Shown: one piece after another, positions 1 to 64,000 of the stretch
How positions within the stretch are numbered: the stretch's first letter is position 1
How the letters are laid out: every line of letters begins with the position of its first letter
Translations under genes and position numbers: made by a program
Origin: Diadema antillarum
Lineage: Eukaryota
Assembly: GCF_040938485.1 (NCBI RefSeq)
Contig: NW_027271384.1
Span: 3,658,001 to 3,722,000, forward strand
Length of the DNA stretch: 64,000 nucleotides
Direction: 5' to 3'
The notes under the pieces: model-generated
Database searches by the model: none
The model's input: only the letters and a program-made list of their open reading frames with translations
Told to the model about the DNA's origin: nothing

Positions 1-297
1 GAAAATCTTACATCTTGGCATCATACCTGCAACAAATTTCACTTGATATTTCATTCTTGTGTCTCCTTCAAATATCTGACAATGAAATTACTTGGACACT
101 AACATAGATGTTAATACTAGTTACTCTTTTTTTTATTGTATAAATACTAGTGTGCACCTAATCGATCCATCCTCGTAACAGGATACACTTCGGACATTTT
201 AAATGCCCATACCTCAAAATCTACACCAATTGATGTGTTGACCCACAATCTGGGAGGCTTTCAAGACTAACGAGTAAAGTAGCTTTCATTCCCTTAC

Positions 298-620
298 CGC
301 GTAAGACTGGTCCGAGCGAATAGTGACGCCGTTGATGAAGCTCAAGGGTGTCGTCCTCCTTGCACCGTTGACTAGAACCACTCTATTCCGCTCGATCGAA
401 TAGCTAGTGCCATTCACCTCCAGTACCACCTTGCGCAGGTACGACACTCGGTCCGATGGGTTGTTCTTGACGTTGTCTCCCCACAAGTGGAAATCCACAA
501 GGTCCGTGCGATCGCTGCACGGCCTCACCAGCGTGTACTCACAGTCGCCCTGGAAGTCATGACGACCACCGTCGAACATAGTGTAGTGCGGATCTCCCCA
601 CACGGTGCAGATTCCAGGCG
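298..620 (-). CDS. Exon A (VWD N-part, GDPH) of the last, partial module
   Basis: Acceptor ttctgaacag|CG CCT GGA; donor TAC GCG|gtaagg; 323 nt. Confidence 0.92.
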
Positions 621-3600
621 CTGTTCAGAAAAGCAGTTGGAAGGTAATTAAAGCACTCTGAATAGTGGCAGCCAGAAGTCCTCACTTCTTCTCGCAACAA
701 AATATACAATTAGCCGCCTACACTACAGATGTATGCCATCTGCCACAAGTAAGCTTAAGGGTTTTTTTCACCTCTCGCATTTATTGCAGACTTCCTTCTA
801 TTTTGGTTTCCTCTTTCAAAACAGTACGGTGTTCATCACATACAAATTAACATGCTCTTTTACCATGCATGACTTGACTGGATCTGTACTCTAACAGCAT
901 AAAAAGAGAACACAAGTACATTTCTACAAAAGAGAGATCACTGGCACTCACAAATGGAGTCCATACACACCTACCAAACACTATCAAAATCTCTTGCAAT
1001 ATTGTGCTTCTTCTAAATATGAGGTACGTTTCCCGTCTACCTTCAGTTTTTCTTCTCGGACAAGATGAGCGGTCGACCAAAGGCTTGAAATACACCGCTC
1101 AGTAAGGCTCATCGCCGCCCCGCGTTCTCTATCTACTACTCAAATGACTTACCTCTGGTGCACTCTCCATTGCTGTAGGTGAAGCCGTCACGACAGTAGC
1201 AGTCTCTCACACCACCCTTGATCCTACACTCCTGGTTCTCCACGCACGCGTATGCCACACATTCCAAAGTGCCTCCAGAACAGCTGCACATCTCGGAGCA
1301 GTCATCGTTCACGTACACATCTCCTGCCTGTTTGTGCCAAAAACCAATCATTTAGATTTGCTTTAGACCATGGTCTTCGTTTCAAGCCATTTGCATCTCC
1401 ATTTGCTTTCAATCCACACGACAATAATCACAGTCTTCAACGTTTTATCAAACTTAAGCTCAAACTTTACCATCAAAGGAGGAAAGCCACACTCACCGAG
1501 ATGTAGCTTCCGTCTGGAAGAGTGCAACCACAATCCTCCGGCTGCACGCATGTTCCACCGTCGTCCAGCAGTCCTTCAGGGCAGCTGCAGATTTCACGGC
1601 AGGGAAGTCCGCAGTTCAGGTCGGCATCTGGATCGGCACAGCTGGGCTGGCAGGCGCTACCGCAAGATTCGTACACTGTTCCAGTCGGACACTCAAACCC
1701 TGAATAAAGACAGTTTTTAGGCAAGGATATACCTTGAACAGCATTTACAACATACAAGAACATACAACAAATGAAATACCCATTCATCACCACGAAAGGT
1801 GTACATTACTTACACCAGATACGATCGGCATCACCCAAAACACAAAGCGCTCACACGAGGCACATCAAGTCAGTACTGTCGTGGACATCCACAGCTGTAC
1901 AGATTTACATTTTTCACACAAAATGCACTACCGTCATTCAGCATCCACACTCTTCTTTCATGACTCCACAATATTTCACTTATTTCTTCCAAACTCACCG
2001 GTCGACTTTCGATGTCTTTCAAAGCCTGCTCACGGCACAGATGGTCATGTCAGACACTCTTGACACGCACTTTGTGATATCTGATCACATGGCTTCATAT
2101 TTTGCACGTCTAGATTCTGATGATCAGCCAAAACAGCTTTCCACTATCCAACAAAAGTGTCATGAAACAAAAATACTTACCGCACTGGAATACAGATGCC
2201 CTCCAGTCCCCAACCAAGATTCCATTTGTTTCTCCTCGACACTTCTGAACGTATTCCTGCAGGGCTCCGCATATGACGTCGTTGTCAGGGTCAGTGAAAC
2301 ACAGGTCGAAGACGCAGGCATCATAGTAATCACTCACGTCCACAAAGTCTGCGCAGCCTCCAAGGGGACCTGAAAGCAAGAAACAGCTGCAAATATAAGC
2401 TCTTGGATACTACACAAACAACAAACAAAGATAAACACACACAAAAAAGAAAACAGACTGAGAAATCCCACTGGACTTTTCTGATCGAGGCGATCAGAAA
2501 TCATCAGACAAATCCTCAGATAGGATGTCCCATACTCTAGATGCTTACCACGCTCATTTTCTAACTTGTACTCTTTCAACGCTTCAATAGATTGCTTTAA
2601 CTTTTTATATATCATATCGACTCCTTAACTCCCACACTATACGAGTACTGTACTGCGCCGCAGTAAAATTCAATCATCTCCATCTGCTCACCGTCTGGAT
2701 TGATGAAGATGTAGCAGATGTCCTCCACTCGTTGCCGCACGTCGGGGTCATCACAGCCATCAACCGGCGGGAGAACAGTGGTATCGCACTCCTCTTCATT
2801 CAGAACCCAGTCATTACCAAAGACATTCTGGAACCGTGTCTGCAAACAGAACCACATTCGTTAACACAATAAATGTAGTCCCTTTTCATCATTTTCTTGG
2901 TACTAAGTTTTGGGTACGGATGGACGATCAGGTCACTGATACATCCATAACACTGATTACGTCAAAGTCCAGTCACATGCGGAACATGTCTCTTTCCTAC
3001 AATCGGATACCCTGATAGACAGGGTATTGAGAAAGGGAGTAAAAAGAGAGCAGAGTTCTACTTACGACACTTCCATCCTGGAGGCGGAAATCGTTGGATC
3101 TGTCGTCATCGAAGGTTCCGCACAGACCACAAGTAGCATTCCAGTACTGGTATGGCACCTCTATGGTTGCAGTGTTGGCTCCGTCGAAACGTACAGACAG
3201 ACCAAAGGATGTTTGGATGGTCTGTAATAACGATCAGATATCAGGTCCTCTTTACCCTTCCCTTCATATCATGCCTCTATGCTCAATTCTAAAACAATTA
3301 CGTATCAAGCGAAAATCTTACATCTTGGCATCATACCTGCAACAAATTTCACTTGATATTTCATTCTTGTGTCTCCTTCAAATATCTGACAATGAAATTA
3401 CTTGGACACTAACATAGATGTTAATACTAGTTACTCTTTTTTTTATTGTATAAATACTAGTGTGCACCTAATCGATCCATTCTCGTAACAGGATACACTT
3501 CGGACATTTTAAATGCCCATACCTCAAAATCTACACCAATTGATGTGTTGACCCACAATCTGGGAGGCTTTCAAGACTAACGAGTAAAGTAGCTTTCATT

Positions 3601-6600
3601 CCCTTACCGCGTAAGACTGGTCCGAGCGAATAGTGACGCCGTTGATGAAGCTCAAGGGTGTCGTCCTCCTTGCACCGTTGACTAGAACCACTCTATTCCG
3701 CTCGATCGAATAGCTAGTGCCATTCACCTCCAGTACCACCTTGCGCAGGTACGACACTCGGTCCGATGGGTTGTTCTTGACGTTGTCTCCCCACAAGTGG
3801 AAATCCACAAGGTCCGTGCGATCGCTGCACGGCCTCACCAGCGTGTACTCACAGTCGCCCTGGAAATCATGACGACCACCGTCGAACATAGTGTAGTGCG
3901 GATCTCCCCACACGGTGCAGATTCCAGGCGCTGTTCAGAAAAGCAGTTGGAAGGTAATTAAAGCACTCTGAATAGTGGCAGCCAGAAGTCCTCACTTCTT
4001 CTCGCAACAAAATATACAGTTAGCCGCCTACACTACAGATGTATGCCATCTGCCACAAGTAAGCTTAAGGGTTTTTTTCACCTCTCGCATTTATTGCAGA
4101 CTTCCTTCTATTTTGGTTTCCTCTTTCAAAACAGTACGGTGTTCATCACATACAAATTAACATGCTCTTTTACCATGCATGACTTGACTGGATCTGTACT
4201 CTAACAGCATAAAAAGAGAACACAAGTACATTTCTACAAAAGAGAGATCACTGGCACTCACAAATGGAGTCCATACACACCTACCAAACACTATCAAAAT
4301 CTCTTGCAATATTGTGCTTCTTCTAAATATGAGGTACGTTTCCCGTCTACCTTCAGTTTTTCTTCTCGGACAAGATGAGCGGTCGACCAAAGGCTTGAAA
4401 TACACCGCTCAGTAAGGCTCATCGCCGCCCCGCGTTCTCTATCTACTACTCAAATGACTTACCTCTGGTGCACTCTCCATTGCTGTAGGTGAAGCCGTCA
4501 CGACAGTAGCAGTCTCTCACACCACCCTTGATCCTACACTCCTGGTTCTCTACGCACGCGTATGCCACACATTCCAAAGTGCCTCCAGAACAGCTGCACA
4601 TTTCGGAGCAGTCATCGTTCACGTACACATCTCCTGCCTGTTTGTGCCAAAAACCAATCATTTAGATTTGCTTCAGACCATGGTCTTCGTTTCAAGCCAT
4701 TTGCATCTCCATTTGCTTTCAATCCACACGACAATAATCACAGTCTTCAACGTTTTATCAAACTTAAGCTCAAACTTTACCATCAAAGGAGGAAAGCCAC
4801 ACTCACCGAGATGTAGCTTCCGTCTGGAAGAGTGCAACCACAATCCTCCGGCTGCACGCATGTTCCACCGTCGTCCAGCAGTCCTTCAGGGCAGCTGCAG
4901 ATTTCACGGCAGGGAAGTCCGCAGTTCAGGTCGGCATCTGGATCGGCACAGCTGGGCTGGCAGGCGCTACCGCAAGATTCGTACACTGTTCCAGTCGGAC
5001 ACTCAAACCCTGAATAAAGACAGTTTTTAGGCAAGGATATACCTTGAACAGCATTTACAACATACAAGAACATACAACAAATGAAATACCCATTCATCAC
5101 CACGAAAGCTGTACATTACTTACACCGGATACGATCGGCATCACCCAAAACACAAAGCGCTCACACGAGGCACATCAAGTCAGTACTGTCGTGGACATCC
5201 ACAGCTGTACAGATTTACATTTTTCACACAAAATGCACTACCGTCATTCAGCATCCGCACTCTTCTTTCATGACTCCACAATATTTCACTTATTTCTTCC
5301 AAACTCACCGGTCGACTTTCGATGTCTTTCAAAGCCTGCTCACGGCACAGATGGTCATGTCAGACACTCTTGACACGCACTTTGTGATATCTGATCACAT
5401 GGCTTCATATTTTGCACGTCTAGATTCTGATGATCAGCCAAAACAGCTTTCCACTATAGAAAAAAAGTGTCATGACACAAAAATACTTACCGCACTGGAA
5501 TACAGATGCCCTCCAGTCCCCAACCAAGATTCCATTTGTTTCTCCTCGACACTTCTGAACGTATTCCTGCAGGGCTCCGCATATGACGTCGTTGTCAGGG
5601 TCAGTGAAACACAGGTCGAAGACGCAGGCATCATAGTAATCACTCACGTCCACAAAGTCTGCGCAGCCTCCAAGGGGACCTGAAAGCAAGAAACAGCTGC
5701 AAATATAAGCTCTTGGATACTACACAAACAACAAACAAAGATAAACACACACAAAAAAGAAAACAGACTGAGAAATCCCACTGGACTTTTCTGATCGAGG
5801 CGATCAGAAATCATCAGACAAATCCTCAGATAGGATGTCCCATACTCTAGATGCTTACCACGCTCATTTTCTAACTTGTACTCTTTCAACGCTTCAATAG
5901 ATTGCTTTAACTTTTTATATATCATATCGACTCCTTAACTCCCACACTATACGAGTACTGTACTGCGCCGCAGTAAAATTCAATCATCTCCATCTGCTCA
6001 CCGTCTGGATTGATGAAGATGTAGCAGATGTCCTCCACTCGTTGCCGCACGTCGGGGTCATCACAGCCATCAACCGGCGGGAGAACAGTGGTATCGCACT
6101 CCTCTTCATTCAGAACCCAGTCATTACCAAAGACATTCTGGAACCGTGTCTGCAAACAGAACCACATTCGTTAACACAATAAATGTAGTCCCTTTTCATC
6201 ATTTTCTTGGTACTAAGTTTTGGGTACGGATGGACGATCAGGTCACTGATACATCCATAACACTGATTACGTCAAAGTCCAGTCACATGCGGAACATGTC
6301 TCTTTCCTACAATCGGATACCCTGATAGACAGGGTATTGAGAAAGGGAGTAAAAAGAGAGCAGAGTTCTACTTACGACACTTCCATCCTGGAGGCGGAAA
6401 TCGTTGGATCTGTCGTCATCGAAGGTTCCGCACAGACCACAAGTAGCATTCCAGTACTGGTATGGCACCTCTATGGTTGCAGTGTTGGCTCCGTCGAAAC
6501 GTACAGACAGACCAAAGGATGTTTGGATGGTCTGTAATAACGATCAGATATCAGGTCCTCTTTACCCTTCCCTTCATATCATGCCTCTATGCTCAATTCT

Positions 6601-9600
6601 AAAACAATTACGTATCAAGCGAAAATCTTACATCTTGGCATCATACCTGCAACAAATTTCACTTGATATTTCATTCTTGTGTCTCCTTCAAATATCTGAC
6701 AATGAAATTACTTGGACACTAACATAGATGTTAATACTAGTTACTCTTTTTTTTATTGTATAAATACTAGTGTGCACCTAATCGATCCATCCTCGTAACA
6801 GGATACACTTCGGACATTTTAAATGCCCATACCTCAAAATCTACACCAATTGATGTGTTGACCCACAATCTGGGAGGCTTTCAAGACTAACGAGTAAAGT
6901 AGCTTTCATTCCCTTACCGCGTAAGACTGGTCCGAGCGAATAGTGACGCCGTTGATGAAGCTCAAGGGTGTCGTCCTCCTTGCACCGTTGACTAGAACCA
7001 CTCTATTCCGCTCGATCGAATAGCTAGTGCCATTCACCTCCAGTACCACCTTGCGCAGGTACGACACTCGGTCCGATGGGTTGTTCTTGACGTTGTCTCC
7101 CCACAAGTGGAAATCCACAAGGTCCGTGCGATCGCTGCACGGCCTCACCAGCGTGTACTCACAGTCGCCCTGGAAGTCATGACGACCACCGTCGAACATA
7201 GTGTAGTGCGGATCTCCCCACACGGTGCAGATTCCAGGCGCTGTTCAGAAAAGCAGTTGGAAGGTAATTAAAGCACTCTGAATAGTGGCAGCCAGAAGTC
7301 CTCACTTCTTCTCGCAACAAAATATACAATTAGCCGCCTACACTACAGATGTATGCCATCTGCCACAAGTAAGCTTAAGGGTTTTTTTCACCTCTCGCAT
7401 TTATTGCAGACTTCCTTCTATTTTGGTTTCCTCTTTCAAAACAGTACGGTGTTCATCACATACAAATTAACATGCTCTTTTACCATGCATGACTTGACTG
7501 GATCTGTACTCTAACAGCATAAAAAGAGAACACAAGTACATTTCTACAAAAGAGAGATCACTGGCACTCACAAATGGAGTCCATACACACCTACCAAACA
7601 CTATCAAAATCTCTTGCAATATTGTGCTTCTTCTAAATATGAGGTACGTTTCCCGTCTACCTTCAGTTTTTCTTCTCGGACAAGATGAGCGGTCGACCAA
7701 AGGCTTGAAATACACCGCTCAGTAAGGCTCATCGCCGCCCCGCGTTCTCTATCTACTACTCAAATGACTTACCTCTGGTGCACTCTCCATTGCTGTAGGT
7801 GAAGCCGTCACGACAGTAGCAGTCTCTCACACCACCCTTGATCCTACACTCCTGGTTCTCCACGCACGCGTATGCCACACATTCCAAAGTGCCTCCAGAA
7901 CAGCTGCACATCTCGGAGCAGTCATCGTTCACGTACACATCTCCTGCCTGTTTGTGCCAAAAACCAATCATTTAGATTTGCTTTAGACCATGGTCTTCGT
8001 TTCAAGCCATTTGCATCTCCATTTGCTTTCAATCCACACGACAATAATCACAGTCTTCAACGTTTTATCAAACTTAAGCTCAAACTTTACCATCAAAGGA
8101 GGAAAGCCACACTCACCGAGATGTAGCTTCCGTCTGGAAGAGTGCAACCACAATCCTCCGGCTGCACGCATGTTCCACCGTCGTCCAGCAGTCCTTCAGG
8201 GCAGCTGCAGATTTCACGGCAGGGAAGTCCGCAGTTCAGGTCGGCATCTGGATCGGCACAGCTGGGCTGGCAGGCGCTACCGCAAGATTCGTACACTGTT
8301 CCAGTCGGACACTCAAACCCTGAATAAAGACAGTTTTTAGGCAAGGATATACCTTGAACAGCATTTACAACATACAAGAACATACAACAAATGAAATACC
8401 CATTCATCACCACGAAAGGTGTACATTACTTACACCAGATACGATCGGCATCACCCAAAACACAAAGCGCTCACACGAGGCACATCAAGTCAGTACTGTC
8501 GTGGACATCCACAGCTGTACAGATTTACATTTTTCACACAAAATGCACTACCGTCATTCAGCATCCGCACTCTTCTTTCATGACTCCACAATATTTCACT
8601 TATTTCTTCCAAACTCACCGGTCGACTTTCGATGTCTTTCAAAGCCTGCTCACGGCACAGATGGTCATGTCAGACACTCTTGACACGCACTTTGTGATAT
8701 CTGATCACATGGCCTCATATTTTGCACGTCTAGATTCTGATGATCAGCCAAAACAGCTTTCCACTATACAACAAAAGTGTCATGACACAAAAATACTTAC
8801 CGCACTGGAATACAGATGCCCTCCAGTCCCCAACCAAGATTCCATTTGTTTCTCCTCGACACTTCTGAACGTATTCCTGCAGGGCTCCGCATATGACGTC
8901 GTTGTCAGGGTCAGTGAAACACAGGTCGAAGACGCAGGCATCATAGTAATCACTCACGTCCACAAAGTCTGCGCAGCCTCCAAGGGGACCTGAAAGCAAG
9001 AAACAGCTGCAAATATAAGCTCTTGGATACTACACAAACAACAAACAAAGATAAACACACACAAAAAAGAAAACAGACTGAGAAATCCCACTGGACTTTT
9101 CTGATCGAGGCGATCAGAAATCATCAGACAAATCCTCAGATAGGATGTCCCATACTCTAGATGCTTACCACGCTCATTTTCTAACTTGTACTCTTTCAAC
9201 GCTTCAATAGATTGCTTTAACTTTTTATATATCATATCGACTCCTTAACTCCCACACTATACGAGTACTGTACTGCGCCGCAGTAAAATTCAATCATCTC
9301 CATCTGCTCACCGTCTGGATTGATGAAGATGTAGCAGATGTCCTCCACTCGTTGCCGCACGTCGGGGTCATCACAGCCATCAACCGGCGGGAGAACAGTG
9401 GTATCGCACTCCTCTTCATTCAGAACCCAGTCATTACCAAAGACATTCTGGAACCGTGTCTGCAAACAGAACCACATTCGTTAACACAATAAATGTAGTC
9501 CCTTTTCATCATTTTCTTGGTACTAAGTTTTGGGTACGGATGGACGATCAGGTCACTGATACATCCATAACACTGATTACGTCAAAGTCCAGTCACATGC

Positions 9601-12600
9601 GGAACATGTCTCTTTCCTACAATCGGATACCCTGATAGACAGGGTATTGAGAAAGGGAGTAAAAAGAGAGCAGAGTTCTACTTACGACACTTCCATCCTG
9701 GAGGCGGAAATCGTTGGATCTGTCGTCATCGAAGGTTCCGCACAGACCACAAGTAGCATTCCAGTACTGGTATGGCACCTCTATGGTTGCAGTGTTGGCT
9801 CCGTCGAAACGTACAGACAGACCAAAGGATGTTTGGATGGTCTGTAATAACGATCAGATATCAGGTCCTCTTTACCCTTCCCTTCATATCATGCCTCTAT
9901 GCTCAATTCTAAAACAATTACGTATCAAGCGAAAATCTTACATCTTGGCATCATACCTGCAACAAATTTCACTTGATATTTCATTCTTGTGTCTCCTTCA
10001 AATATCTGACAATGAAATTACTTGGACACTAACATAGATGTTAATACTAGTTACTCTTTTTTTTATTGTATAAATACTAGTGTGCACCTAATCGATCCAT
10101 CCTCGTAACAGGATACACTTCGGACATTTTAAATGCCCATACCTCAAAATCTACACCAATTGATGTGTTGACCCACAATCTGGGAGGCTTTCAAGACTAA
10201 CGAGTAAAGTAGCTTTCATTCCCTTACCGCGTAAGACTGGTCCGAGCGAATAGTGACGCCGTTGATGAAGCTCAAGGGTGTCGTCCTCCTTGCACCGTTG
10301 ACTAGAACCACTCTATTCCGCTCGATCGAATAGCTAGTGCCATTCACCTCCAGTACCACCTTGCGCAGGTACGACACTCGGTCCGATGGGTTGTTCTTGA
10401 CGTTGTCTCCCCACAAGTGGAAATCCACAAGGTCCGTGCGATCGCTGCACGGCCTCACCAGCGTGTACTCACAGTCGCCCTGGAAGTCATGACGACCACC
10501 GTCGAACATAGTGTAGTGCGGATCTCCCCACACGGTGCAGATTCCAGGCGCTGTTCAGAAAAGCAGTTGGAAGGTAATTAAAGCACTCTGAATAGTGGCA
10601 GCCAGAAGTCCTCACTTCTTCTCGCAACAAAATATACAATTAGCCGCCTACACTACAGATGTATGCCATCTGCCACAAGTAAGCTTAAGGGTTTTTTTCA
10701 CCTCTCGCATTTATTGCAGACTTCCTTCTATTTTGGTTTCCTCTTTCAAAACAGTACGGTGTTCATCACATACAAATTAACATGCTCTTTTACCATGCAT
10801 GACTTGACTGGATCTGTACTCTAACAGCATAAAAAGAGAACACAAGTACATTTCTACAAAAGAGAGATCACTGGCACTCACAAATGGAGTCCATACACAC
10901 CTACCAAACACTATCAAAATCTCTTGCAATATTGTGCTTCTTCTAAATATGAGGTACGTTTCCCGTCTACCTTCAGTTTTTCTTCTCGGACAAGATGAGC
11001 GGTCGACCAAAGGCTTGAAATACACCGCTCAGTAAGGCTCATCGCCGCCCCGCGTTCTCTATCTACTACTCAAATGACTTACCTCTGGTGCACTCTCCAT
11101 TGCTGTAGGTGAAGCCGTCACGACAGTAGCAGTCTCTCACACCACCCTTGATCCTACACTCCTGGTTCTCTACGCACGCGTATGCCACACATTCCAAAGT
11201 GCCTCCAGAACAGCTGCACATTTCGGAGCAGTCATCGTTCACGTACACATCTCCTGCCTGTTTGTGCCAAAAACCAATCATTTAGATTTGCTTCAGACCA
11301 TGGTCTTCGTTTCAAGCCATTTGCATCTCCATTTGCTTTCAATCCACACGACAATAATCACAGTCTTCAACGTTTTATCAAACTTAAGCTCAAACTTTAC
11401 CATCAAAGGAGGAAAGCCACACTCACCGAGATGTAGCTTCCGTCTGGAAGAGTGCAACCACAATCCTCCGGCTGCACGCATGTTCCACCGTCGTCCAGCA
11501 GTCCTTCAGGGCAGCTGCAGATTTCACGGCAGGGAAGTCCGCAGTTCAGGTCGGCATCTGGATCGGCACAGCTGGGCTGGCAGGCGCTACCGCAAGATTC
11601 GTACACTGTTCCAGTCGGACACTCAAACCCTGAATAAAGACAGTTTTTAGGCAAGGATATACCTTGAACAGCATTTACAACGTACAAGAACATACAACAA
11701 ATGAAATACCCATTCATCACCACGAAAGCTGTACATTACTTACACCGGATACGATCGGCATCACCCAAAACACAAAGCGCTCACACGAGGCCCATCAAGT
11801 CAGTACTGTCGTGGACATCCACAGCTGTACAGATTTACATTTTTCACACAAAATGCACTACCGTCATTCAGCATCCGCACTCTTCTTTCATGACTCCACA
11901 ATATTTCACTTATTTCTTCCAAACTCACCGGTCGACTTTCGATGTCTTTCAAAGCCTGCTCACGGCACAGATGGTCATGTCAGACACTCTTGACACGCAC
12001 TTTGTGATATCTGATCACATGGCCTCATATTTTGCACGTCTAGATTCTGATGATCAGCCAAAACAGCTTTCCACTATACAACAAAAGTGTCATGACACAA
12101 AAATACTTACCGCACTGGAATACAGATGCCCTCCAGTCCCCAACCAAGATTCCATTTGTTTCTCCTCGACACTTCTGAACGTATTCCTGCAGGGCTCCGC
12201 ATATGACGTCGTTGTCAGGGTCAGTGAAACACAGGTCGAAGACGCAGGCATCATAGTAATCACTCACGTCCACAAAGTCTGCGCAGCCTCCAAGGGGACC
12301 TGAAAGCAAGAAACAGCTGCAAATATAAGCTCTTGGATACTACACAAACAACAAACAAAGATAAACACACACAAAAAAGAAAACAGACTGAGAAATCCCA
12401 CTGGACTTTTCTGATCGAGGCGATCAGAAATCATCAGACAAATCCTCAGATAGGATGTCCCATACTCTAGATGCTTACCACGCTCATTTTCTAACTTGTA
12501 CTCTTTCAACGCTTCAATAGATTGCTTTAACTTTTTATATATCATATCGACTCCTTAACTCCCACACTATACGAGTACTGTACTGCGCCGCAGTAAAATT

Positions 12601-15600
12601 CAATCATCTCCATCTGCTCACCGTCTGGATTGATGAAGATGTAGCAGATGTCCTCCACTCGTTGCCGCACGTCGGGGTCATCACAGCCATCAACCGGCGG
12701 GAGAACAGTGGTATCGCACTCCTCTTCATTCAGAACCCAGTCATTACCAAAGACATTCTGGAACCGTGTCTGCAAACAGAACCACATTCGTTAACACAAT
12801 AAATGTAGTCCCTTTTCATCATTTTCTTGGTACTAAGTTTTGGGTACGGATGGACGATCAGGTCACTGATACATCCATAACACTGATTACGTCAAAGTCC
12901 AGTCACATGCGGAACATGTCTCTTTCCTACAATCGGATACCCTGATAGACAGGGTATTGAGAAAGGGAGTAAAAAGAGAGCAGAGTTCTACTTACGACAC
13001 TTCCATCCTGGAGGCGGAAATCGTTGGATCTGTCGTCATCGAAGGTTCCGCACAGACCACAAGTAGCATTCCAGTACTGGTATGGCACCTCTATGGTTGC
13101 AGTGTTGGCTCCGTCGAAACGTACAGACAGACCAAAGGATGTTTGGATGGTCTGTAATAACGATCAGATATCAGGTCCTCTTTACCCTTCCCTTCATATC
13201 ATGCCTCTATGCTCAATTCTAAAACAATTACGTATCAAGCGAAAATCTTACATCTTGGCATCATACCTGCAACAAATTTCACTTGATATTTCATTCTTGT
13301 GTCTCCTTCAAATATCTGACAATGAAATTACTTGGACACTAACATAGATGTTAATACTAGTTACTCTTTTTTTTATTGTATAAATACTAGTGTGCACCTA
13401 ATCGATCCATCCTCGTAACAGGATACACTTCGGACATTTTAAATGCCCATACCTCAAAATCTACACCAATTGATGTGTTGACCCACAATCTGGGAGGCTT
13501 TCAAGACTAACGAGTAAAGTAGCTTTCATTCCCTTACCGCGTAAGACTGGTCCGAGCGAATAGTGACGCCGTTGATGAAGCTCAAGGGTGTCGTCCTCCT
13601 TGCACCGTTGACTAGAACCACTCTATTCCGCTCGATCGAATAGCTAGTGCCATTCACCTCCAGTACCACCTTGCGCAGGTACGACACTCGGTCCGATGGG
13701 TTGTTCTTGACGTTGTCTCCCCACAAGTGGAAATCCACAAGGTCCGTGCGATCGCTGCACGGCCTCACCAGCGTGTACTCACAGTCGCCCTGGAAGTCAT
13801 GACGACCACCGTCGAACATAGTGTAGTGCGGATCTCCCCACACGGTGCAGATTCCAGGCGCTGTTCAGAAAAGCAGTTGGAAGGTAATTAAAGCACTCTG
13901 AATAGTGGCAGCCAGAAGTCCTCACTTCTTCTCGCAACAAAATATACAATTAGCCGCCTACACTACAGATGTATGCCATCTGCCACAAGTAAGCTTAAGG
14001 GTTTTTTTCACCTCTCGCATTTATTGCAGACTTCCTTCTATTTTGGTTTCCTCTTTCAAAACAGTACGGTGTTCATCACATACAAATTAACATGCTCTTT
14101 TACCATGCATGACTTGACTGGATCTGTACTCTAACAGCATAAAAAGAGAACACAAGTACATTTCTACAAAAGAGAGATCACTGGCACTCACAAATGGAGT
14201 CCATACACACCTACCAAACACTATCAAAATCTCTTGCAATATTGTGCTTCTTCTAAATATGAGGTACGTTTCCCGTCTACCTTCAGTTTTTCTTCTCGGA
14301 CAAGATGAGCGGTCGACCAAAGGCTTGAAATACACCGCTCAGTAAGGCTCATCGCCGCCCCGCGTTCTCTATCTACTACTCAAATGACTTACCTCTGGTG
14401 CACTCTCCATTGCTGTAGGTGAAGCCGTCACGACAGTAGCAGTCTCTCACACCACCCTTGATCCTACACTCCTGGTTCTCCACGCACGCGTATGCCACAC
14501 ATTCCAAAGTGCCTCCAGAACAGCTGCACATTTCGGAGCAGTCATCGTTCACGTACACATCTCCTGCCTGTTTGTGCCAAAAACCAATCATTTAGATTTG
14601 CTTTAGACCATGGTCTTCGTTTCAAGCCATTTGCATCTCCATTTGCTTTCAATCCACACGACAATAATCACAGTCTTCAACGTTTTATCAAACTTAAGCT
14701 CAAACTTTACCATCAAAGGAGGAAAGCCACACTCACCGAGATGTAGCTTCCGTCTGGAAGAGTGCAACCACAATCCTCCGGCTGCACGCATGTTCCACCG
14801 TCGTCCAGCAGTCCTTCAGGGCAGCTGCAGATTTCACGGCAGGGAAGTCCGCAGTTCAGGTCGGCATCTGGATCGGCACAGCTGGGCTGGCAGGCGCTAC
14901 CGCAAGATTCGTACACTGTTCCAGTCGGACACTCAAACCCTGAATAAAGACAGTTTTTAGGCAAGGATATACCTTGAACAGCATTTACAACATACAAGAA
15001 CATACAACAAATGAAATACCCATTCATCACCACGAAAGGTGTACATTACTTACACCAGATACGATCGGCATCACCCAAAACACAAAGCGCTCACACGAGG
15101 CACATCAAGTCAGTACTGTCGTGGACATCCACAGCTGTACAGATTTACATTTTTCACACAAAATGCACTACCGTCATTCAGCATCCACACTCTTCTTTCA
15201 TGACTCCACAATATTTCACTTATTTCTTCCAAACTCACCGGTCGACTTTCGATGTCTTTCAAAGCCTGCTCACGGCACAGATGGTCATGTCAGACACTCT
15301 TGACACGCACTTTGTGATATCTGATCACATGGCTTCATATTTTGCACGTCTAGATTCTGATGATCAGCCAAAACAGCTTTCCACTATCCAACAAAAGTGT
15401 CATGAAACAAAAATACTTACCGCACTGGAATACAGATGCCCTCCAGTCCCCAACCAAGATTCCATTTGTTTCTCCTCGACACTTCTGAACGTATTCCTGC
15501 AGGGCTCCGCATATGACGTCGTTGTCAGGGTCAGTGAAACACAGGTCGAAGACGCAGGCATCATAGTAATCACTCACGTCCACAAAGTCTGCGCAGCCTC

Positions 15601-18600
15601 CAAGGGGACCTGAAAGCAAGAAACAGCTGCAAATATAAGCTCTTGGATACTACACAAACAACAAACAAAGATAAACACACACAAAAAAGAAAACAGACTG
15701 AGAAATCCCACTGGACTTTTCTGATCGAGGCGATCAGAAATCATCAGACAAATCCTCAGATAGGATGTCCCATACTCTAGATGCTTACCACGCTCATTTT
15801 CTAACTTGTACTCTTTCAACGCTTCAATAGATTGCTTTAACTTTTTATATATCATATCGACTCCTTAACTCCCACACTATACGAGTACTGTACTGCGCCG
15901 CAGTAAAATTCAATCATCTCCATCTGCTCACCGTCTGGATTGATGAAGATGTAGCAGATGTCCTCCACTCGTTGCCGCACGTCGGGGTCATCACAGCCAT
16001 CAACCGGCGGGAGAACAGTGGTATCGCACTCCTCTTCATTCAGAACCCAGTCATTACCAAAGACATTCTGGAACCGTGTCTGCAAACAGAACCACATTCG
16101 TTAACACAATAAATGTAGTCCCTTTTCATCATTTTCTTGGTACTAAGTTTTGGGTACGGATGGACGATCAGGTCACTGATACATCCATAACACTGATTAC
16201 GTCAAAGTCCAGTCACATGCGGAACATGTCTCTTTCCTACAATCGGATACCCTGATAGACAGGGTATTGAGAAAGGGAGTAAAAAGAGAGCAGAGTTCTA
16301 CTTACGACACTTCCATCCTGGAGGCGGAAATCGTTGGATCTGTCGTCATCGAAGGTTCCGCACAGACCACAAGTAGCATTCCAGTACTGGTATGGCACCT
16401 CTATGGTTGCAGTGTTGGCTCCGTCGAAACGTACAGACAGACCAAAGGATGTTTGGATGGTCTGTAATAACGATCAGATATCAGGTCCTCTTTACCCTTC
16501 CCTTCATATCATGCCTCTATGCTCAATTCTAAAACAATTACGTATCAAGCGAAAATCTTACATCTTGGCATCATACCTGCAACAAATTTCACTTGATATT
16601 TCATTCTTGTGTCTCCTTCAAATATCTGACAATGAAATTACTTGGACACTAACATAGATGTTAATACTAGTTACTCTTTTTTTTATTGTATAAATACTAG
16701 TGTGCACCTAATCGATCCATCCTCGTAACAGGATACACTTCGGACATTTTAAATGCCCATACCTCAAAATCTACACCAATTGATGTGTTGACCCACAATC
16801 TGGGAGGCTTTCAAGACTAACGAGTAAAGTAGCTTTCATTCCCTTACCGCGTAAGACTGGTCCGAGCGAATAGTGACGCCGTTGATGAAGCTCAAGGGTG
16901 TCGTCCTCCTTGCACCGTTGACTAGAACCACTCTATTCCGCTCGATCGAATAGCTAGTGCCATTCACCTCCAGTACCACCTTGCGCAGGTACGACACTCG
17001 GTCCGATGGGTTGTTCTTGACGTTGTCTCCCCACAAGTGGAAATCCACAAGGTCCGTGCGATCGCTGCACGGCCTCACCAGCGTGTACTCACAGTCGCCC
17101 TGGAAGTCATGACGACCACCGTCGAACATAGTGTAGTGCGGATCTCCCCACACGGTGCAGATTCCAGGCGCTGTTCAGAAAAGCAGTTGGAAGGTAATTA
17201 AAGCACTCTGAATAGTGGCAGCCAGAAGTCCTCACTTCTTCTCGCAACAAAATATACAATTAGCCGCCTACACTACAGATGTATGCCATCTGCCACAAGT
17301 AAGCTTAAGGGTTTTTTTCACCTCTCGCATTTATTGCAGACTTCCTTCTATTTTGGTTTCCTCTTTCAAAACAGTACGGTGTTCATCACATACAAATTAA
17401 CATGCTCTTTTACCATGCATGACTTGACTGGATCTGTACTCTAACAGCATAAAAAGAGAACACAAGTACATTTCTACAAAAGAGAGATCACTGGCACTCA
17501 CAAATGGAGTCCATACACACCTACCAAACACTATCAAAATCTCTTGCAATATTGTGCTTCTTCTAAATATGAGGTACGTTTCCCGTCTACCTTCAGTTTT
17601 TCTTCTCGGACAAGATGAGCGGTCGACCAAAGGCTTGAAATACACCGCTCAGTAAGGCTCATCGCCGCCCCGCGTTCTCTATCTACTACTCAAATGACTT
17701 ACCTCTGGTGCACTCTCCATTGCTGTAGGTGAAGCCGTCACGACAGTAGCAGTCTCTCACACCACCCTTGATCCTACACTCCTGGTTCTCTACGCACGCG
17801 TATGCCACACATTCCAAAGTGCCTCCAGAACAGCTGCACATTTCGGAGCAGTCATCGTTCACGTACACATCTCCTGCCTGTTTGTGCCAAAAACCAATCA
17901 TTTAGATTTGCTTCAGACCATGGTCTTCGTTTCAAGCCATTTGCATCTCCATTTGCTTTCAATCCACACGACAATAATCACAGTCTTCAACGTTTTATCA
18001 AACTTAAGCTCAAACTTTACCATCAAAGGAGGAAAGCCACACTCACCGAGATGTAGCTTCCGTCTGGAAGAGTGCAACCACAATCCTCCGGCTGCACGCA
18101 TGTTCCACCGTCGTCCAGCAGTCCTTCAGGGCAGCTGCAGATTTCACGGCAGGGAAGTCCGCAGTTCAGGTCGGCATCTGGATCGGCACAGCTGGGCTGG
18201 CAGGCGCTACCGCAAGATTCGTACACTGTTCCAGTCGGACACTCAAACCCTGAATAAAGACAGTTTTTAGGCAAGGATATACCTTGAACAGCATTTACAA
18301 CATACAAGAACATACAACAAATGAAATACCCATTCATCACCACGAAAGCTGTACATTACTTACACCGGATACGATCGGCATCACCCAAAACACAAAGCGC
18401 TCACACGAGGCCCATCAAGTCAGTACTGTCGTGGACATCCACAGCTGTACAGATTTACATTTTTCACACAAAATGCACTACCGTCATTCAGCATCCGCAC
18501 TCTTCTTTCATGACTCCACAATATTTCACTTATTTCTTCCAAACTCACCGGTCGACTTTCGATGTCTTTCAAAGCCTGCTCACGGCACAGATGGTCATGT

Positions 18601-21600
18601 CAGACACTCTTGACACGCACTTTGTGATATCTGATCACATGGCTTCATATTTTGCACGTCTAGATTCTGATGATCAGCCAAAACAGCTTTCCACTATACA
18701 ACAAAAGTGTCATGACACAAAAATACTTACCGCACTGGAATACAGATGCCCTCCAGTCCCCAACCAAGATTCCATTTGTTTCTCCTCGACACTTCTGAAC
18801 GTATTCCTGCAGGGCTCCGCATATGACGTCGTTGTCAGGGTCAGTGAAACACAGGTCGAAGACGCAGGCATCATAGTAATCACTCACGTCCACAAAGTCT
18901 GCGCAGCCTCCAAGGGGACCTGAAAGCAAGAAACAGCTGCAAATATAAGCTCTTGGATACTACACAAACAACAAACAAAGATAAACACACACAAAAAAGA
19001 AAACAGACTGAGAAATCCCACTGGACTTTTCTGATCGAGGCGATCAGAAATCATCAGACAAATCCTCAGATAGGATGTCCCATACTCTAGATGCTTACCA
19101 CGCTCATTTTCTAACTTGTACTCTTTCAACGCTTCAATAGATTGCTTTAACTTTTTATATATCATATCGACTCCTTAACTCCCACACTATACGAGTACTG
19201 TACTGCGCCGCAGTAAAATTCAATCATCTCCATCTGCTCACCGTCTGGATTGATGAAGATGTAGCAGATGTCCTCCACTCGTTGCCGCACGTCGGGGTCA
19301 TCACAGCCATCAACCGGCGGGAGAACAGTGGTATCGCACTCCTCTTCATTCAGAACCCAGTCATTACCAAAGACATTCTGGAACCGTGTCTGCAAACAGA
19401 ACCACATTCGTTAACACAATAAATGTAGTCCCTTTTCATCATTTTCTTGGTACTAAGTTTTGGGTACGGATGGACGATCAGGTCACTGATACATCCATAA
19501 CACTGATTACGTCAAAGTCCAGTCACATGCGGAACATGTCTCTTTCCTACAATCGGATACCCTGATAGACAGGGTATTGAGAAAGGGAGTAAAAAGAGAG
19601 CAGAGTTCTACTTACGACACTTCCATCCTGGAGGCGGAAATCGTTGGATCTGTCGTCATCGAAGGTTCCGCACAGACCACAAGTAGCATTCCAGTACTGG
19701 TATGGCACCTCTATGGTTGCAGTGTTGGCTCCGTCGAAACGTACAGACAGACCAAAGGATGTTTGGATGGTCTGTAATAACGATCAGATATCAGGTCCTC
19801 TTTACCCTTCCCTTCATATCATGCCTCTATGCTCAATTCTAAAACAATTACGTATCAAGCGAAAATCTTACATCTTGGCATCATACCTGCAACAAATTTC
19901 ACTTGATATTTCATTCTTGTGTCTCCTTCAAATATCTGACAATGAAATTACTTGGACACTAACATAGATGTTAATACTAGTTACTCTTTTTTTTATTGTA
20001 TAAATACTAGTGTGCACCTAATCGATCCATCCTCGTAACAGGATACACTTCGGACATTTTAAATGCCCATACCTCAAAATCTACACCAATTGATGTGTTG
20101 ACCCACAATCTGGGAGGCTTTCAAGACTAACGAGTAAAGTAGCTTTCATTCCCTTACCGCGTAAGACTGGTCCGAGCGAATAGTGACGCCGTTGATGAAG
20201 CTCAAGGGTGTCGTCCTCCTTGCACCGTTGACTAGAACCACTCTATTCCGCTCGATCGAATAGCTAGTGCCATTCACCTCCAGTACCACCTTGCGCAGGT
20301 ACGACACTCGGTCCGATGGGTTGTTCTTGACGTTGTCTCCCCACAAGTGGAAATCCACAAGGTCCGTGCGATCGCTGCACGGCCTCACCAGCGTGTACTC
20401 ACAGTCGCCCTGGAAATCATGACGACCACCGTCGAACATAGTGTAGTGCGGATCTCCCCACACGGTGCAGATTCCAGGCGCTGTTCAGAAAAGCAGTTGG
20501 AAGGTAATTAAAGCACTCTGAATAGTGGCAGCCAGAAGTCCTCACTTCTTCTCGCAACAAAATATACAATTAGCCGCCTACACTACAGATGTATGCCATC
20601 TGCCACAAGTAAGCTTAAGGGTTTTTTTCACCTCTCGCATTTATTGCAGACTTCCTTCTATTTTGGTTTCCTCTTTCAAAACAGTACGGTGTTCATCACA
20701 TACAAATTAACATGCTCTTTTACCATGCATGACTTGACTGGATCTGTACTCTAACAGCATAAAAAGAGAACACAAGTACATTTCTACAAAAGAGAGATCA
20801 CTGGCACTCACAAATGGAGTCCATACACACCTACCAAACACTATCAAAATCTCTTGCAATATTGTGCTTCTTCTAAATATGAGGTACGTTTCCCGTCTAC
20901 CTTCAGTTTTTCTTCTCGGACAAGATGAGCGGTCGACCAAAGGCTTGAAATACACCGCTCAGTAAGGCTCATCGCCGCCCCGCGTTCTCTATCTACTACT
21001 CAAATGACTTACCTCTGGTGCACTCTCCATTGCTGTAGGTGAAGCCGTCACGACAGTAGCAGTCTCTCACACCACCCTTGATCCTACACTCCTGGTTCTC
21101 TACGCACGCGTATGCCACACATTCCAAAGTGCCTCCAGAACAGCTGCACATTTCGGAGCAGTCATCGTTCACGTACACATCTCCTGCCTGTTTGTGCCAA
21201 AAACCAATCATTTAGATTTGCTTCAGACCATGGTCTTCGTTTCAAGCCATTTGCATCTCCATTTGCTTTCAATCCACACGACAATAATCACAGTCTTCAA
21301 CGTTTTATCAAACTTAAGCTCAAACTTTACCATCAAAGGAGGAAAGCCACACTCACCGAGATGTAGCTTCCGTCTGGAAGAGTGCAACCACAATCCTCCG
21401 GCTGCACGCATGTTCCACCGTCGTCCAGCAGTCCTTCAGGGCAGCTGCAGATTTCACGGCAGGGAAGTCCGCAGTTCAGGTCGGCATCTGGATCGGCACA
21501 GCTGGGCTGGCAGGCGCTACCGCAAGATTCGTACACTGTTCCAGTCGGACACTCAAACCCTGAATAAAGACAGTTTTTAGGCAAGGATATACCTTGAACA

Positions 21601-24600
21601 GCATTTACAACGTACAAGAACATACAACAAATGAAATACCCATTCATCACCACGAAAGCTGTACATTACTTACACCGGATACGATCGGCATCACCCAAAA
21701 CACAAAGCGCTCACACGAGGCCCATCAAGTCAGTACTGTCGTGGACATCCACAGCTGTACAGATTTACATTTTTCACACAAAATGCACTACCGTCATTCA
21801 GCATCCGCACTCTTCTTTCATGACTCCACAATATTTCACTTATTTCTTCCAAACTCACCGGTCGACTTTCGATGTCTTTCAAAGCCTGCTCACGGCACAG
21901 ATGGTCATGTCAGACACTCTTGACACGCACTTTGTGATATCTGATCACATGGCTTCATATTTTGCACGTCTAGATTCTGATGATCAGCCAAAACAGCTTT
22001 CCACTATACAACAAAAGTGTCATGACACAAAAATACTTACCGCACTGGAATACAGATGCCCTCCAGTCCCCAACCAAGATTCCATTTGTTTCTCCTCGAC
22101 ACTTCTGAACGTATTCCTGCAGGGCTCCGCATATGACGTCGTTGTCAGGGTCAGTGAAACACAGGTCGAAGACGCAGGCATCATAGTAATCACTCACGTC
22201 CACAAAGTCTGCGCAGCCTCCAAGGGGACCTGAAAGCAAGAAACAGCTGCAAATATAAGCTCTTGGATACTACACAAACAACAAACAAAGATAAACACAC
22301 ACAAAAAAGAAAACAGACTGAGAAATCCCACTGGACTTTTCTGATCGAGGCGATCAGAAATCATCAGACAAATCCTCAGATAGGATGTCCCATACTCTAG
22401 ATGCTTACCACGCTCATTTTCTAACTTGTACTCTTTCAACGCTTCAATAGATTGCTTTAACTTTTTATATATCATATCGACTCCTTAACTCCCACACTAT
22501 ACGAGTACTGTACTGCGCCGCAGTAAAATTCAATCATCTCCATCTGCTCACCGTCTGGATTGATGAAGATGTAGCAGATGTCCTCCACTCGTTGCCGCAC
22601 GTCGGGGTCATCACAGCCATCAACCGGCGGGAGAACAGTGGTATCGCACTCCTCTTCATTCAGAACCCAGTCATTACCAAAGACATTCTGGAACCGTGTC
22701 TGCAAACAGAACCACATTCGTTAACACAATAAATGTAGTCCCTTTTCATCATTTTCTTGGTACTAAGTTTTGGGTACGGATGGACGATCAGGTCACTGAT
22801 ACATCCATAACACTGATTACGTCAAAGTCCAGTCACATGCGGAACATGTCTCTTTCCTACAATCGGATACCCTGATAGACAGGGTATTGAGAAAGGGAGT
22901 AAAAAGAGAGCAGAGTTCTACTTACGACACTTCCATCCTGGAGGCGGAAATCGTTGGATCTGTCGTCATCGAAGGTTCCGCACAGACCACAAGTAGCATT
23001 CCAGTACTGGTATGGCACCTCTATGGTTGCAGTGTTGGCTCCGTCGAAACGTACAGACAGACCAAAGGATGTTTGGATGGTCTGTAATAACGATCAGATA
23101 TCAGGTCCTCTTTACCCTTCCCTTCATATCATGCCTCTATGCTCAATTCTAAAACAATTACGTATCAAGCGAAAATCTTACATCTTGGCATCATACCTGC
23201 AACAAATTTCACTTGATATTTCATTCTTGTGTCTCCTTCAAATATCTGACAATGAAATTACTTGGACACTAACATAGATGTTAATACTAGTTACTCTTTT
23301 TTTTATTGTATAAATACTAGTGTGCACCTAATCGATCCATCCTCGTAACAGGATACACTTCGGACATTTTAAATGCCCATACCTCAAAATCTACACCAAT
23401 TGATGTGTTGACCCACAATCTGGGAGGCTTTCAAGACTAACGAGTAAAGTAGCTTTCATTCCCTTACCGCGTAAGACTGGTCCGAGCGAATAGTGACGCC
23501 GTTGATGAAGCTCAAGGGTGTCGTCCTCCTTGCACCGTTGACTAGAACCACTCTATTCCGCTCGATCGAATAGCTAGTGCCATTCACCTCCAGTACCACC
23601 TTGCGCAGGTACGACACTCGGTCCGATGGGTTGTTCTTGACGTTGTCTCCCCACAAGTGGAAATCCACAAGGTCCGTGCGATCGCTGCACGGCCTCACCA
23701 GCGTGTACTCACAGTCGCCCTGGAAGTCATGACGACCACCGTCGAACATAGTGTAGTGCGGATCTCCCCACACGGTGCAGATTCCAGGCGCTGTTCAGAA
23801 AAGCAGTTGGAAGGTAATTAAAGCACTCTGAATAGTGGCAGCCAGAAGTCCTCACTTCTTCTCGCAACAAAATATACAATTAGCCGCCTACACTACAGAT
23901 GTATGCCATCTGCCACAAGTAAGCTTAAGGGTTTTTTTCACCTCTCGCATTTATTGCAGACTTCCTTCTATTTTGGTTTCCTCTTTCAAAACAGTACGGT
24001 GTTCATCACATACAAATTAACATGCTCTTTTACCATGCATGACTTGACTGGATCTGTACTCTAACAGCATAAAAAGAGAACACAAGTACATTTCTACAAA
24101 AGAGAGATCACTGGCACTCACAAATGGAGTCCATACACACCTACCAAACACTATCAAAATCTCTTGCAATATTGTGCTTCTTCTAAATATGAGGTACGTT
24201 TCCCGTCTACCTTCAGTTTTTCTTCTCGGACAAGATGAGCGGTCGACCAAAGGCTTGAAATACACCGCTCAGTAAGGCTCATCGCCGCCCCGCGTTCTCT
24301 ATCTACTACTCAAATGACTTACCTCTGGTGCACTCTCCATTGCTGTAGGTGAAGCCGTCACGACAGTAGCAGTCTCTCACACCACCCTTGATCCTACACT
24401 CCTGGTTCTCCACGCACGCGTATGCCACACATTCCAAAGTGCCTCCAGAACAGCTGCACATCTCGGAGCAGTCATCGTTCACGTACACATCTCCTGCCTG
24501 TTTGTGCCAAAAACCAATCATTTAGATTTGCTTTAGACCATGGTCTTCGTTTCAAGCCATTTGCATCTCCATTTGCTTTCAATCCACACGACAATAATCA

Positions 24601-27600
24601 CAGTCTTCAACGTTTTATCAAACTTAAGCTCAAACTTTACCATCAAAGGAGGAAAGCCACACTCACCGAGATGTAGCTTCCGTCTGGAAGAGTGCAACCA
24701 CAATCCTCCGGCTGCACGCATGTTCCACCGTCGTCCAGCAGTCCTTCAGGGCAGCTGCAGATTTCACGGCAGGGAAGTCCGCAGTTCAGGTCGGCATCTG
24801 GATCGGCACAGCTGGGCTGGCAGGCGCTACCGCAAGATTCGTACACTGTTCCAGTCGGACACTCAAACCCTGAATAAAGACAGTTTTTAGGCAAGGATAT
24901 ACCTTGAACAGCATTTACAACATACAAGAACATACAACAAATGAAATACCCATTCATCACCACGAAAGGTGTACATTACTTACACCAGATACGATCGGCA
25001 TCACCCAAAACACAAAGCGCTCACACGAGGCACATCAAGTCAGTACTGTCGTGGACATCCACAGCTGTACAGATTTACATTTTTCACACAAAATGCACTA
25101 CCGTCATTCAGCATCCGCACTCTTCTTTCATGACTCCACAATATTTCACTTATTTCTTCCAAACTCACCGGTCGACTTTCGATGTCTTTCAAAGCCTGCT
25201 CACGGCACAGATGGTCATGTCAGACACTCTTGACACGCACTTTGTGATATCTGATCACATGGCCTCATATTTTGCACGTCTAGATTCTGATGATCAGCCA
25301 AAACAGCTTTCCACTATACAACAAAAGTGTCATGACACAAAAATACTTACCGCACTGGAATACAGATGCCCTCCAGTCCCCAACCAAGATTCCATTTGTT
25401 TCTCCTCGACACTTCTGAACGTATTCCTGCAGGGCTCCGCATATGACGTCGTTGTCAGGGTCAGTGAAACACAGGTCGAAGACGCAGGCATCATAGTAAT
25501 CACTCACGTCCACAAAGTCGGAGCAGCCTCCAAGGGGACCTGAAAGCAAGAAACAGCTGCAAATATAAGCTCTTGGATACTACACAAACAACAAACAAAG
25601 ATAAACACACACAAAAAAGAAAACAGACTGAGAAATCCCACTGGACTTTTCTGATCGAGGCGATCAGAAATCATCAGACAAATCCTCAGATAGGATGTCC
25701 CATACTCTAGATGCTTACCACGCTCATTTTCTAACTTGTACTCTTTCAACGCTTCAATAGATTGCTTTAACTTTTTATATATCATATCGACTCCTTAACT
25801 CCCACACTATACGAGTACTGTACTGCGCCGCAGTAAAATTCAATCATCTCCATCTGCTCACCGTCTGGATTGATGAAGATGTAGCAGATGTCCTCCACTC
25901 GTTGCCGCACGTCGGGGTCATCACAGCCATCAACCGGCGGGAGAACAGTGGTATCGCACTCCTCTTCATTCAGAACCCAGTCATTACCAAAGACATTCTG
26001 GAACCGTGTCTGCAAACAGAACCACATTCGTTAACACAATAAATGTAGTCCCTTTTCATCATTTTCTTGGTACTAAGTTTTGGGTACGGATGGACGATCA
26101 GGTCACTGATACATCCATAACACTGATTACGTCAAAGTCCAGTCACATGCGGAACATGTCTCTTTCCTACAATCGGATACCCTGATAGACAGGGTATTGA
26201 GAAAGGGAGTAAAAAGAGAGCAGAGTTCTACTTACGACACTTCCATCCTGGAGGCGGAAATCGTTGGATCTGTCGTCATCGAAGGTTCCGCACAGACCAC
26301 AAGTAGCATTCCAGTACTGGTATGGCACCTCTATGGTTGCAGTGTTGGCTCCGTCGAAACGTACAGACAGACCAAAGGATGTTTGGATGGTCTGTAATAA
26401 CGATCAGATATCAGGTCCTCTTTACCCTTCCCTTCATATCATGCCTCTATGCTCAATTCTAAAACAATTACGTATCAAGCGAAAATCTTACATCTTGGCA
26501 TCATACCTGCAACAAATTTCACTTGATATTTCATTCTTGTGTCTCCTTCAAATATCTGACAATGAAATTACTTGGACACTAACATAGATGTTAATACTAG
26601 TTACTCTTTTTTTTATTGTATAAATACTAGTGTGCACCTAATCGATCCATCCTCGTAACAGGATACACTTCGGACATTTTAAATGCCCATACCTCAAAAT
26701 CTACACCAATTGATGTGTTGACCCACAATCTGGGAGGCTTTCAAGACTAACGAGTAAAGTAGCTTTCATTCCCTTACCGCGTAAGACTGGTCCGAGCGAA
26801 TAGTGACGCCGTTGATGAAGCTCAAGGGTGTCGTCCTCCTTGCACCGTTGACTAGAACCACTCTATTCCGCTCGATCGAATAGCTAGTGCCATTCACCTC
26901 CAGTACCACCTTGCGCAGGTACGACACTCGGTCCGATGGGTTGTTCTTGACGTTGTCTCCCCACAAGTGGAAATCCACAAGGTCCGTGCGATCGCTGCAC
27001 GGCCTCACCAGCGTGTACTCACAGTCGCCCTGGAAGTCATGACGACCACCGTCGAACATAGTGTAGTGCGGATCTCCCCACACGGTGCAGATTCCAGGCG
27101 CTGTTCAGAAAAGCAGTTGGAAGGTAATTAAAGCACTCTGAATAGTGGCAGCCAGAAGTCCTCACTTCTTCTCGCAACAAAATATACAATTAGCCGCCTA
27201 CACTACAGATGTATGCCATCTGCCACAAGTAAGCTTAAGGGTTTTTTTCACCTCTCGCATTTATTGCAGACTTCCTTCTATTTTGGTTTCCTCTTTCAAA
27301 ACAGTACGGTGTTCATCACATACAAATTAACATGCTCTTTTACCATGCATGACTTGACTGGATCTGTACTCTAACAGCATAAAAAGAGAACACAAGTACA
27401 TTTCTACAAAAGAGAGATCACTGGCACTCACAAATGGAGTCCATACACACCTACCAAACACTATCAAAATCTCTTGCAATATTGTGCTTCTTCTAAATAT
27501 GAGGTACGTTTCCCGTCTACCTTCAGTTTTTCTTCTCGGACAAGATGAGCGGTCGACCAAAGGCTTGAAATACACCGCTCAGTAAGGCTCATCGCCGCCC

Positions 27601-30600
27601 CGCGTTCTCTATCTACTACTCAAATGACTTACCTCTGGTGCACTCTCCATTGCTGTAGGTGAAGCCGTCACGACAGTAGCAGTCTCTCACACCACCCTTG
27701 ATCCTACACTCCTGGTTCTCCACGCACGCGTATGCCACACATTCCAAAGTGCCTCCAGAACAGCTGCACATCTCGGAGCAGTCATCGTTCACGTACACAT
27801 CTCCTGCCTGTTTGTGCCAAAAACCAATCATTTAGATTTGCTTTAGACCATGGTCTTCGTTTCAAGCCATTTGCATCTCCATTTGCTTTCAATCCACACG
27901 ACAATAATCATAGTCTTCAACGTTTTATCAAACTTAAGCTCAAACTTTACCATCAAAGGAGGAAAGCCACACTCACCGAGATGTAGCTTCCGTCTGGAAG
28001 AGTGCAACCACAATCCTCCGGCTGCACGCATGTTCCACCGTCGTCCAGCAGTCCTTCAGGGCAGCTGCAGATTTCACGGCAGGGAAGTCCGCAGTTCAGG
28101 TCGGCATCTGGATCGGCACAGCTGGGCTGGCAGGCGCTACCGCAAGATTCGTACACTGTTCCAGTCGGACACTCAAACCCTGAATAAAGACAGTTTTTAG
28201 GCAAGGATATACCTTGAACAGCATTTACAACATACAAGAACATACAACAAATGAAATACCCATTCATCACCACGAAAGGTGTACATTACTTACACCAGAT
28301 ACGATCGGCATCACCCAAAACACAAAGCGCTCACACGAGGCACATCAAGTCAGTACTGTCGTGGACATCCACAGCTGTACAGATTTACATTTTTCACACA
28401 AAATGCACTACCGTCATTCAGCATCCGCACTCTTCTTTCATGACTCCACAATATTTCACTTATTTCTTCCAAACTCACCGGTCGACTTTCGATGTCTTTC
28501 AAAGCCTGCTCACGGCACAGATGGTCATGTCAGACACTCTTGACACGCACTTTGTGATATCTGATCACATGGCCTCATATTTTGCACGTCTAGATTCTGA
28601 TGATCAGCCAAAACAGCTTTCCACTATACAACAAAAGTGTCATGACACAAAAATACTTACCGCACTGGAATACAGATGCCCTCCAGTCCCCAACCAAGAT
28701 TCCATTTGTTTCTCCTCGACACTTCTGAACGTATTCCTGCAGGGCTCCGCATATGACGTCGTTGTCAGGGTCAGTGAAACACAGGTCGAAGACGCAGGCA
28801 TCATAGTAATCACTCACGTCCACAAAGTCGGAGCAGCCTCCAAGGGGACCTGAAAGCAAGAAACAGCTGCAAATATAAGCTCTTGGATACTACACAAACA
28901 ACAAACAAAGATAAACACACACAAAAAAGAAAACAGACTGAGAAATCCCACTGGACTTTTCTGATCGAGGCGATCAGAAATCATCAGACAAATCCTCAGA
29001 TAGGATGTCCCATACTCTAGATGCTTACCACGCTCATTTTCTAACTTGTACTCTTTCAACGCTTCAATAGATTGCTTTAACTTTTTATATATCATATCGA
29101 CTCCTTAACTCCCACACTATACGAGTACTGTACTGCGCCGCAGTAAAATTCAATCATCTCCATCTGCTCACCGTCTGGATTGATGAAGATGTAGCAGATG
29201 TCCTCCACTCGTTGCCGCACGTCGGGGTCATCACAGCCATCAACCGGCGGGAGAACAGTGGTATCGCACTCCTCTTCATTCAGAACCCAGTCATTACCAA
29301 AGACATTCTGGAACCGTGTCTGCAAACAGAACCACATTCGTTAACACAATAAATGTAGTCCCTTTTCATCATTTTCTTGGTACTAAGTTTTGGGTACGGA
29401 TGGACGATCAGGTCACTGATACATCCATAACACTGATTACGTCAAAGTCCAGTCACATGCGGAACATGTCTCTTTCCTACAATCGGATACCCTGATAGAC
29501 AGGGTATTGAGAAAGGGAGTAAAAAGAGAGCAGAGTTCTACTTACGACACTTCCATCCTGGAGGCGGAAATCGTTGGATCTGTCGTCATCGAAGGTTCCG
29601 CACAGACCACAAGTAGCATTCCAGTACTGGTATGGCACCTCTATGGTTGCAGTGTTGGCTCCGTCGAAACGTACAGACAGACCAAAGGATGTTTGGATGG
29701 TCTGTAATAACGATCAGATATCAGGTCCTCTTTACCCTTCCCTTCATATCATGCCTCTATGCTCAATTCTAAAACAATTACGTATCAAGCGAAAATCTTA
29801 CATCTTGGCATCATACCTGCAACAAATTTCACTTGATATTTCATTCTTGTGTCTCCTTCAAATATCTGACAATGAAATTACTTGGACACTAACATAGATG
29901 TTAATACTACTTACTCTTTTTTTTATTGTATAAATACTAGTGTGCACCTAATCGATCCATCCTCGTAACAGGATACACTTCGGACATTTTAAATGCCCAT
30001 ACCTCAAAATCTACACCAATTGATGTGTTGACCCACAATCTGGGAGGCTTTCAAGACTAACGAGTAAAGTAGCTTTCATTCCCTTACCGCGTAAGACTGG
30101 TCCGAGCGAATAGTGACGCCGTTGATGAAGCTCAAGGGTGTCGTCCTCCTTGCACCGTTGACTAGAACCACTCTATTCCGCTCGATCGAATAGCTAGTGC
30201 CATTCACCTCCAGTACCACCTTGCGCAGGTACGACACTCGGTCCGATGGGTTGTTCTTGACGTTGTCTCCCCACAAGTGGAAATCCACAAGGTCCGTGCG
30301 ATCGCTGCACGGCCTCACCAGCGTGTACTCACAGTCGCCCTGGAAGTCATGACGACCACCGTCGAACATAGTGTAGTGCGGATCTCCCCACACGGTGCAG
30401 ATTCCAGGCGCTGTTCAGAAAAGCAGTTGGAAGGTAATTAAAGCACTCTGAATAGTGGCAGCCAGAAGTCCTCACTTCTTCTCGCAACAAAATATACAAT
30501 TAGCCGCCTACACTACAGATGTATGCCATCTGCCACAAGTAAGCTTAAGGGTTTTTTTCACCTCTCGCATTTATTGCAGACTTCCTTCTATTTTGGTTTC

Positions 30601-33600
30601 CTCTTTCAAAACAGTACGGTGTTCATCACATACAAATTAACATGCTCTTTTACCATGCATGACTTGACTGGATCTGTACTCTAACAGCATAAAAAGAGAA
30701 CACAAGTACATTTCTACAAAAGAGAGATCACTGGCACTCACAAATGGAGTCCATACACACCTACCAAACACTATCAAAATCTCTTGCAATATTGTGCTTC
30801 TTCTAAATATGAGGTACGTTTCCCGTCTACCTTCAGTTTTTCTTCTCGGACAAGATGAGCGGTCGACCAAAGGCTTGAAATACACCGCTCAGTAAGGCTC
30901 ATCGCCGCCCCGCGTTCTCTATCTACTACTCAAATGACTTACCTCTGGTGCACTCTCCATTGCTGTAGGTGAAGCCGTCACGACAGTAGCAGTCTCTCAC
31001 ACCACCCTTGATCCTACACTCCTGGTTCTCCACGCACGCGTATGCCACACATTCCAAAGTGCCTCCAGAACAGCTGCACATCTCGGAGCAGTCATCGTTC
31101 ACGTACACATCTCCTGCCTGTTTGTGCCAAAAACCAATCATTTAGATTTGCTTTAGACCATGGTCTTCGTTTCAAGCCATTTGCATCTCCATTTGCTTTC
31201 AATCCACACGACAATAATCACAGTCTTCAACGTTTTATCAAACTTAAGCTCAAACTTTACCATCAAAGGAGGAAAGCCACACTCACCGAGATGTAGCTTC
31301 CGTCTGGAAGAGTGCAACCACAATCCTCCGGCTGCACGCATGTTCCACCGTCGTCCAGCAGTCCTTCAGGGCAGCTGCAGATTTCACGGCAGGGAAGTCC
31401 GCAGTTCAGGTCGGCATCTGGATCGGCACAGCTGGGCTGGCAGGCGCTACCGCAAGATTCGTACACTGTTCCAGTCGGACACTCAAACCCTGAATAAAGA
31501 CAGTTTTTAGGCAAGGATATACCTTGAACAGCATTTACAACATACAAGAACATACAACAAATGAAATACCCATTCATCACCACGAAAGGTGTACATTACT
31601 TACACCAGATACGATCGGCATCACCCAAAACACAAAGCGCTCACACGAGGCACATCAAGTCAGTACTGTCGTGGACATCCACAGCTGTACAGATTTACAT
31701 TTTTCACACAAAATGCACTACCGTCATTCAGCATCCGCACTCTTCTTTCATGACTCCACAATATTTCACTTATTTCTTCCAAACTCACCGGTCGACTTTC
31801 GATGTCTTTCAAAGCCTGCTCACGGCACAGATGGTCATGTCAGACACTCTTGACACGCACTTTGTGATATCTGATCACATGGCCTCATATTTTGCACGTC
31901 TAGATTCTGATGATCAGCCAAAACAGCTTTCCACTATACAACAAAAGTGTCATGACACAAAAATACTTACCGCACTGGAATACAGATGCCCTCCAGTCCC
32001 CAACCAAGATTCCATTTGTTTCTCCTCGACACTTCTGAACGTATTCCTGCAGGGCTCCGCATATGACGTCGTTGTCAGGGTCAGTGAAACACAGGTCGAA
32101 GACGCAGGCATCATAGTAATCACTCACGTCCACAAAGTCGGAGCAGCCTCCAAGGGGACCTGAAAGCAAGAAACAGCTGCAAATATAAGCTCTTGGATAC
32201 TACACAAACAACAAACAAAGATAAACACACACAAAAAAGAAAACAGACTGAGAAATCCCACTGGACTTTTCTGATCGAGGCGATCAGAAATCATCAGACA
32301 AATCCTCAGATAGGATGTCCCATACTCTAGATGCTTACCACGCTCATTTTCTAACTTGTACTCTTTCAACGCTTCAATAGATTGCTTTAACTTTTTATAT
32401 ATCATATCGACTCCTTAACTCCCACACTATACGAGTACTGTACTGCGCCGCAGTAAAATTTAATCATCTCCATCTGCTCACCGTCTGGATTGATGAAGAT
32501 GTAGCAGATGTCCTCCACTCGTTGCCGCACGTCGGGGTCATCACAGCCATCAACCGGCGGGAGAGCAGTGGTATCGCACTCCTCTTCATTCAGAACCCAG
32601 TCATTACCAAAGACATTCTGGAACCGTGTCTGCAAACAGAACCACATTCGTTAACACAATAAATGTAGTCCCTTTTCATCATTTTCTTGGTACTAAGTTT
32701 TGGGTACGGATGGACGATCAGGTCACTGATACATCCATAACACTGATTACGTCAAAGTCCAGTCACATGCGGAACATGTCTCTTTCCTACAATCGGATAC
32801 CCTGATAGACAGGGTATTGAGAAAGGGAGTAAAAAGAGAGCAGAGTTCTACTTACGACACTTCCATCCTGGAGGCGGAAATCGTTGGATCTGTCGTCATC
32901 GAAGGTTCCGCACAGACCACAAGTAGCATTCCAGTACTGGTATGGCACCTCTATGGTTGCAGTGTTGGCTCCGTCGAAACGTACAGACAGACCAAAGGAT
33001 GTTTGGATGGTCTGTAATAACGATCAGATATCAGGTCCTCTTTACCCTTCCCTTCATATCATGCCTCTATGCTCAATTCTAAAACAATTACGTATCAAGC
33101 GAAAATCTTACATCTTGGCATCATACCTGCAACAAATTTCACTTGATATTTCATTCTTGTGTCTCCTTCAAATATCTGACAATGAAATTACTTGGACACT
33201 AACATAGATGTTAATACTAGTTACTCTTTTTTTTATTGTATAAATACTAGTGTGCACCTAATCGATCCATCCTCGTAACAGGATACACTTCGGACATTTT
33301 AAATGCCCATACCTCAAAATCTACACCAATTGATGTGTTGACCCACAATCTGGGAGGCTTTCAAGACTAACGAGTAAAGTAGCTTTCATTCCCTTACCGC
33401 GTAAGACTGGTCCGAGCGAATAGTGACGCCGTTGATGAAGCTCAAGGGTGTCGTCCTCCTTGCACCGTTGACTAGAACCACTCTATTCCGCTCGATCGAA
33501 TAGCTAGTGCCATTCACCTCCAGTACCACCTTGCGCAGGTACGACACTCGGTCCGATGGGTTGTTCTTGACGTTGTCTCCCCACAAGTGGAAATCCACAA

Positions 33601-36600
33601 GGTCCGTGCGATCGCTGCACGGCCTCACCAGCGTGTACTCACAGTCGCCCTGGAAGTCATGACGACCACCGTCGAACATAGTGTAGTGCGGATCTCCCCA
33701 CACGGTGCAGATTCCAGGCGCTGTTCAGAAAAGCAGTTGGAAGGTAATTAAAGCACTCTGAATAGTGGCAGCCAGAAGTCCTCACTTCTTCTCGCAACAA
33801 AATATACAATTAGCCGCCTACACTACAGATGTATGCCATCTGCCACAAGTAAGCTTAAGGGTTTTTTTCACCTCTCGCATTTATTGCAGACTTCCTTCTA
33901 TTTTGGTTTCCTCTTTCAAAACAGTACGGTGTTCATCACATACAAATTAACATGCTCTTTTACCATGCATGACTTGACTGGATCTGTACTCTAACAGCAT
34001 AAAAAGAGAACACAAGTACATTTCTACAAAAGAGAGATCACTGGCACTCACAAATGGAGTCCATACACACCTACCAAACACTATCAAAATCTCTTGCAAT
34101 ATTGTGCTTCTTCTAAATATGAGGTACGTTTCCCGTCTACCTTCAGTTTTTCTTCTCGGACAAGATGAGCGGTCGACCAAAGGCTTGAAATACACCGCTC
34201 AGTAAGGCTCATCGCCGCCCCGCGTTCTCTATCTACTACTCAAATGACTTACCTCTGGTGCACTCTCCATTGCTGTAGGTGAAGCCGTCACGACAGTAGC
34301 AGTCTCTCACACCACCCTTGATCCTACACTCCTGGTTCTCCACGCACGCGTATGCCACACATTCCAAAGTGCCTCCAGAACAGCTGCACATCTCGGAGCA
34401 GTCATCGTTCACGTACACATCTCCTGCCTGTTTATGCCAAAAACCAATCATTTAGATTTGCTTCAGACCATGGTCTTCGTTTCAAGCCATTTGCATCTCC
34501 ATTTGCTTTCAATCCACACGACAATAATCACAGTCTTCAACGTTTTATCAAACTTAAGCTCAAACTTTACCATCAAAGGAGGAAAGCCACACTCACCGAG
34601 ATGTAGCTTCCGTCTGGAAGAGTGCAACCACAATCCTCCGGCTGCACGCATGTTCCACCGTCGTCCAGCAGTCCTTCAGGGCAGCTGCAGATTTCACGGC
34701 AGGGAAGTCCGCAGTTCAGGTCGGCATCTGGATCGGCACAGCTGGGCTGGCAGGCGCTACCGCAAGATTCGTACACTGTTCCAGTCGGACACTCAAACCC
34801 TGAATAAAGACAGTTTTTAGGCAAGGATATACCTTGAACAGCATTTACAACATACAAGAACATACAACAAATGAAATACCCATTCATCACCACGAAAGCT
34901 GTACATTACTTACACCGGATACGATCGGCATCACCCAAAACACAAAGCGCTCACACGAGGCCCATCAAGTCAGTACTGTCGTGGACATCCACAGCTGTAC
35001 AGATTTACATTTTTCACACAAAATGCACTACCGTCATTCAGCATCCGCACTCTTCTTTCATGACTCCACAATATTTCACTTATTTCTTCCAAACTCACCG
35101 GTCGACTTTCGATGTCTTTCAAAGCCTGCTCACGGCACAGATGGTCATGTCAGACACTCTTGACACGCACTTTGTGATATCTGATCACATGGCTTCATAT
35201 TTTGCACGTCTAGATTCTGATGATCAGCCAAAACAGCTTTCCACTATACAACAAAAGTGTCATGACACAAAAATACTTACCGCACTGGAATACAGATGCC
35301 CTCCAGTCCCCAACCAAGATTCCATTTGTTTCTCCTCGACACTTCTGAACGTATTCCTGCAGGGCTCCGCATATGACGTCGTTGTCAGGGTCAGTGAAAC
35401 ACAGGTCGAAGACGCAGGCATCATAGTAATCACTCACGTCCACAAAGTCTGCGCAGCCTCCAAGGGGACCTGAAAGCAAGAAACAGCTGCAAATATAAGC
35501 TCTTGGATACTACACAAACAACAAACAAAGATAAACACACACAAAAAAGAAAACAGACTGAGAAATCCCACTGGACTTTTCTGATCGAGGCGATCAGAAA
35601 TCATCAGACAAATCCTCAGATAGGATGTCCCATACTCTAGATGCTTACCACGCTCATTTTCTAACTTGTACTCTTTCAACGCTTCAATAGATTGCTTTAA
35701 CTTTTTATATATCATATCGACTCCTTAACTCCCACACTATACGAGTACTGTACTGCGCCGCAGTAAAATTCAATCATCTCCATCTGCTCACCGTCTGGAT
35801 TGATGAAGATGTAGCAGATGTCCTCCACTCGTTGCCGCACGTCGGGGTCATCACAGCCATCAACCGGCGGGAGAACAGTGGTATCGCACTCCTCTTCATT
35901 CAGAACCCAGTCATTACCAAAGACATTCTGGAACCGTGTCTGCAAACAGAACCACATTCGTTAACACAATAAATGTAGTCCCTTTTCATCATTTTCTTGG
36001 TACTAAGTTTTGGGTACGGATGGACGATCAGGTCACTGATACATCCATAACACTGATTACGTCAAAGTCCAGTCACATGCGGAACATGTCTCTTTCCTAC
36101 AATCGGATACCCTGATAGACAGGGTATTGAGAAAGGGAGTAAAAAGAGAGCAGAGTTCTACTTACGACACTTCCATCCTGGAGGCGGAAATCGTTGGATC
36201 TGTCGTCATCGAAGGTTCCGCACAGACCACAAGTAGCATTCCAGTACTGGTATGGCACCTCTATGGTTGCAGTGTTGGCTCCGTCGAAACGTACAGACAG
36301 ACCAAAGGATGTTTGGATGGTCTGTAATAACGATCAGATATCAGGTCCTCTTTACCCTTCCCTTCATATCATGCCTCTATGCTCAATTCTAAAACAATTA
36401 CGTATCAAGCGAAAATCTTACATCTTGGCATCATACCTGCAACAAATTTCACTTGATATTTCATTCTTGTGTCTCCTTCAAATATCTGACAATGAAATTA
36501 CTTGGACACTAACATAGATGTTAATACTAGTTACTCTTTTTTTTATTGTATAAATACTAGTGTGCACCTAATCGATCCATCCTCGTAACAGGATACACTT

Positions 36601-39600
36601 CGGACATTTTAAATGCCCATACCTCAAAATCTACACCAATTGATGTGTTGACCCACAATCTGGGAGGCTTTCAAGACTAACGAGTAAAGTAGCTTTCATT
36701 CCCTTACCGCGTAAGACTGGTCCGAGCGAATAGTGACGCCGTTGATGAAGCTCAAGGGTGTCGTCCTCCTTGCACCGTTGACTAGAACCACTCTATTCCG
36801 CTCGATCGAATAGCTAGTGCCATTCACCTCCAGTACCACCTTGCGCAGGTACGACACTCGGTCCGATGGGTTGTTCTTGACGTTGTCTCCCCACAAGTGG
36901 AAATCCACAAGGTCCGTGCGATCGCTGCACGGCCTCACCAGCGTGTACTCACAGTCGCCCTGGAAATCATGACGACCACCGTCGAACATAGTGTAGTGCG
37001 GATCTCCCCACACGGTGCAGATTCCAGGCGCTGTTCAGAAAAGCAGTTGGAAGGTAATTAAAGCACTCTGAATAGTGGCAGCCAGAAGTCCTCACTTCTT
37101 CTCGCAACAAAATATACAATTAGCCGCCTACACTACAGATGTATGCCATCTGCCACAAGTAAGCTTAAGGGTTTTTTTCACCTCTCGCATTTATTGCAGA
37201 CTTCCTTCTATTTTGGTTTCCTCTTTCAAAACAGTACGGTGTTCATCACATACAAATTAACATGCTCTTTTACCATGCATGACTTGACTGGATCTGTACT
37301 CTAACAGCATAAAAAGAGAACACAAGTACATTTCTACAAAAGAGAGATCACTGGCACTCACAAATGGAGTCCATACACACCTACCAAACACTATCAAAAT
37401 CTCTTGCAATATTGTGCTTCTTCTAAATATGAGGTACGTTTCCCGTCTACCTTCAGTTTTTCTTCTCGGACAAGATGAGCGGTCGACCAAAGGCTTGAAA
37501 TACACCGCTCAGTAAGGCTCATCGCCGCCCCGCGTTCTCTATCTACTACTCAAATGACTTACCTCTGGTGCACTCTCCATTGCTGTAGGTGAAGCCGTCA
37601 CGACAGTAGCAGTCTCTCACACCACCCTTGATCCTACACTCCTGGTTCTCTACGCACGCGTATGCCACACATTCCAAAGTGCCTCCAGAACAGCTGCACA
37701 TTTCGGAGCAGTCATCGTTCACGTACACATCTCCTGCCTGTTTGTGCCAAAAACCAATCATTTAGATTTGCTTCAGACCATGGTCTTCGTTTCAAGCCAT
37801 TTGCATCTCCATTTGCTTTCAATCCACACGACAATAATCACAGTCTTCAACGTTTTATCAAACTTAAGCTCAAACTTTACCATCAAAGGAGGAAAGCCAC
37901 ACTCACCGAGATGTAGCTTCCGTCTGGAAGAGTGCAACCACAATCCTCCGGCTGCACGCATGTTCCACCGTCGTCCAGCAGTCCTTCAGGGCAGCTGCAG
38001 ATTTCACGGCAGGGAAGTCCGCAGTTCAGGTCGGCATCTGGATCGGCACAGCTGGGCTGGCAGGCGCTACCGCAAGATTCGTACACTGTTCCAGTCGGAC
38101 ACTCAAACCCTGAATAAAGACAGTTTTTAGGCAAGGATATACCTTGAACAGCATTTACAACATACAAGAACATACAACAAATGAAATACCCATTCATCAC
38201 CACGAAAGGTGTACATTACTTACACCAGATACGATCGGCATCACCCAAAACACAAAGCGCTCACACGAGGCACATCAAGTCAGTACTGCCGCGGACATCC
38301 ACAGCTGTACAGATTTACATTTTTCACACAAAATGCACTACCGTCATTCAGCATCCGCACTCTTCTTTCATGACTCCACAATATTTCACTTATTTCTTCC
38401 AAACTCACCGGTCGACTTTCGATGTCTTTCAAAGCCTGCTCACGGCACAGATGGTCATGTCAGACACTCTTGACACGCACTTTGTGATATCTGATTACAT
38501 GGCTTCATATTTTGCACGTCTAGATTCTGATGATCAGCCAAAACAGCTTTCCACTATACAACAAAAGTGTCATGACACAAAAATACTTACCGCACTGGAA
38601 TACAGATGCCCTCCAGTCCCCAACCAAGATTCCATTTGTTTCTCCTCGACACTTCTGAACGTATTCCTGCAGGGCTCCGCATATGACGTCGTTGTCAGGG
38701 TCAGTGAAACACAGGTCGAAGACGCAGGCATCATAGTAATCACTCACGTCCACAAAGTCTGCGCAGCCTCCAAGGGGACCTGAAAGCAAGAAACAGCTGC
38801 AAATATAAGCTCTTGGATACTACACAAACAACAAACAAAGATAAACACACACAAAAAAGAAAACAGACTGAGAAATCCCACTGGACTTTTCTGATCGAGG
38901 CGATCAGAAATCATCAGACAAATCCTCAGATAGGATGTCCCATACTCTAGATGCTTACCACGCTCATTTTCTAACTTGTACTCTTTCAACGCTTCAATAG
39001 ATTGCTTTAACTTTTTATATATCATATCGACTCCTTAACTCCCACACTATACGAGTACTGTACTGCGCCGCAGTAAAATTCAATCATCTCCATCTGCTCA
39101 CCGTCTGGATTGATGAAGATGTAGCAGATGTCCTCCACTCGTTGCCGCACGTCGGGGTCATCACAGCCATCAACCGGCGGGAGAACAGTGGTATCGCACT
39201 CCTCTTCATTCAGAACCCAGTCATTACCAAAGACATTCTGGAACCGTGTCTGCAAACAGAACCACATTCGTTAACACAATAAATGTAGTCCCTTTTCATC
39301 ATTTTCTTGGTACTAAGTTTTGGGTACGGATGGACGATCAGGTCACTGATACATCCATAACACTGATTACGTCAAAGTCCAGTCACATGCGGAACATGTC
39401 TCTTTCCTACAATCGGATACCCTGATAGACAGGGTATTGAGAAAGGGAGTAAAAAGAGAGCAGAGTTCTACTTACGACACTTCCATCCTGGAGGCGGAAA
39501 TCGTTGGATCTGTCGTCATCGAAGGTTCCGCACAGACCACAAGTAGCATTCCAGTACTGGTATGGCACCTCTATGGTTGCAGTGTTGGCTCCGTCGAAAC

Positions 39601-42600
39601 GTACAGACAGACCAAAGGATGTTTGGATGGTCTGTAATAACGATCAGATATCAGGTCCTCTTTACCCTTCCCTTCATATCATGCCTCTATGCTCAATTCT
39701 AAAACAATTACGTATCAAGCGAAAATCTTACATCTTGGCATCATACCTGCAACAAATTTCACTTGATATTTCATTCTTGTGTCTCCTTCAAATATCTGAC
39801 AATGAAATTACTTGGACACTAACATCGATGTTAATACTAGTTACTCTTTTTTTTATTGTATAAATACTAGTGTGCACCTAATCGATCCATCCTCGTAACA
39901 GGATACACTTCGGACATTTTAAATGCCCATACCTCAAAATCTACACCAATTGATGTGTTGACCCACAATCTGGGAGGCTTTCAAGACTAACGAGTAAAGT
40001 AGCTTTCATTCCCTTACCGCGTAAGACTGGTCCGAGCGAATAGTGACGCCGTTGATGAAGCTCAAGGGTGTCGTCCTCCTTGCACCGTTGACTAGAACCA
40101 CTCTATTCCGCTCGATCGAATAGCTAGTGCCATTCACCTCCAGTACCACCTTGCGCAGGTACGACACTCGGTCCGATGGGTTGTTCTTGACGTTGTCTCC
40201 CCACAAGTGGAAATCCACAAGGTCCGTGCGATCGCTGCACGGCCTCACCAGCGTGTACTCACAGTCGCCCTGGAAGTCATGACGACCACCGTCGAACATA
40301 GTGTAGTGCGGATCTCCCCACACGGTGCAGATTCCAGGCGCTGTTCAGAAAAGCAGTTGGAAGGTAATTAAAGCACTCTGAATAGTGGCAGCCAGAAGTC
40401 CTCACTTCTTCTCGCAACAAAATATACAATTAGCCGCCTACACTACAGATGTATGCCATCTGCCACAAGTAAGCTTAAGGGTTTTTTTCACCTCTCGCAT
40501 TTATTGCAGACTTCCTTCTATTTTGGTTTCCTCTTTCAAAACAGTACGGTGTTCATCACATACAAATTAACATGCTCTTTTACCATGCATGACTTGACTG
40601 GATCTGTACTCTAACAGCATAAAAAGAGAACACAAGTACATTTCTACAAAAGAGAGATCACTGGCACTCACAAATGGAGTCCATACACACCTACCAAACA
40701 CTATCAAAATCTCTTGCAATATTGTGCTTCTTCTAAATATGAGGTACGTTTCCCGTCTACCTTCAGTTTTTCTTCTCGGACAAGATGAGCGGTCGACCAA
40801 AGGCTTGAAATACACCGCTCAGTAAGGCTCATCGCCGCCCCGCGTTCTCTATCTACTACTCAAATGACTTACCTCTGGTGCACTCTCCATTGCTGTAGGT
40901 GAAGCCGTCACGACAGTAGCAGTCTCTCACACCACCCTTGATCCTACACTCCTGGTTCTCCACGCACGCGTATGCCACACATTCCAAAGTGCCTCCAGAA
41001 CAGCTGCACATCTCGGAGCAGTCATCGTTCACGTACACATCTCCTGCCTGTTTGTGCCAAAAACCAATCATTTAGATTTGCTTTAGACCATGGTCTTCGT
41101 TTCAAGCCATTTGCATCTCCATTTGCTTTCAATCCACACGACAATAATCACAGTCTTCAACGTTTTATCAAACTTAAGCTCAAACTTTACCATCAAAGGA
41201 GGAAAGCCACACTCACCGAGATGTAGCTTCCGTCTGGAAGAGTGCAACCACAATCCTCCGGCTGCACGCATGTTCCACCGTCGTCCAGCAGTCCTTCAGG
41301 GCAGCTGCAGATTTCACGGCAGGGAAGTCCGCAGTTCAGGTCGGCATCTGGATCGGCACAGCTGGGCTGGCAGGCGCTACCGCAAGATTCGTACACTGTT
41401 CCAGTCGGACACTCAAACCCTGAATAAAGACAGTTTTTAGGCAAGGATATACCTTGAACAGCATTTACAACATACAAGAACATACAACAAATGAAATACC
41501 CATTCATCACCACGAAAGCTGTACATTACTTACACCAGATACGATCGGCATCACCCAAAACACAAAGCGCTCACACGAGGCCCATCAAGTCAGTACTGTC
41601 GTGGACATCCACAGCTGTACAGATTTACATTTTTCACACAAAATGCACTACCGTCATTCAGCATCCGCACTCTTCTTTCATGACTCCACAATATTTCACT
41701 TATTTCTTCCAAACTCACCGGTCGACTTTCGATGTCTTTCAAAGCCTGCTCACGGCACAGATGGTCATGTCAGACACTCTTGACACGCACTTTGTGATAT
41801 CTGATCACATGGCTTCATATTTTGCACGTCTAGATTCTGATGATCAGCCAAAACAGCTTTCCACTATACAACAAAAGTGTCATGACACAAAAATACTTAC
41901 CGCACTGGAATACAGATGCCCTCCAGTCCCCAACCAAGATTCCATTTGTTTCTCCTCGACACTTCTGAACGTATTCCTGCAGGGCTCCGCATATGACGTC
42001 GTTGTCAGGGTCAGTGAAACACAGGTCGAAGACGCAGGCATCATAGTAATCACTCACGTCCACAAAGTCGGAGCAGCCTCCAAGGGGACCTGAAAGCAAG
42101 AAACAGCTGCAAATATAAGCTCTTGGATACTACACAAACAACAAACAAAGATAAACACACACAAAAAAGAAAACAGACTGAGAAATCCCACTGGACTTTT
42201 CTGATCGAGGCGATCAGAAATCATCAGACAAATCCTCAGATAGGATGTCCCATACTCTAGATGCTTACCACGCTCATTTTCTAACTTGTACTCTTTCAAC
42301 GCTTCAATAGATTGCTTTAACTTTTTATATATCATATCGACTCCTTAACTCCCACACTATACGAGTACTGTACTGCGCCGCAGTAAGGCGTGACAGATTT
42401 AATATAGCGAGCGTTCGGCCGCGTGGGGAATGCTCGCGTTCCTCCTTTTGTTAGGGGACGCCCCTATTCCTCCTGCGTGCAGAATGGGGGGTTTAATCCC
42501 TCTATTCATCAGCCTAATGAGGGCGTTCCTTGGACGCAACAGAACGGGCTTGCTCACAAGTCGCATTCATGGCGTTCCTCTCCGCTTTAGGAACGCAAGG

Positions 42601-45600
42601 ATTATCCCAACCACGTGCTTTCCGCGCACGGCTTCACCTTTGAAAAGAACAATTTGCGCCGGCAAGTGCACAATTCACGGTGGACGCCAGAATTCCACAT
42701 CGTTCTTGCAAGTTAAAATAAATCGCGTGGCAAAAACGAGTGAGAGAAATCGCGCACTTCAGACAGTTATACGATTGCGACTCCACATGCTCGCATACGC
42801 TACGGAGTAACATTGCACGAGTTCGCAAAATTCTCACGACTCGCAGTTTCCAAGCGTCATGAACAGGATTGGTATTCCAAAAGTTTTGTCGAAGTTTTGC
42901 GATTATTCACAAGCAATAATTCACGAGCGAGAAGTTGCATTCTGGTTTACTTTTCGATGACATTAGTCAAGGCTCGACACTTACGGGGCCACCAAAAACG
43001 CGCGTCGTGCCACCGAAATTTCAGAAATAAAGATTTTGGTACGATCGGGCCACCAAAAAAGTCGGATGTTTGCCTTTACTTTCGAAAATGAACAGCGGTA
43101 ACAATCGGCTCCGTAAGATGCTAAAATAGATGTCAGATGTTTACTCTTAATTTTGGAAATGAATAACGGTAATATTCGACTCCGTATGATACTAAAATAA
43201 ATGTCGGATGTTTGCTTATACTTTGGGAAATTAATAACGGTAAGAGTCAGCTCCGTACGGTGCTTAAATTAATGTCAGATAATTGATTTTGCCTTTGGAA
43301 ATGAATAAGGATAACATTCCGCTCCGGAAGATGGTGAAATAATTGTCGAATGTTTGCTTTGACGTTCAGAAATGAATAATAATGATATTCAACTCTGTAT
43401 GATGATAAAATAAATTTCTGATGTTTGCTTTTATGTTCGAAAGTAAATAGCAATAACATTCAGCTCCGGAAGATGCTAAAATAAATGTCGAATGTTTCCT
43501 TTGACGTTCGGAAATGAATCAGAGTAATATTCAATTCCGTATGGTGATTAAATAAATGTCGGATATTTGCTTTACTTTCGAAAGTAAATAGCAATCACAT
43601 TCGGCTCCAGAAGATGCCAGAATAAATGTCAGATAATTGCTTTTACTTTTGGAAGTGAATAGCAGTAACATTCTGCTCAATACCATGCTAAAACAAATGT
43701 CGGATTTGTTATTCCACACTGCTCGATTGATAAAAAAAAAAAAACTGTTACGATTCGCTAAAGTTTGTTATTATGCTGAAGGTTCGCTTTTCTTTTTTAT
43801 ACAAGTTTCGAAATTTCGGACGTTATATAGCTGATACGAAAACGAAGTTTCTTACCACGAATATGATAATTTCTTTACAGATAAACGACCCACCTTTTTT
43901 TTTCCATTTTCGGATGAATGAACCATCTGAATATTTTTTTTTTCCCGGAATGATGAATATCGTGCAAAGAAGTAAACGATGTCACGTTCAGAAATAAACC
44001 CATATATTCCCGTCACAGGAAAAGATTCGGCGTTTTTAATTTTCTTTTAGCCAAAAATGACATAAGTTTCGTACCATGCACGTAATTCATTCTCACATTT
44101 ACGAACCTTCGGAATAATGCCGCAAATGGTATTAACGAGCCCTAATACAATTTTGGATTAACACATTACATAAGGCATATCAAATTTGCGTGTTTTGCGG
44201 GTTCAGCAAAAAGAACCATCGGATTTACGAACCTTATTCTTCTTTCGGAATAATGAACATAAGGCAAAGGAAATAACGATGCCATAATAGGAATTCAAAT
44301 TATTTTCTTGCCTCAAAGATTTTCCATACTTATTTTCCGAACTACTAACCCCCAATGCCAGACTAAAAATCCGAAAATTAAATAAGCTCTGCTTTCTGAT
44401 GTTTTGTTAATCCCAGAAATTAAAAGGAACAAGTTGTGTTATTCGTTTTCAGAGTAACGTAATTAATTTAATATCACGATAAATGCACCCTTAGAATCAC
44501 AAAATTCGTGCGGTTTCGGATTAATGAATCGTATTTATTTTTCACATTAACGAATATCAATACGGCAGAGGGAATTTTCGAGAATATTATAGCGAATCTT
44601 ATTTAACTTTCGCATGACAAGAACCTTACAGGTGCAACGAACATCAAAATATAAGAACGATGTCAAACTAAAAATTGAAACTGTATAGTTGCTTCAAGAA
44701 TTTTACCTCCCGTCTATATTGCTTTTCCGATCTAAATCTAAAAATGAAATAAAACAAAACAAAACAAAACACGATGAAACGCGCTATTATTGCCGAACAT
44801 AGAATACATCCCCATAGGTGGAACAAAATAACAACAGAAAAAGATGCAGAGAGAGAATGATGGGCGGGAGAATGGTCTTGGAGGTCGAAGATCTTTTGTG
44901 TGTGTGTGTATGTGTGTGGAATTGAATATTACATGTACATGTTGTGCACAGAAATCTGTCAAAGTCTGTCAAAGTGTGTCAGAGTCACGAGAAATCAAGT
45001 TTTAGTTATGCCTAAATGTGGATTCTACAGACTCTAAAGCTACGTTTACACCATGTTCCCGGCGGCCAAGTTGTATTTGCCTGAGATGCAGTGCGCTGTG
45101 GGTATACTAGTATATGCAGTTGAGACATTCTCCTGTTCCCCCCCCCCCCACCTTCGCATTCTAAGTCTTGTTCGGATCGTTCCAGTCCTCGCCCCGGCGA
45201 ACTTCTATAGCTATCACACGCTGTTCTCACGGCGTCTGATCAGGCTATAGACTATCAATATTTTCCGTCCCGTCCCGCTGCGGACCGCCTCCAAGTTTTG
45301 TTAGGGTCTATTACGTGCCGTCGTGTTTCATTGCATTCATCCCATTTTATCAAGGCATACAAAATTAAATTCCTCATTAGCACCGGGACTGCCGTGGCAA
45401 TTTTTTTTAAACAGTTTAAGAATGTGACACGGCATCCACGGCAATCACGGCCTGTCACATTTGCCTATCTCGTCTCACAGCGTTGTTTCACGTCCGTCCC
45501 ATTTTGTCCGTGATGGCCTGAAATGTGACTGCCGTGGTTGCCGTGAACATGTGTAAACGCGGCTTTTAGCTTTACATAATCCAATTCCACATCCCTTTAA

Positions 45601-48600
45601 ACCTTAAATACGAATATTTGTACGCTATTGTCAGTAGTTCACTTTCTAAAAAGCAAAAACAAACGAACAACCAAACAAACGAACGAACAAGTAAACAAAC
45701 AAAACCATGACAATCTCTTAAAATTCAGGTTCTGTTTCCGTTCAAGCTCACAACCTGATTCTTTCCCTAAACGAAACAATACAGCAGTCGTTCTTTATAG
45801 CGACGCACGACGGCGTTTACGCTCCTCCTCTGTCACTTCATAAGGCGAAAGCATTCTATATGAGGAGTCAAAGAAAATCATCCAATTATAAGACGGTATC
45901 TATCATCGACCAATACGGCAGCCTGATGTGAACTTCGGTGTGTTTGTGTCCGTGCCGTAAAATGAATACGTCGGTGCGCTTTTGTGTGTCGGGTGCATCT
46001 TTAGCAAGGAGCTACAAGTTTTGTTGCTTGTAGCTCCATGGCTGTTATTGCTGCCCCAAAACAAGGGAAGCAGAAGAAAAAGGGCATACCTGCTATTAAG
46101 AAAAGCCTCTTTTAAACGAGGATGTTTCTTGCTGCTATTCCCTTCCGATTGTAAAAACTAAAGAGGGTGCTTTATAAGCAATTATGAATACCTGAATTGA
46201 AAGGACCAGAGGATACCCATTCTGTAGGCGACGTAAAAAGCATAGGAAAGCCAATTGAGACAATTGGTGCTGGTCAGTCGTCTGCCGAGATCATGGTACT
46301 TGCATGTACAACAGTACTATAAACCATCAAAATTAATGTATATACACGAATGTAACATTGATACATATCTTTCTCATAATCTGTCACTTTGAAACACTGC
46401 ATAAAATATGAAGTACCACTGACTTGGTTACTCAACTCAGCATGACATTAAAGCTTTCTAGTATCACATTATTGTGTTACGGGGGGGGGGGGGGGGCGTT
46501 TAATAAATCTGTTTGTACAGTTACGAACAACTTACGAGCGACTGGTGATCAGTTCTGATGTGCTATACTTATCAGAATTTCCATAATTCAGCACAAGAAC
46601 TTATCATCAGTCACTCGTAAGTCGTTCGTATCTTTACGAACAGCTTTATGACCCTCCCCCCCCCCCCCCCTTCACTGCGTTTCAAGCAGTGGGATATAAT
46701 TATATCCTAACAAAATATAATAAGATTAAGGCATTTCGTTTTCTAGTTCACGAACTTTCGGAATAACTTTTTTATTTTGTGTGTGTGTGTGTTCTTGAAT
46801 ATTCATCAAAACGAACTTAATTGCATTCTATGTGATTAACGAAATTTTGGAATAATTAATTGCAGACAGAGATGAAAATGACCGTTACTGTTTCTTGCAT
46901 ATTTCTCAGTTTTTATGTTCACAACGATGTTCCTCGCTTTGTGATTACGTTTGGTCCATCCATCGCGTTTCCCGCAAGCTTGAAAAAGGAGCTAAAATTC
47001 ACGCAAGGAGACGGGTTTTCTTCCACGAGAGACAAATCATTTGTAGAAGATGCACCGTCCTTCCCGCCTGTTATAAAGATAACCTATCATACACTATATA
47101 CGGCTAGCACTGTATGTAGTACTGAAGAAATTTTTCCTGGTGAGAGTCGGTAGACTTATCCGTTCCAAGCGCGGGTAAATTAGTAAGTCTTCTCTCAGGA
47201 CATTAGGTTTTACCCAGAACTTTACGGAATCATCATCTTGCTGACCTATAAGAAAATAAGCCCAAACATTACATTTTGCCAGTTAACAAATAGCCAGGTT
47301 AATTATTGTTGCACAAGTTGTCATTATAATACGCTTTGCAAAAAGTAGGCTTACTTTCAATCTTCACTGATGAGCTCTAAACAGCCCATTATACATAACC
47401 AGGGAAGAGGGATAATTACATTCATAGTTTAAATGAGTTTTCTTAACCCGTTCCTCCCATAATTCTCCAAGAGCCTGAAATGCTCAAAAGCGAGATTCTC
47501 TTTGCAGGTCGACTTGAGAATGGACAGGTTGGTATTCCTCCTGTGCAGAAACAGTCAAGCTGTAGGCCTATTACGACAGTATCCCCTTTCCATGGTCAAC
47601 TACAATACCATGTGCCATCAAACAATGAAAGTATCGATCGGGCACCAGGTATAGGTATGAATAGACATTGCGCTAATGGGCTCACAAACTCTTTTGTTGT
47701 ACACAAGAATATTGTCACTGGAGGCAAGTATCTACTGAGCTGAGCCTCTATCGCTGTGTACATCTTAATTCGAGTTTTATTGCGAAAGAAGCACATATAC
47801 GCGAAGTTAGTAACGGCAATGCACAAAACACAAAAATCTTGAGAGCTTTTGAAAGAGCGGGATCCGAAACATGGACCCGTTTCTAGACACTGTACGTTTT
47901 AAATTTGATATGAAAAAAACAAACGCATATTCCCCAAAGTGCATGCAAATTTGCGATTTAAATTGAAGTGCGTTGCTGTGAAGATATGCGTGTGAATTCG
48001 TATGATTCTGTCGAGATAATTTTTCAGTGCCGACTGAGTTGAAAGAGGATGTGTGATTTTCCTTCCCTAAGTCGCCATATTTTTATTTGTTTTGCTTACA
48101 TTTCTATTGCCATACTCTGAAAATGAATTGTTCTCGCGCTCCGATTCGCAACATTACCGCTCTGTACGGCGCGGGCCAGTCTGAAATAAAAACAAGAAAA
48201 ATTGTTAATCCGGAAACGACATCTTTCGGATTACTAACCTTCGTAAAGATAAACATCTTTCCATCGTCGAACTTATTTAACTTTGGACTGAGATTTAAAC
48301 CTTCGGAATAGCGAACTACAGTAACAATAATTTGCTACTATTTTTTTCATCGACATTTCGTGAAGCACGATGCGTTTCGGTAGTTTGAAACGTGTTAATG
48401 TTGCGATGTCTTTCCCCTGCTAGTGCAGACTAAGTTCAATCATGGCGAAAGTTCCGTTACGAAATAAAAAATGATTCAAGTCTTTTCAACAATAACACGC
48501 TTCGGTTTATAGTTTTTATGCGTTTAAACGCAGTTTTTAGTTTCGTACAAAAACCGCAAGTCTTTTCTGCAACGCTCTTGCGTTTTAGATACAGCGTTGC

Positions 48601-51600
48601 TTGTGATTTGATGGACTTGCATTTGACTATTAGAATTAGTGTTTAAACGCAATTGAGTTTAAGTTTCTTACAATTTTCTAGTGTCGGATGATTATGAAAT
48701 GCAAGTCTTTTCAGCGTTCCGTGTTTGATGGACTTGCATTTGATTTTGGGGGTTGCGTTTAATTCTTAATTTTGCGTAAGAAGTAAAAAATAATGCAGGT
48801 CTTTTCAACAATAACTCACTTCCGTAGATGTTTAGAGATGCGTTTAAACGCAGTTTCTTATAATTTCGTACAAAAAGTATGTCTTTTCTGCAATGCTCTT
48901 GCGTTTAAATACAGCGTTGCGTGTGATTTGATGGACTTGCATTGGATTTTTAGAATCGCGTTGAAATGCAACTGAGTTTTAAAGAAGTTCCCTACAATTT
49001 TCAAGTTTCGTATATCAAACGCAAGTCTATTCAGCGTTCCGCGTGATTACATGGACTTACAATTGCATTTGATTTTCAGAGCTGCGTTTAATTTTTAATT
49101 TTGCATACGAAAAAACAAACAAAATAATGCAAGACTTTTCAACAATAACGCACCTCCGTAGATGTTAAGAGATGCTTTTAAACGCAGTTTCTCTATAGTT
49201 TCTTTACGAAAACCTCAAGTCTTCCCTGCAACGCTCTTGCGTTTGAATACAGCGTTGCGCGTGATTGATGGACTTCATTTAATTTTTAGAGTTGCGTTTC
49301 AACGCAATTGAGTTTCAGGTTCATACAACTATTTTCTAGTTTCATACTATATCAAACGCAAGCCTTTTGGCAGCAACGCACTTGCGTTTATGTGCAAAGT
49401 TGCTCGTGATTTGATACACCTGCATTTAATTTTCAGCTGCATTTAATTACATGTAGTTGCATTTGATTAATTTTCTAAAAACGGGCCCAGGTTTCTATTA
49501 ACGCTTCGGAATAATTAACGTTAGAATATTCGGATAAACAGAAACACCTACACGTGTATTTCATGTTCTGATAATGATTTTCTACTAGGACCTTTATGTG
49601 TACAAAGTTTTTGCGTTTTGAGAATAACGAGCAGAAAAGGGGGAAAGTGAACTGCTTTGGGTAGCCAACTACATGTAATTCTCCAATGTAAATGAATGTA
49701 TGCCCTTTCATTTCTGGCGTACAAGACATGGCGCGAACGCTACCACGCCATACACTAGGGAATTACCGATTAGAAATGCAGCGAATCAGAGCGGGAAAAC
49801 AATTTATTCTTTTTTAAGAGAATGGCGATAAGATTTTGAGCGAAAAATTATGTCGACTTAGACGAGGGAATAAACACGTATTTCAGCTCAGTTGGCACTA
49901 AAAAATCAGGTCGACTTACGCGAGTTGTGGACTTATAAATGTCGACTAAGACGAAGAAATTTTCAAGGAATAACAAGACAAAAATCGGGACTTTTTTATC
50001 GTGTCGACTTAAGCAATGTCGAGGTTTACTGTACTAAAGCTCCATAGTTTCAGCAGAGCCAGATGTGTATGTACCTCCCTGGTTTCAGGAAGGAGGTACT
50101 AGGCGAGCTCGCCTGGTACCTCCTTGGTTTCAGGTGCAGGGAGCTCTCATCAGCTAGCTCTCGCCAACTACAGCACGTGTCTCCAACAGCATGCACGTAT
50201 CACACACAGCACAGGGTTACTAATACATGTACTATACATAGCCCCTCTTCCCTCCCAGGCCCCATGCAATTGACACGATGTTTACGACCCATTCAGCGCG
50301 TACGCAAATTAATTTACCCTGCGGTTTTTGCCTGGCGGCAAACCTGCTTTGAAGTTCCTGGAAATTTCCACCAGCTTGTTGCCTGGCTGGCACGGCCATG
50401 GGTGTCAAGTTTCCGTCAATCTACCTAGCTATTGTGAGTGTTTTTCTTATACACTTGTCACTTCATTACACACATTTTGCTTCACCTGAGAAGCTGCTTA
50501 CAAGAGTGGTCTCACGCTCATGTAAGGGGAACAAATACTATATTTCGGATACTATTTCAGATACTTCTTGATTACGCCTCTCATCGACGCAAATTAAGGT
50601 AATCACAGCGTTACTAACGCGTAATAGTGCAATGCCTTTCGTGGTTTCATTTGTTTGCTAGTTTGTCCGTTTTTTAAGCTTCCATGAAATCAACTGTGTA
50701 AGTGTTAAGCACAAGACAAAGGGAAGACTTAATCCGGGCGTTCCCGAACGCTGGCTACATGGAGCGATGGCTTCGTGGTCGATTGGGTGCAGTGAAGTTG
50801 ACGCTATTGTGTTCGAAACAAAGGCACTAAACAAAAGACTTTTAAGCTGGCGTTCCCGGAACGCGGACGGCATGGGCGCATGCCAAGCTCGTGCCAAGCT
50901 GGCTACTTAACAGATAAGAAGGCATGTCGGACGCGGGCGAACGCTCGTGAGATAAAATCTGTCACGCCTAAAATTCAATCATCTCCATCTGCTCACCGTC
51001 TGGATTGATGAAGATGTAGCAGATGTCCTCCACTCGTTGCCGCACGTCGGGGTCATCACAGCCATCAACCGGCGGGAGAACAGTGGTATCGCACTCCTCT
51101 TCATTCAGAACCCAGTCATTACCAAAGACATTCTGGAACCGTGTCTGCAAACAGAACCACATTCGTTAACACAATAAATGTAGTCCCTTTTCATCATTTT
51201 CTTGGTACTAAGTTTTGGGTACGGATGGACGATCAGGTCACTGATACATCCATAACACTGATTACGTCAAAGTCCAGTCACATGCGGAACATGTCTCTTT
51301 CCTACAATCGGATACCCTGATAGACAGGGTATTGAGAAAGGGAGTAAAAAGAGAGCAGAGTTCTACTTACGACACTTCCATCCTGGAGGCGGAAATCGTT
51401 GGATCTGTCGTCATCGAAGGTTCCGCACAGACCACAAGTAGCATTCCAGTACTGGTATGGCACCTCTATGGTTGCAGTGTTGGCTCCGTCGAAACGTACA
51501 GACAGACCAAAGGATGTTTGGATGGTCTGTAATAACGATCAGATATCAGGTCCTCTTTACCCTTCCCTTCATATCATGCCTCTATGCTCAATTCTAAAAC

Positions 51601-54600
51601 AATTACGTATCAAGCGAAAATCTTACATCTTGGCATCATACCTGCAACAAATTTCACTTGATATTTCATTCTTGTGTCTCCTTCAAATATCTGACAATGA
51701 AATTACTTGGACACTAACATAGATGTTAATACTAGTTACTCTTTTTTTTATTGTATAAATACTAGTGTGCACCTAATCGATCCATCCTCGTAACAAGATA
51801 CACTTTGCACATATTAAATGCCCCTACATCAAAATCAATATCAATTGATGTGCTGACCCACAATTTGGGAGGCTTTCAAGACTAACGAGTAAACCAGCCA
51901 TCATTCCCTTACCGCGTAAGACCGGTCCGAGCGAATAGTGATGCCGTTGATGAAGCTCAAGGGTGTCGTCCGCCTTGCACCGTTGACTAGAACCACTCTA
52001 TTCCGCTCGATCGAATAGCTAGTGCCATTCACCTCCAGTACCACCTTGCGCAGGTACGACACTCGGTCCGATGGGTTGTTCTTGACGTTGTCTCCCCACA
52101 AGTGGAAATCCACAAGGTCCGTGCGGTCGCTGCACGGCCTCACCAGCGTGTACTCACAGTCGCCCTGGAAGTCATGACGACCACCGTCGAACATAGTGTA
52201 GTGCGGATCTCCCCACACGGTGCAGATTCCAGGCGCTGTTCAGAGAAGCAGTCGGAAGGTAATTAAAGCACTCTGAATAGTGGCAGCCAGAAGCCCTCAC
52301 TTCTTCTCCCAACAAAATATACAATTGGCCGCCTACACTACAGATGTCTGCCATCTGCCACAAGTAAGCTTAACGGTTTTTTTCACCTCTCGCATTTCTT
52401 GCAGACTTCCTTCTATTTTAATTGGTTTCCTCTTTCAAAACAGTACGGTGTTCATCACATACAAAAGTACATGCTCTTTTACCATGCATGACCTGACTGG
52501 ATCTTGTACTCTAACAGCATAAAAAGAGAACACATGCAAGTACATTTCCACAAAAGAGAGATCACTGGCACTCACAAATGGAGTCCATACACACCTACCA
52601 AACACTATCAAAATCTCTTGCAATATTGTGCTTCTTCAAAATATGAGGTTTCCCGTCTACCTTCAGTTTTTCTTCTCAGACAAGATGAGCAGTCGACCAA
52701 AGGCTTGAAATACACAGCTCAGTAAGGCTCATCGCCGCCCCGCGTTCTCTATCTATTACTCAAATGACTTACCTCTGGTGCATTCTCCATTGCTGTAGGT
52801 GAAGCCGTCCCGACAGTAGCAGTCTCTCACACCACCCTTGATCCTACACTCCTGGTTCTCCACGCACGCGTATGCCACACATTCCAAAGTGCCTCCAGAA
52901 CAGCTGCACATCTCGGAGCAGTCATCGTTCACGTACACATCCCCTGCCTGTTTGTGCCAATACCAATCATTTAGATTTGCTTTAGACCATGGTCTTCTTT
53001 TCAAGCCATTTGCATCTCCATTTGCTTTCAATCCACACGACAATAATCACAGTGTTCAACGATTTATTAAACTTAAGCTCAAATATTACCATCAAAGGAG
53101 GAAAGCCACACTCACCGAGATGTAGCTTCCGTCTGGAAGAGTGCAACCACAATCCTCTGGCTGCACGCATGTTCCGCCGTCGTCCAGCAGTCCTTCGGGG
53201 CAGCTGCAGATTTCACGGCAGGGAAGTCCGCAGTTCAGGTCGGAATCTGGATCGGCACAGCTGGGCTGGCAGGCGCTACCGCAAGATTCGTACACTGTTC
53301 CACTCGGACACTCAAACCCTGAATAAAGACAATTTTTAGGCAAGGATATACCTTGAACGTCATTTACAACGTACAAGAACATACAACAAGTGAAATACCC
53401 ATTCATCACCACGAAAGCTGTACATTACTTACACCGGATACGATCGGCATCACCAAGAACACAAAGTGCTCACACGAGTCATATAAAGTCAGTACTGTCG
53501 GGGACATTCACAACTGTACAGATTTACAGTTTTCACGCAAAATGCACTACCGTCATTCAGCATCTGCACTCTTCTTTCATGACTCCACAATATTTCACTT
53601 ATTTCTTCCAAACCCACCGAAAGACTTTCGACGTCTTTCAAAAGCTGCATCTCATCCTCACGGCACAGAGGGTCATGTCAGAGACTCTTGACACGCACTT
53701 CATGATATCTGATCACATGGCTTTATTTTTTGCACCTCTAGATTCTGATGATCAGCCAAAACAGCTTTCCACTATACAACATAAGTGTCATGACACAAAA
53801 ATACTTACCGCACTGGATTACAGACGCCCTCCAGTCCCCAGCCAAGATGCCATTTGTTTCTCCTCGACACTTCTGAACGTATTCCTGCAGGGCTCCGCAT
53901 ATGATGTCGTTGTCAGGGTCAGTGAAACACAGGTCGAAGACGCAGGCATCATAGTAATCACTCACGTCCACAAAGTCGGAGCAGCCTCCCAGGGGACCTG
54001 AAAGCAAGAAACAGCTGCAAATATAAGCTCTTGGATACTACACAAACAACAAACAAAAATACACACACAGAAAAAAGAAAAGAGACTGAGAAATTCCACT
54101 GCACTTTTCTATTCGAGGTGATTAGAAATCATCAGACAAATAGTCAGATAGGATGTACCATACTCCAGCTGCTTACCACGCTCATTTTCAAATTTGCCCT
54201 CTTTTAATGCTTCAATAGATTGCTTTAACTTTTTGCATATCATATCGACTCATCTACTCATAGAATACACGAGTACTGTAGTGTGCCTCAGTGAAATTCA
54301 ATCATCTCCATCTTCTCACCGTCAGGATTGATGAAGATGTAGCAGATGTCCTCCACACGTTGCTGCACGTCGGGGTCATCACAGCCATCAGGGGGCGGGA
54401 GAATTGTGGTATCGCACTCCTCTTCATTCAGAACCCAGTCATTACCAAAGACATTCTGGTACGGTGTCTGCAAACAGGACCACATTCGTCAACACAATAA
54501 TTGGTACTTTTGGGTACAGCTGCACGATCAGGTCACTGTTACATCCACAACACTGATTACATCAAAGTCCAGTCACATGCGGAACATGTCTCTTTCCTAC

Positions 54601-57600
54601 AATCAAATACCCTGATAGACAGGGTATTGAGAAAGAAGGTAATAAGAGAGCAGAGTTCTACTTACGACACTTCCATCCTGGAGGCGGAAATCGTTGGATC
54701 TGTCGTCATCGAAGGTTCCGCACAGACCACAAGTAGCATTCCAGTACTGGTATGGCACCTCTATGGTTGCAGTGTTGGCTCCGTCGAAACGTACAGATAG
54801 ACCAAAGGATGTTTGGATAGTCTGTAATAACGATCAGATATCAGGTCCTGTTTACCCTTCCCCTCATATCGTGCCTTTATACTCAATTCTAAAACAATTA
54901 CGTGTCAAACAAAAATCTTACATCTTGGCATCACGGCTGCAACAAATTTCACTGATATTTCATTTTTGTGTCTCCTTCAAATAATTGACAATGAAATTGC
55001 TTTGACACTAACATAGATGTTAATGCTAGTTTCTCTTTCATTTAATTGTATAAATACTAGTGTGCACCTAATCGATCCATCCTTGTAACAAGACACACTT
55101 TGGACATTTTAAATGCCCCTACATCAAAATCAATATCAATTGATGTGCTGACCCACAATTGAGTAAACCAGCCATCATTCCCTTACCGCGTAAGACCGGT
55201 CCGAGCGAATAGTGATGCCGTTGATGAAGCTCAAGGGTGTCGTCCGCCTTGCACCGTTGACTAGAACCACTCTATTCCGCTCGATCGAATAGCTAGTGCC
55301 ATTCACCTCTAGTACCACCTTGCGCAGGTACGACACTCGGTCCGATGGGTTGTTCTTGACGTTGTCTCCCCACAAGTGGAAATCCACAAGGTCCGTGCGG
55401 TCGCTGCACGGCCTCACCAGCGTGTACTCACAGTCGCCCTGGAAGTCATGACGACCACCGTCGAACATAGTGTAGTGCGGATCTCCCCACACGGTGCAGA
55501 TTCCAGGCGCTGTTCAGAGAAGCAGTCGGAAGGTAATTAAAGCACTCTGAATAGTGGCAGCCAGAAGCCCTCACTTCTTCTCCCAACAAAATATACAATT
55601 GGCCGCCTACACTACAGATGTCTGCCATCTGCCACAAGTAAGCTTAACGGTTTTTTTCACCTCTCGCATTTCTTGCAGACTTCCTTCTATTTTAATTGGT
55701 TTCCTCTTTCAAAACAGTACGGTGTTCATCACATACAAAAGTACATGCTCTTTTACCATGCATGACCTGACTGGATCTTGTACTCTAACAGCATAAAAAG
55801 AGAACACATGCAAGTACATTTCCACAAAAGAGAGATCACTGGCACTCACAAATGGAGTCCATACACACCTACCAAACACTATCAAAATCTCTTGCAATAT
55901 TGTGCTTCTTCAAAATATGAGGTTTCCCGTCTACCTTCAGTTTTTCTTCTCAGACAAGATGAGCAGTCGACCAAAGGCTTGAAATACACAGCTCAGTAAG
56001 GCTCATCGCCGCCCCGCGTTCTCTACAGTGTATCTATTACTCAAATGACTTACCTCTGGTGCATTCTCCATTGCTGTAGGTGAAGCCGTCCCGACAGTAG
56101 CAGTCTCTCACACCACCCTTGATCCTACACTCCTGGTTCTCCACGCACGCGTATGCCACACATTCCGAAGTGCCTCCAGAACAGCTGCACATCTCGGAGC
56201 AGTCATCGTTCACGTACACATCCCCTGCCTGTTTGTGCCAATACCAATCATTTAGATTTGCTTTAGACCATGGTCTTCTTTTCAAGCCATTTGCATCTCC
56301 ATTTGCTTTCAATCCACACGACAATAATCACAGTGTTCAACGATTTATTAAACTTAAGCTCAAATATTACCATCAAAGGAGGAAAGCCACACTCACCGAG
56401 ATGTAGCTTCCGTCTGGAAGAGTGCAACCACAATCCTCTGGCTGCACGCATGTTCCGCCGTCGTCCAGCAGTCCTTCGGGGCAGCTGCAGATTTCACGGC
56501 AGGGAAGTCCGCAGTTCAGGTCGGCATCTGGATCGGCACAGCTGGGCTGGCAGGCGCTACCGCAAGATTCGTACACTGTTCCACTCGGACACTCAAACCC
56601 TGAATAAAGACAGTTTTTAGGCAAGGATATACCTTGAACGTCATTTACAACGTACAAGAACATACAACAAGTGAAATACCCATTCATCACCACGAAAGCT
56701 GTACATTACTTACACCGGATACGATCGGCATCACCAAAAACACAAAGTGCTCACACAAGTCATATAAAGTCAGTACTGTCGGGGACATTCACAACTGTAC
56801 AGATTTACAGTTTTCACGCAAAATGCACTACCGTCATTCAGCATCTGCACTCTTCTTTCATGACTCCACAATATTTCACTTATTTCTTCCAAACCCACCG
56901 AAAGACTTTCGACGTCTTTCAAAAGCTGCATCTCATCCTCACGGCACAGAGGGTCATGTCAGAGACTCTTGACACGCACTTCATGATATCTGATCACATG
57001 GCTTTATTTTTTGCACCTCTAGATTCTGATGATCAGCCAAAACAGCTTTCCACTATACAACATAAGTGTCATGACACAAAAATACTTACCGCACTGGATT
57101 ACAGACGCCCTCCAGTCCCCAGCCAAGATGCCATTTGTTTCTCCTCGACACTTCTGAACGTATTCCTGCAGGGCTCCGCATATGATGTCGTTGTCAGGGT
57201 CAGTGAAACACAGGTCGAAGACGCAGGCATCATAGTAATCACTCACGTCCACAAAGTCGGAGCAGCCTCCCAGGGGACCTGAAAGCAAGAAACAGCTGCA
57301 AATATAAGCTCTTGGATACTACACAAACAACAAACAAAAATACACACACAGAAAAAAGAAAAGAGACTGAGAAATTCCACTGCACTTTTCTATTCGAGGT
57401 GATTAGAAATCATCAGACAAATAGTCAGATAGGATGTACCATACTCTAGCTGCTTACCACGCTCATTTTCTAATTTGCCCTCTTTTAATGCTTCAATAGA
57501 TTGCTTTAACTTTTTGCATATCATATCGACTCATCTACTCATAGAATACACGAGTACTGTAGTGTGCCTCAGTGAAATTCAATCATCTCCATCTTCTCAC

Positions 57601-60600
57601 CGTCAGGATTGATGAAGATGTAGCAGATGTCCTCCACACGTTGCTGCACGTCGGGGTCATCACAGCCATCAGGGGGCGGGAGAATTGTGGTATCGCACTC
57701 CTCTTCATTCAGAACCCAGTCATTACCAAAGACATTCTGGTACGGTGTCTGCAAACAGGACCACATTCGTCAACACAATTATTGGTACTTTTGGGTACAG
57801 CTGCACGATCAGGTCACTGTTACATCCACAACACTGATTACATCAAAGTCCAGTCACATGCGGAACATGTCTCTTTCCTACAATCAAATACCCTGATAGA
57901 CAGGGTATTGAGAAAGAAGGTAATAAGAGAGCAGAGTTCTACTTACGACACTTCCATCCTGGAGGCGGAAATCGTTGGATCTGTCGTCATCGAAGGTTCC
58001 GCACAGACCACAAGTAGCATTCCAGTACTGGTATGGCACCTCTATGGTTGCAGTGTTGGCTCCGTCGAAACGTACAGATAGACCAAAGGATGTTTGGATA
58101 GTCTGTAATAACGATCAGATATCAGGTCCTGTTTACCCTTCCCTTCATATCGTGCCTTTATGCTCAATTCTAAAACAATTACGTGTCAAACAAAAATCTT
58201 ACATCTTGGCATCACGGCTGCAACAAATTTCACTGATATTTCATTTTCGTGTCTCCTTCAAATATCTGACAATGAAATTGCTTTGACACTAACATAGATG
58301 TTAATACTAGTTTCTCTTTCATTTAATTGTATAAATACTAGTGTGCACCACATCCTTGTAACAAGACACACTTTGGACATTTTAAATGCCCCTACATCAA
58401 AATCAATATCAATTGATGTGCTGACCCACAATTGAGTAAACCAGCCATCATTCCCTTACCGCGTAAAACCGGTCCGAGCGAATAGTGATGCCGTTGATGA
58501 AGCTCAAGGGTGTCGTCCGCCTTGCACCGTTGACTAGAACCACTCTATTCCGCTCGATCGAATAGCTAGTGCCATTCACCTCTAGTACCACCTTGCGCAG
58601 GTACGACACTCGGTCCGATGGGTTGTTCTTGACGTTGTCTCCCCACAAGTGGAAATCCACAAGGTCCGTGCGATCGCTGCACGGCCTCACCAGCGTGTAC
58701 TCACAGTCGCCCTGGAAGTCATGACGACCACCGTCGAACATAGTGTAGTGCGGATCTCCCCACACGGTGCAGATTCCAGGCGCTGTTCAGAGAAGCAGTC
58801 GGAAGGTAATTAAAGCACTCTGAATAGTGGCAGCCAGAAGCCCTCACTTCTTCTCCCAACAAAATATACAATTGGCCGCCTACACTACAGATGTCTGCCA
58901 TCTGCCACAAGTAAGCTTAACGTTTCTTTTCACCTCTCGCATTTCTTGCAGACTTCCTTCTATTTTAATTGGTTTCCTCTTTCAAAACAGTACGGTGTTC
59001 ATCACATACAAAACTACATGCTCTTTTACCATGCATGACCTGACTGGATCTTGTACTCTAACAGCATAAAAAGAGAACACATGCAAGTACATTTCCACAA
59101 AAGAGAGATCACTGGCACTCACAAATGGAGTCCATACACACCTACCAAACACTATCAAAATCTCTTGCAATATTGTGCTTCTTCAAAATATGAGGTTTCC
59201 CGTCTACCTTCAGTTTTTCTTCTCAGACAAGATGAGCAGTCGACCAAAGGCTTGAAATACACAGCTCAGTAAGGCTCATCGCCGCCCCGCGTTCTCTATC
59301 TATTACTCAAATGACTTACCTCTGGTGCATTCTCCATTGCTGTAGGTGAAGCCGTCCCGACAGTAGCAGTCTCTCACACCACCCTTGATCCTACACTCCT
59401 GGTTCTCCACGCACGCGTATGCCACACATTCCAAAGTGCCTCCAGAACAGCTGCACATCTCGGAGCAGTCATCGTTCACGTACACATCCCCTGCCTGTTT
59501 GTGCCAATACCAATCATTTAGATTTGCTTTAGACCATGGTCTTCTTTTCAAGCCATTTGCATCTCCATTTGCTTTCAATCCACACGACAATAATCACAGT
59601 GTTCAACGATTTATTAAACTTAAGCTCAAATATTACCATCAAAGGAGGAAAGCCACACTCACCGAGATGTAGCTTCCGTCTGGAAGAGTGCAACCACAAT
59701 CCTCTGGCTGCACGCATGTTCCGCCGTCGTCCAGCAGTCCTTCGGGGCAGCTGCAGATTTCACGGCAGGGAAGTCCGCAGTTCAGGTCGGCATCTGGATC
59801 GGCACAGCTGGGCTGGCAGGCGCTACCGCAAGATTCGTACACTGTTCCACTCGGACACTCAAACCCTGAATAAAGACAATTTTTAGGCAAGGATATACCT
59901 TGAACGTCATTTACAACGTACAAGAACATACAACAAGTGAAATACCCATTCATCACCACGAAAGCTGTACATTACTTACACCGGATACGATCGGCATCAC
60001 CAAAAACACAAAGTGCTCACACAAGTCATATAAAGTCAGTACCGTCGGGGACATTCACAACTGTACAGATTTACAGTTTTCACGCAAAATGCACTACCGT
60101 CATTCAGCATCTGCACTCTTCTTTCATGACTCCACAATATTTCACTTATTTCTTCCAAACCCACCGAAAGACTTTCGACGTCTTTCAAAAGCTGCATCTC
60201 ATCCTCACGGCACAGAGGGTCATGTCAGAGACTCTTGACACGCACTTCATGATATCTGATCACATGGCTTTATTTTTTGCACCTCTAGATTCTGATGATC
60301 AGCCAAAACAGCTTTCCACTATACAACATAAGTGTCATGACACAAAAATACTTACCGCACTGGATTACAGACGCCCTCCAGTCCCCAGCCAAGATGCCAT
60401 TTGTTTCTCCTCGACACTTCTGAACGTATTCCTGCAGGGCTCCGCATATGATGTCGTTGTCAGGGTCAGTGAAACACAGGTCGAAGACGCAGGCATCATA
60501 GTAATCACTCACGTCCACAAAGTCGGAGCAGCCTCCCAGGGGACCTGAAAGCAAGAAACAGCTGCAAATATAAGCTCTTGGATACTACACAAACAACAAA

Positions 60601-63600
60601 CAAAAATACACACACAGAAAAAAGAAAAGAGACTGAGAAATTCCACTGCACTTTTCTATTCGAGGTGATTAGAAATCATCAGACAAATAGTCAGATAGGA
60701 TGTACCATACTCTAGCTGCTTACCACGCTCATTTTCTAATTTGCCCTCTTTTAATGCTTCAATAGATTGCTTTAACTTTTTGCATATCATATCGACTCAT
60801 CTACTCATAGAATACACGAGTACTGTAGTGTGCCTCAGTGAAATTCAATCATCTCCATCTTCTCACCGTCAGGATTGATGAAGATGTAGCAGATGTCCTC
60901 CACACGTTGCTGCACGTCGGGGTCATCACAGCCATCAGGGGGCGGGAGAATTGTGGTATCGCACTCCTCTTCATTCAGAACCCAGTCATTACCAAAGACA
61001 TTCTGGTACGGTGTCTGCAAACAGGACCACATTCGTCAACACAATAATTGGTACTTTTGGGTACAGCTGCACGATCAGGTCACTGTTACATCCACAACAC
61101 TGATTACATCAAAGTCCAGTCACATGCGGAACATGTCTCTTTCCTACAATCAAATACCCTGATAGACAGGGTATTGAGAAAGAAGGTAATAAGAGAGCAG
61201 AGTTCTACTTACGACACTTCCATCCTGGAGGCGGAAATCGTTGGATCTGTCGTCATCGAAGGTTCCGCACAGACCACAAGTAGCATTCCAGTACTGGTAT
61301 GGCACCTCTATGGTTGCAGTGTTGGCTCCGTCGAAACGTACAGATAGACCAAAGGATGTTTGGATAGTCTGTAATAACGATCAGATATCAGGTCCTGTTT
61401 ACCCTTCCCTTCATATCGTGCCTTTATGCTCAATTCTAAAACAATTACGTGTCAAACAAAAATCTTACATCTTGGCATCACGGCTGCAACAAATTTCACT
61501 GATATTTCATTTTCGTGTCTCCTTCAAATATCTGACAATGAAATTGCTTTGACACTAACATAGATGTTAATACTAGTTTCTCTTTCATTTAATTGTATAA
61601 ATACTAGTGTGCACCTAATCGATCCATCCTTGTAACAAGACACACTTTGGACATTTTAAATGCCCCTACATCAAAATCAATATCAATTGATGTGCTGACC
61701 CACAATTGAGTAAACCAGCCATCATTCCCTTACCGCGTAAGACCGGTCCGAGCGAATAGTGATGCCGTTGATGAAGCTCAAGGGTGTCGTCCGCCTTGCA
61801 CCGTTGACTAGAACCACTCTATTCCGCTCGATCGAATAGCTAGTGCCATTCACCTCCAGTACCACCTTGCGCAGGTACGACACTCGGTCCGATGGGTTGT
61901 TCTTGACGTTGTCTCCCCACAAGTGGAAATCCACAAGGTCCATGCGGTCGCTGCACGGCCTCACCAGCGTGTACTCACAGTCGCCCTGGAAGTCATGACG
62001 ACCACCGTCGAACATAGTGTAGTGCGGATCTCCCCACACGGTGCAGATTCCAGGCGCTGTTCAGAGAAGCAGTCGGAAGGTAATTAAAGCACTCTGAATA
62101 GTGGCAGCCAGAAGCCCTCACTTCTTCTCCCAACAAAATATACAATTGGCCGCCTACACTACAGATGTCTGCCATCTGCCACAAGTAAGCTTAACGTTTC
62201 TTTTCACCTCTCGCATTTCTTGCAGACTTCCTTCTATTTTAATTGGTTTCCTCTTTCAAAACAGTACGGTGTTCATCACATACAAAAGTACATGCTCTTT
62301 TACCATGCATGACCTGACTGGATCTTGTACTCTAACAGCATAAAAAGAGAACACATGCAAGTACATTTCCACAAAAGAGAGATCACTGGCACTCACAAAT
62401 GGAGTCCATACACACCTACCAAACACTATCAAAATCTCTTGCAATATTGTGCTTCTTCAAAATATGAGGTTTCCCGTCTACCTTCAGTTTTTCTTCTCAG
62501 ACAAGATGAGCAGTCGACCAAAGGCTTGAAATACACAGCTCAGTAAGGCTCATCGCCGCCCCGCGTTCTCTATCTATTACTCAAATGACTTACCTCTGGT
62601 GCATTCTCCATTGCTGTAGGTGAAGCCGTCCCGACAGTAGCAGTCTCTCACACCACCCTTGATCCTACACTCCTGGTTCTCCACGCACGCGTATGCCACA
62701 CATTCCAAAGTGCCTCCAGAACAGCTGCACATCTCGGAGCAGTCATCGTTCACGTACACATCCCCTGCCTGTTTGTGCCAATACCAATCATTTAGATTTG
62801 CTTTAGACCATGGTCTTCTTTTCAAGCCATTTGCATCTCCATTTGCTTTCAATCCACACGACAATAATCACAGTGTTCAACGATTTATTAAACTTAAGCT
62901 CAAATATTACCATCAAAGGAGGAAAGCCACACTCACCGAGATGTAGCTTCCGTCTGGAAGAGTGCAACCACAATCCTCTGGCTGCATGCATGTTCCGCCG
63001 TCGTCCAGCAGTCCTTCGGGGCAGCTGCAGATTTCACGGCAGGGAAGTCCGCAGTTCAGGTCGGCATCTGGATCGGCACAGCTGGGCTGGCAGGCGCTAC
63101 CGCAAGATTCGTACACTGTTCCACTCGGACACTCAAACCCTGAATAAAGACATTTTTTAGGCAAGGATATACCTTGAACGTCATTTACAACGTACAAGAA
63201 CATACAACAAGTGAAATACCCATTCATCACCACGAAAGCTGTACATTACTTACACCGGATACGATCGGCATCACCAAAAACACAAAGTGCTCACACAAGT
63301 CATATAAAGTCAGTACTGTCGTGGACATTCACAACTGTACAGATTTACAGTTTTCACGCAAAATGCACTACCGTCATTCAGCATCTGCACTCTTCTTTCA
63401 TGACTCCACAATATTTCACTTATTTCTTCCAAACCCACCGAAAGACTTTCGACGTCTTTCAAAAGCTGCATCTCATCCTCACGGCACAGAGGGTCATGTC
63501 AGAGACTCTTGACACGCACTTCATGATATCTGATCACATGGCTTTATTTTTTGCACCTCTAGATTCTGATGATCAGCCAAAACAGCTTTCCACTATACAA

Positions 63601-63818
63601 CATAAGTGTCATGACACAAAAATACTTACCGCACTGGATTACAGACGCCCTCCAGTCCCCAGCCAAGATGCCATTTGTTTCTCCTCGACACTTCTGAACG
63701 TATTCCTGCAGGGCTCCGCATATGATGTCGTTGTCAGGGTCAGTGAAACACAGGTCGAAGACGCAGGCATCATAGTAATCACTCACGTCCACAAAGTCGG
63801 AGCAGCCTCCCAGGGGAC
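298..63818 (-). CDS. Interior of a giant multi-exon VWD-C8-TIL-TILa/EGF repeat protein gene (FCGBP/zonadhesin/tectorin-like); partial at both ends
   Basis: 100 exons with canonical GT-AG ends splice in frame throughout (boundary phases 1-0-0-1-1-0-1). The module reads [18 protein letters not shown]...SYA|TIQTSFG...[16 protein letters not shown]...|[11 protein letters not shown]...|PLGGC...C8...|FECPTG...TIL...|AGDVY...ECTR. About 19,990 coding nt; no Met start or stop in the window. Confidence 0.93.
1153..3930 (-). CDS. Complete 398-aa module (L type)
   Basis: Exons A 3608-3930, B 3066-3221, D 2692-2839, E 2181-2369, F 1497-1699, G 1153-1327. Introns 386, 226, 322, 481, 169 and 532 nt; exons plus introns sum to 3310. 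Confidence 0.92.
4463..7240 (-). CDS. Complete 398-aa module (L type)
   Basis: A 6918-7240, B 6376-6531, D 6002-6149, E 5491-5679, F 4807-5009, G 4463-4637. Confidence 0.92.
7773..10550 (-). CDS. Complete 398-aa module (L type)
   Basis: A 10228-10550, B 9686-9841, D 9312-9459, E 8801-8989, F 8117-8319, G 7773-7947. Confidence 0.92.
11083..13860 (-). CDS. Complete 398-aa module (L type)
   Basis: A 13538-13860, B 12996-13151, D 12622-12769, E 12111-12299, F 11427-11629, G 11083-11257. Confidence 0.92.
14393..17170 (-). CDS. Complete 398-aa module (L type)
   Basis: A 16848-17170, B 16306-16461, D 15932-16079, E 15421-15609, F 14737-14939, G 14393-14567. Confidence 0.92.
17703..20480 (-). CDS. 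Complete 398-aa module (L type)
   Basis: A 20158-20480, B 19616-19771, D 19242-19389, E 18731-18919, F 18047-18249, G 17703-17877. Confidence 0.92.
21013..23790 (-). CDS. Complete 398-aa module (L type)
   Basis: A 23468-23790, B 22926-23081, D 22552-22699, E 22041-22229, F 21357-21559, G 21013-21187. Confidence 0.92.
24323..27100 (-). CDS. Complete 398-aa module (L type, GCSDF variant)
   Basis: A 26778-27100, B 26236-26391, D 25862-26009, E 25351-25539, F 24667-24869, G 24323-24497. Confidence 0.92.
27633..30410 (-). CDS. Complete 398-aa module (L type, GCSDF variant)
   Basis: A 30088-30410, B 29546-29701, D 29172-29319, E 28661-28849, F 27977-28179, G 27633-27807. Confidence 0.92.
30943..33720 (-). 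CDS. Complete 398-aa module (L type, GCSDF variant and private V>A in exon D)
   Basis: A 33398-33720, B 32856-33011, D 32482-32629 (TTALPP, a>g at 32565), E 31971-32159, F 31287-31489, G 30943-31117. Confidence 0.92.
34253..37030 (-). CDS. Complete 398-aa module (L type)
   Basis: A 36708-37030, B 36166-36321, D 35792-35939, E 35281-35469, F 34597-34799, G 34253-34427. Confidence 0.92.
37563..40340 (-). CDS. Complete 398-aa module (L type)
   Basis: A 40018-40340, B 39476-39631, D 39102-39249, E 38591-38779, F 37907-38109, G 37563-37737. Confidence 0.92.
40873..52235 (-). CDS. Complete 398-aa module whose D-E intron carries the 8.6-kb insertion
   Basis: A 51913-52235 (R type), B 51371-51526, D 50997-51144, E 41901-42089, F 41217-41419, G 40873-41047. 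The D-E intron (42090-50996) is 8907 nt instead of 322; both splice sites are intact. Confidence 0.88.
42387..42424 (+). repeat. Left terminal inverted repeat
   Basis: GGCGTGACAGATTTAATATAGCGAGCGTTCGGCCGCGT. Confidence 0.92.
43055..43710. repeat. 71-bp degenerate minisatellite, ~9 copies
   Basis: Anchor (aat)GTCrGAT at 43061, 43132, 43203, 43274, 43345, 43416, 43487, 43558, 43628, 43699. Confidence 0.9.
44740..44920. repeat. Simple repeats: (AAAAC)n and (TG)n
   Basis: aaataaaacaaaacaaaacaaaac at ~44747-44770; tgtgtgtgtgtatgtgtgtg at ~44898-44918. Confidence 0.8.
45038..45564. mobile_element. Possible nested ~527-bp Harbinger-like MITE
   Basis: Ends AGCTACGTTTACACCATGTTCCCGGC and GCCGTGAACATGTGTAAACGCGGCT form an imperfect inverted repeat. 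Left flank is TAA but right flank is TTT, so the TSD is not clean. Confidence 0.5.
46481..46670. mobile_element. ~190-bp foldback/MITE with ~55-bp inverted arms bounded by G16 and C15 runs
   Basis: Left arm gcgtttaataaatctgtttgtacagttacgaacaacttacgagcgactggtga pairs with right arm tcatcagtcactcgtaagtcgttcgtatctttacgaacagctttatgac. Confidence 0.78.
48477..49445. repeat. ~320-335-bp degenerate tandem repeat, 3 copies
   Basis: Anchor CAAGTCTTTTCAACAATAAC-like at 48477, 48796, 49130; internal sub-repeat GCGTTGC..GTGATTTGATGGACTTGCATTTGA twice per copy. Confidence 0.85.
49850..50033. mobile_element. Right-end remnant of a Tc1/pogo-like TIR element
   Basis: Ends ...GTCGACTTAAGCAATGTCGAGGTTTACTG|TA (reverse complement TA|CAGTAAACCTCGAC), with GTCGACT(T/A)A repeated 4 times subterminally; no matching left end found. 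Confidence 0.45.
50931..50968 (-). repeat. Right terminal inverted repeat
   Basis: Reverse complement GGCGTGACAGATTTTATCTCACGAGCGTTCGCCCGCGT; 5 mismatches to the left TIR. Confidence 0.92.
50972..51790. repeat. L-type continuation of the interrupted unit (exons D and B plus introns)
   Basis: Resumes exactly at taa|aattcaatcatctcc and matches the L consensus (offset 48305) up to ~51790. Confidence 0.93.
52773..55509 (-). CDS. Complete 398-aa module (R type)
   Basis: A 55187-55509, B 54666-54821, D 54320-54467, E 53809-53997, F 53116-53318, G 52773-52947. Confidence 0.92.
56054..58782 (-). CDS. Complete 398-aa module (R type)
   Basis: A 58460-58782, B 57947-58102, D 57601-57748, E 57090-57278, F 56397-56599, G 56054-56228. 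Confidence 0.92.
59320..62056 (-). CDS. Complete 398-aa module (R type)
   Basis: A 61734-62056, B 61213-61368, D 60867-61014, E 60356-60544, F 59663-59865, G 59320-59494. Confidence 0.92.
62594..63818 (-). CDS. Partial module (exons E, F, G; R type) at the window edge
   Basis: E 63630-63818, F 62937-63139, G 62594-62768. Confidence 0.9.
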
Positions 63819-64000
63819 CTGAAAGCAAGAAACAGCTGCAAATATAAGCTCTTGGATACTACACAAACAACAAACAAAAATACACACACAGAAAAAAGAA
63901 AAGAGACTGAGAAATTCCACTGCACTTTTCTATTCGAGGTGATTAGAAATCATCAGACAAATAGTCAGATAGGATGTACCATACTCCAGCTGCTTACCAC

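Follow-up and report, generated by a model that had tools for sequence, protein, structure and literature searches.

The 64,000-nucleotide window analysed here, taken from the Diadema antillarum genome (GCA_040938485.1), is a gene fragment and not a whole gene. It probably comes from the interior of a single very large gene for an extracellular mucin-like protein, on the minus strand of contig C496, with arrays of exon cassettes homogenised by unequal recombination. The array of in-frame VWD-C8-TIL-TILa modules filling the window, reported by a first-pass annotation, is confirmed, and much of the interpretation attached to it stands, namely the amplification, the mucus type, the module number above 13, the Diadema-specific expansion and the variable length; the EGF-like module end does not, and the locus already has annotation in fragments. 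The assembly retains both haplotypes, and C496, which holds the window, was compared with C616 from the other haplotype. Domain and homology queries were single exons or parts of RefSeq proteins, and the joined spliced reading was scripted for counts of stops and substitutions.

Each unit contains 6 exons, A to F, that total 1,194 nt and encode 398 aa (Table 1). Read from position 63818 down to 298, the window presents, as DEF(ABCDEF)x16 A, a series of 100 complete exon copies, all of them intact and all 100 flanked by AG/GT splice sites. Exon A has a phase 1 acceptor and a phase 0 donor, the phases are compatible throughout, and every F to A junction, by which one unit is joined to the next, is in phase 1. 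The spliced window is 19,994 nt on the minus strand, or 6,664 codons with 0 stops, and includes 17 VWD starts, 17 GDPH motifs, 16 CGLCG motifs, and 34 Cys in each 398-aa module. The earlier counts of at least 16 complete modules, 6 in-frame exons per unit, about 6,660 aa, 17 VWD N-termini and 34 Cys per module are all recovered in this reading.

Table 1. Features of the window, with unit 1 as the example for exons and motifs.
Feature	Position	Strand	Basis or remark
Exon A (unit 1), N-terminal two thirds of VWD	298..620	-	splice sites; VWD E = 6e-18, profile 1-92
GDPH codons GGA GAT CCG CAC, Asp-Pro autocleavage motif	586..597	-	unit 1 exon A
Exon F (unit 1), TILa / E module	1153..1327	-	TILa E = 7.5e-9
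Exon E (unit 1), TIL	1497..1699	-	TIL E = 3e-13
Exon D (unit 1), C8	2181..2369	-	C8 E = 2e-14
Exon C (unit 1), VWD-to-C8 linker	2692..2839	-	inside FCGBP-aligned span, module residues 5-384
Exon B (unit 1), C-terminal third of VWD	3066..3221	-	VWD E = 1e-13, profile 108-156
CGLCG codons, exon B	3117..3131	-	unit 1
Type I array, twelve 3,310-bp units (1-12) and unit 13 up to its base 2,666	1..42386	-	period, identity
Transposon, 8,582 bp, C to D intron of unit 13	42387..50968		splits unit 13
Type I unit 13 beyond the transposon, with exons C and B	50969..51615	-	matches unit positions 2664-3310 at 100% identity
Type II array, three complete ~3,270-bp units and most of a fourth	51616..64000	-	BLAST identity
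Type II exon D, first complete exon of window	63630..63818	-	whole-window exon listing

Pfam assigns the exons to VWD (A and B), C8 (D), TIL (E) and TILa (F), and whole modules of a RefSeq protein match VWD, C8, TIL and TILa/E, all above the Pfam cut-offs, with the whole-module TILa match at E = 5e-11. The domain check proposed by the first-pass annotation therefore gives the 4 families in order, both by exon and by whole module, and each module is a D assembly. The end of exon F, previously described as EGF-like, is the ordinary TILa/E part of the assembly, with EGF_3 scoring only E = 0.03, below its cut-off. Against structures, the module aligns with FCGBP, MUC and VWF entries over residues 2-387, and the best PDB match is to FCGBP (8rde, 8r0t) over module residues 5-384.

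An autocleaving VWD requires GDPH, with its Asp and His, a Gln 14 residues after the Asp, and an upstream Cys for the disulfide between fragments (PMC10880436, PMC8267560). The 47 modules found along the locus all have GDPH, the Cys 5 before Asp (C-x4-D), the Gln 14 after Asp (D-x13-Q) and CGLCG, the last being present in 49 of 49 exon-B copies of the region, so by sequence these are predicted to be VWDs of the autocleaving GDPH type. By analogy with FCGBP, each would cut itself at GD/PH in the ER, and the cut pieces, held by one disulfide each, would form a long chain of beads that reduction could open.

The period was found by BLAST of unit 1, with unit starts spaced exactly 3,310 bp from 1 to 39721; Tandem Repeats Finder missed this 3.3-kb period in the window because its longest period is 500. 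The window has 13 type I units, 99.6-100% alike and without indels across 43 kb, with 26 variable sites among 12 of them and a longest exact match between any pair of 3,727 bp. Four type II units of ~3,270 bp each follow from 51616, at 92-93.5% identity to type I and 99-100% among themselves, and this second array extends 37 kb past the window. Its units 5 and 10 are 100.0% alike, a shift of 5 units. Between the two types the exons diverge by 2.6% and the introns by 6.7%, with dN/dS of 0.20, which is purifying selection and more than chance.

These are in-frame tandem cassettes with introns as alike as exons, in the manner of a coding exon-cassette VNTR, and the intragenic tandem amplification proposed earlier is borne out by the repetition of the 6-exon unit. 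Each 3.3-kb unit is a frame-neutral 6-exon cassette for one D assembly (VWD-C8-TIL-TILa/E, 398 aa), and unequal recombination has probably amplified it and is probably still homogenising the units, introns included. The known comparison is LPA kringle IV-2, a two-exon, 5.5-kb in-frame cassette array in which copy number differs by haplotype and sets protein size. LPA has the same tandem in-frame multi-exon cassette with introns as alike as exons, but uses another domain, whereas the Diadema unit has 6 exons in 3.3 kb and 3 arrays occur in one gene. The unit of copy-number change is here a whole folded and, as predicted, self-cleaving domain assembly rather than a simple peptide repeat, and this makes the locus a natural experiment in how a gel or coat responds to chain length. 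The locus also clearly exemplifies concerted evolution acting on multi-exon cassettes.

The transposon that interrupts unit 13 has the terminal inverted repeat GGCGTGACAGATTT and a target duplication TAA, and the rest of the genome has at least 40 copies of it that are 96-99% identical. Judged by exon spacing, it is absent from the arrays of the other haplotype.

Beyond the window, array units were found genome-wide by protein search, the unit-1 DNA search being blind there with words that are too common. C496 has 47 modules on one strand over ~218 kb, about a third of them in the window, arranged as arrays of 16 type II, 13 type I and 11 type III units plus diverged end modules; this would be the outcome of the amplification, with the flanking modules being older. 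EGF and FN3 exons lie upstream of the arrays. Starting 2 kb downstream of the last module is a candidate mucin (PTS) exon, Thr/Ser-rich (T 31%, S 11%, P 3%), in which one of the 6 frames stays open for 3,965 codons. Its acceptor is in phase 1, as is the donor of the last exon F, and the two would be joined by splicing. This in-phase exon of ~3,950 codons fits the earlier idea of a mucus-type extracellular protein. The flank search for a signal peptide, also proposed earlier, gave no convincing exon in the contig's final 3.1 kb, and about the first 35-40 residues are missing at the contig end. The gene order would then be signal peptide (not found), EGFx6, D, EGFx4, D, EGFx7, FN3x2, 3 D, arrays, 2 D, PTS exon and possibly more, probably carried on a single mRNA.

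On C616, whose arrays were read from coordinate tables of protein-search matches, there are 7 type II, 10 type I and 14 type III units. The assembled unit counts thus differ between haplotypes within one assembly, in keeping with the earlier claim that length is set by tandem amplification, and module number, hence protein length, would differ with them. Between anchors, the haplotypes differ by 49.4 kb, near the roughly 48 kb given by 12 fewer type I/II units and the transposon; the 3 extra type III units on C616 and its shorter gap between arrays I and III (~2.2 kb versus 7.9 kb on C496) offset each other only partly. The fullest version of our reading is that one polypeptide of ~24,000 residues takes in the EGF/FN3 head, all 47 D assemblies and the PTS exon, and that it cuts itself at 47 GD/PH sites into beads linked by disulfides. 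Its length would be a common polymorphism, with unequal recombination adding and removing modules and these haplotypes of a single animal about nine modules apart net. We advance that version tentatively, as somewhat less than an even bet; if true, the product would be among the longest animal proteins.

The unit numbers are assembled counts only, because the HiFi reads had a mean of 6.8 kb, with ~11x coverage of each haplotype, and gap filling used Nanopore data from other animals (PMC13511894). The same paper also describes a reassembly resolved by haplotype (hap1/hap2). Near-identical 3.3-kb repeats assembled from such reads and patches could yield real arrays with numbers that are inflated, deflated or chimeric, in which case the haplotype difference is partly artefact. 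This we consider rather unlikely, though it carries appreciable weight: two homopolymer-type indel clusters in the type II array, the 100.0% match of type II units 5 and 10, and run data consisting of contigs without depth are all set against a mean read length that exceeds the longest type I exact match (3,727 bp), a type I array without an indel over 43 kb, long arrays of all 3 types carried independently by both haplotype contigs, and the near agreement of the anchor difference with 12 units plus the transposon. The indel patches lie just outside the window, at window coordinates 65305-71526 and 98861-100674, where 1-2-nt indels break exons A, C, D and E; in the first patch 15 of 17 events are 1-2 nt. 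These frameshifts cluster like sequencing error. One exon A on C616 is truncated.

The run search returned Logan contigs only. Run X5 (library kind unknown) contains spliced B to C and D to E joints, the only joints found, and also the unspliced form of exon F, intron and exon A; no F to A splice joint was present in any of the Logan run contigs. Two runs labelled as RNA, X19 and X20, match introns as well as exons and have no splice joints. We regard as barely plausible the reading that the arrays are decaying or silent, exon-like DNA no longer expressed. The frameshifts outside the window, and the finding that no run recorded as RNA holds the stretch, could be taken that way, but the window exon copies are intact at 100 of 100 with dN/dS of 0.20, X5 has spliced joints, the functional motifs are kept in 47 modules, and the frameshifts have the clustering just described.

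RefSeq has at least 7 models on the contig, of 389-548 aa, 2,918 aa and 4,904 aa, with the names IgGFc-binding protein-like, zonadhesin-like and alpha-tectorin-like, so the locus is already annotated, as fragment models. The small models take as their start either a Met in an intron (MWFCLQ...) or one within exon A, lack a signal peptide, and terminate in intron sequence read past a donor site. Among the models, P0170 extends out of the EGF part as far as type II units, and P0151 bridges two arrays, with the final exon F of type I joined to the initial exon A of type III. Taken at face value, the models would make the locus a tandem cluster of many small separate genes for one- or two-module proteins. 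That is very improbable given how the small models start and end, the frame kept at all junctions, and the sea-star (Patiria) orthologue, which is one 6,632-aa model in the same order; moreover the introns are identical across units, and therefore no unit has its own promoter or first exon. A start codon followed by a signal peptide occurs in none of the modules. For the single large gene that we prefer, these fragments instead illustrate how automated annotation and assembly fail on such genes.

A single gene could still use its cassettes variably. Each unit is frame-neutral, being 1,194 nt long and both starting and ending in phase 1, so whole units could be skipped, and mature mRNAs or proteins might have far fewer than 47 modules; damaged units, with exons broken at two places outside the window and on C616, would if real be skipped as well. 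We think this unlikely, though less so than separate genes, since all window exons have consensus splice sites and are under purifying selection.

Among 1.84 billion representative proteins, the highest number of matched VWD stretches is 15, and the Diadema locus has 3 times more D assemblies than any of them and, as earlier proposed, more than the 13 of FCGBP. In the closest annotated urchin relatives found, from Lytechinus, the matched stretches number 2-4 and are 49-57% identical, and the Patiria orthologue has 12 modules against 47, in agreement with the suggested lineage-specific expansion. Echinoderm models named IgGFc-binding protein-like, from Patiria miniata (6,632 aa) and Holothuria leucospilota (6,755 aa), have 12 and 10 GDPH modules at 44-45% identity per module, and unlike Diadema they do not have 3 separate homogenised arrays. 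These models are colinear with the Diadema gene from the N-terminus (EGF-D-EGF-D-EGF-FN3-D...), with near-identical inner modules and PTS after the D assemblies. The Patiria model ends in a transmembrane segment, and because of this the earlier description as a very large secreted polymer may be wrong in detail. The C-terminal FN3/transmembrane part of Patiria has no match downstream at the Diadema locus.

FCGBP shares with the Diadema gene the tandem VWD-C8-TIL-E assemblies without mucin sequence between them, nearly identical inner modules, and GDPH in nearly every VWD with Cys 5 residues upstream. It has 13 assemblies where Diadema has 47 followed by a PTS exon, and FCGBP_N at the N-terminus where Diadema has EGF repeats. 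The FCGBP family, as delimited by Lang et al. in 2016, reportedly combines an N-terminal FCGBP_N domain with many consecutive VWD-C8-TIL units. The consecutive units are present here, but of 55 genome matches to FCGBP_N (IgGFc_binding, PF17517), with all 55 candidates scored, 0 lie on C496 or C616, and PF17517 is absent from the Pfam list of the colinear Patiria protein. With EGF repeats as the known N-terminal part, we reject membership of that family. Alpha-tectorin is also rejected, its zona pellucida domain having 60 genome matches (150 of 165 candidates scored) and 0 on either contig. The MAM domain of zonadhesin was found 0 times on C496 or C616 among 150 scored of 1,397 candidates.

The gel-forming mucins (MUC2, MUC5AC, MUC5B) and von Willebrand factor share D assemblies with CGLCG and give significant structure matches, and the mucins encode the Thr/Ser-rich domain on one giant exon, like the candidate PTS exon. 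The mucins carry 3 D assemblies N-terminally and 1 C-terminally and vary in length in the PTS repeats, whereas Diadema repeats the D assemblies themselves. Proteins with many D assemblies (mucins, FCGBP, VWF) form mucus and adhesive gels, and a mucus, coat or adhesive role would suit this gene, although we know of no established function for FCGBP-type chains. Mass die-offs of Diadema antillarum are caused by a ciliate that invades the surface, and surface mucus genes of this species are therefore of practical interest. On the adhesive side, the sea-star footprint protein Sfp1 is autocatalytically cut into subunits (PMC7037938). Sfp1 and the urchin tube-foot adhesive candidates named alpha-tectorin-like are secreted echinoderm proteins that resemble the Diadema product in being large and Cys-rich with VWD, C8, TIL and EGF domains, but Sfp1, at 3,853 aa, differs in having discoidin and lectin domains.

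When the first 3,310 bases are used as a BLAST query, the window resolves into 13 copies of a unit, type I, of which 12 are full and one is split; these repeat at exactly 3,310 bp with 99.6-100% identity and zero indels. Four more copies of about 3,270 bp, type II, show 92-93.5% identity to type I. The coding strand is minus, and each unit has six open pieces with consensus GT/AG joins, exons A to F, which in unit 1 total 1,194 nt or 398 codons. Since the end of F and the start of A are both in phase 1, each unit reads into the next. A scripted join of the 100 complete exon copies in the window, arranged as DEF(ABCDEF)x16 A between positions 63818 (first) and 298 (last), finds AG/GT at all of them and gives 6,664 codons with zero stops, 17 GDPH, 16 CGLCG and 34 Cys per module. 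That joined model was used by scripts only; searches were done per exon or with pieces of stored RefSeq proteins. The first-pass annotation had described a single-ORF concatemer of at least 16 modules of 398 aa, with 17 VWD N-termini and 34 Cys per module, and both the observation and its figures are confirmed. The 12 unsplit type I units vary at 26 sites, 6 of them exonic, with the variants in shared mosaic patterns, as unequal exchange or conversion would predict. Between types I and II, exons diverge by 2.6% and introns by 6.7%, with dS 0.071, dN 0.014 and dN/dS 0.20; on these measures the window array is real coding sequence and not chance.

Pfam assigns exons A and B to VWD, D to C8, E to TIL and F to TILa, and in a whole module from a stored RefSeq protein all four score over the Pfam cut-offs, which agrees with the domain order first proposed. 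Module residues 5-384 align to the solved FCGBP structures 8rde and 8r0t, followed by MUC5AC, MUC5B, MUC2 and VWF. Given the Pfam result and the FCGBP alignment, the EGF-like module end that had been claimed is instead the usual E/TILa part of the D assembly (VWD-C8-TIL-TILa/E). Each module has GDPH, a Cys 5 residues before the Asp, a Gln 14 after the Asp, and CGLCG. In FCGBP, the GDPH, that Cys and that Gln have been shown to be important for autocleavage at Asp-Pro and for the disulfide holding the fragments (PMC10880436, PMC8267560).

The flanks of the window were searched by tblastn with the six exon peptides, and window and flanks together have 47 VWD starts, all on one strand, from 155568 to -58016 in window coordinates. 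The locus on C496, the contig holding the window, far exceeds the window. The original interpretation, a very large secreted protein lengthened by intragenic tandem amplification, was mostly right but incomplete. EGF exons and two FN3-like exons lie upstream of and between the first modules, and C496 ends at 175312. At the other end, the last exon F, ending at -62910, retains a phase-1 donor-like site, and 2 kb past it a phase-1 consensus acceptor marks the start of an exon with about 3,950 codons, 31% Thr, 11% Ser, 10% Asp and several repeat families (in the 3,965-codon frame, TTDF-type, 35-aa x10 and 101-aa x2). This exon is a predicted mucin-type domain, its phase matching the last D assembly. 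Annotation of the flanks, advised in the first pass, supplied an EGF/FN3 head and a predicted mucin exon, and no signal-peptide exon in the final 3.1 kb of C496. A second Thr/Ser-rich ORF is found at -77972 to -78520. The D assemblies further on, one with GGPH replacing GDPH, have a colinear counterpart in the D assembly that follows the mucin region in a Holothuria model, and belong either to the same gene as the arrays or to the next gene.

Features of the locus, in window coordinates unless a contig is named (negative values and values above 64000 are flanks); C616 is the other haplotype's contig
Feature	Position	Strand	Basis or remark
Exon A, unit 1	298-620	-	splice sites
Exon B, unit 1	3066-3221	-	splice sites
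Exon C, unit 1	2692-2839	-	splice sites
Exon D, unit 1	2181-2369	-	splice sites
Exon E, unit 1	1497-1699	-	splice sites
Exon F, unit 1	1153-1327	-	splice sites
8,582-bp insert	42387-50968		splits type I copy, intronic; BLAST of unit 1
Five diverged modules	first of 47, 155568 side	same	tblastn
Type II, 16 units	after five diverged modules	same	tblastn
Type I, 13 units	after type II	same	tblastn
Type III, 11 units, ~3,300 bp	after type I	same	tblastn; protein 47% identical to type I
Two diverged modules	last of 47, to -58016	same	tblastn
Thr/Ser-rich exon-like open frame, 3,965 codons	-64923 to -76765	-	open in only 1 of 6 frames
Further VWD-C8-TIL-TILa modules	-101443 to -119516	-	38 kb beyond mucin exon
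C616 locus copy	C616:1664326-1785314		known from coordinates alone
C496 units	type II 16, type I 13, type III 11		exon-A searches, assembled counts
C616 units	type II 7, type I 10 (one truncated), type III 14		exon-A searches, assembled counts

RefSeq has at least seven models at the locus, which raises the matter of one gene or many. The small models (389-548 aa) take as their first residue either an intronic Met preceding exon C or a Met inside exon A, have no signal peptide, and end by donor read-through. Of the larger ones, P0170 (2,918 aa, 'partial') connects the EGF head, by way of the five modules, with the type II array and stops at the indel-rich unit, and P0151 (4,904 aa) connects type I with type III over a 7.9-kb gap, a gap about 5.7 kb longer than on C616, where it is only about 2.2 kb. 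The Patiria miniata model P0164 (6,632 aa) has a signal peptide and then the same EGF-D-EGF-D-EGF-FN3-D order as Diadema, which is short of the Patiria N-terminal pattern by only about 35-40 residues; 12 GDPH modules, five or six of them near-identical, are followed by a PTS region, FN3 repeats and a transmembrane segment. The bridging models, the intronic or internal starts and read-through ends of the small models, the shorter C616 gap and the Patiria order together favour one gene fragmented by annotation, from which we infer a single transcript and possibly a single polypeptide of about 24,000 residues. Contigs of X5, a run without recorded kind, contain B>C and D>E joints as predicted, and also F-intron-A in unspliced form; contigs of the runs searched showed no F>A joint, and in two RNA-labelled runs coverage extends over introns. 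The type I-III gap also holds a very high-copy repeat (-3410 to -2446), where the summed contig depth in the best DNA run reaches about 10^5, compared with a few hundred over the array.

The assembly, GCA_040938485.1, retains both haplotypes; it was made from HiFi reads averaging 6.8 kb, with a depth of about 11x for each haplotype, and Nanopore reads of two other animals were used to patch gaps before Illumina polishing (PMC13511894). C616 is 96% and 88-90% identical to the C496 flanks, and its anchors lie 49.4 kb closer together; its truncated type I exon A is at 1730957-1731115. The assembled counts differ in all three arrays, a putative coding copy-number polymorphism whose unit is a whole predicted self-cleaving domain assembly. 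The type I assembly is supported by 43 kb of array without indels and by a longest exact match between type I units, 3,727 bp, that is below the mean read length. Two patches outside but near the window (65305-71526 and 98861-100674) have clusters of 1-2-nt indels, most of them at homopolymers, and these disrupt type II exons A, C, D and E, one exon A having seven; they are probably unpolished long-read sequence rather than real mutations, possibly the cross-individual Nanopore patches. In the type II array (54912-94124), units 3, 4 and 5 match 8, 9 and 10 at 99.9-100%, an offset of 5 units (16.3 kb), and unit lengths cycle through 3,266, 3,274 and 3,281 bp. This shift could be a segmental duplication inside the array or an assembly duplication.

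The insert in the type I array is bounded by a TAA target duplication, and its terminal inverted repeat of 14 bp reads GGCGTGACAGATTT. Inside it are two tandem repeats, one of 71 bp x 9 at 43057-43705 and one of 320 bp x 2.6 at 48466-49322; its ORFs do not exceed 126 aa, and at least 40 further genomic copies exist at 96-99% identity. These features fit a candidate PIF/Harbinger element. Exon spacing on C616 lacks the 8.6-kb gap, so the insertion is haplotype-specific and, being absent from the other haplotype's arrays, recent.

In a search of 1.84 billion representative proteins, none of the 150 listed matches exceeds 15 VWD stretches, the number in an FCGBP-like protein (6,378 aa) from a caecilian; the urchin relatives among the matches listed have 49-57% identity and 2-4 stretches. 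The Diadema gene is an extreme new form within a known protein kind. It would have a way of working in common with FCGBP and the mucins, but the N-terminal domain that defines the FCGBP family (PMC4948705) is absent from the locus, with 55 exons genome-wide and 0 on C496 or C616. There is likewise no ZP exon on either contig among 150 of 165 genome candidates scored, and for these two absences orthology to FCGBP and to alpha-tectorin was rejected; orthology to zonadhesin is unlikely too, with no MAM match on C496 or C616 among 150 of 1,397 candidates scored. The gene belongs with the uncharacterised echinoderm 'IgGFc-binding protein-like' genes, a family for which a limited literature search found no description. 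In P0164, five or six consecutive D assemblies (residues ~2845-4826) are nearly identical; homogenised inner modules thus recur in echinoderms, arising separately from the Diadema arrays. Very large MAM exon arrays are present on C100, C129 and C687. Genome-wide, matches to domain families are paired at equal scores on different contigs, as with IgGFc_binding on C168/C1461, C557/C998 and C15/C1679, a mark of the second haplotype retained in the assembly.

What the first reader, a model, noticed from the sequence alone, without database searches (positions are those of the whole stretch)
42384..50971. 8.6-kb PIF/Harbinger-like element inserted 25 nt from a splice donor in just one unit
Seen: exact TAA TSD and 38-bp TIRs. 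It sits 25 nt into the D-E intron (donor at 50996), enlarging the intron from 322 to 8907 nt, and the empty site is visible in 12 sister units. Flanks on both sides are still identical to the L consensus, so the insertion is young, yet the interior is a patchwork of old degenerate repeats with no transposase. Known: autonomous Harbingers encode a DDE transposase plus a Myb/SANT-like protein; non-autonomous ones are usually short. Inference: an unusually large non-autonomous cargo-carrying element mobilised in trans, which may perturb splicing of this module.
Basis: partly seen in the sequence, partly recalled or inferred. Interest (0 to 1): 0.7.

Follow-up and report, generated by a model that had tools for sequence, protein, structure and literature searches.

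The report
Young gene-less Harbinger-type transposon in an intron
This is a real, very recent insertion of an 8.6-kb jumping gene that encodes no enzyme of its own, one of about 54 near-identical copies in the sea urchin Diadema antillarum; it is large for its kind but belongs to a well-known kind.

Summary
Window 42387-50968 (8582 bp) is bounded by imperfect terminal inverted repeats. They match at 33 of 38 positions, and the first 14 nt match exactly. The element is flanked by an exact TAA duplication. It lies 25 nt inside an intron of a tandem VWD-C8-TIL-TILa (FCGBP-like) gene on the minus strand. Twelve sister units carry the exact empty site.

New here:
- The genome holds 54 complete copies, 7.2-13.7 kb long, 36 of them 8.1-8.9 kb. 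The assembly is the uncollapsed diploid D. antillarum assembly.
- Ten full copies differ by 0.58% on average, and 175 of 203 variable sites are singletons, so the family expanded in one recent burst.
- 25 of 26 junctions read are TTA or TAA, and seven copies show the same triplet on both sides. This is the PIF/Harbinger target signature.
- One other copy has a clean empty allele on the second haplotype. The contig that looks like the second haplotype of this gene array carries no copy either.
- No transposase, MADF or other domain was found in the 150 longest open frames. No Rfam family or tRNA matched.

The element is therefore non-autonomous. "Cargo" is not supported. It is a new member of a known kind.

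The parts
42384..42386 (.). Left copy of the 3-bp target-site duplication (TAA)
   Evidence: Sister units have a single TAA at this place.
42387..50968 (+). Whole non-autonomous element, 8582 bp. The + orientation is an arbitrary 'left to right' choice. The host gene reads through it from right to left.
   Evidence: Full-length matches at 98-99% at ten or more other loci. 54 left/right end pairs in the genome.
42387..42433 (+). Left terminal inverted repeat. The first 14 nt are GGCGTGACAGATTT.
50922..50968 (-). Right terminal inverted repeat
50969..50971 (.). Right copy of the target-site duplication (TAA)
43057..43705 (.). Subterminal tandem array of 71-bp units, 9.2 copies, 72% matches
46482..46670 (.). 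189-bp palindrome. Arms are 75 nt and 84% complementary, with G16 and C16 runs.
   Evidence: It also appears as a reverse self-match in every copy.
48466..49322 (.). Tandem repeat of 320-bp units, 2.6 copies, 79% matches
45795..46370 (.). Segment (element positions 3409-3984) missing from a transposing deletion subfamily on C198, C282 and C913
   Evidence: The deletion junction shows microhomology TTCT and no TIR or duplication.
46736..46985 (.). Second segment (element positions 4350-4599) missing from the same deletion subfamily
49450..49858 (.). Segment (element positions 7064-7472) missing from the C187 copy (8215 bp). Several other copies of about 8.2 kb may share this deletion, but that is judged from size only.
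   Evidence: Sizes.
50997..51144 (-). Host exon upstream of the interrupted intron. Its donor GT is at 50996-50995. The upstream exon boundary is inferred from the AG and the open frame.
   Evidence: Frame continuity into the C8 exon read directly.
41830..42089 (-). Host exon downstream of the interrupted intron (C8 domain). Its acceptor AG is at 42091-42090.
   Evidence: Pfam C8, E = 4.6e-15.

Best explanation
Window 42387-50968 is one recently inserted copy of a non-coding, non-autonomous DNA transposon family of the PIF/Harbinger type in Diadema antillarum.

A transposase made elsewhere in the genome recognised the terminal inverted repeats. By inference it acted with its DNA-binding partner protein and perhaps through the GCGTTCC motifs clustered near both ends. 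It cut the 8.6-kb element out of another site and pasted it into a TAA. That TAA lies 25 nt inside an intron of an FCGBP-like gene, and the insertion duplicated it.

The insertion came after the 3310-bp exon cassettes were homogenised. It is probably present on only one of the two haplotypes. It lengthens the intron from 322 to 8907 nt and leaves both splice sites and the reading frame intact.

What is shown: the element's structure, its family, its target specificity, its youth, its lack of coding capacity, and presence/absence polymorphism at another copy.

What is inferred: which enzyme moves it, what the subterminal motifs do, and any effect on the host transcript.
For: - Ends and duplication.
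- Empty site: 12 paralogous empty sites.
- Family size: 142 hits of the 14-nt terminus against 1 for the control. There are 65 left ends and 55 right ends, giving 54 pairs of 7.2-13.7 kb. Full-length identity is 98-99%.
- Target site: 25 of 26 junctions are TTA or TAA. Seven copies, counting the window copy and a split one, show matching triplets on both sides. TWA is the stated PIF/Harbinger target (PMC13668399).
- Burst: ten full copies have a mean pairwise distance of 0.58%, and 175 of 203 variable sites are singletons.
- Empty allele of another copy: the two flanks of the C1291 copy abut at C1936:172316-172319, sharing one TTA. No family end lies on C1936.
- This locus: the probable second haplotype of the array (C616) has no family end.
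- No coding capacity: the 150 longest frames (33 aa or more) give only chance-level Pfam hits. The longest frame is 135 aa against 116 +/- 18 in shuffles. No Rfam family or tRNA matched.
- Possible enzyme sources exist: at least 151 DDE_Tnp_4 matches, many with open frames of 438-577 aa, several lying 3-5 kb from MADF matches.
- Derivatives: internal deletions with microhomology, as in abortive gap repair.
- Subterminal motifs: 7 of 9 GCGTTCC motifs lie within 400 nt of the ends.
Against: - No autonomous element with these termini was found. None of the 150 best DDE_Tnp_4 loci or the 37 MADF loci lies between any pair of these termini.
- Only 150 of 531 transposase candidates were scored.
- Superfamily assignment therefore rests on the target duplication and the general form of the ends, not on a linked transposase.
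- Hemizygosity of this particular copy rests on taking C616 for the allelic contig. I could not check that with unique flanks, because the whole window lies inside the array.
Confidence: 0.8

Rival explanations
1. It is a non-autonomous TIR transposon of a different superfamily that also makes 3-bp duplications (CACTA/EnSpm, Zator or Academ-like), not PIF/Harbinger.
For: No linked DDE_Tnp_4 or MADF gene was found for these termini. Membership therefore rests on indirect features.
Against: The duplication is sequence-specific: 25 of 26 junctions are TWA. The termini begin GGCGTG, not CACTA/CACTG. By general knowledge, the other superfamilies with 3-bp duplications are not known to select TWA targets.
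Confidence: 0.1
2. It is autonomous after all. Its transposase would be split into many small exons, as in the intron-rich giant Harbingers that other notes of this scan report for this genome.
For: Earlier notes describe 17-kb Harbingers in this genome that are 70% intron (not checked by me). Exons shorter than 33 aa were not scanned.
Against: The 150 longest stop-to-stop frames give no TE domain. They produced 9 hits at E <= 0.05 where about 7.5 are expected by chance. The whole-genome DDE_Tnp_4 and MADF searches, which match exon by exon, hit none of the roughly 54 copies. Frame lengths are as in shuffled sequence.
Confidence: 0.05
3. It is a composite: two short MITEs that mobilise the genomic DNA caught between them (macro-transposition). 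The interior would then be captured host sequence.
For: The interior is large and heterogeneous. First-look candidate counts of 1429-2004 for interior pieces suggest that parts of it are repeated elsewhere. Element positions 3410-4243 occur outside the element at 92% identity.
Against: Each end carries only one copy of the terminus. There are no internal inverted partners within 1 mismatch. All copies share the same complete interior. No MITE-sized relatives with these left and right ends exist.
Confidence: 0.05

Closest known systems
Non-autonomous PIF/Harbinger elements, for example the MtPH deletion derivatives of Medicago truncatula (PMC2213677)
   Same: Both have TIRs and a 3-bp duplication, and lack a transposase. 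Mobility is shown by empty related sites. Both form internal-deletion derivatives consistent with abortive gap repair. Both carry subterminal tandem repeats: about 60 bp there, 71 bp here.
   Different: The elements of the one subfamily whose lengths I read there span 442-4048 bp and are traceable to a coding master element. This family is 8.6 kb, has no recognisable remnant of either gene, and no master was found.
Tourist/mPing-type MITEs mobilised by PIF/Ping/Pong
   Same: Both are non-coding, prefer a TWA target, are mobilised in trans, and expanded recently as near-identical copies.
   Different: MITEs are a few hundred bp long and often occur in hundreds to thousands of copies. This family is about 20 times longer, has about 54 copies in a diploid assembly, and has no short derivatives.
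Harbinger-1M_cIno family of Caenorhabditis inopinata (PMC13668399)
   Same: Both are young PIF/Harbinger families without a transposase. Both were found through a gene insertion and surveyed genome-wide by their terminal motif. Both have TTA/TAA duplications.
   Different: That element is 1.63 kb and keeps the MADF gene. The element here keeps no gene.
Giant (about 17 kb) autonomous Harbingers noted elsewhere in this genome by this scan (s1-224558, s1-217798)
   Same: Same genome. In both cases a large body moves as one unit and forms a young multi-copy family.
   Different: Those are reported to carry both genes, and one uses a CWG target. This one is gene-less and uses TWA. I did not check those reports.

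Membership tests
PIF/Harbinger superfamily | 3-bp target-site duplication at a TWA target | tested here: met
   25 of 26 junctions are TTA or TAA and one is CTA. Seven copies have identical triplets on both sides. One empty allele holds a single TTA.
PIF/Harbinger superfamily | Terminal inverted repeats recognised by the transposase | tested here: met
   The arms are 48 nt at 81% complementarity, with the first 14 nt perfect. The terminus is conserved in 142 genome sites against 1 for the control.
PIF/Harbinger superfamily | An autonomous relative with the same termini that encodes a DDE_Tnp_4-type transposase and a Myb/MADF partner | tested here: inconclusive
   None of the 150 best PF13359 loci or the 37 PF10545 loci lies inside any pair of these termini. 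Only 150 of 531 transposase candidates were scored. Relatives of 4.4-6.8 kb that share the terminus could not be read.
Autonomous PIF/Harbinger element | Own transposase and partner gene inside the element | tested here: not met
   There is no TE domain in the 150 longest frames. Frame lengths match shuffled sequence.
MITE | Small size (well under 1 kb) and high copy number | tested here: not met
   The element is 8582 bp. The 54 paired copies are all 7.2 kb or longer.
CACTA/EnSpm | Termini CACTA/CACTG with a 3-bp duplication that is not sequence-specific | tested here: not met
   The termini begin GGCGTGACAG. The duplication is TWA-specific.
Gene-capturing (Pack-type) transposon | Fragments of host genes inside the element | tested here: inconclusive
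   No protein domain, Rfam family or tRNA was found inside. Donor loci could not be searched for, because family copies fill all the scored places.

The most novel reading that the evidence does not exclude
The family is an orphan: a large, wholly non-coding Harbinger-type element with no autonomous relative that shares its termini. On this reading, the full 8-kb body is kept in nearly every copy because internal sequence is needed in cis. That sequence could be the subterminal arrays or motifs, or a non-coding transcript. The alternative is simply that the family is too young to have decayed. Efficient movement would then depend on more than the ends, and a Harbinger enzyme would cross-mobilise a very large unrelated substrate.
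Probability: 0.1. Interest if true: 0.5.

Novelty: new member of a known kind. Interest (0 to 1): 0.3.

Why it matters
This is a clean, datable example of current DNA-transposon activity in a keystone reef urchin. The family is young, polymorphic and 8.6 kb long, which shows that Harbinger-type machinery in this genome moves very large gene-less substrates. The insertion also marks one cassette in an otherwise almost uniform exon-cassette array. It could therefore serve as a physical landmark for copy-number and haplotype studies of that FCGBP-like gene. It is also a natural test of how a 28-fold longer intron affects splicing of a repeated module. None of this changes what is known about the superfamily.

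Tried and rejected
I did not try to get those letters by another route. As a result, nine copies have only one junction read.
There is no RNA or DNA read evidence.
- Rfam and tRNA scans of the element found nothing.
- Pfam on the 20 longest frames, then on the 150 longest through an alignment container, gave only chance-level hits.
- Cross-referencing genome-wide DDE_Tnp_4 and MADF places with all terminus places found no co-location.
- Earlier scan notes searched by sequence and by words gave nothing on this family.
- The idea that the shorter subfamily is ancestral, with the extra 576-bp and 250-bp segments as nested insertions, was rejected. The junctions show microhomology and no TIR or duplication.
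- The composite-of-two-MITEs idea was rejected.
- Interior pieces searched alone returned only family copies among the scored places. Matches outside the family could therefore not be seen.
Exons were scanned one at a time by reference.
Full report
**What is there**

The window is almost entirely a tandem array on the minus strand. Each 3310-bp unit encodes VWD, C8, TIL and TILa pieces (Pfam; frames).

At 42387-50968 one unit is interrupted by 8582 bp of lower G+C, 0.37-0.40 against about 0.45 in the units.

The two ends are inverted repeats. The tool reports arms of 48 nt at 81% complementarity. By direct count 33 of the first 38 positions match and the first 14 (GGCGTGACAGATTT) are identical. 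That 14-mer occurs nowhere else in the window.

TAA stands on both sides, at 42384-42386 and 50969-50971. The two flanks joined over a single TAA occur in 12 sister units, 11 exact and one with a single mismatch. Shuffled sequence gave none.

**Relation to the host gene**

- On the minus strand the upstream exon ends at 50997 and is followed by GTGAGC. The duplication starts 25 nt further in.
- The acceptor is a pyrimidine tract followed by CAG at 42091-42090, and the next exon starts at 42089.
- The frame runs ...INPD, then a glycine codon split by the intron, then PLGGCSDF. That is the start of the C8 match.
- The intron is 8907 nt here and 322 nt in sister units. Both splice sites and the tract are untouched.
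- The flanks have 0-2 mismatches per 500 bp against sister units. The right flank stays identical for 827 bp, to 51795, and then diverges.
- Units further right are only 92-95% identical. The filled unit is therefore the last one of the homogenised block. Sister units differ from each other by 1-14 positions in 3310.

**The genome**

G000 has 1,754,659,819 bases. That is exactly the size given for GCA_040938485.1, the uncollapsed initial assembly of Diadema antillarum. That assembly retains both haplotypes and the species shows 2.52% heterozygosity (PMC13511894). Copy numbers below therefore count two haplotypes.

**The family**

- The whole element matches ten or more other loci end to end at 98-99%, and further loci with internal deletions.
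- The terminal 14-mer occurs 142 times, against 1 for the reversed control.
- A left-end 27-mer finds 65 sites and a right-end 27-mer finds 55. They form 54 pairs on the same contig in the right orientation, plus one split copy.
- Pair sizes run from 7209 to 13696 bp, and 36 of the 54 lie between 8.1 and 8.9 kb. There are no short derivatives.
- Ten full copies have a mean pairwise distance of 0.58% (range 0.13-0.97%). 175 of 203 variable sites are singletons, which is a star-like recent burst.
- CpG is not depleted: observed/expected is 1.21 in the element and 0.80 in the host units.

**Target site and mobility**

I could read 17 left and 9 right junctions. Twenty-five are TTA or TAA and one is CTA. 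The window copy and six others have the same triplet on both sides. They represent 17 different insertion sites. TWA is the characteristic PIF/Harbinger target (PMC13668399).

One other copy gives direct evidence of presence/absence. Its two flanks (C1291) match contig C1936 at 98-99%. They meet at 172316-172319, overlapping by the triplet. C1936 carries no family end.

For the window copy, a second array on C616:1716624-1768152 is most likely the other haplotype. It also carries no family end. This makes the insertion probably hemizygous. I could not confirm that C616 is allelic.

**Coding capacity**

- The longest stop-to-stop frame is 135 aa, against 116 +/- 18 in shuffles.
- The 20 longest frames have no Pfam match better than E = 0.078.
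- The 150 longest frames (33 aa or more), scanned one by one, gave nine unrelated families at E <= 0.05, where about 7.5 are expected by chance. None was a transposase, MADF, Myb or THAP domain.
- No Rfam family and no tRNA matched.

The element is therefore non-autonomous, and nothing identifiable as cargo is inside.

**Interior**

- A 71-bp tandem array near the left end and a 320-bp repeat.
- A 189-bp palindrome with G16 and C16 runs, and a smaller one.
- Seven of the nine GCGTTCC motifs lie within 400 nt of the ends. They are candidates for protein binding; this is inference only.
- Element positions 3410-4243 also occur outside the family at 92% identity, so at least that part is a separate repeat.
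- A subfamily on C198, C282 and C913 lacks positions 3409-3984 and 4350-4599. The junctions show microhomology and no TIR or duplication, so these are true deletions of the kind expected from interrupted gap repair (model as in PMC2213677).

**The helper**

The genome has at least 151 DDE_Tnp_4 matches, many in open frames of 438-577 aa. Several lie 3-5 kb from MADF matches. Intact two-gene Harbingers therefore exist. None of these places lies between any pair of the family's termini.

Related elements share the first 14-27 nt: 4.4 kb on C458 and C732, 6.2 kb on C631, and 6.76 kb on C241 and C1868. They contain none of the listed transposase or MADF places.

The helper is unidentified, and membership in the superfamily rests on the target site and the form of the ends.

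**Not tested**

In the gene's sense the element holds 5 AATAAA and 5 GTRAGT motifs. Premature ends or cryptic splicing are possible but unshown.

**Verdict**

This is a young, probably hemizygous copy of a large, gene-less PIF/Harbinger-type family. It is a new member of a known kind and of modest interest.

Noticed in passing
G000 C104:1794166-1802713 / 3677762-3686310 and C104:1978665-1987531 / 3492952-3501812; also C198:1537664-1545411 / 2210512-2219129: Family copies on contig C104 sit in mirror-image pairs. Both pairs share the same midpoint, about 2,740,238. C198 shows one such pair, with flanks 99.7% identical over 1.5 kb. These contigs look like giant palindromes. Most likely the two haplotypes were joined head to head by the assembler.
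   Followed up: partly
L008 (C198:2210512-2219129) versus L019/L016 (C198:1537664-1545411): The same insertion site holds a full-length copy on one side and the doubly deleted variant on the other. The flank is 99.7% identical and both have a TTA duplication. That same variant also sits at unrelated loci (C282, C913). This suggests repair or conversion from an ectopic copy, or reinsertion at the same site.
   Followed up: partly
G000 C699:489093-494147 (-) and C699:561500-564895 (+); loci L014, L022, L027: One copy is split at element positions 5034-5038. Its two halves lie 67 kb apart in opposite orientation, each outer end still flanked by TAA. This fits a roughly 72-kb inversion with one breakpoint inside the element, or an assembly error.
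   Followed up: no
window 50969-51796: The filled cassette is the last unit of the homogenised block. Identity to the 12 sister units is perfect for 827 bp right of the insertion and breaks sharply at 51796. Units beyond that point are 92-95% identical.
   Followed up: partly
L012 and L013 (C1023:25906-35130, C594:1618422-1627637), element position 6083: A 1006-bp insertion with short inverted ends (ATGCCTCCGC) sits inside this copy on both haplotype contigs. Other copies are enlarged to 11.8-13.7 kb (C88, C312, C766, C877, C1127), presumably by nested insertions.
   Followed up: no
G000 C616:1716624-1768152: This second array of the same cassettes is probably the other haplotype. Among the scored matches it shows 11 units of the homogenised type, against 13 empty plus 1 filled on C496. 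That would be a copy-number difference between haplotypes, if the counts are complete.
   Followed up: no
window 42387-50968: CpG observed/expected is 1.21 in the element and 0.80 in the surrounding gene units. The element shows no sign of methylation-driven CpG decay.
   Followed up: no
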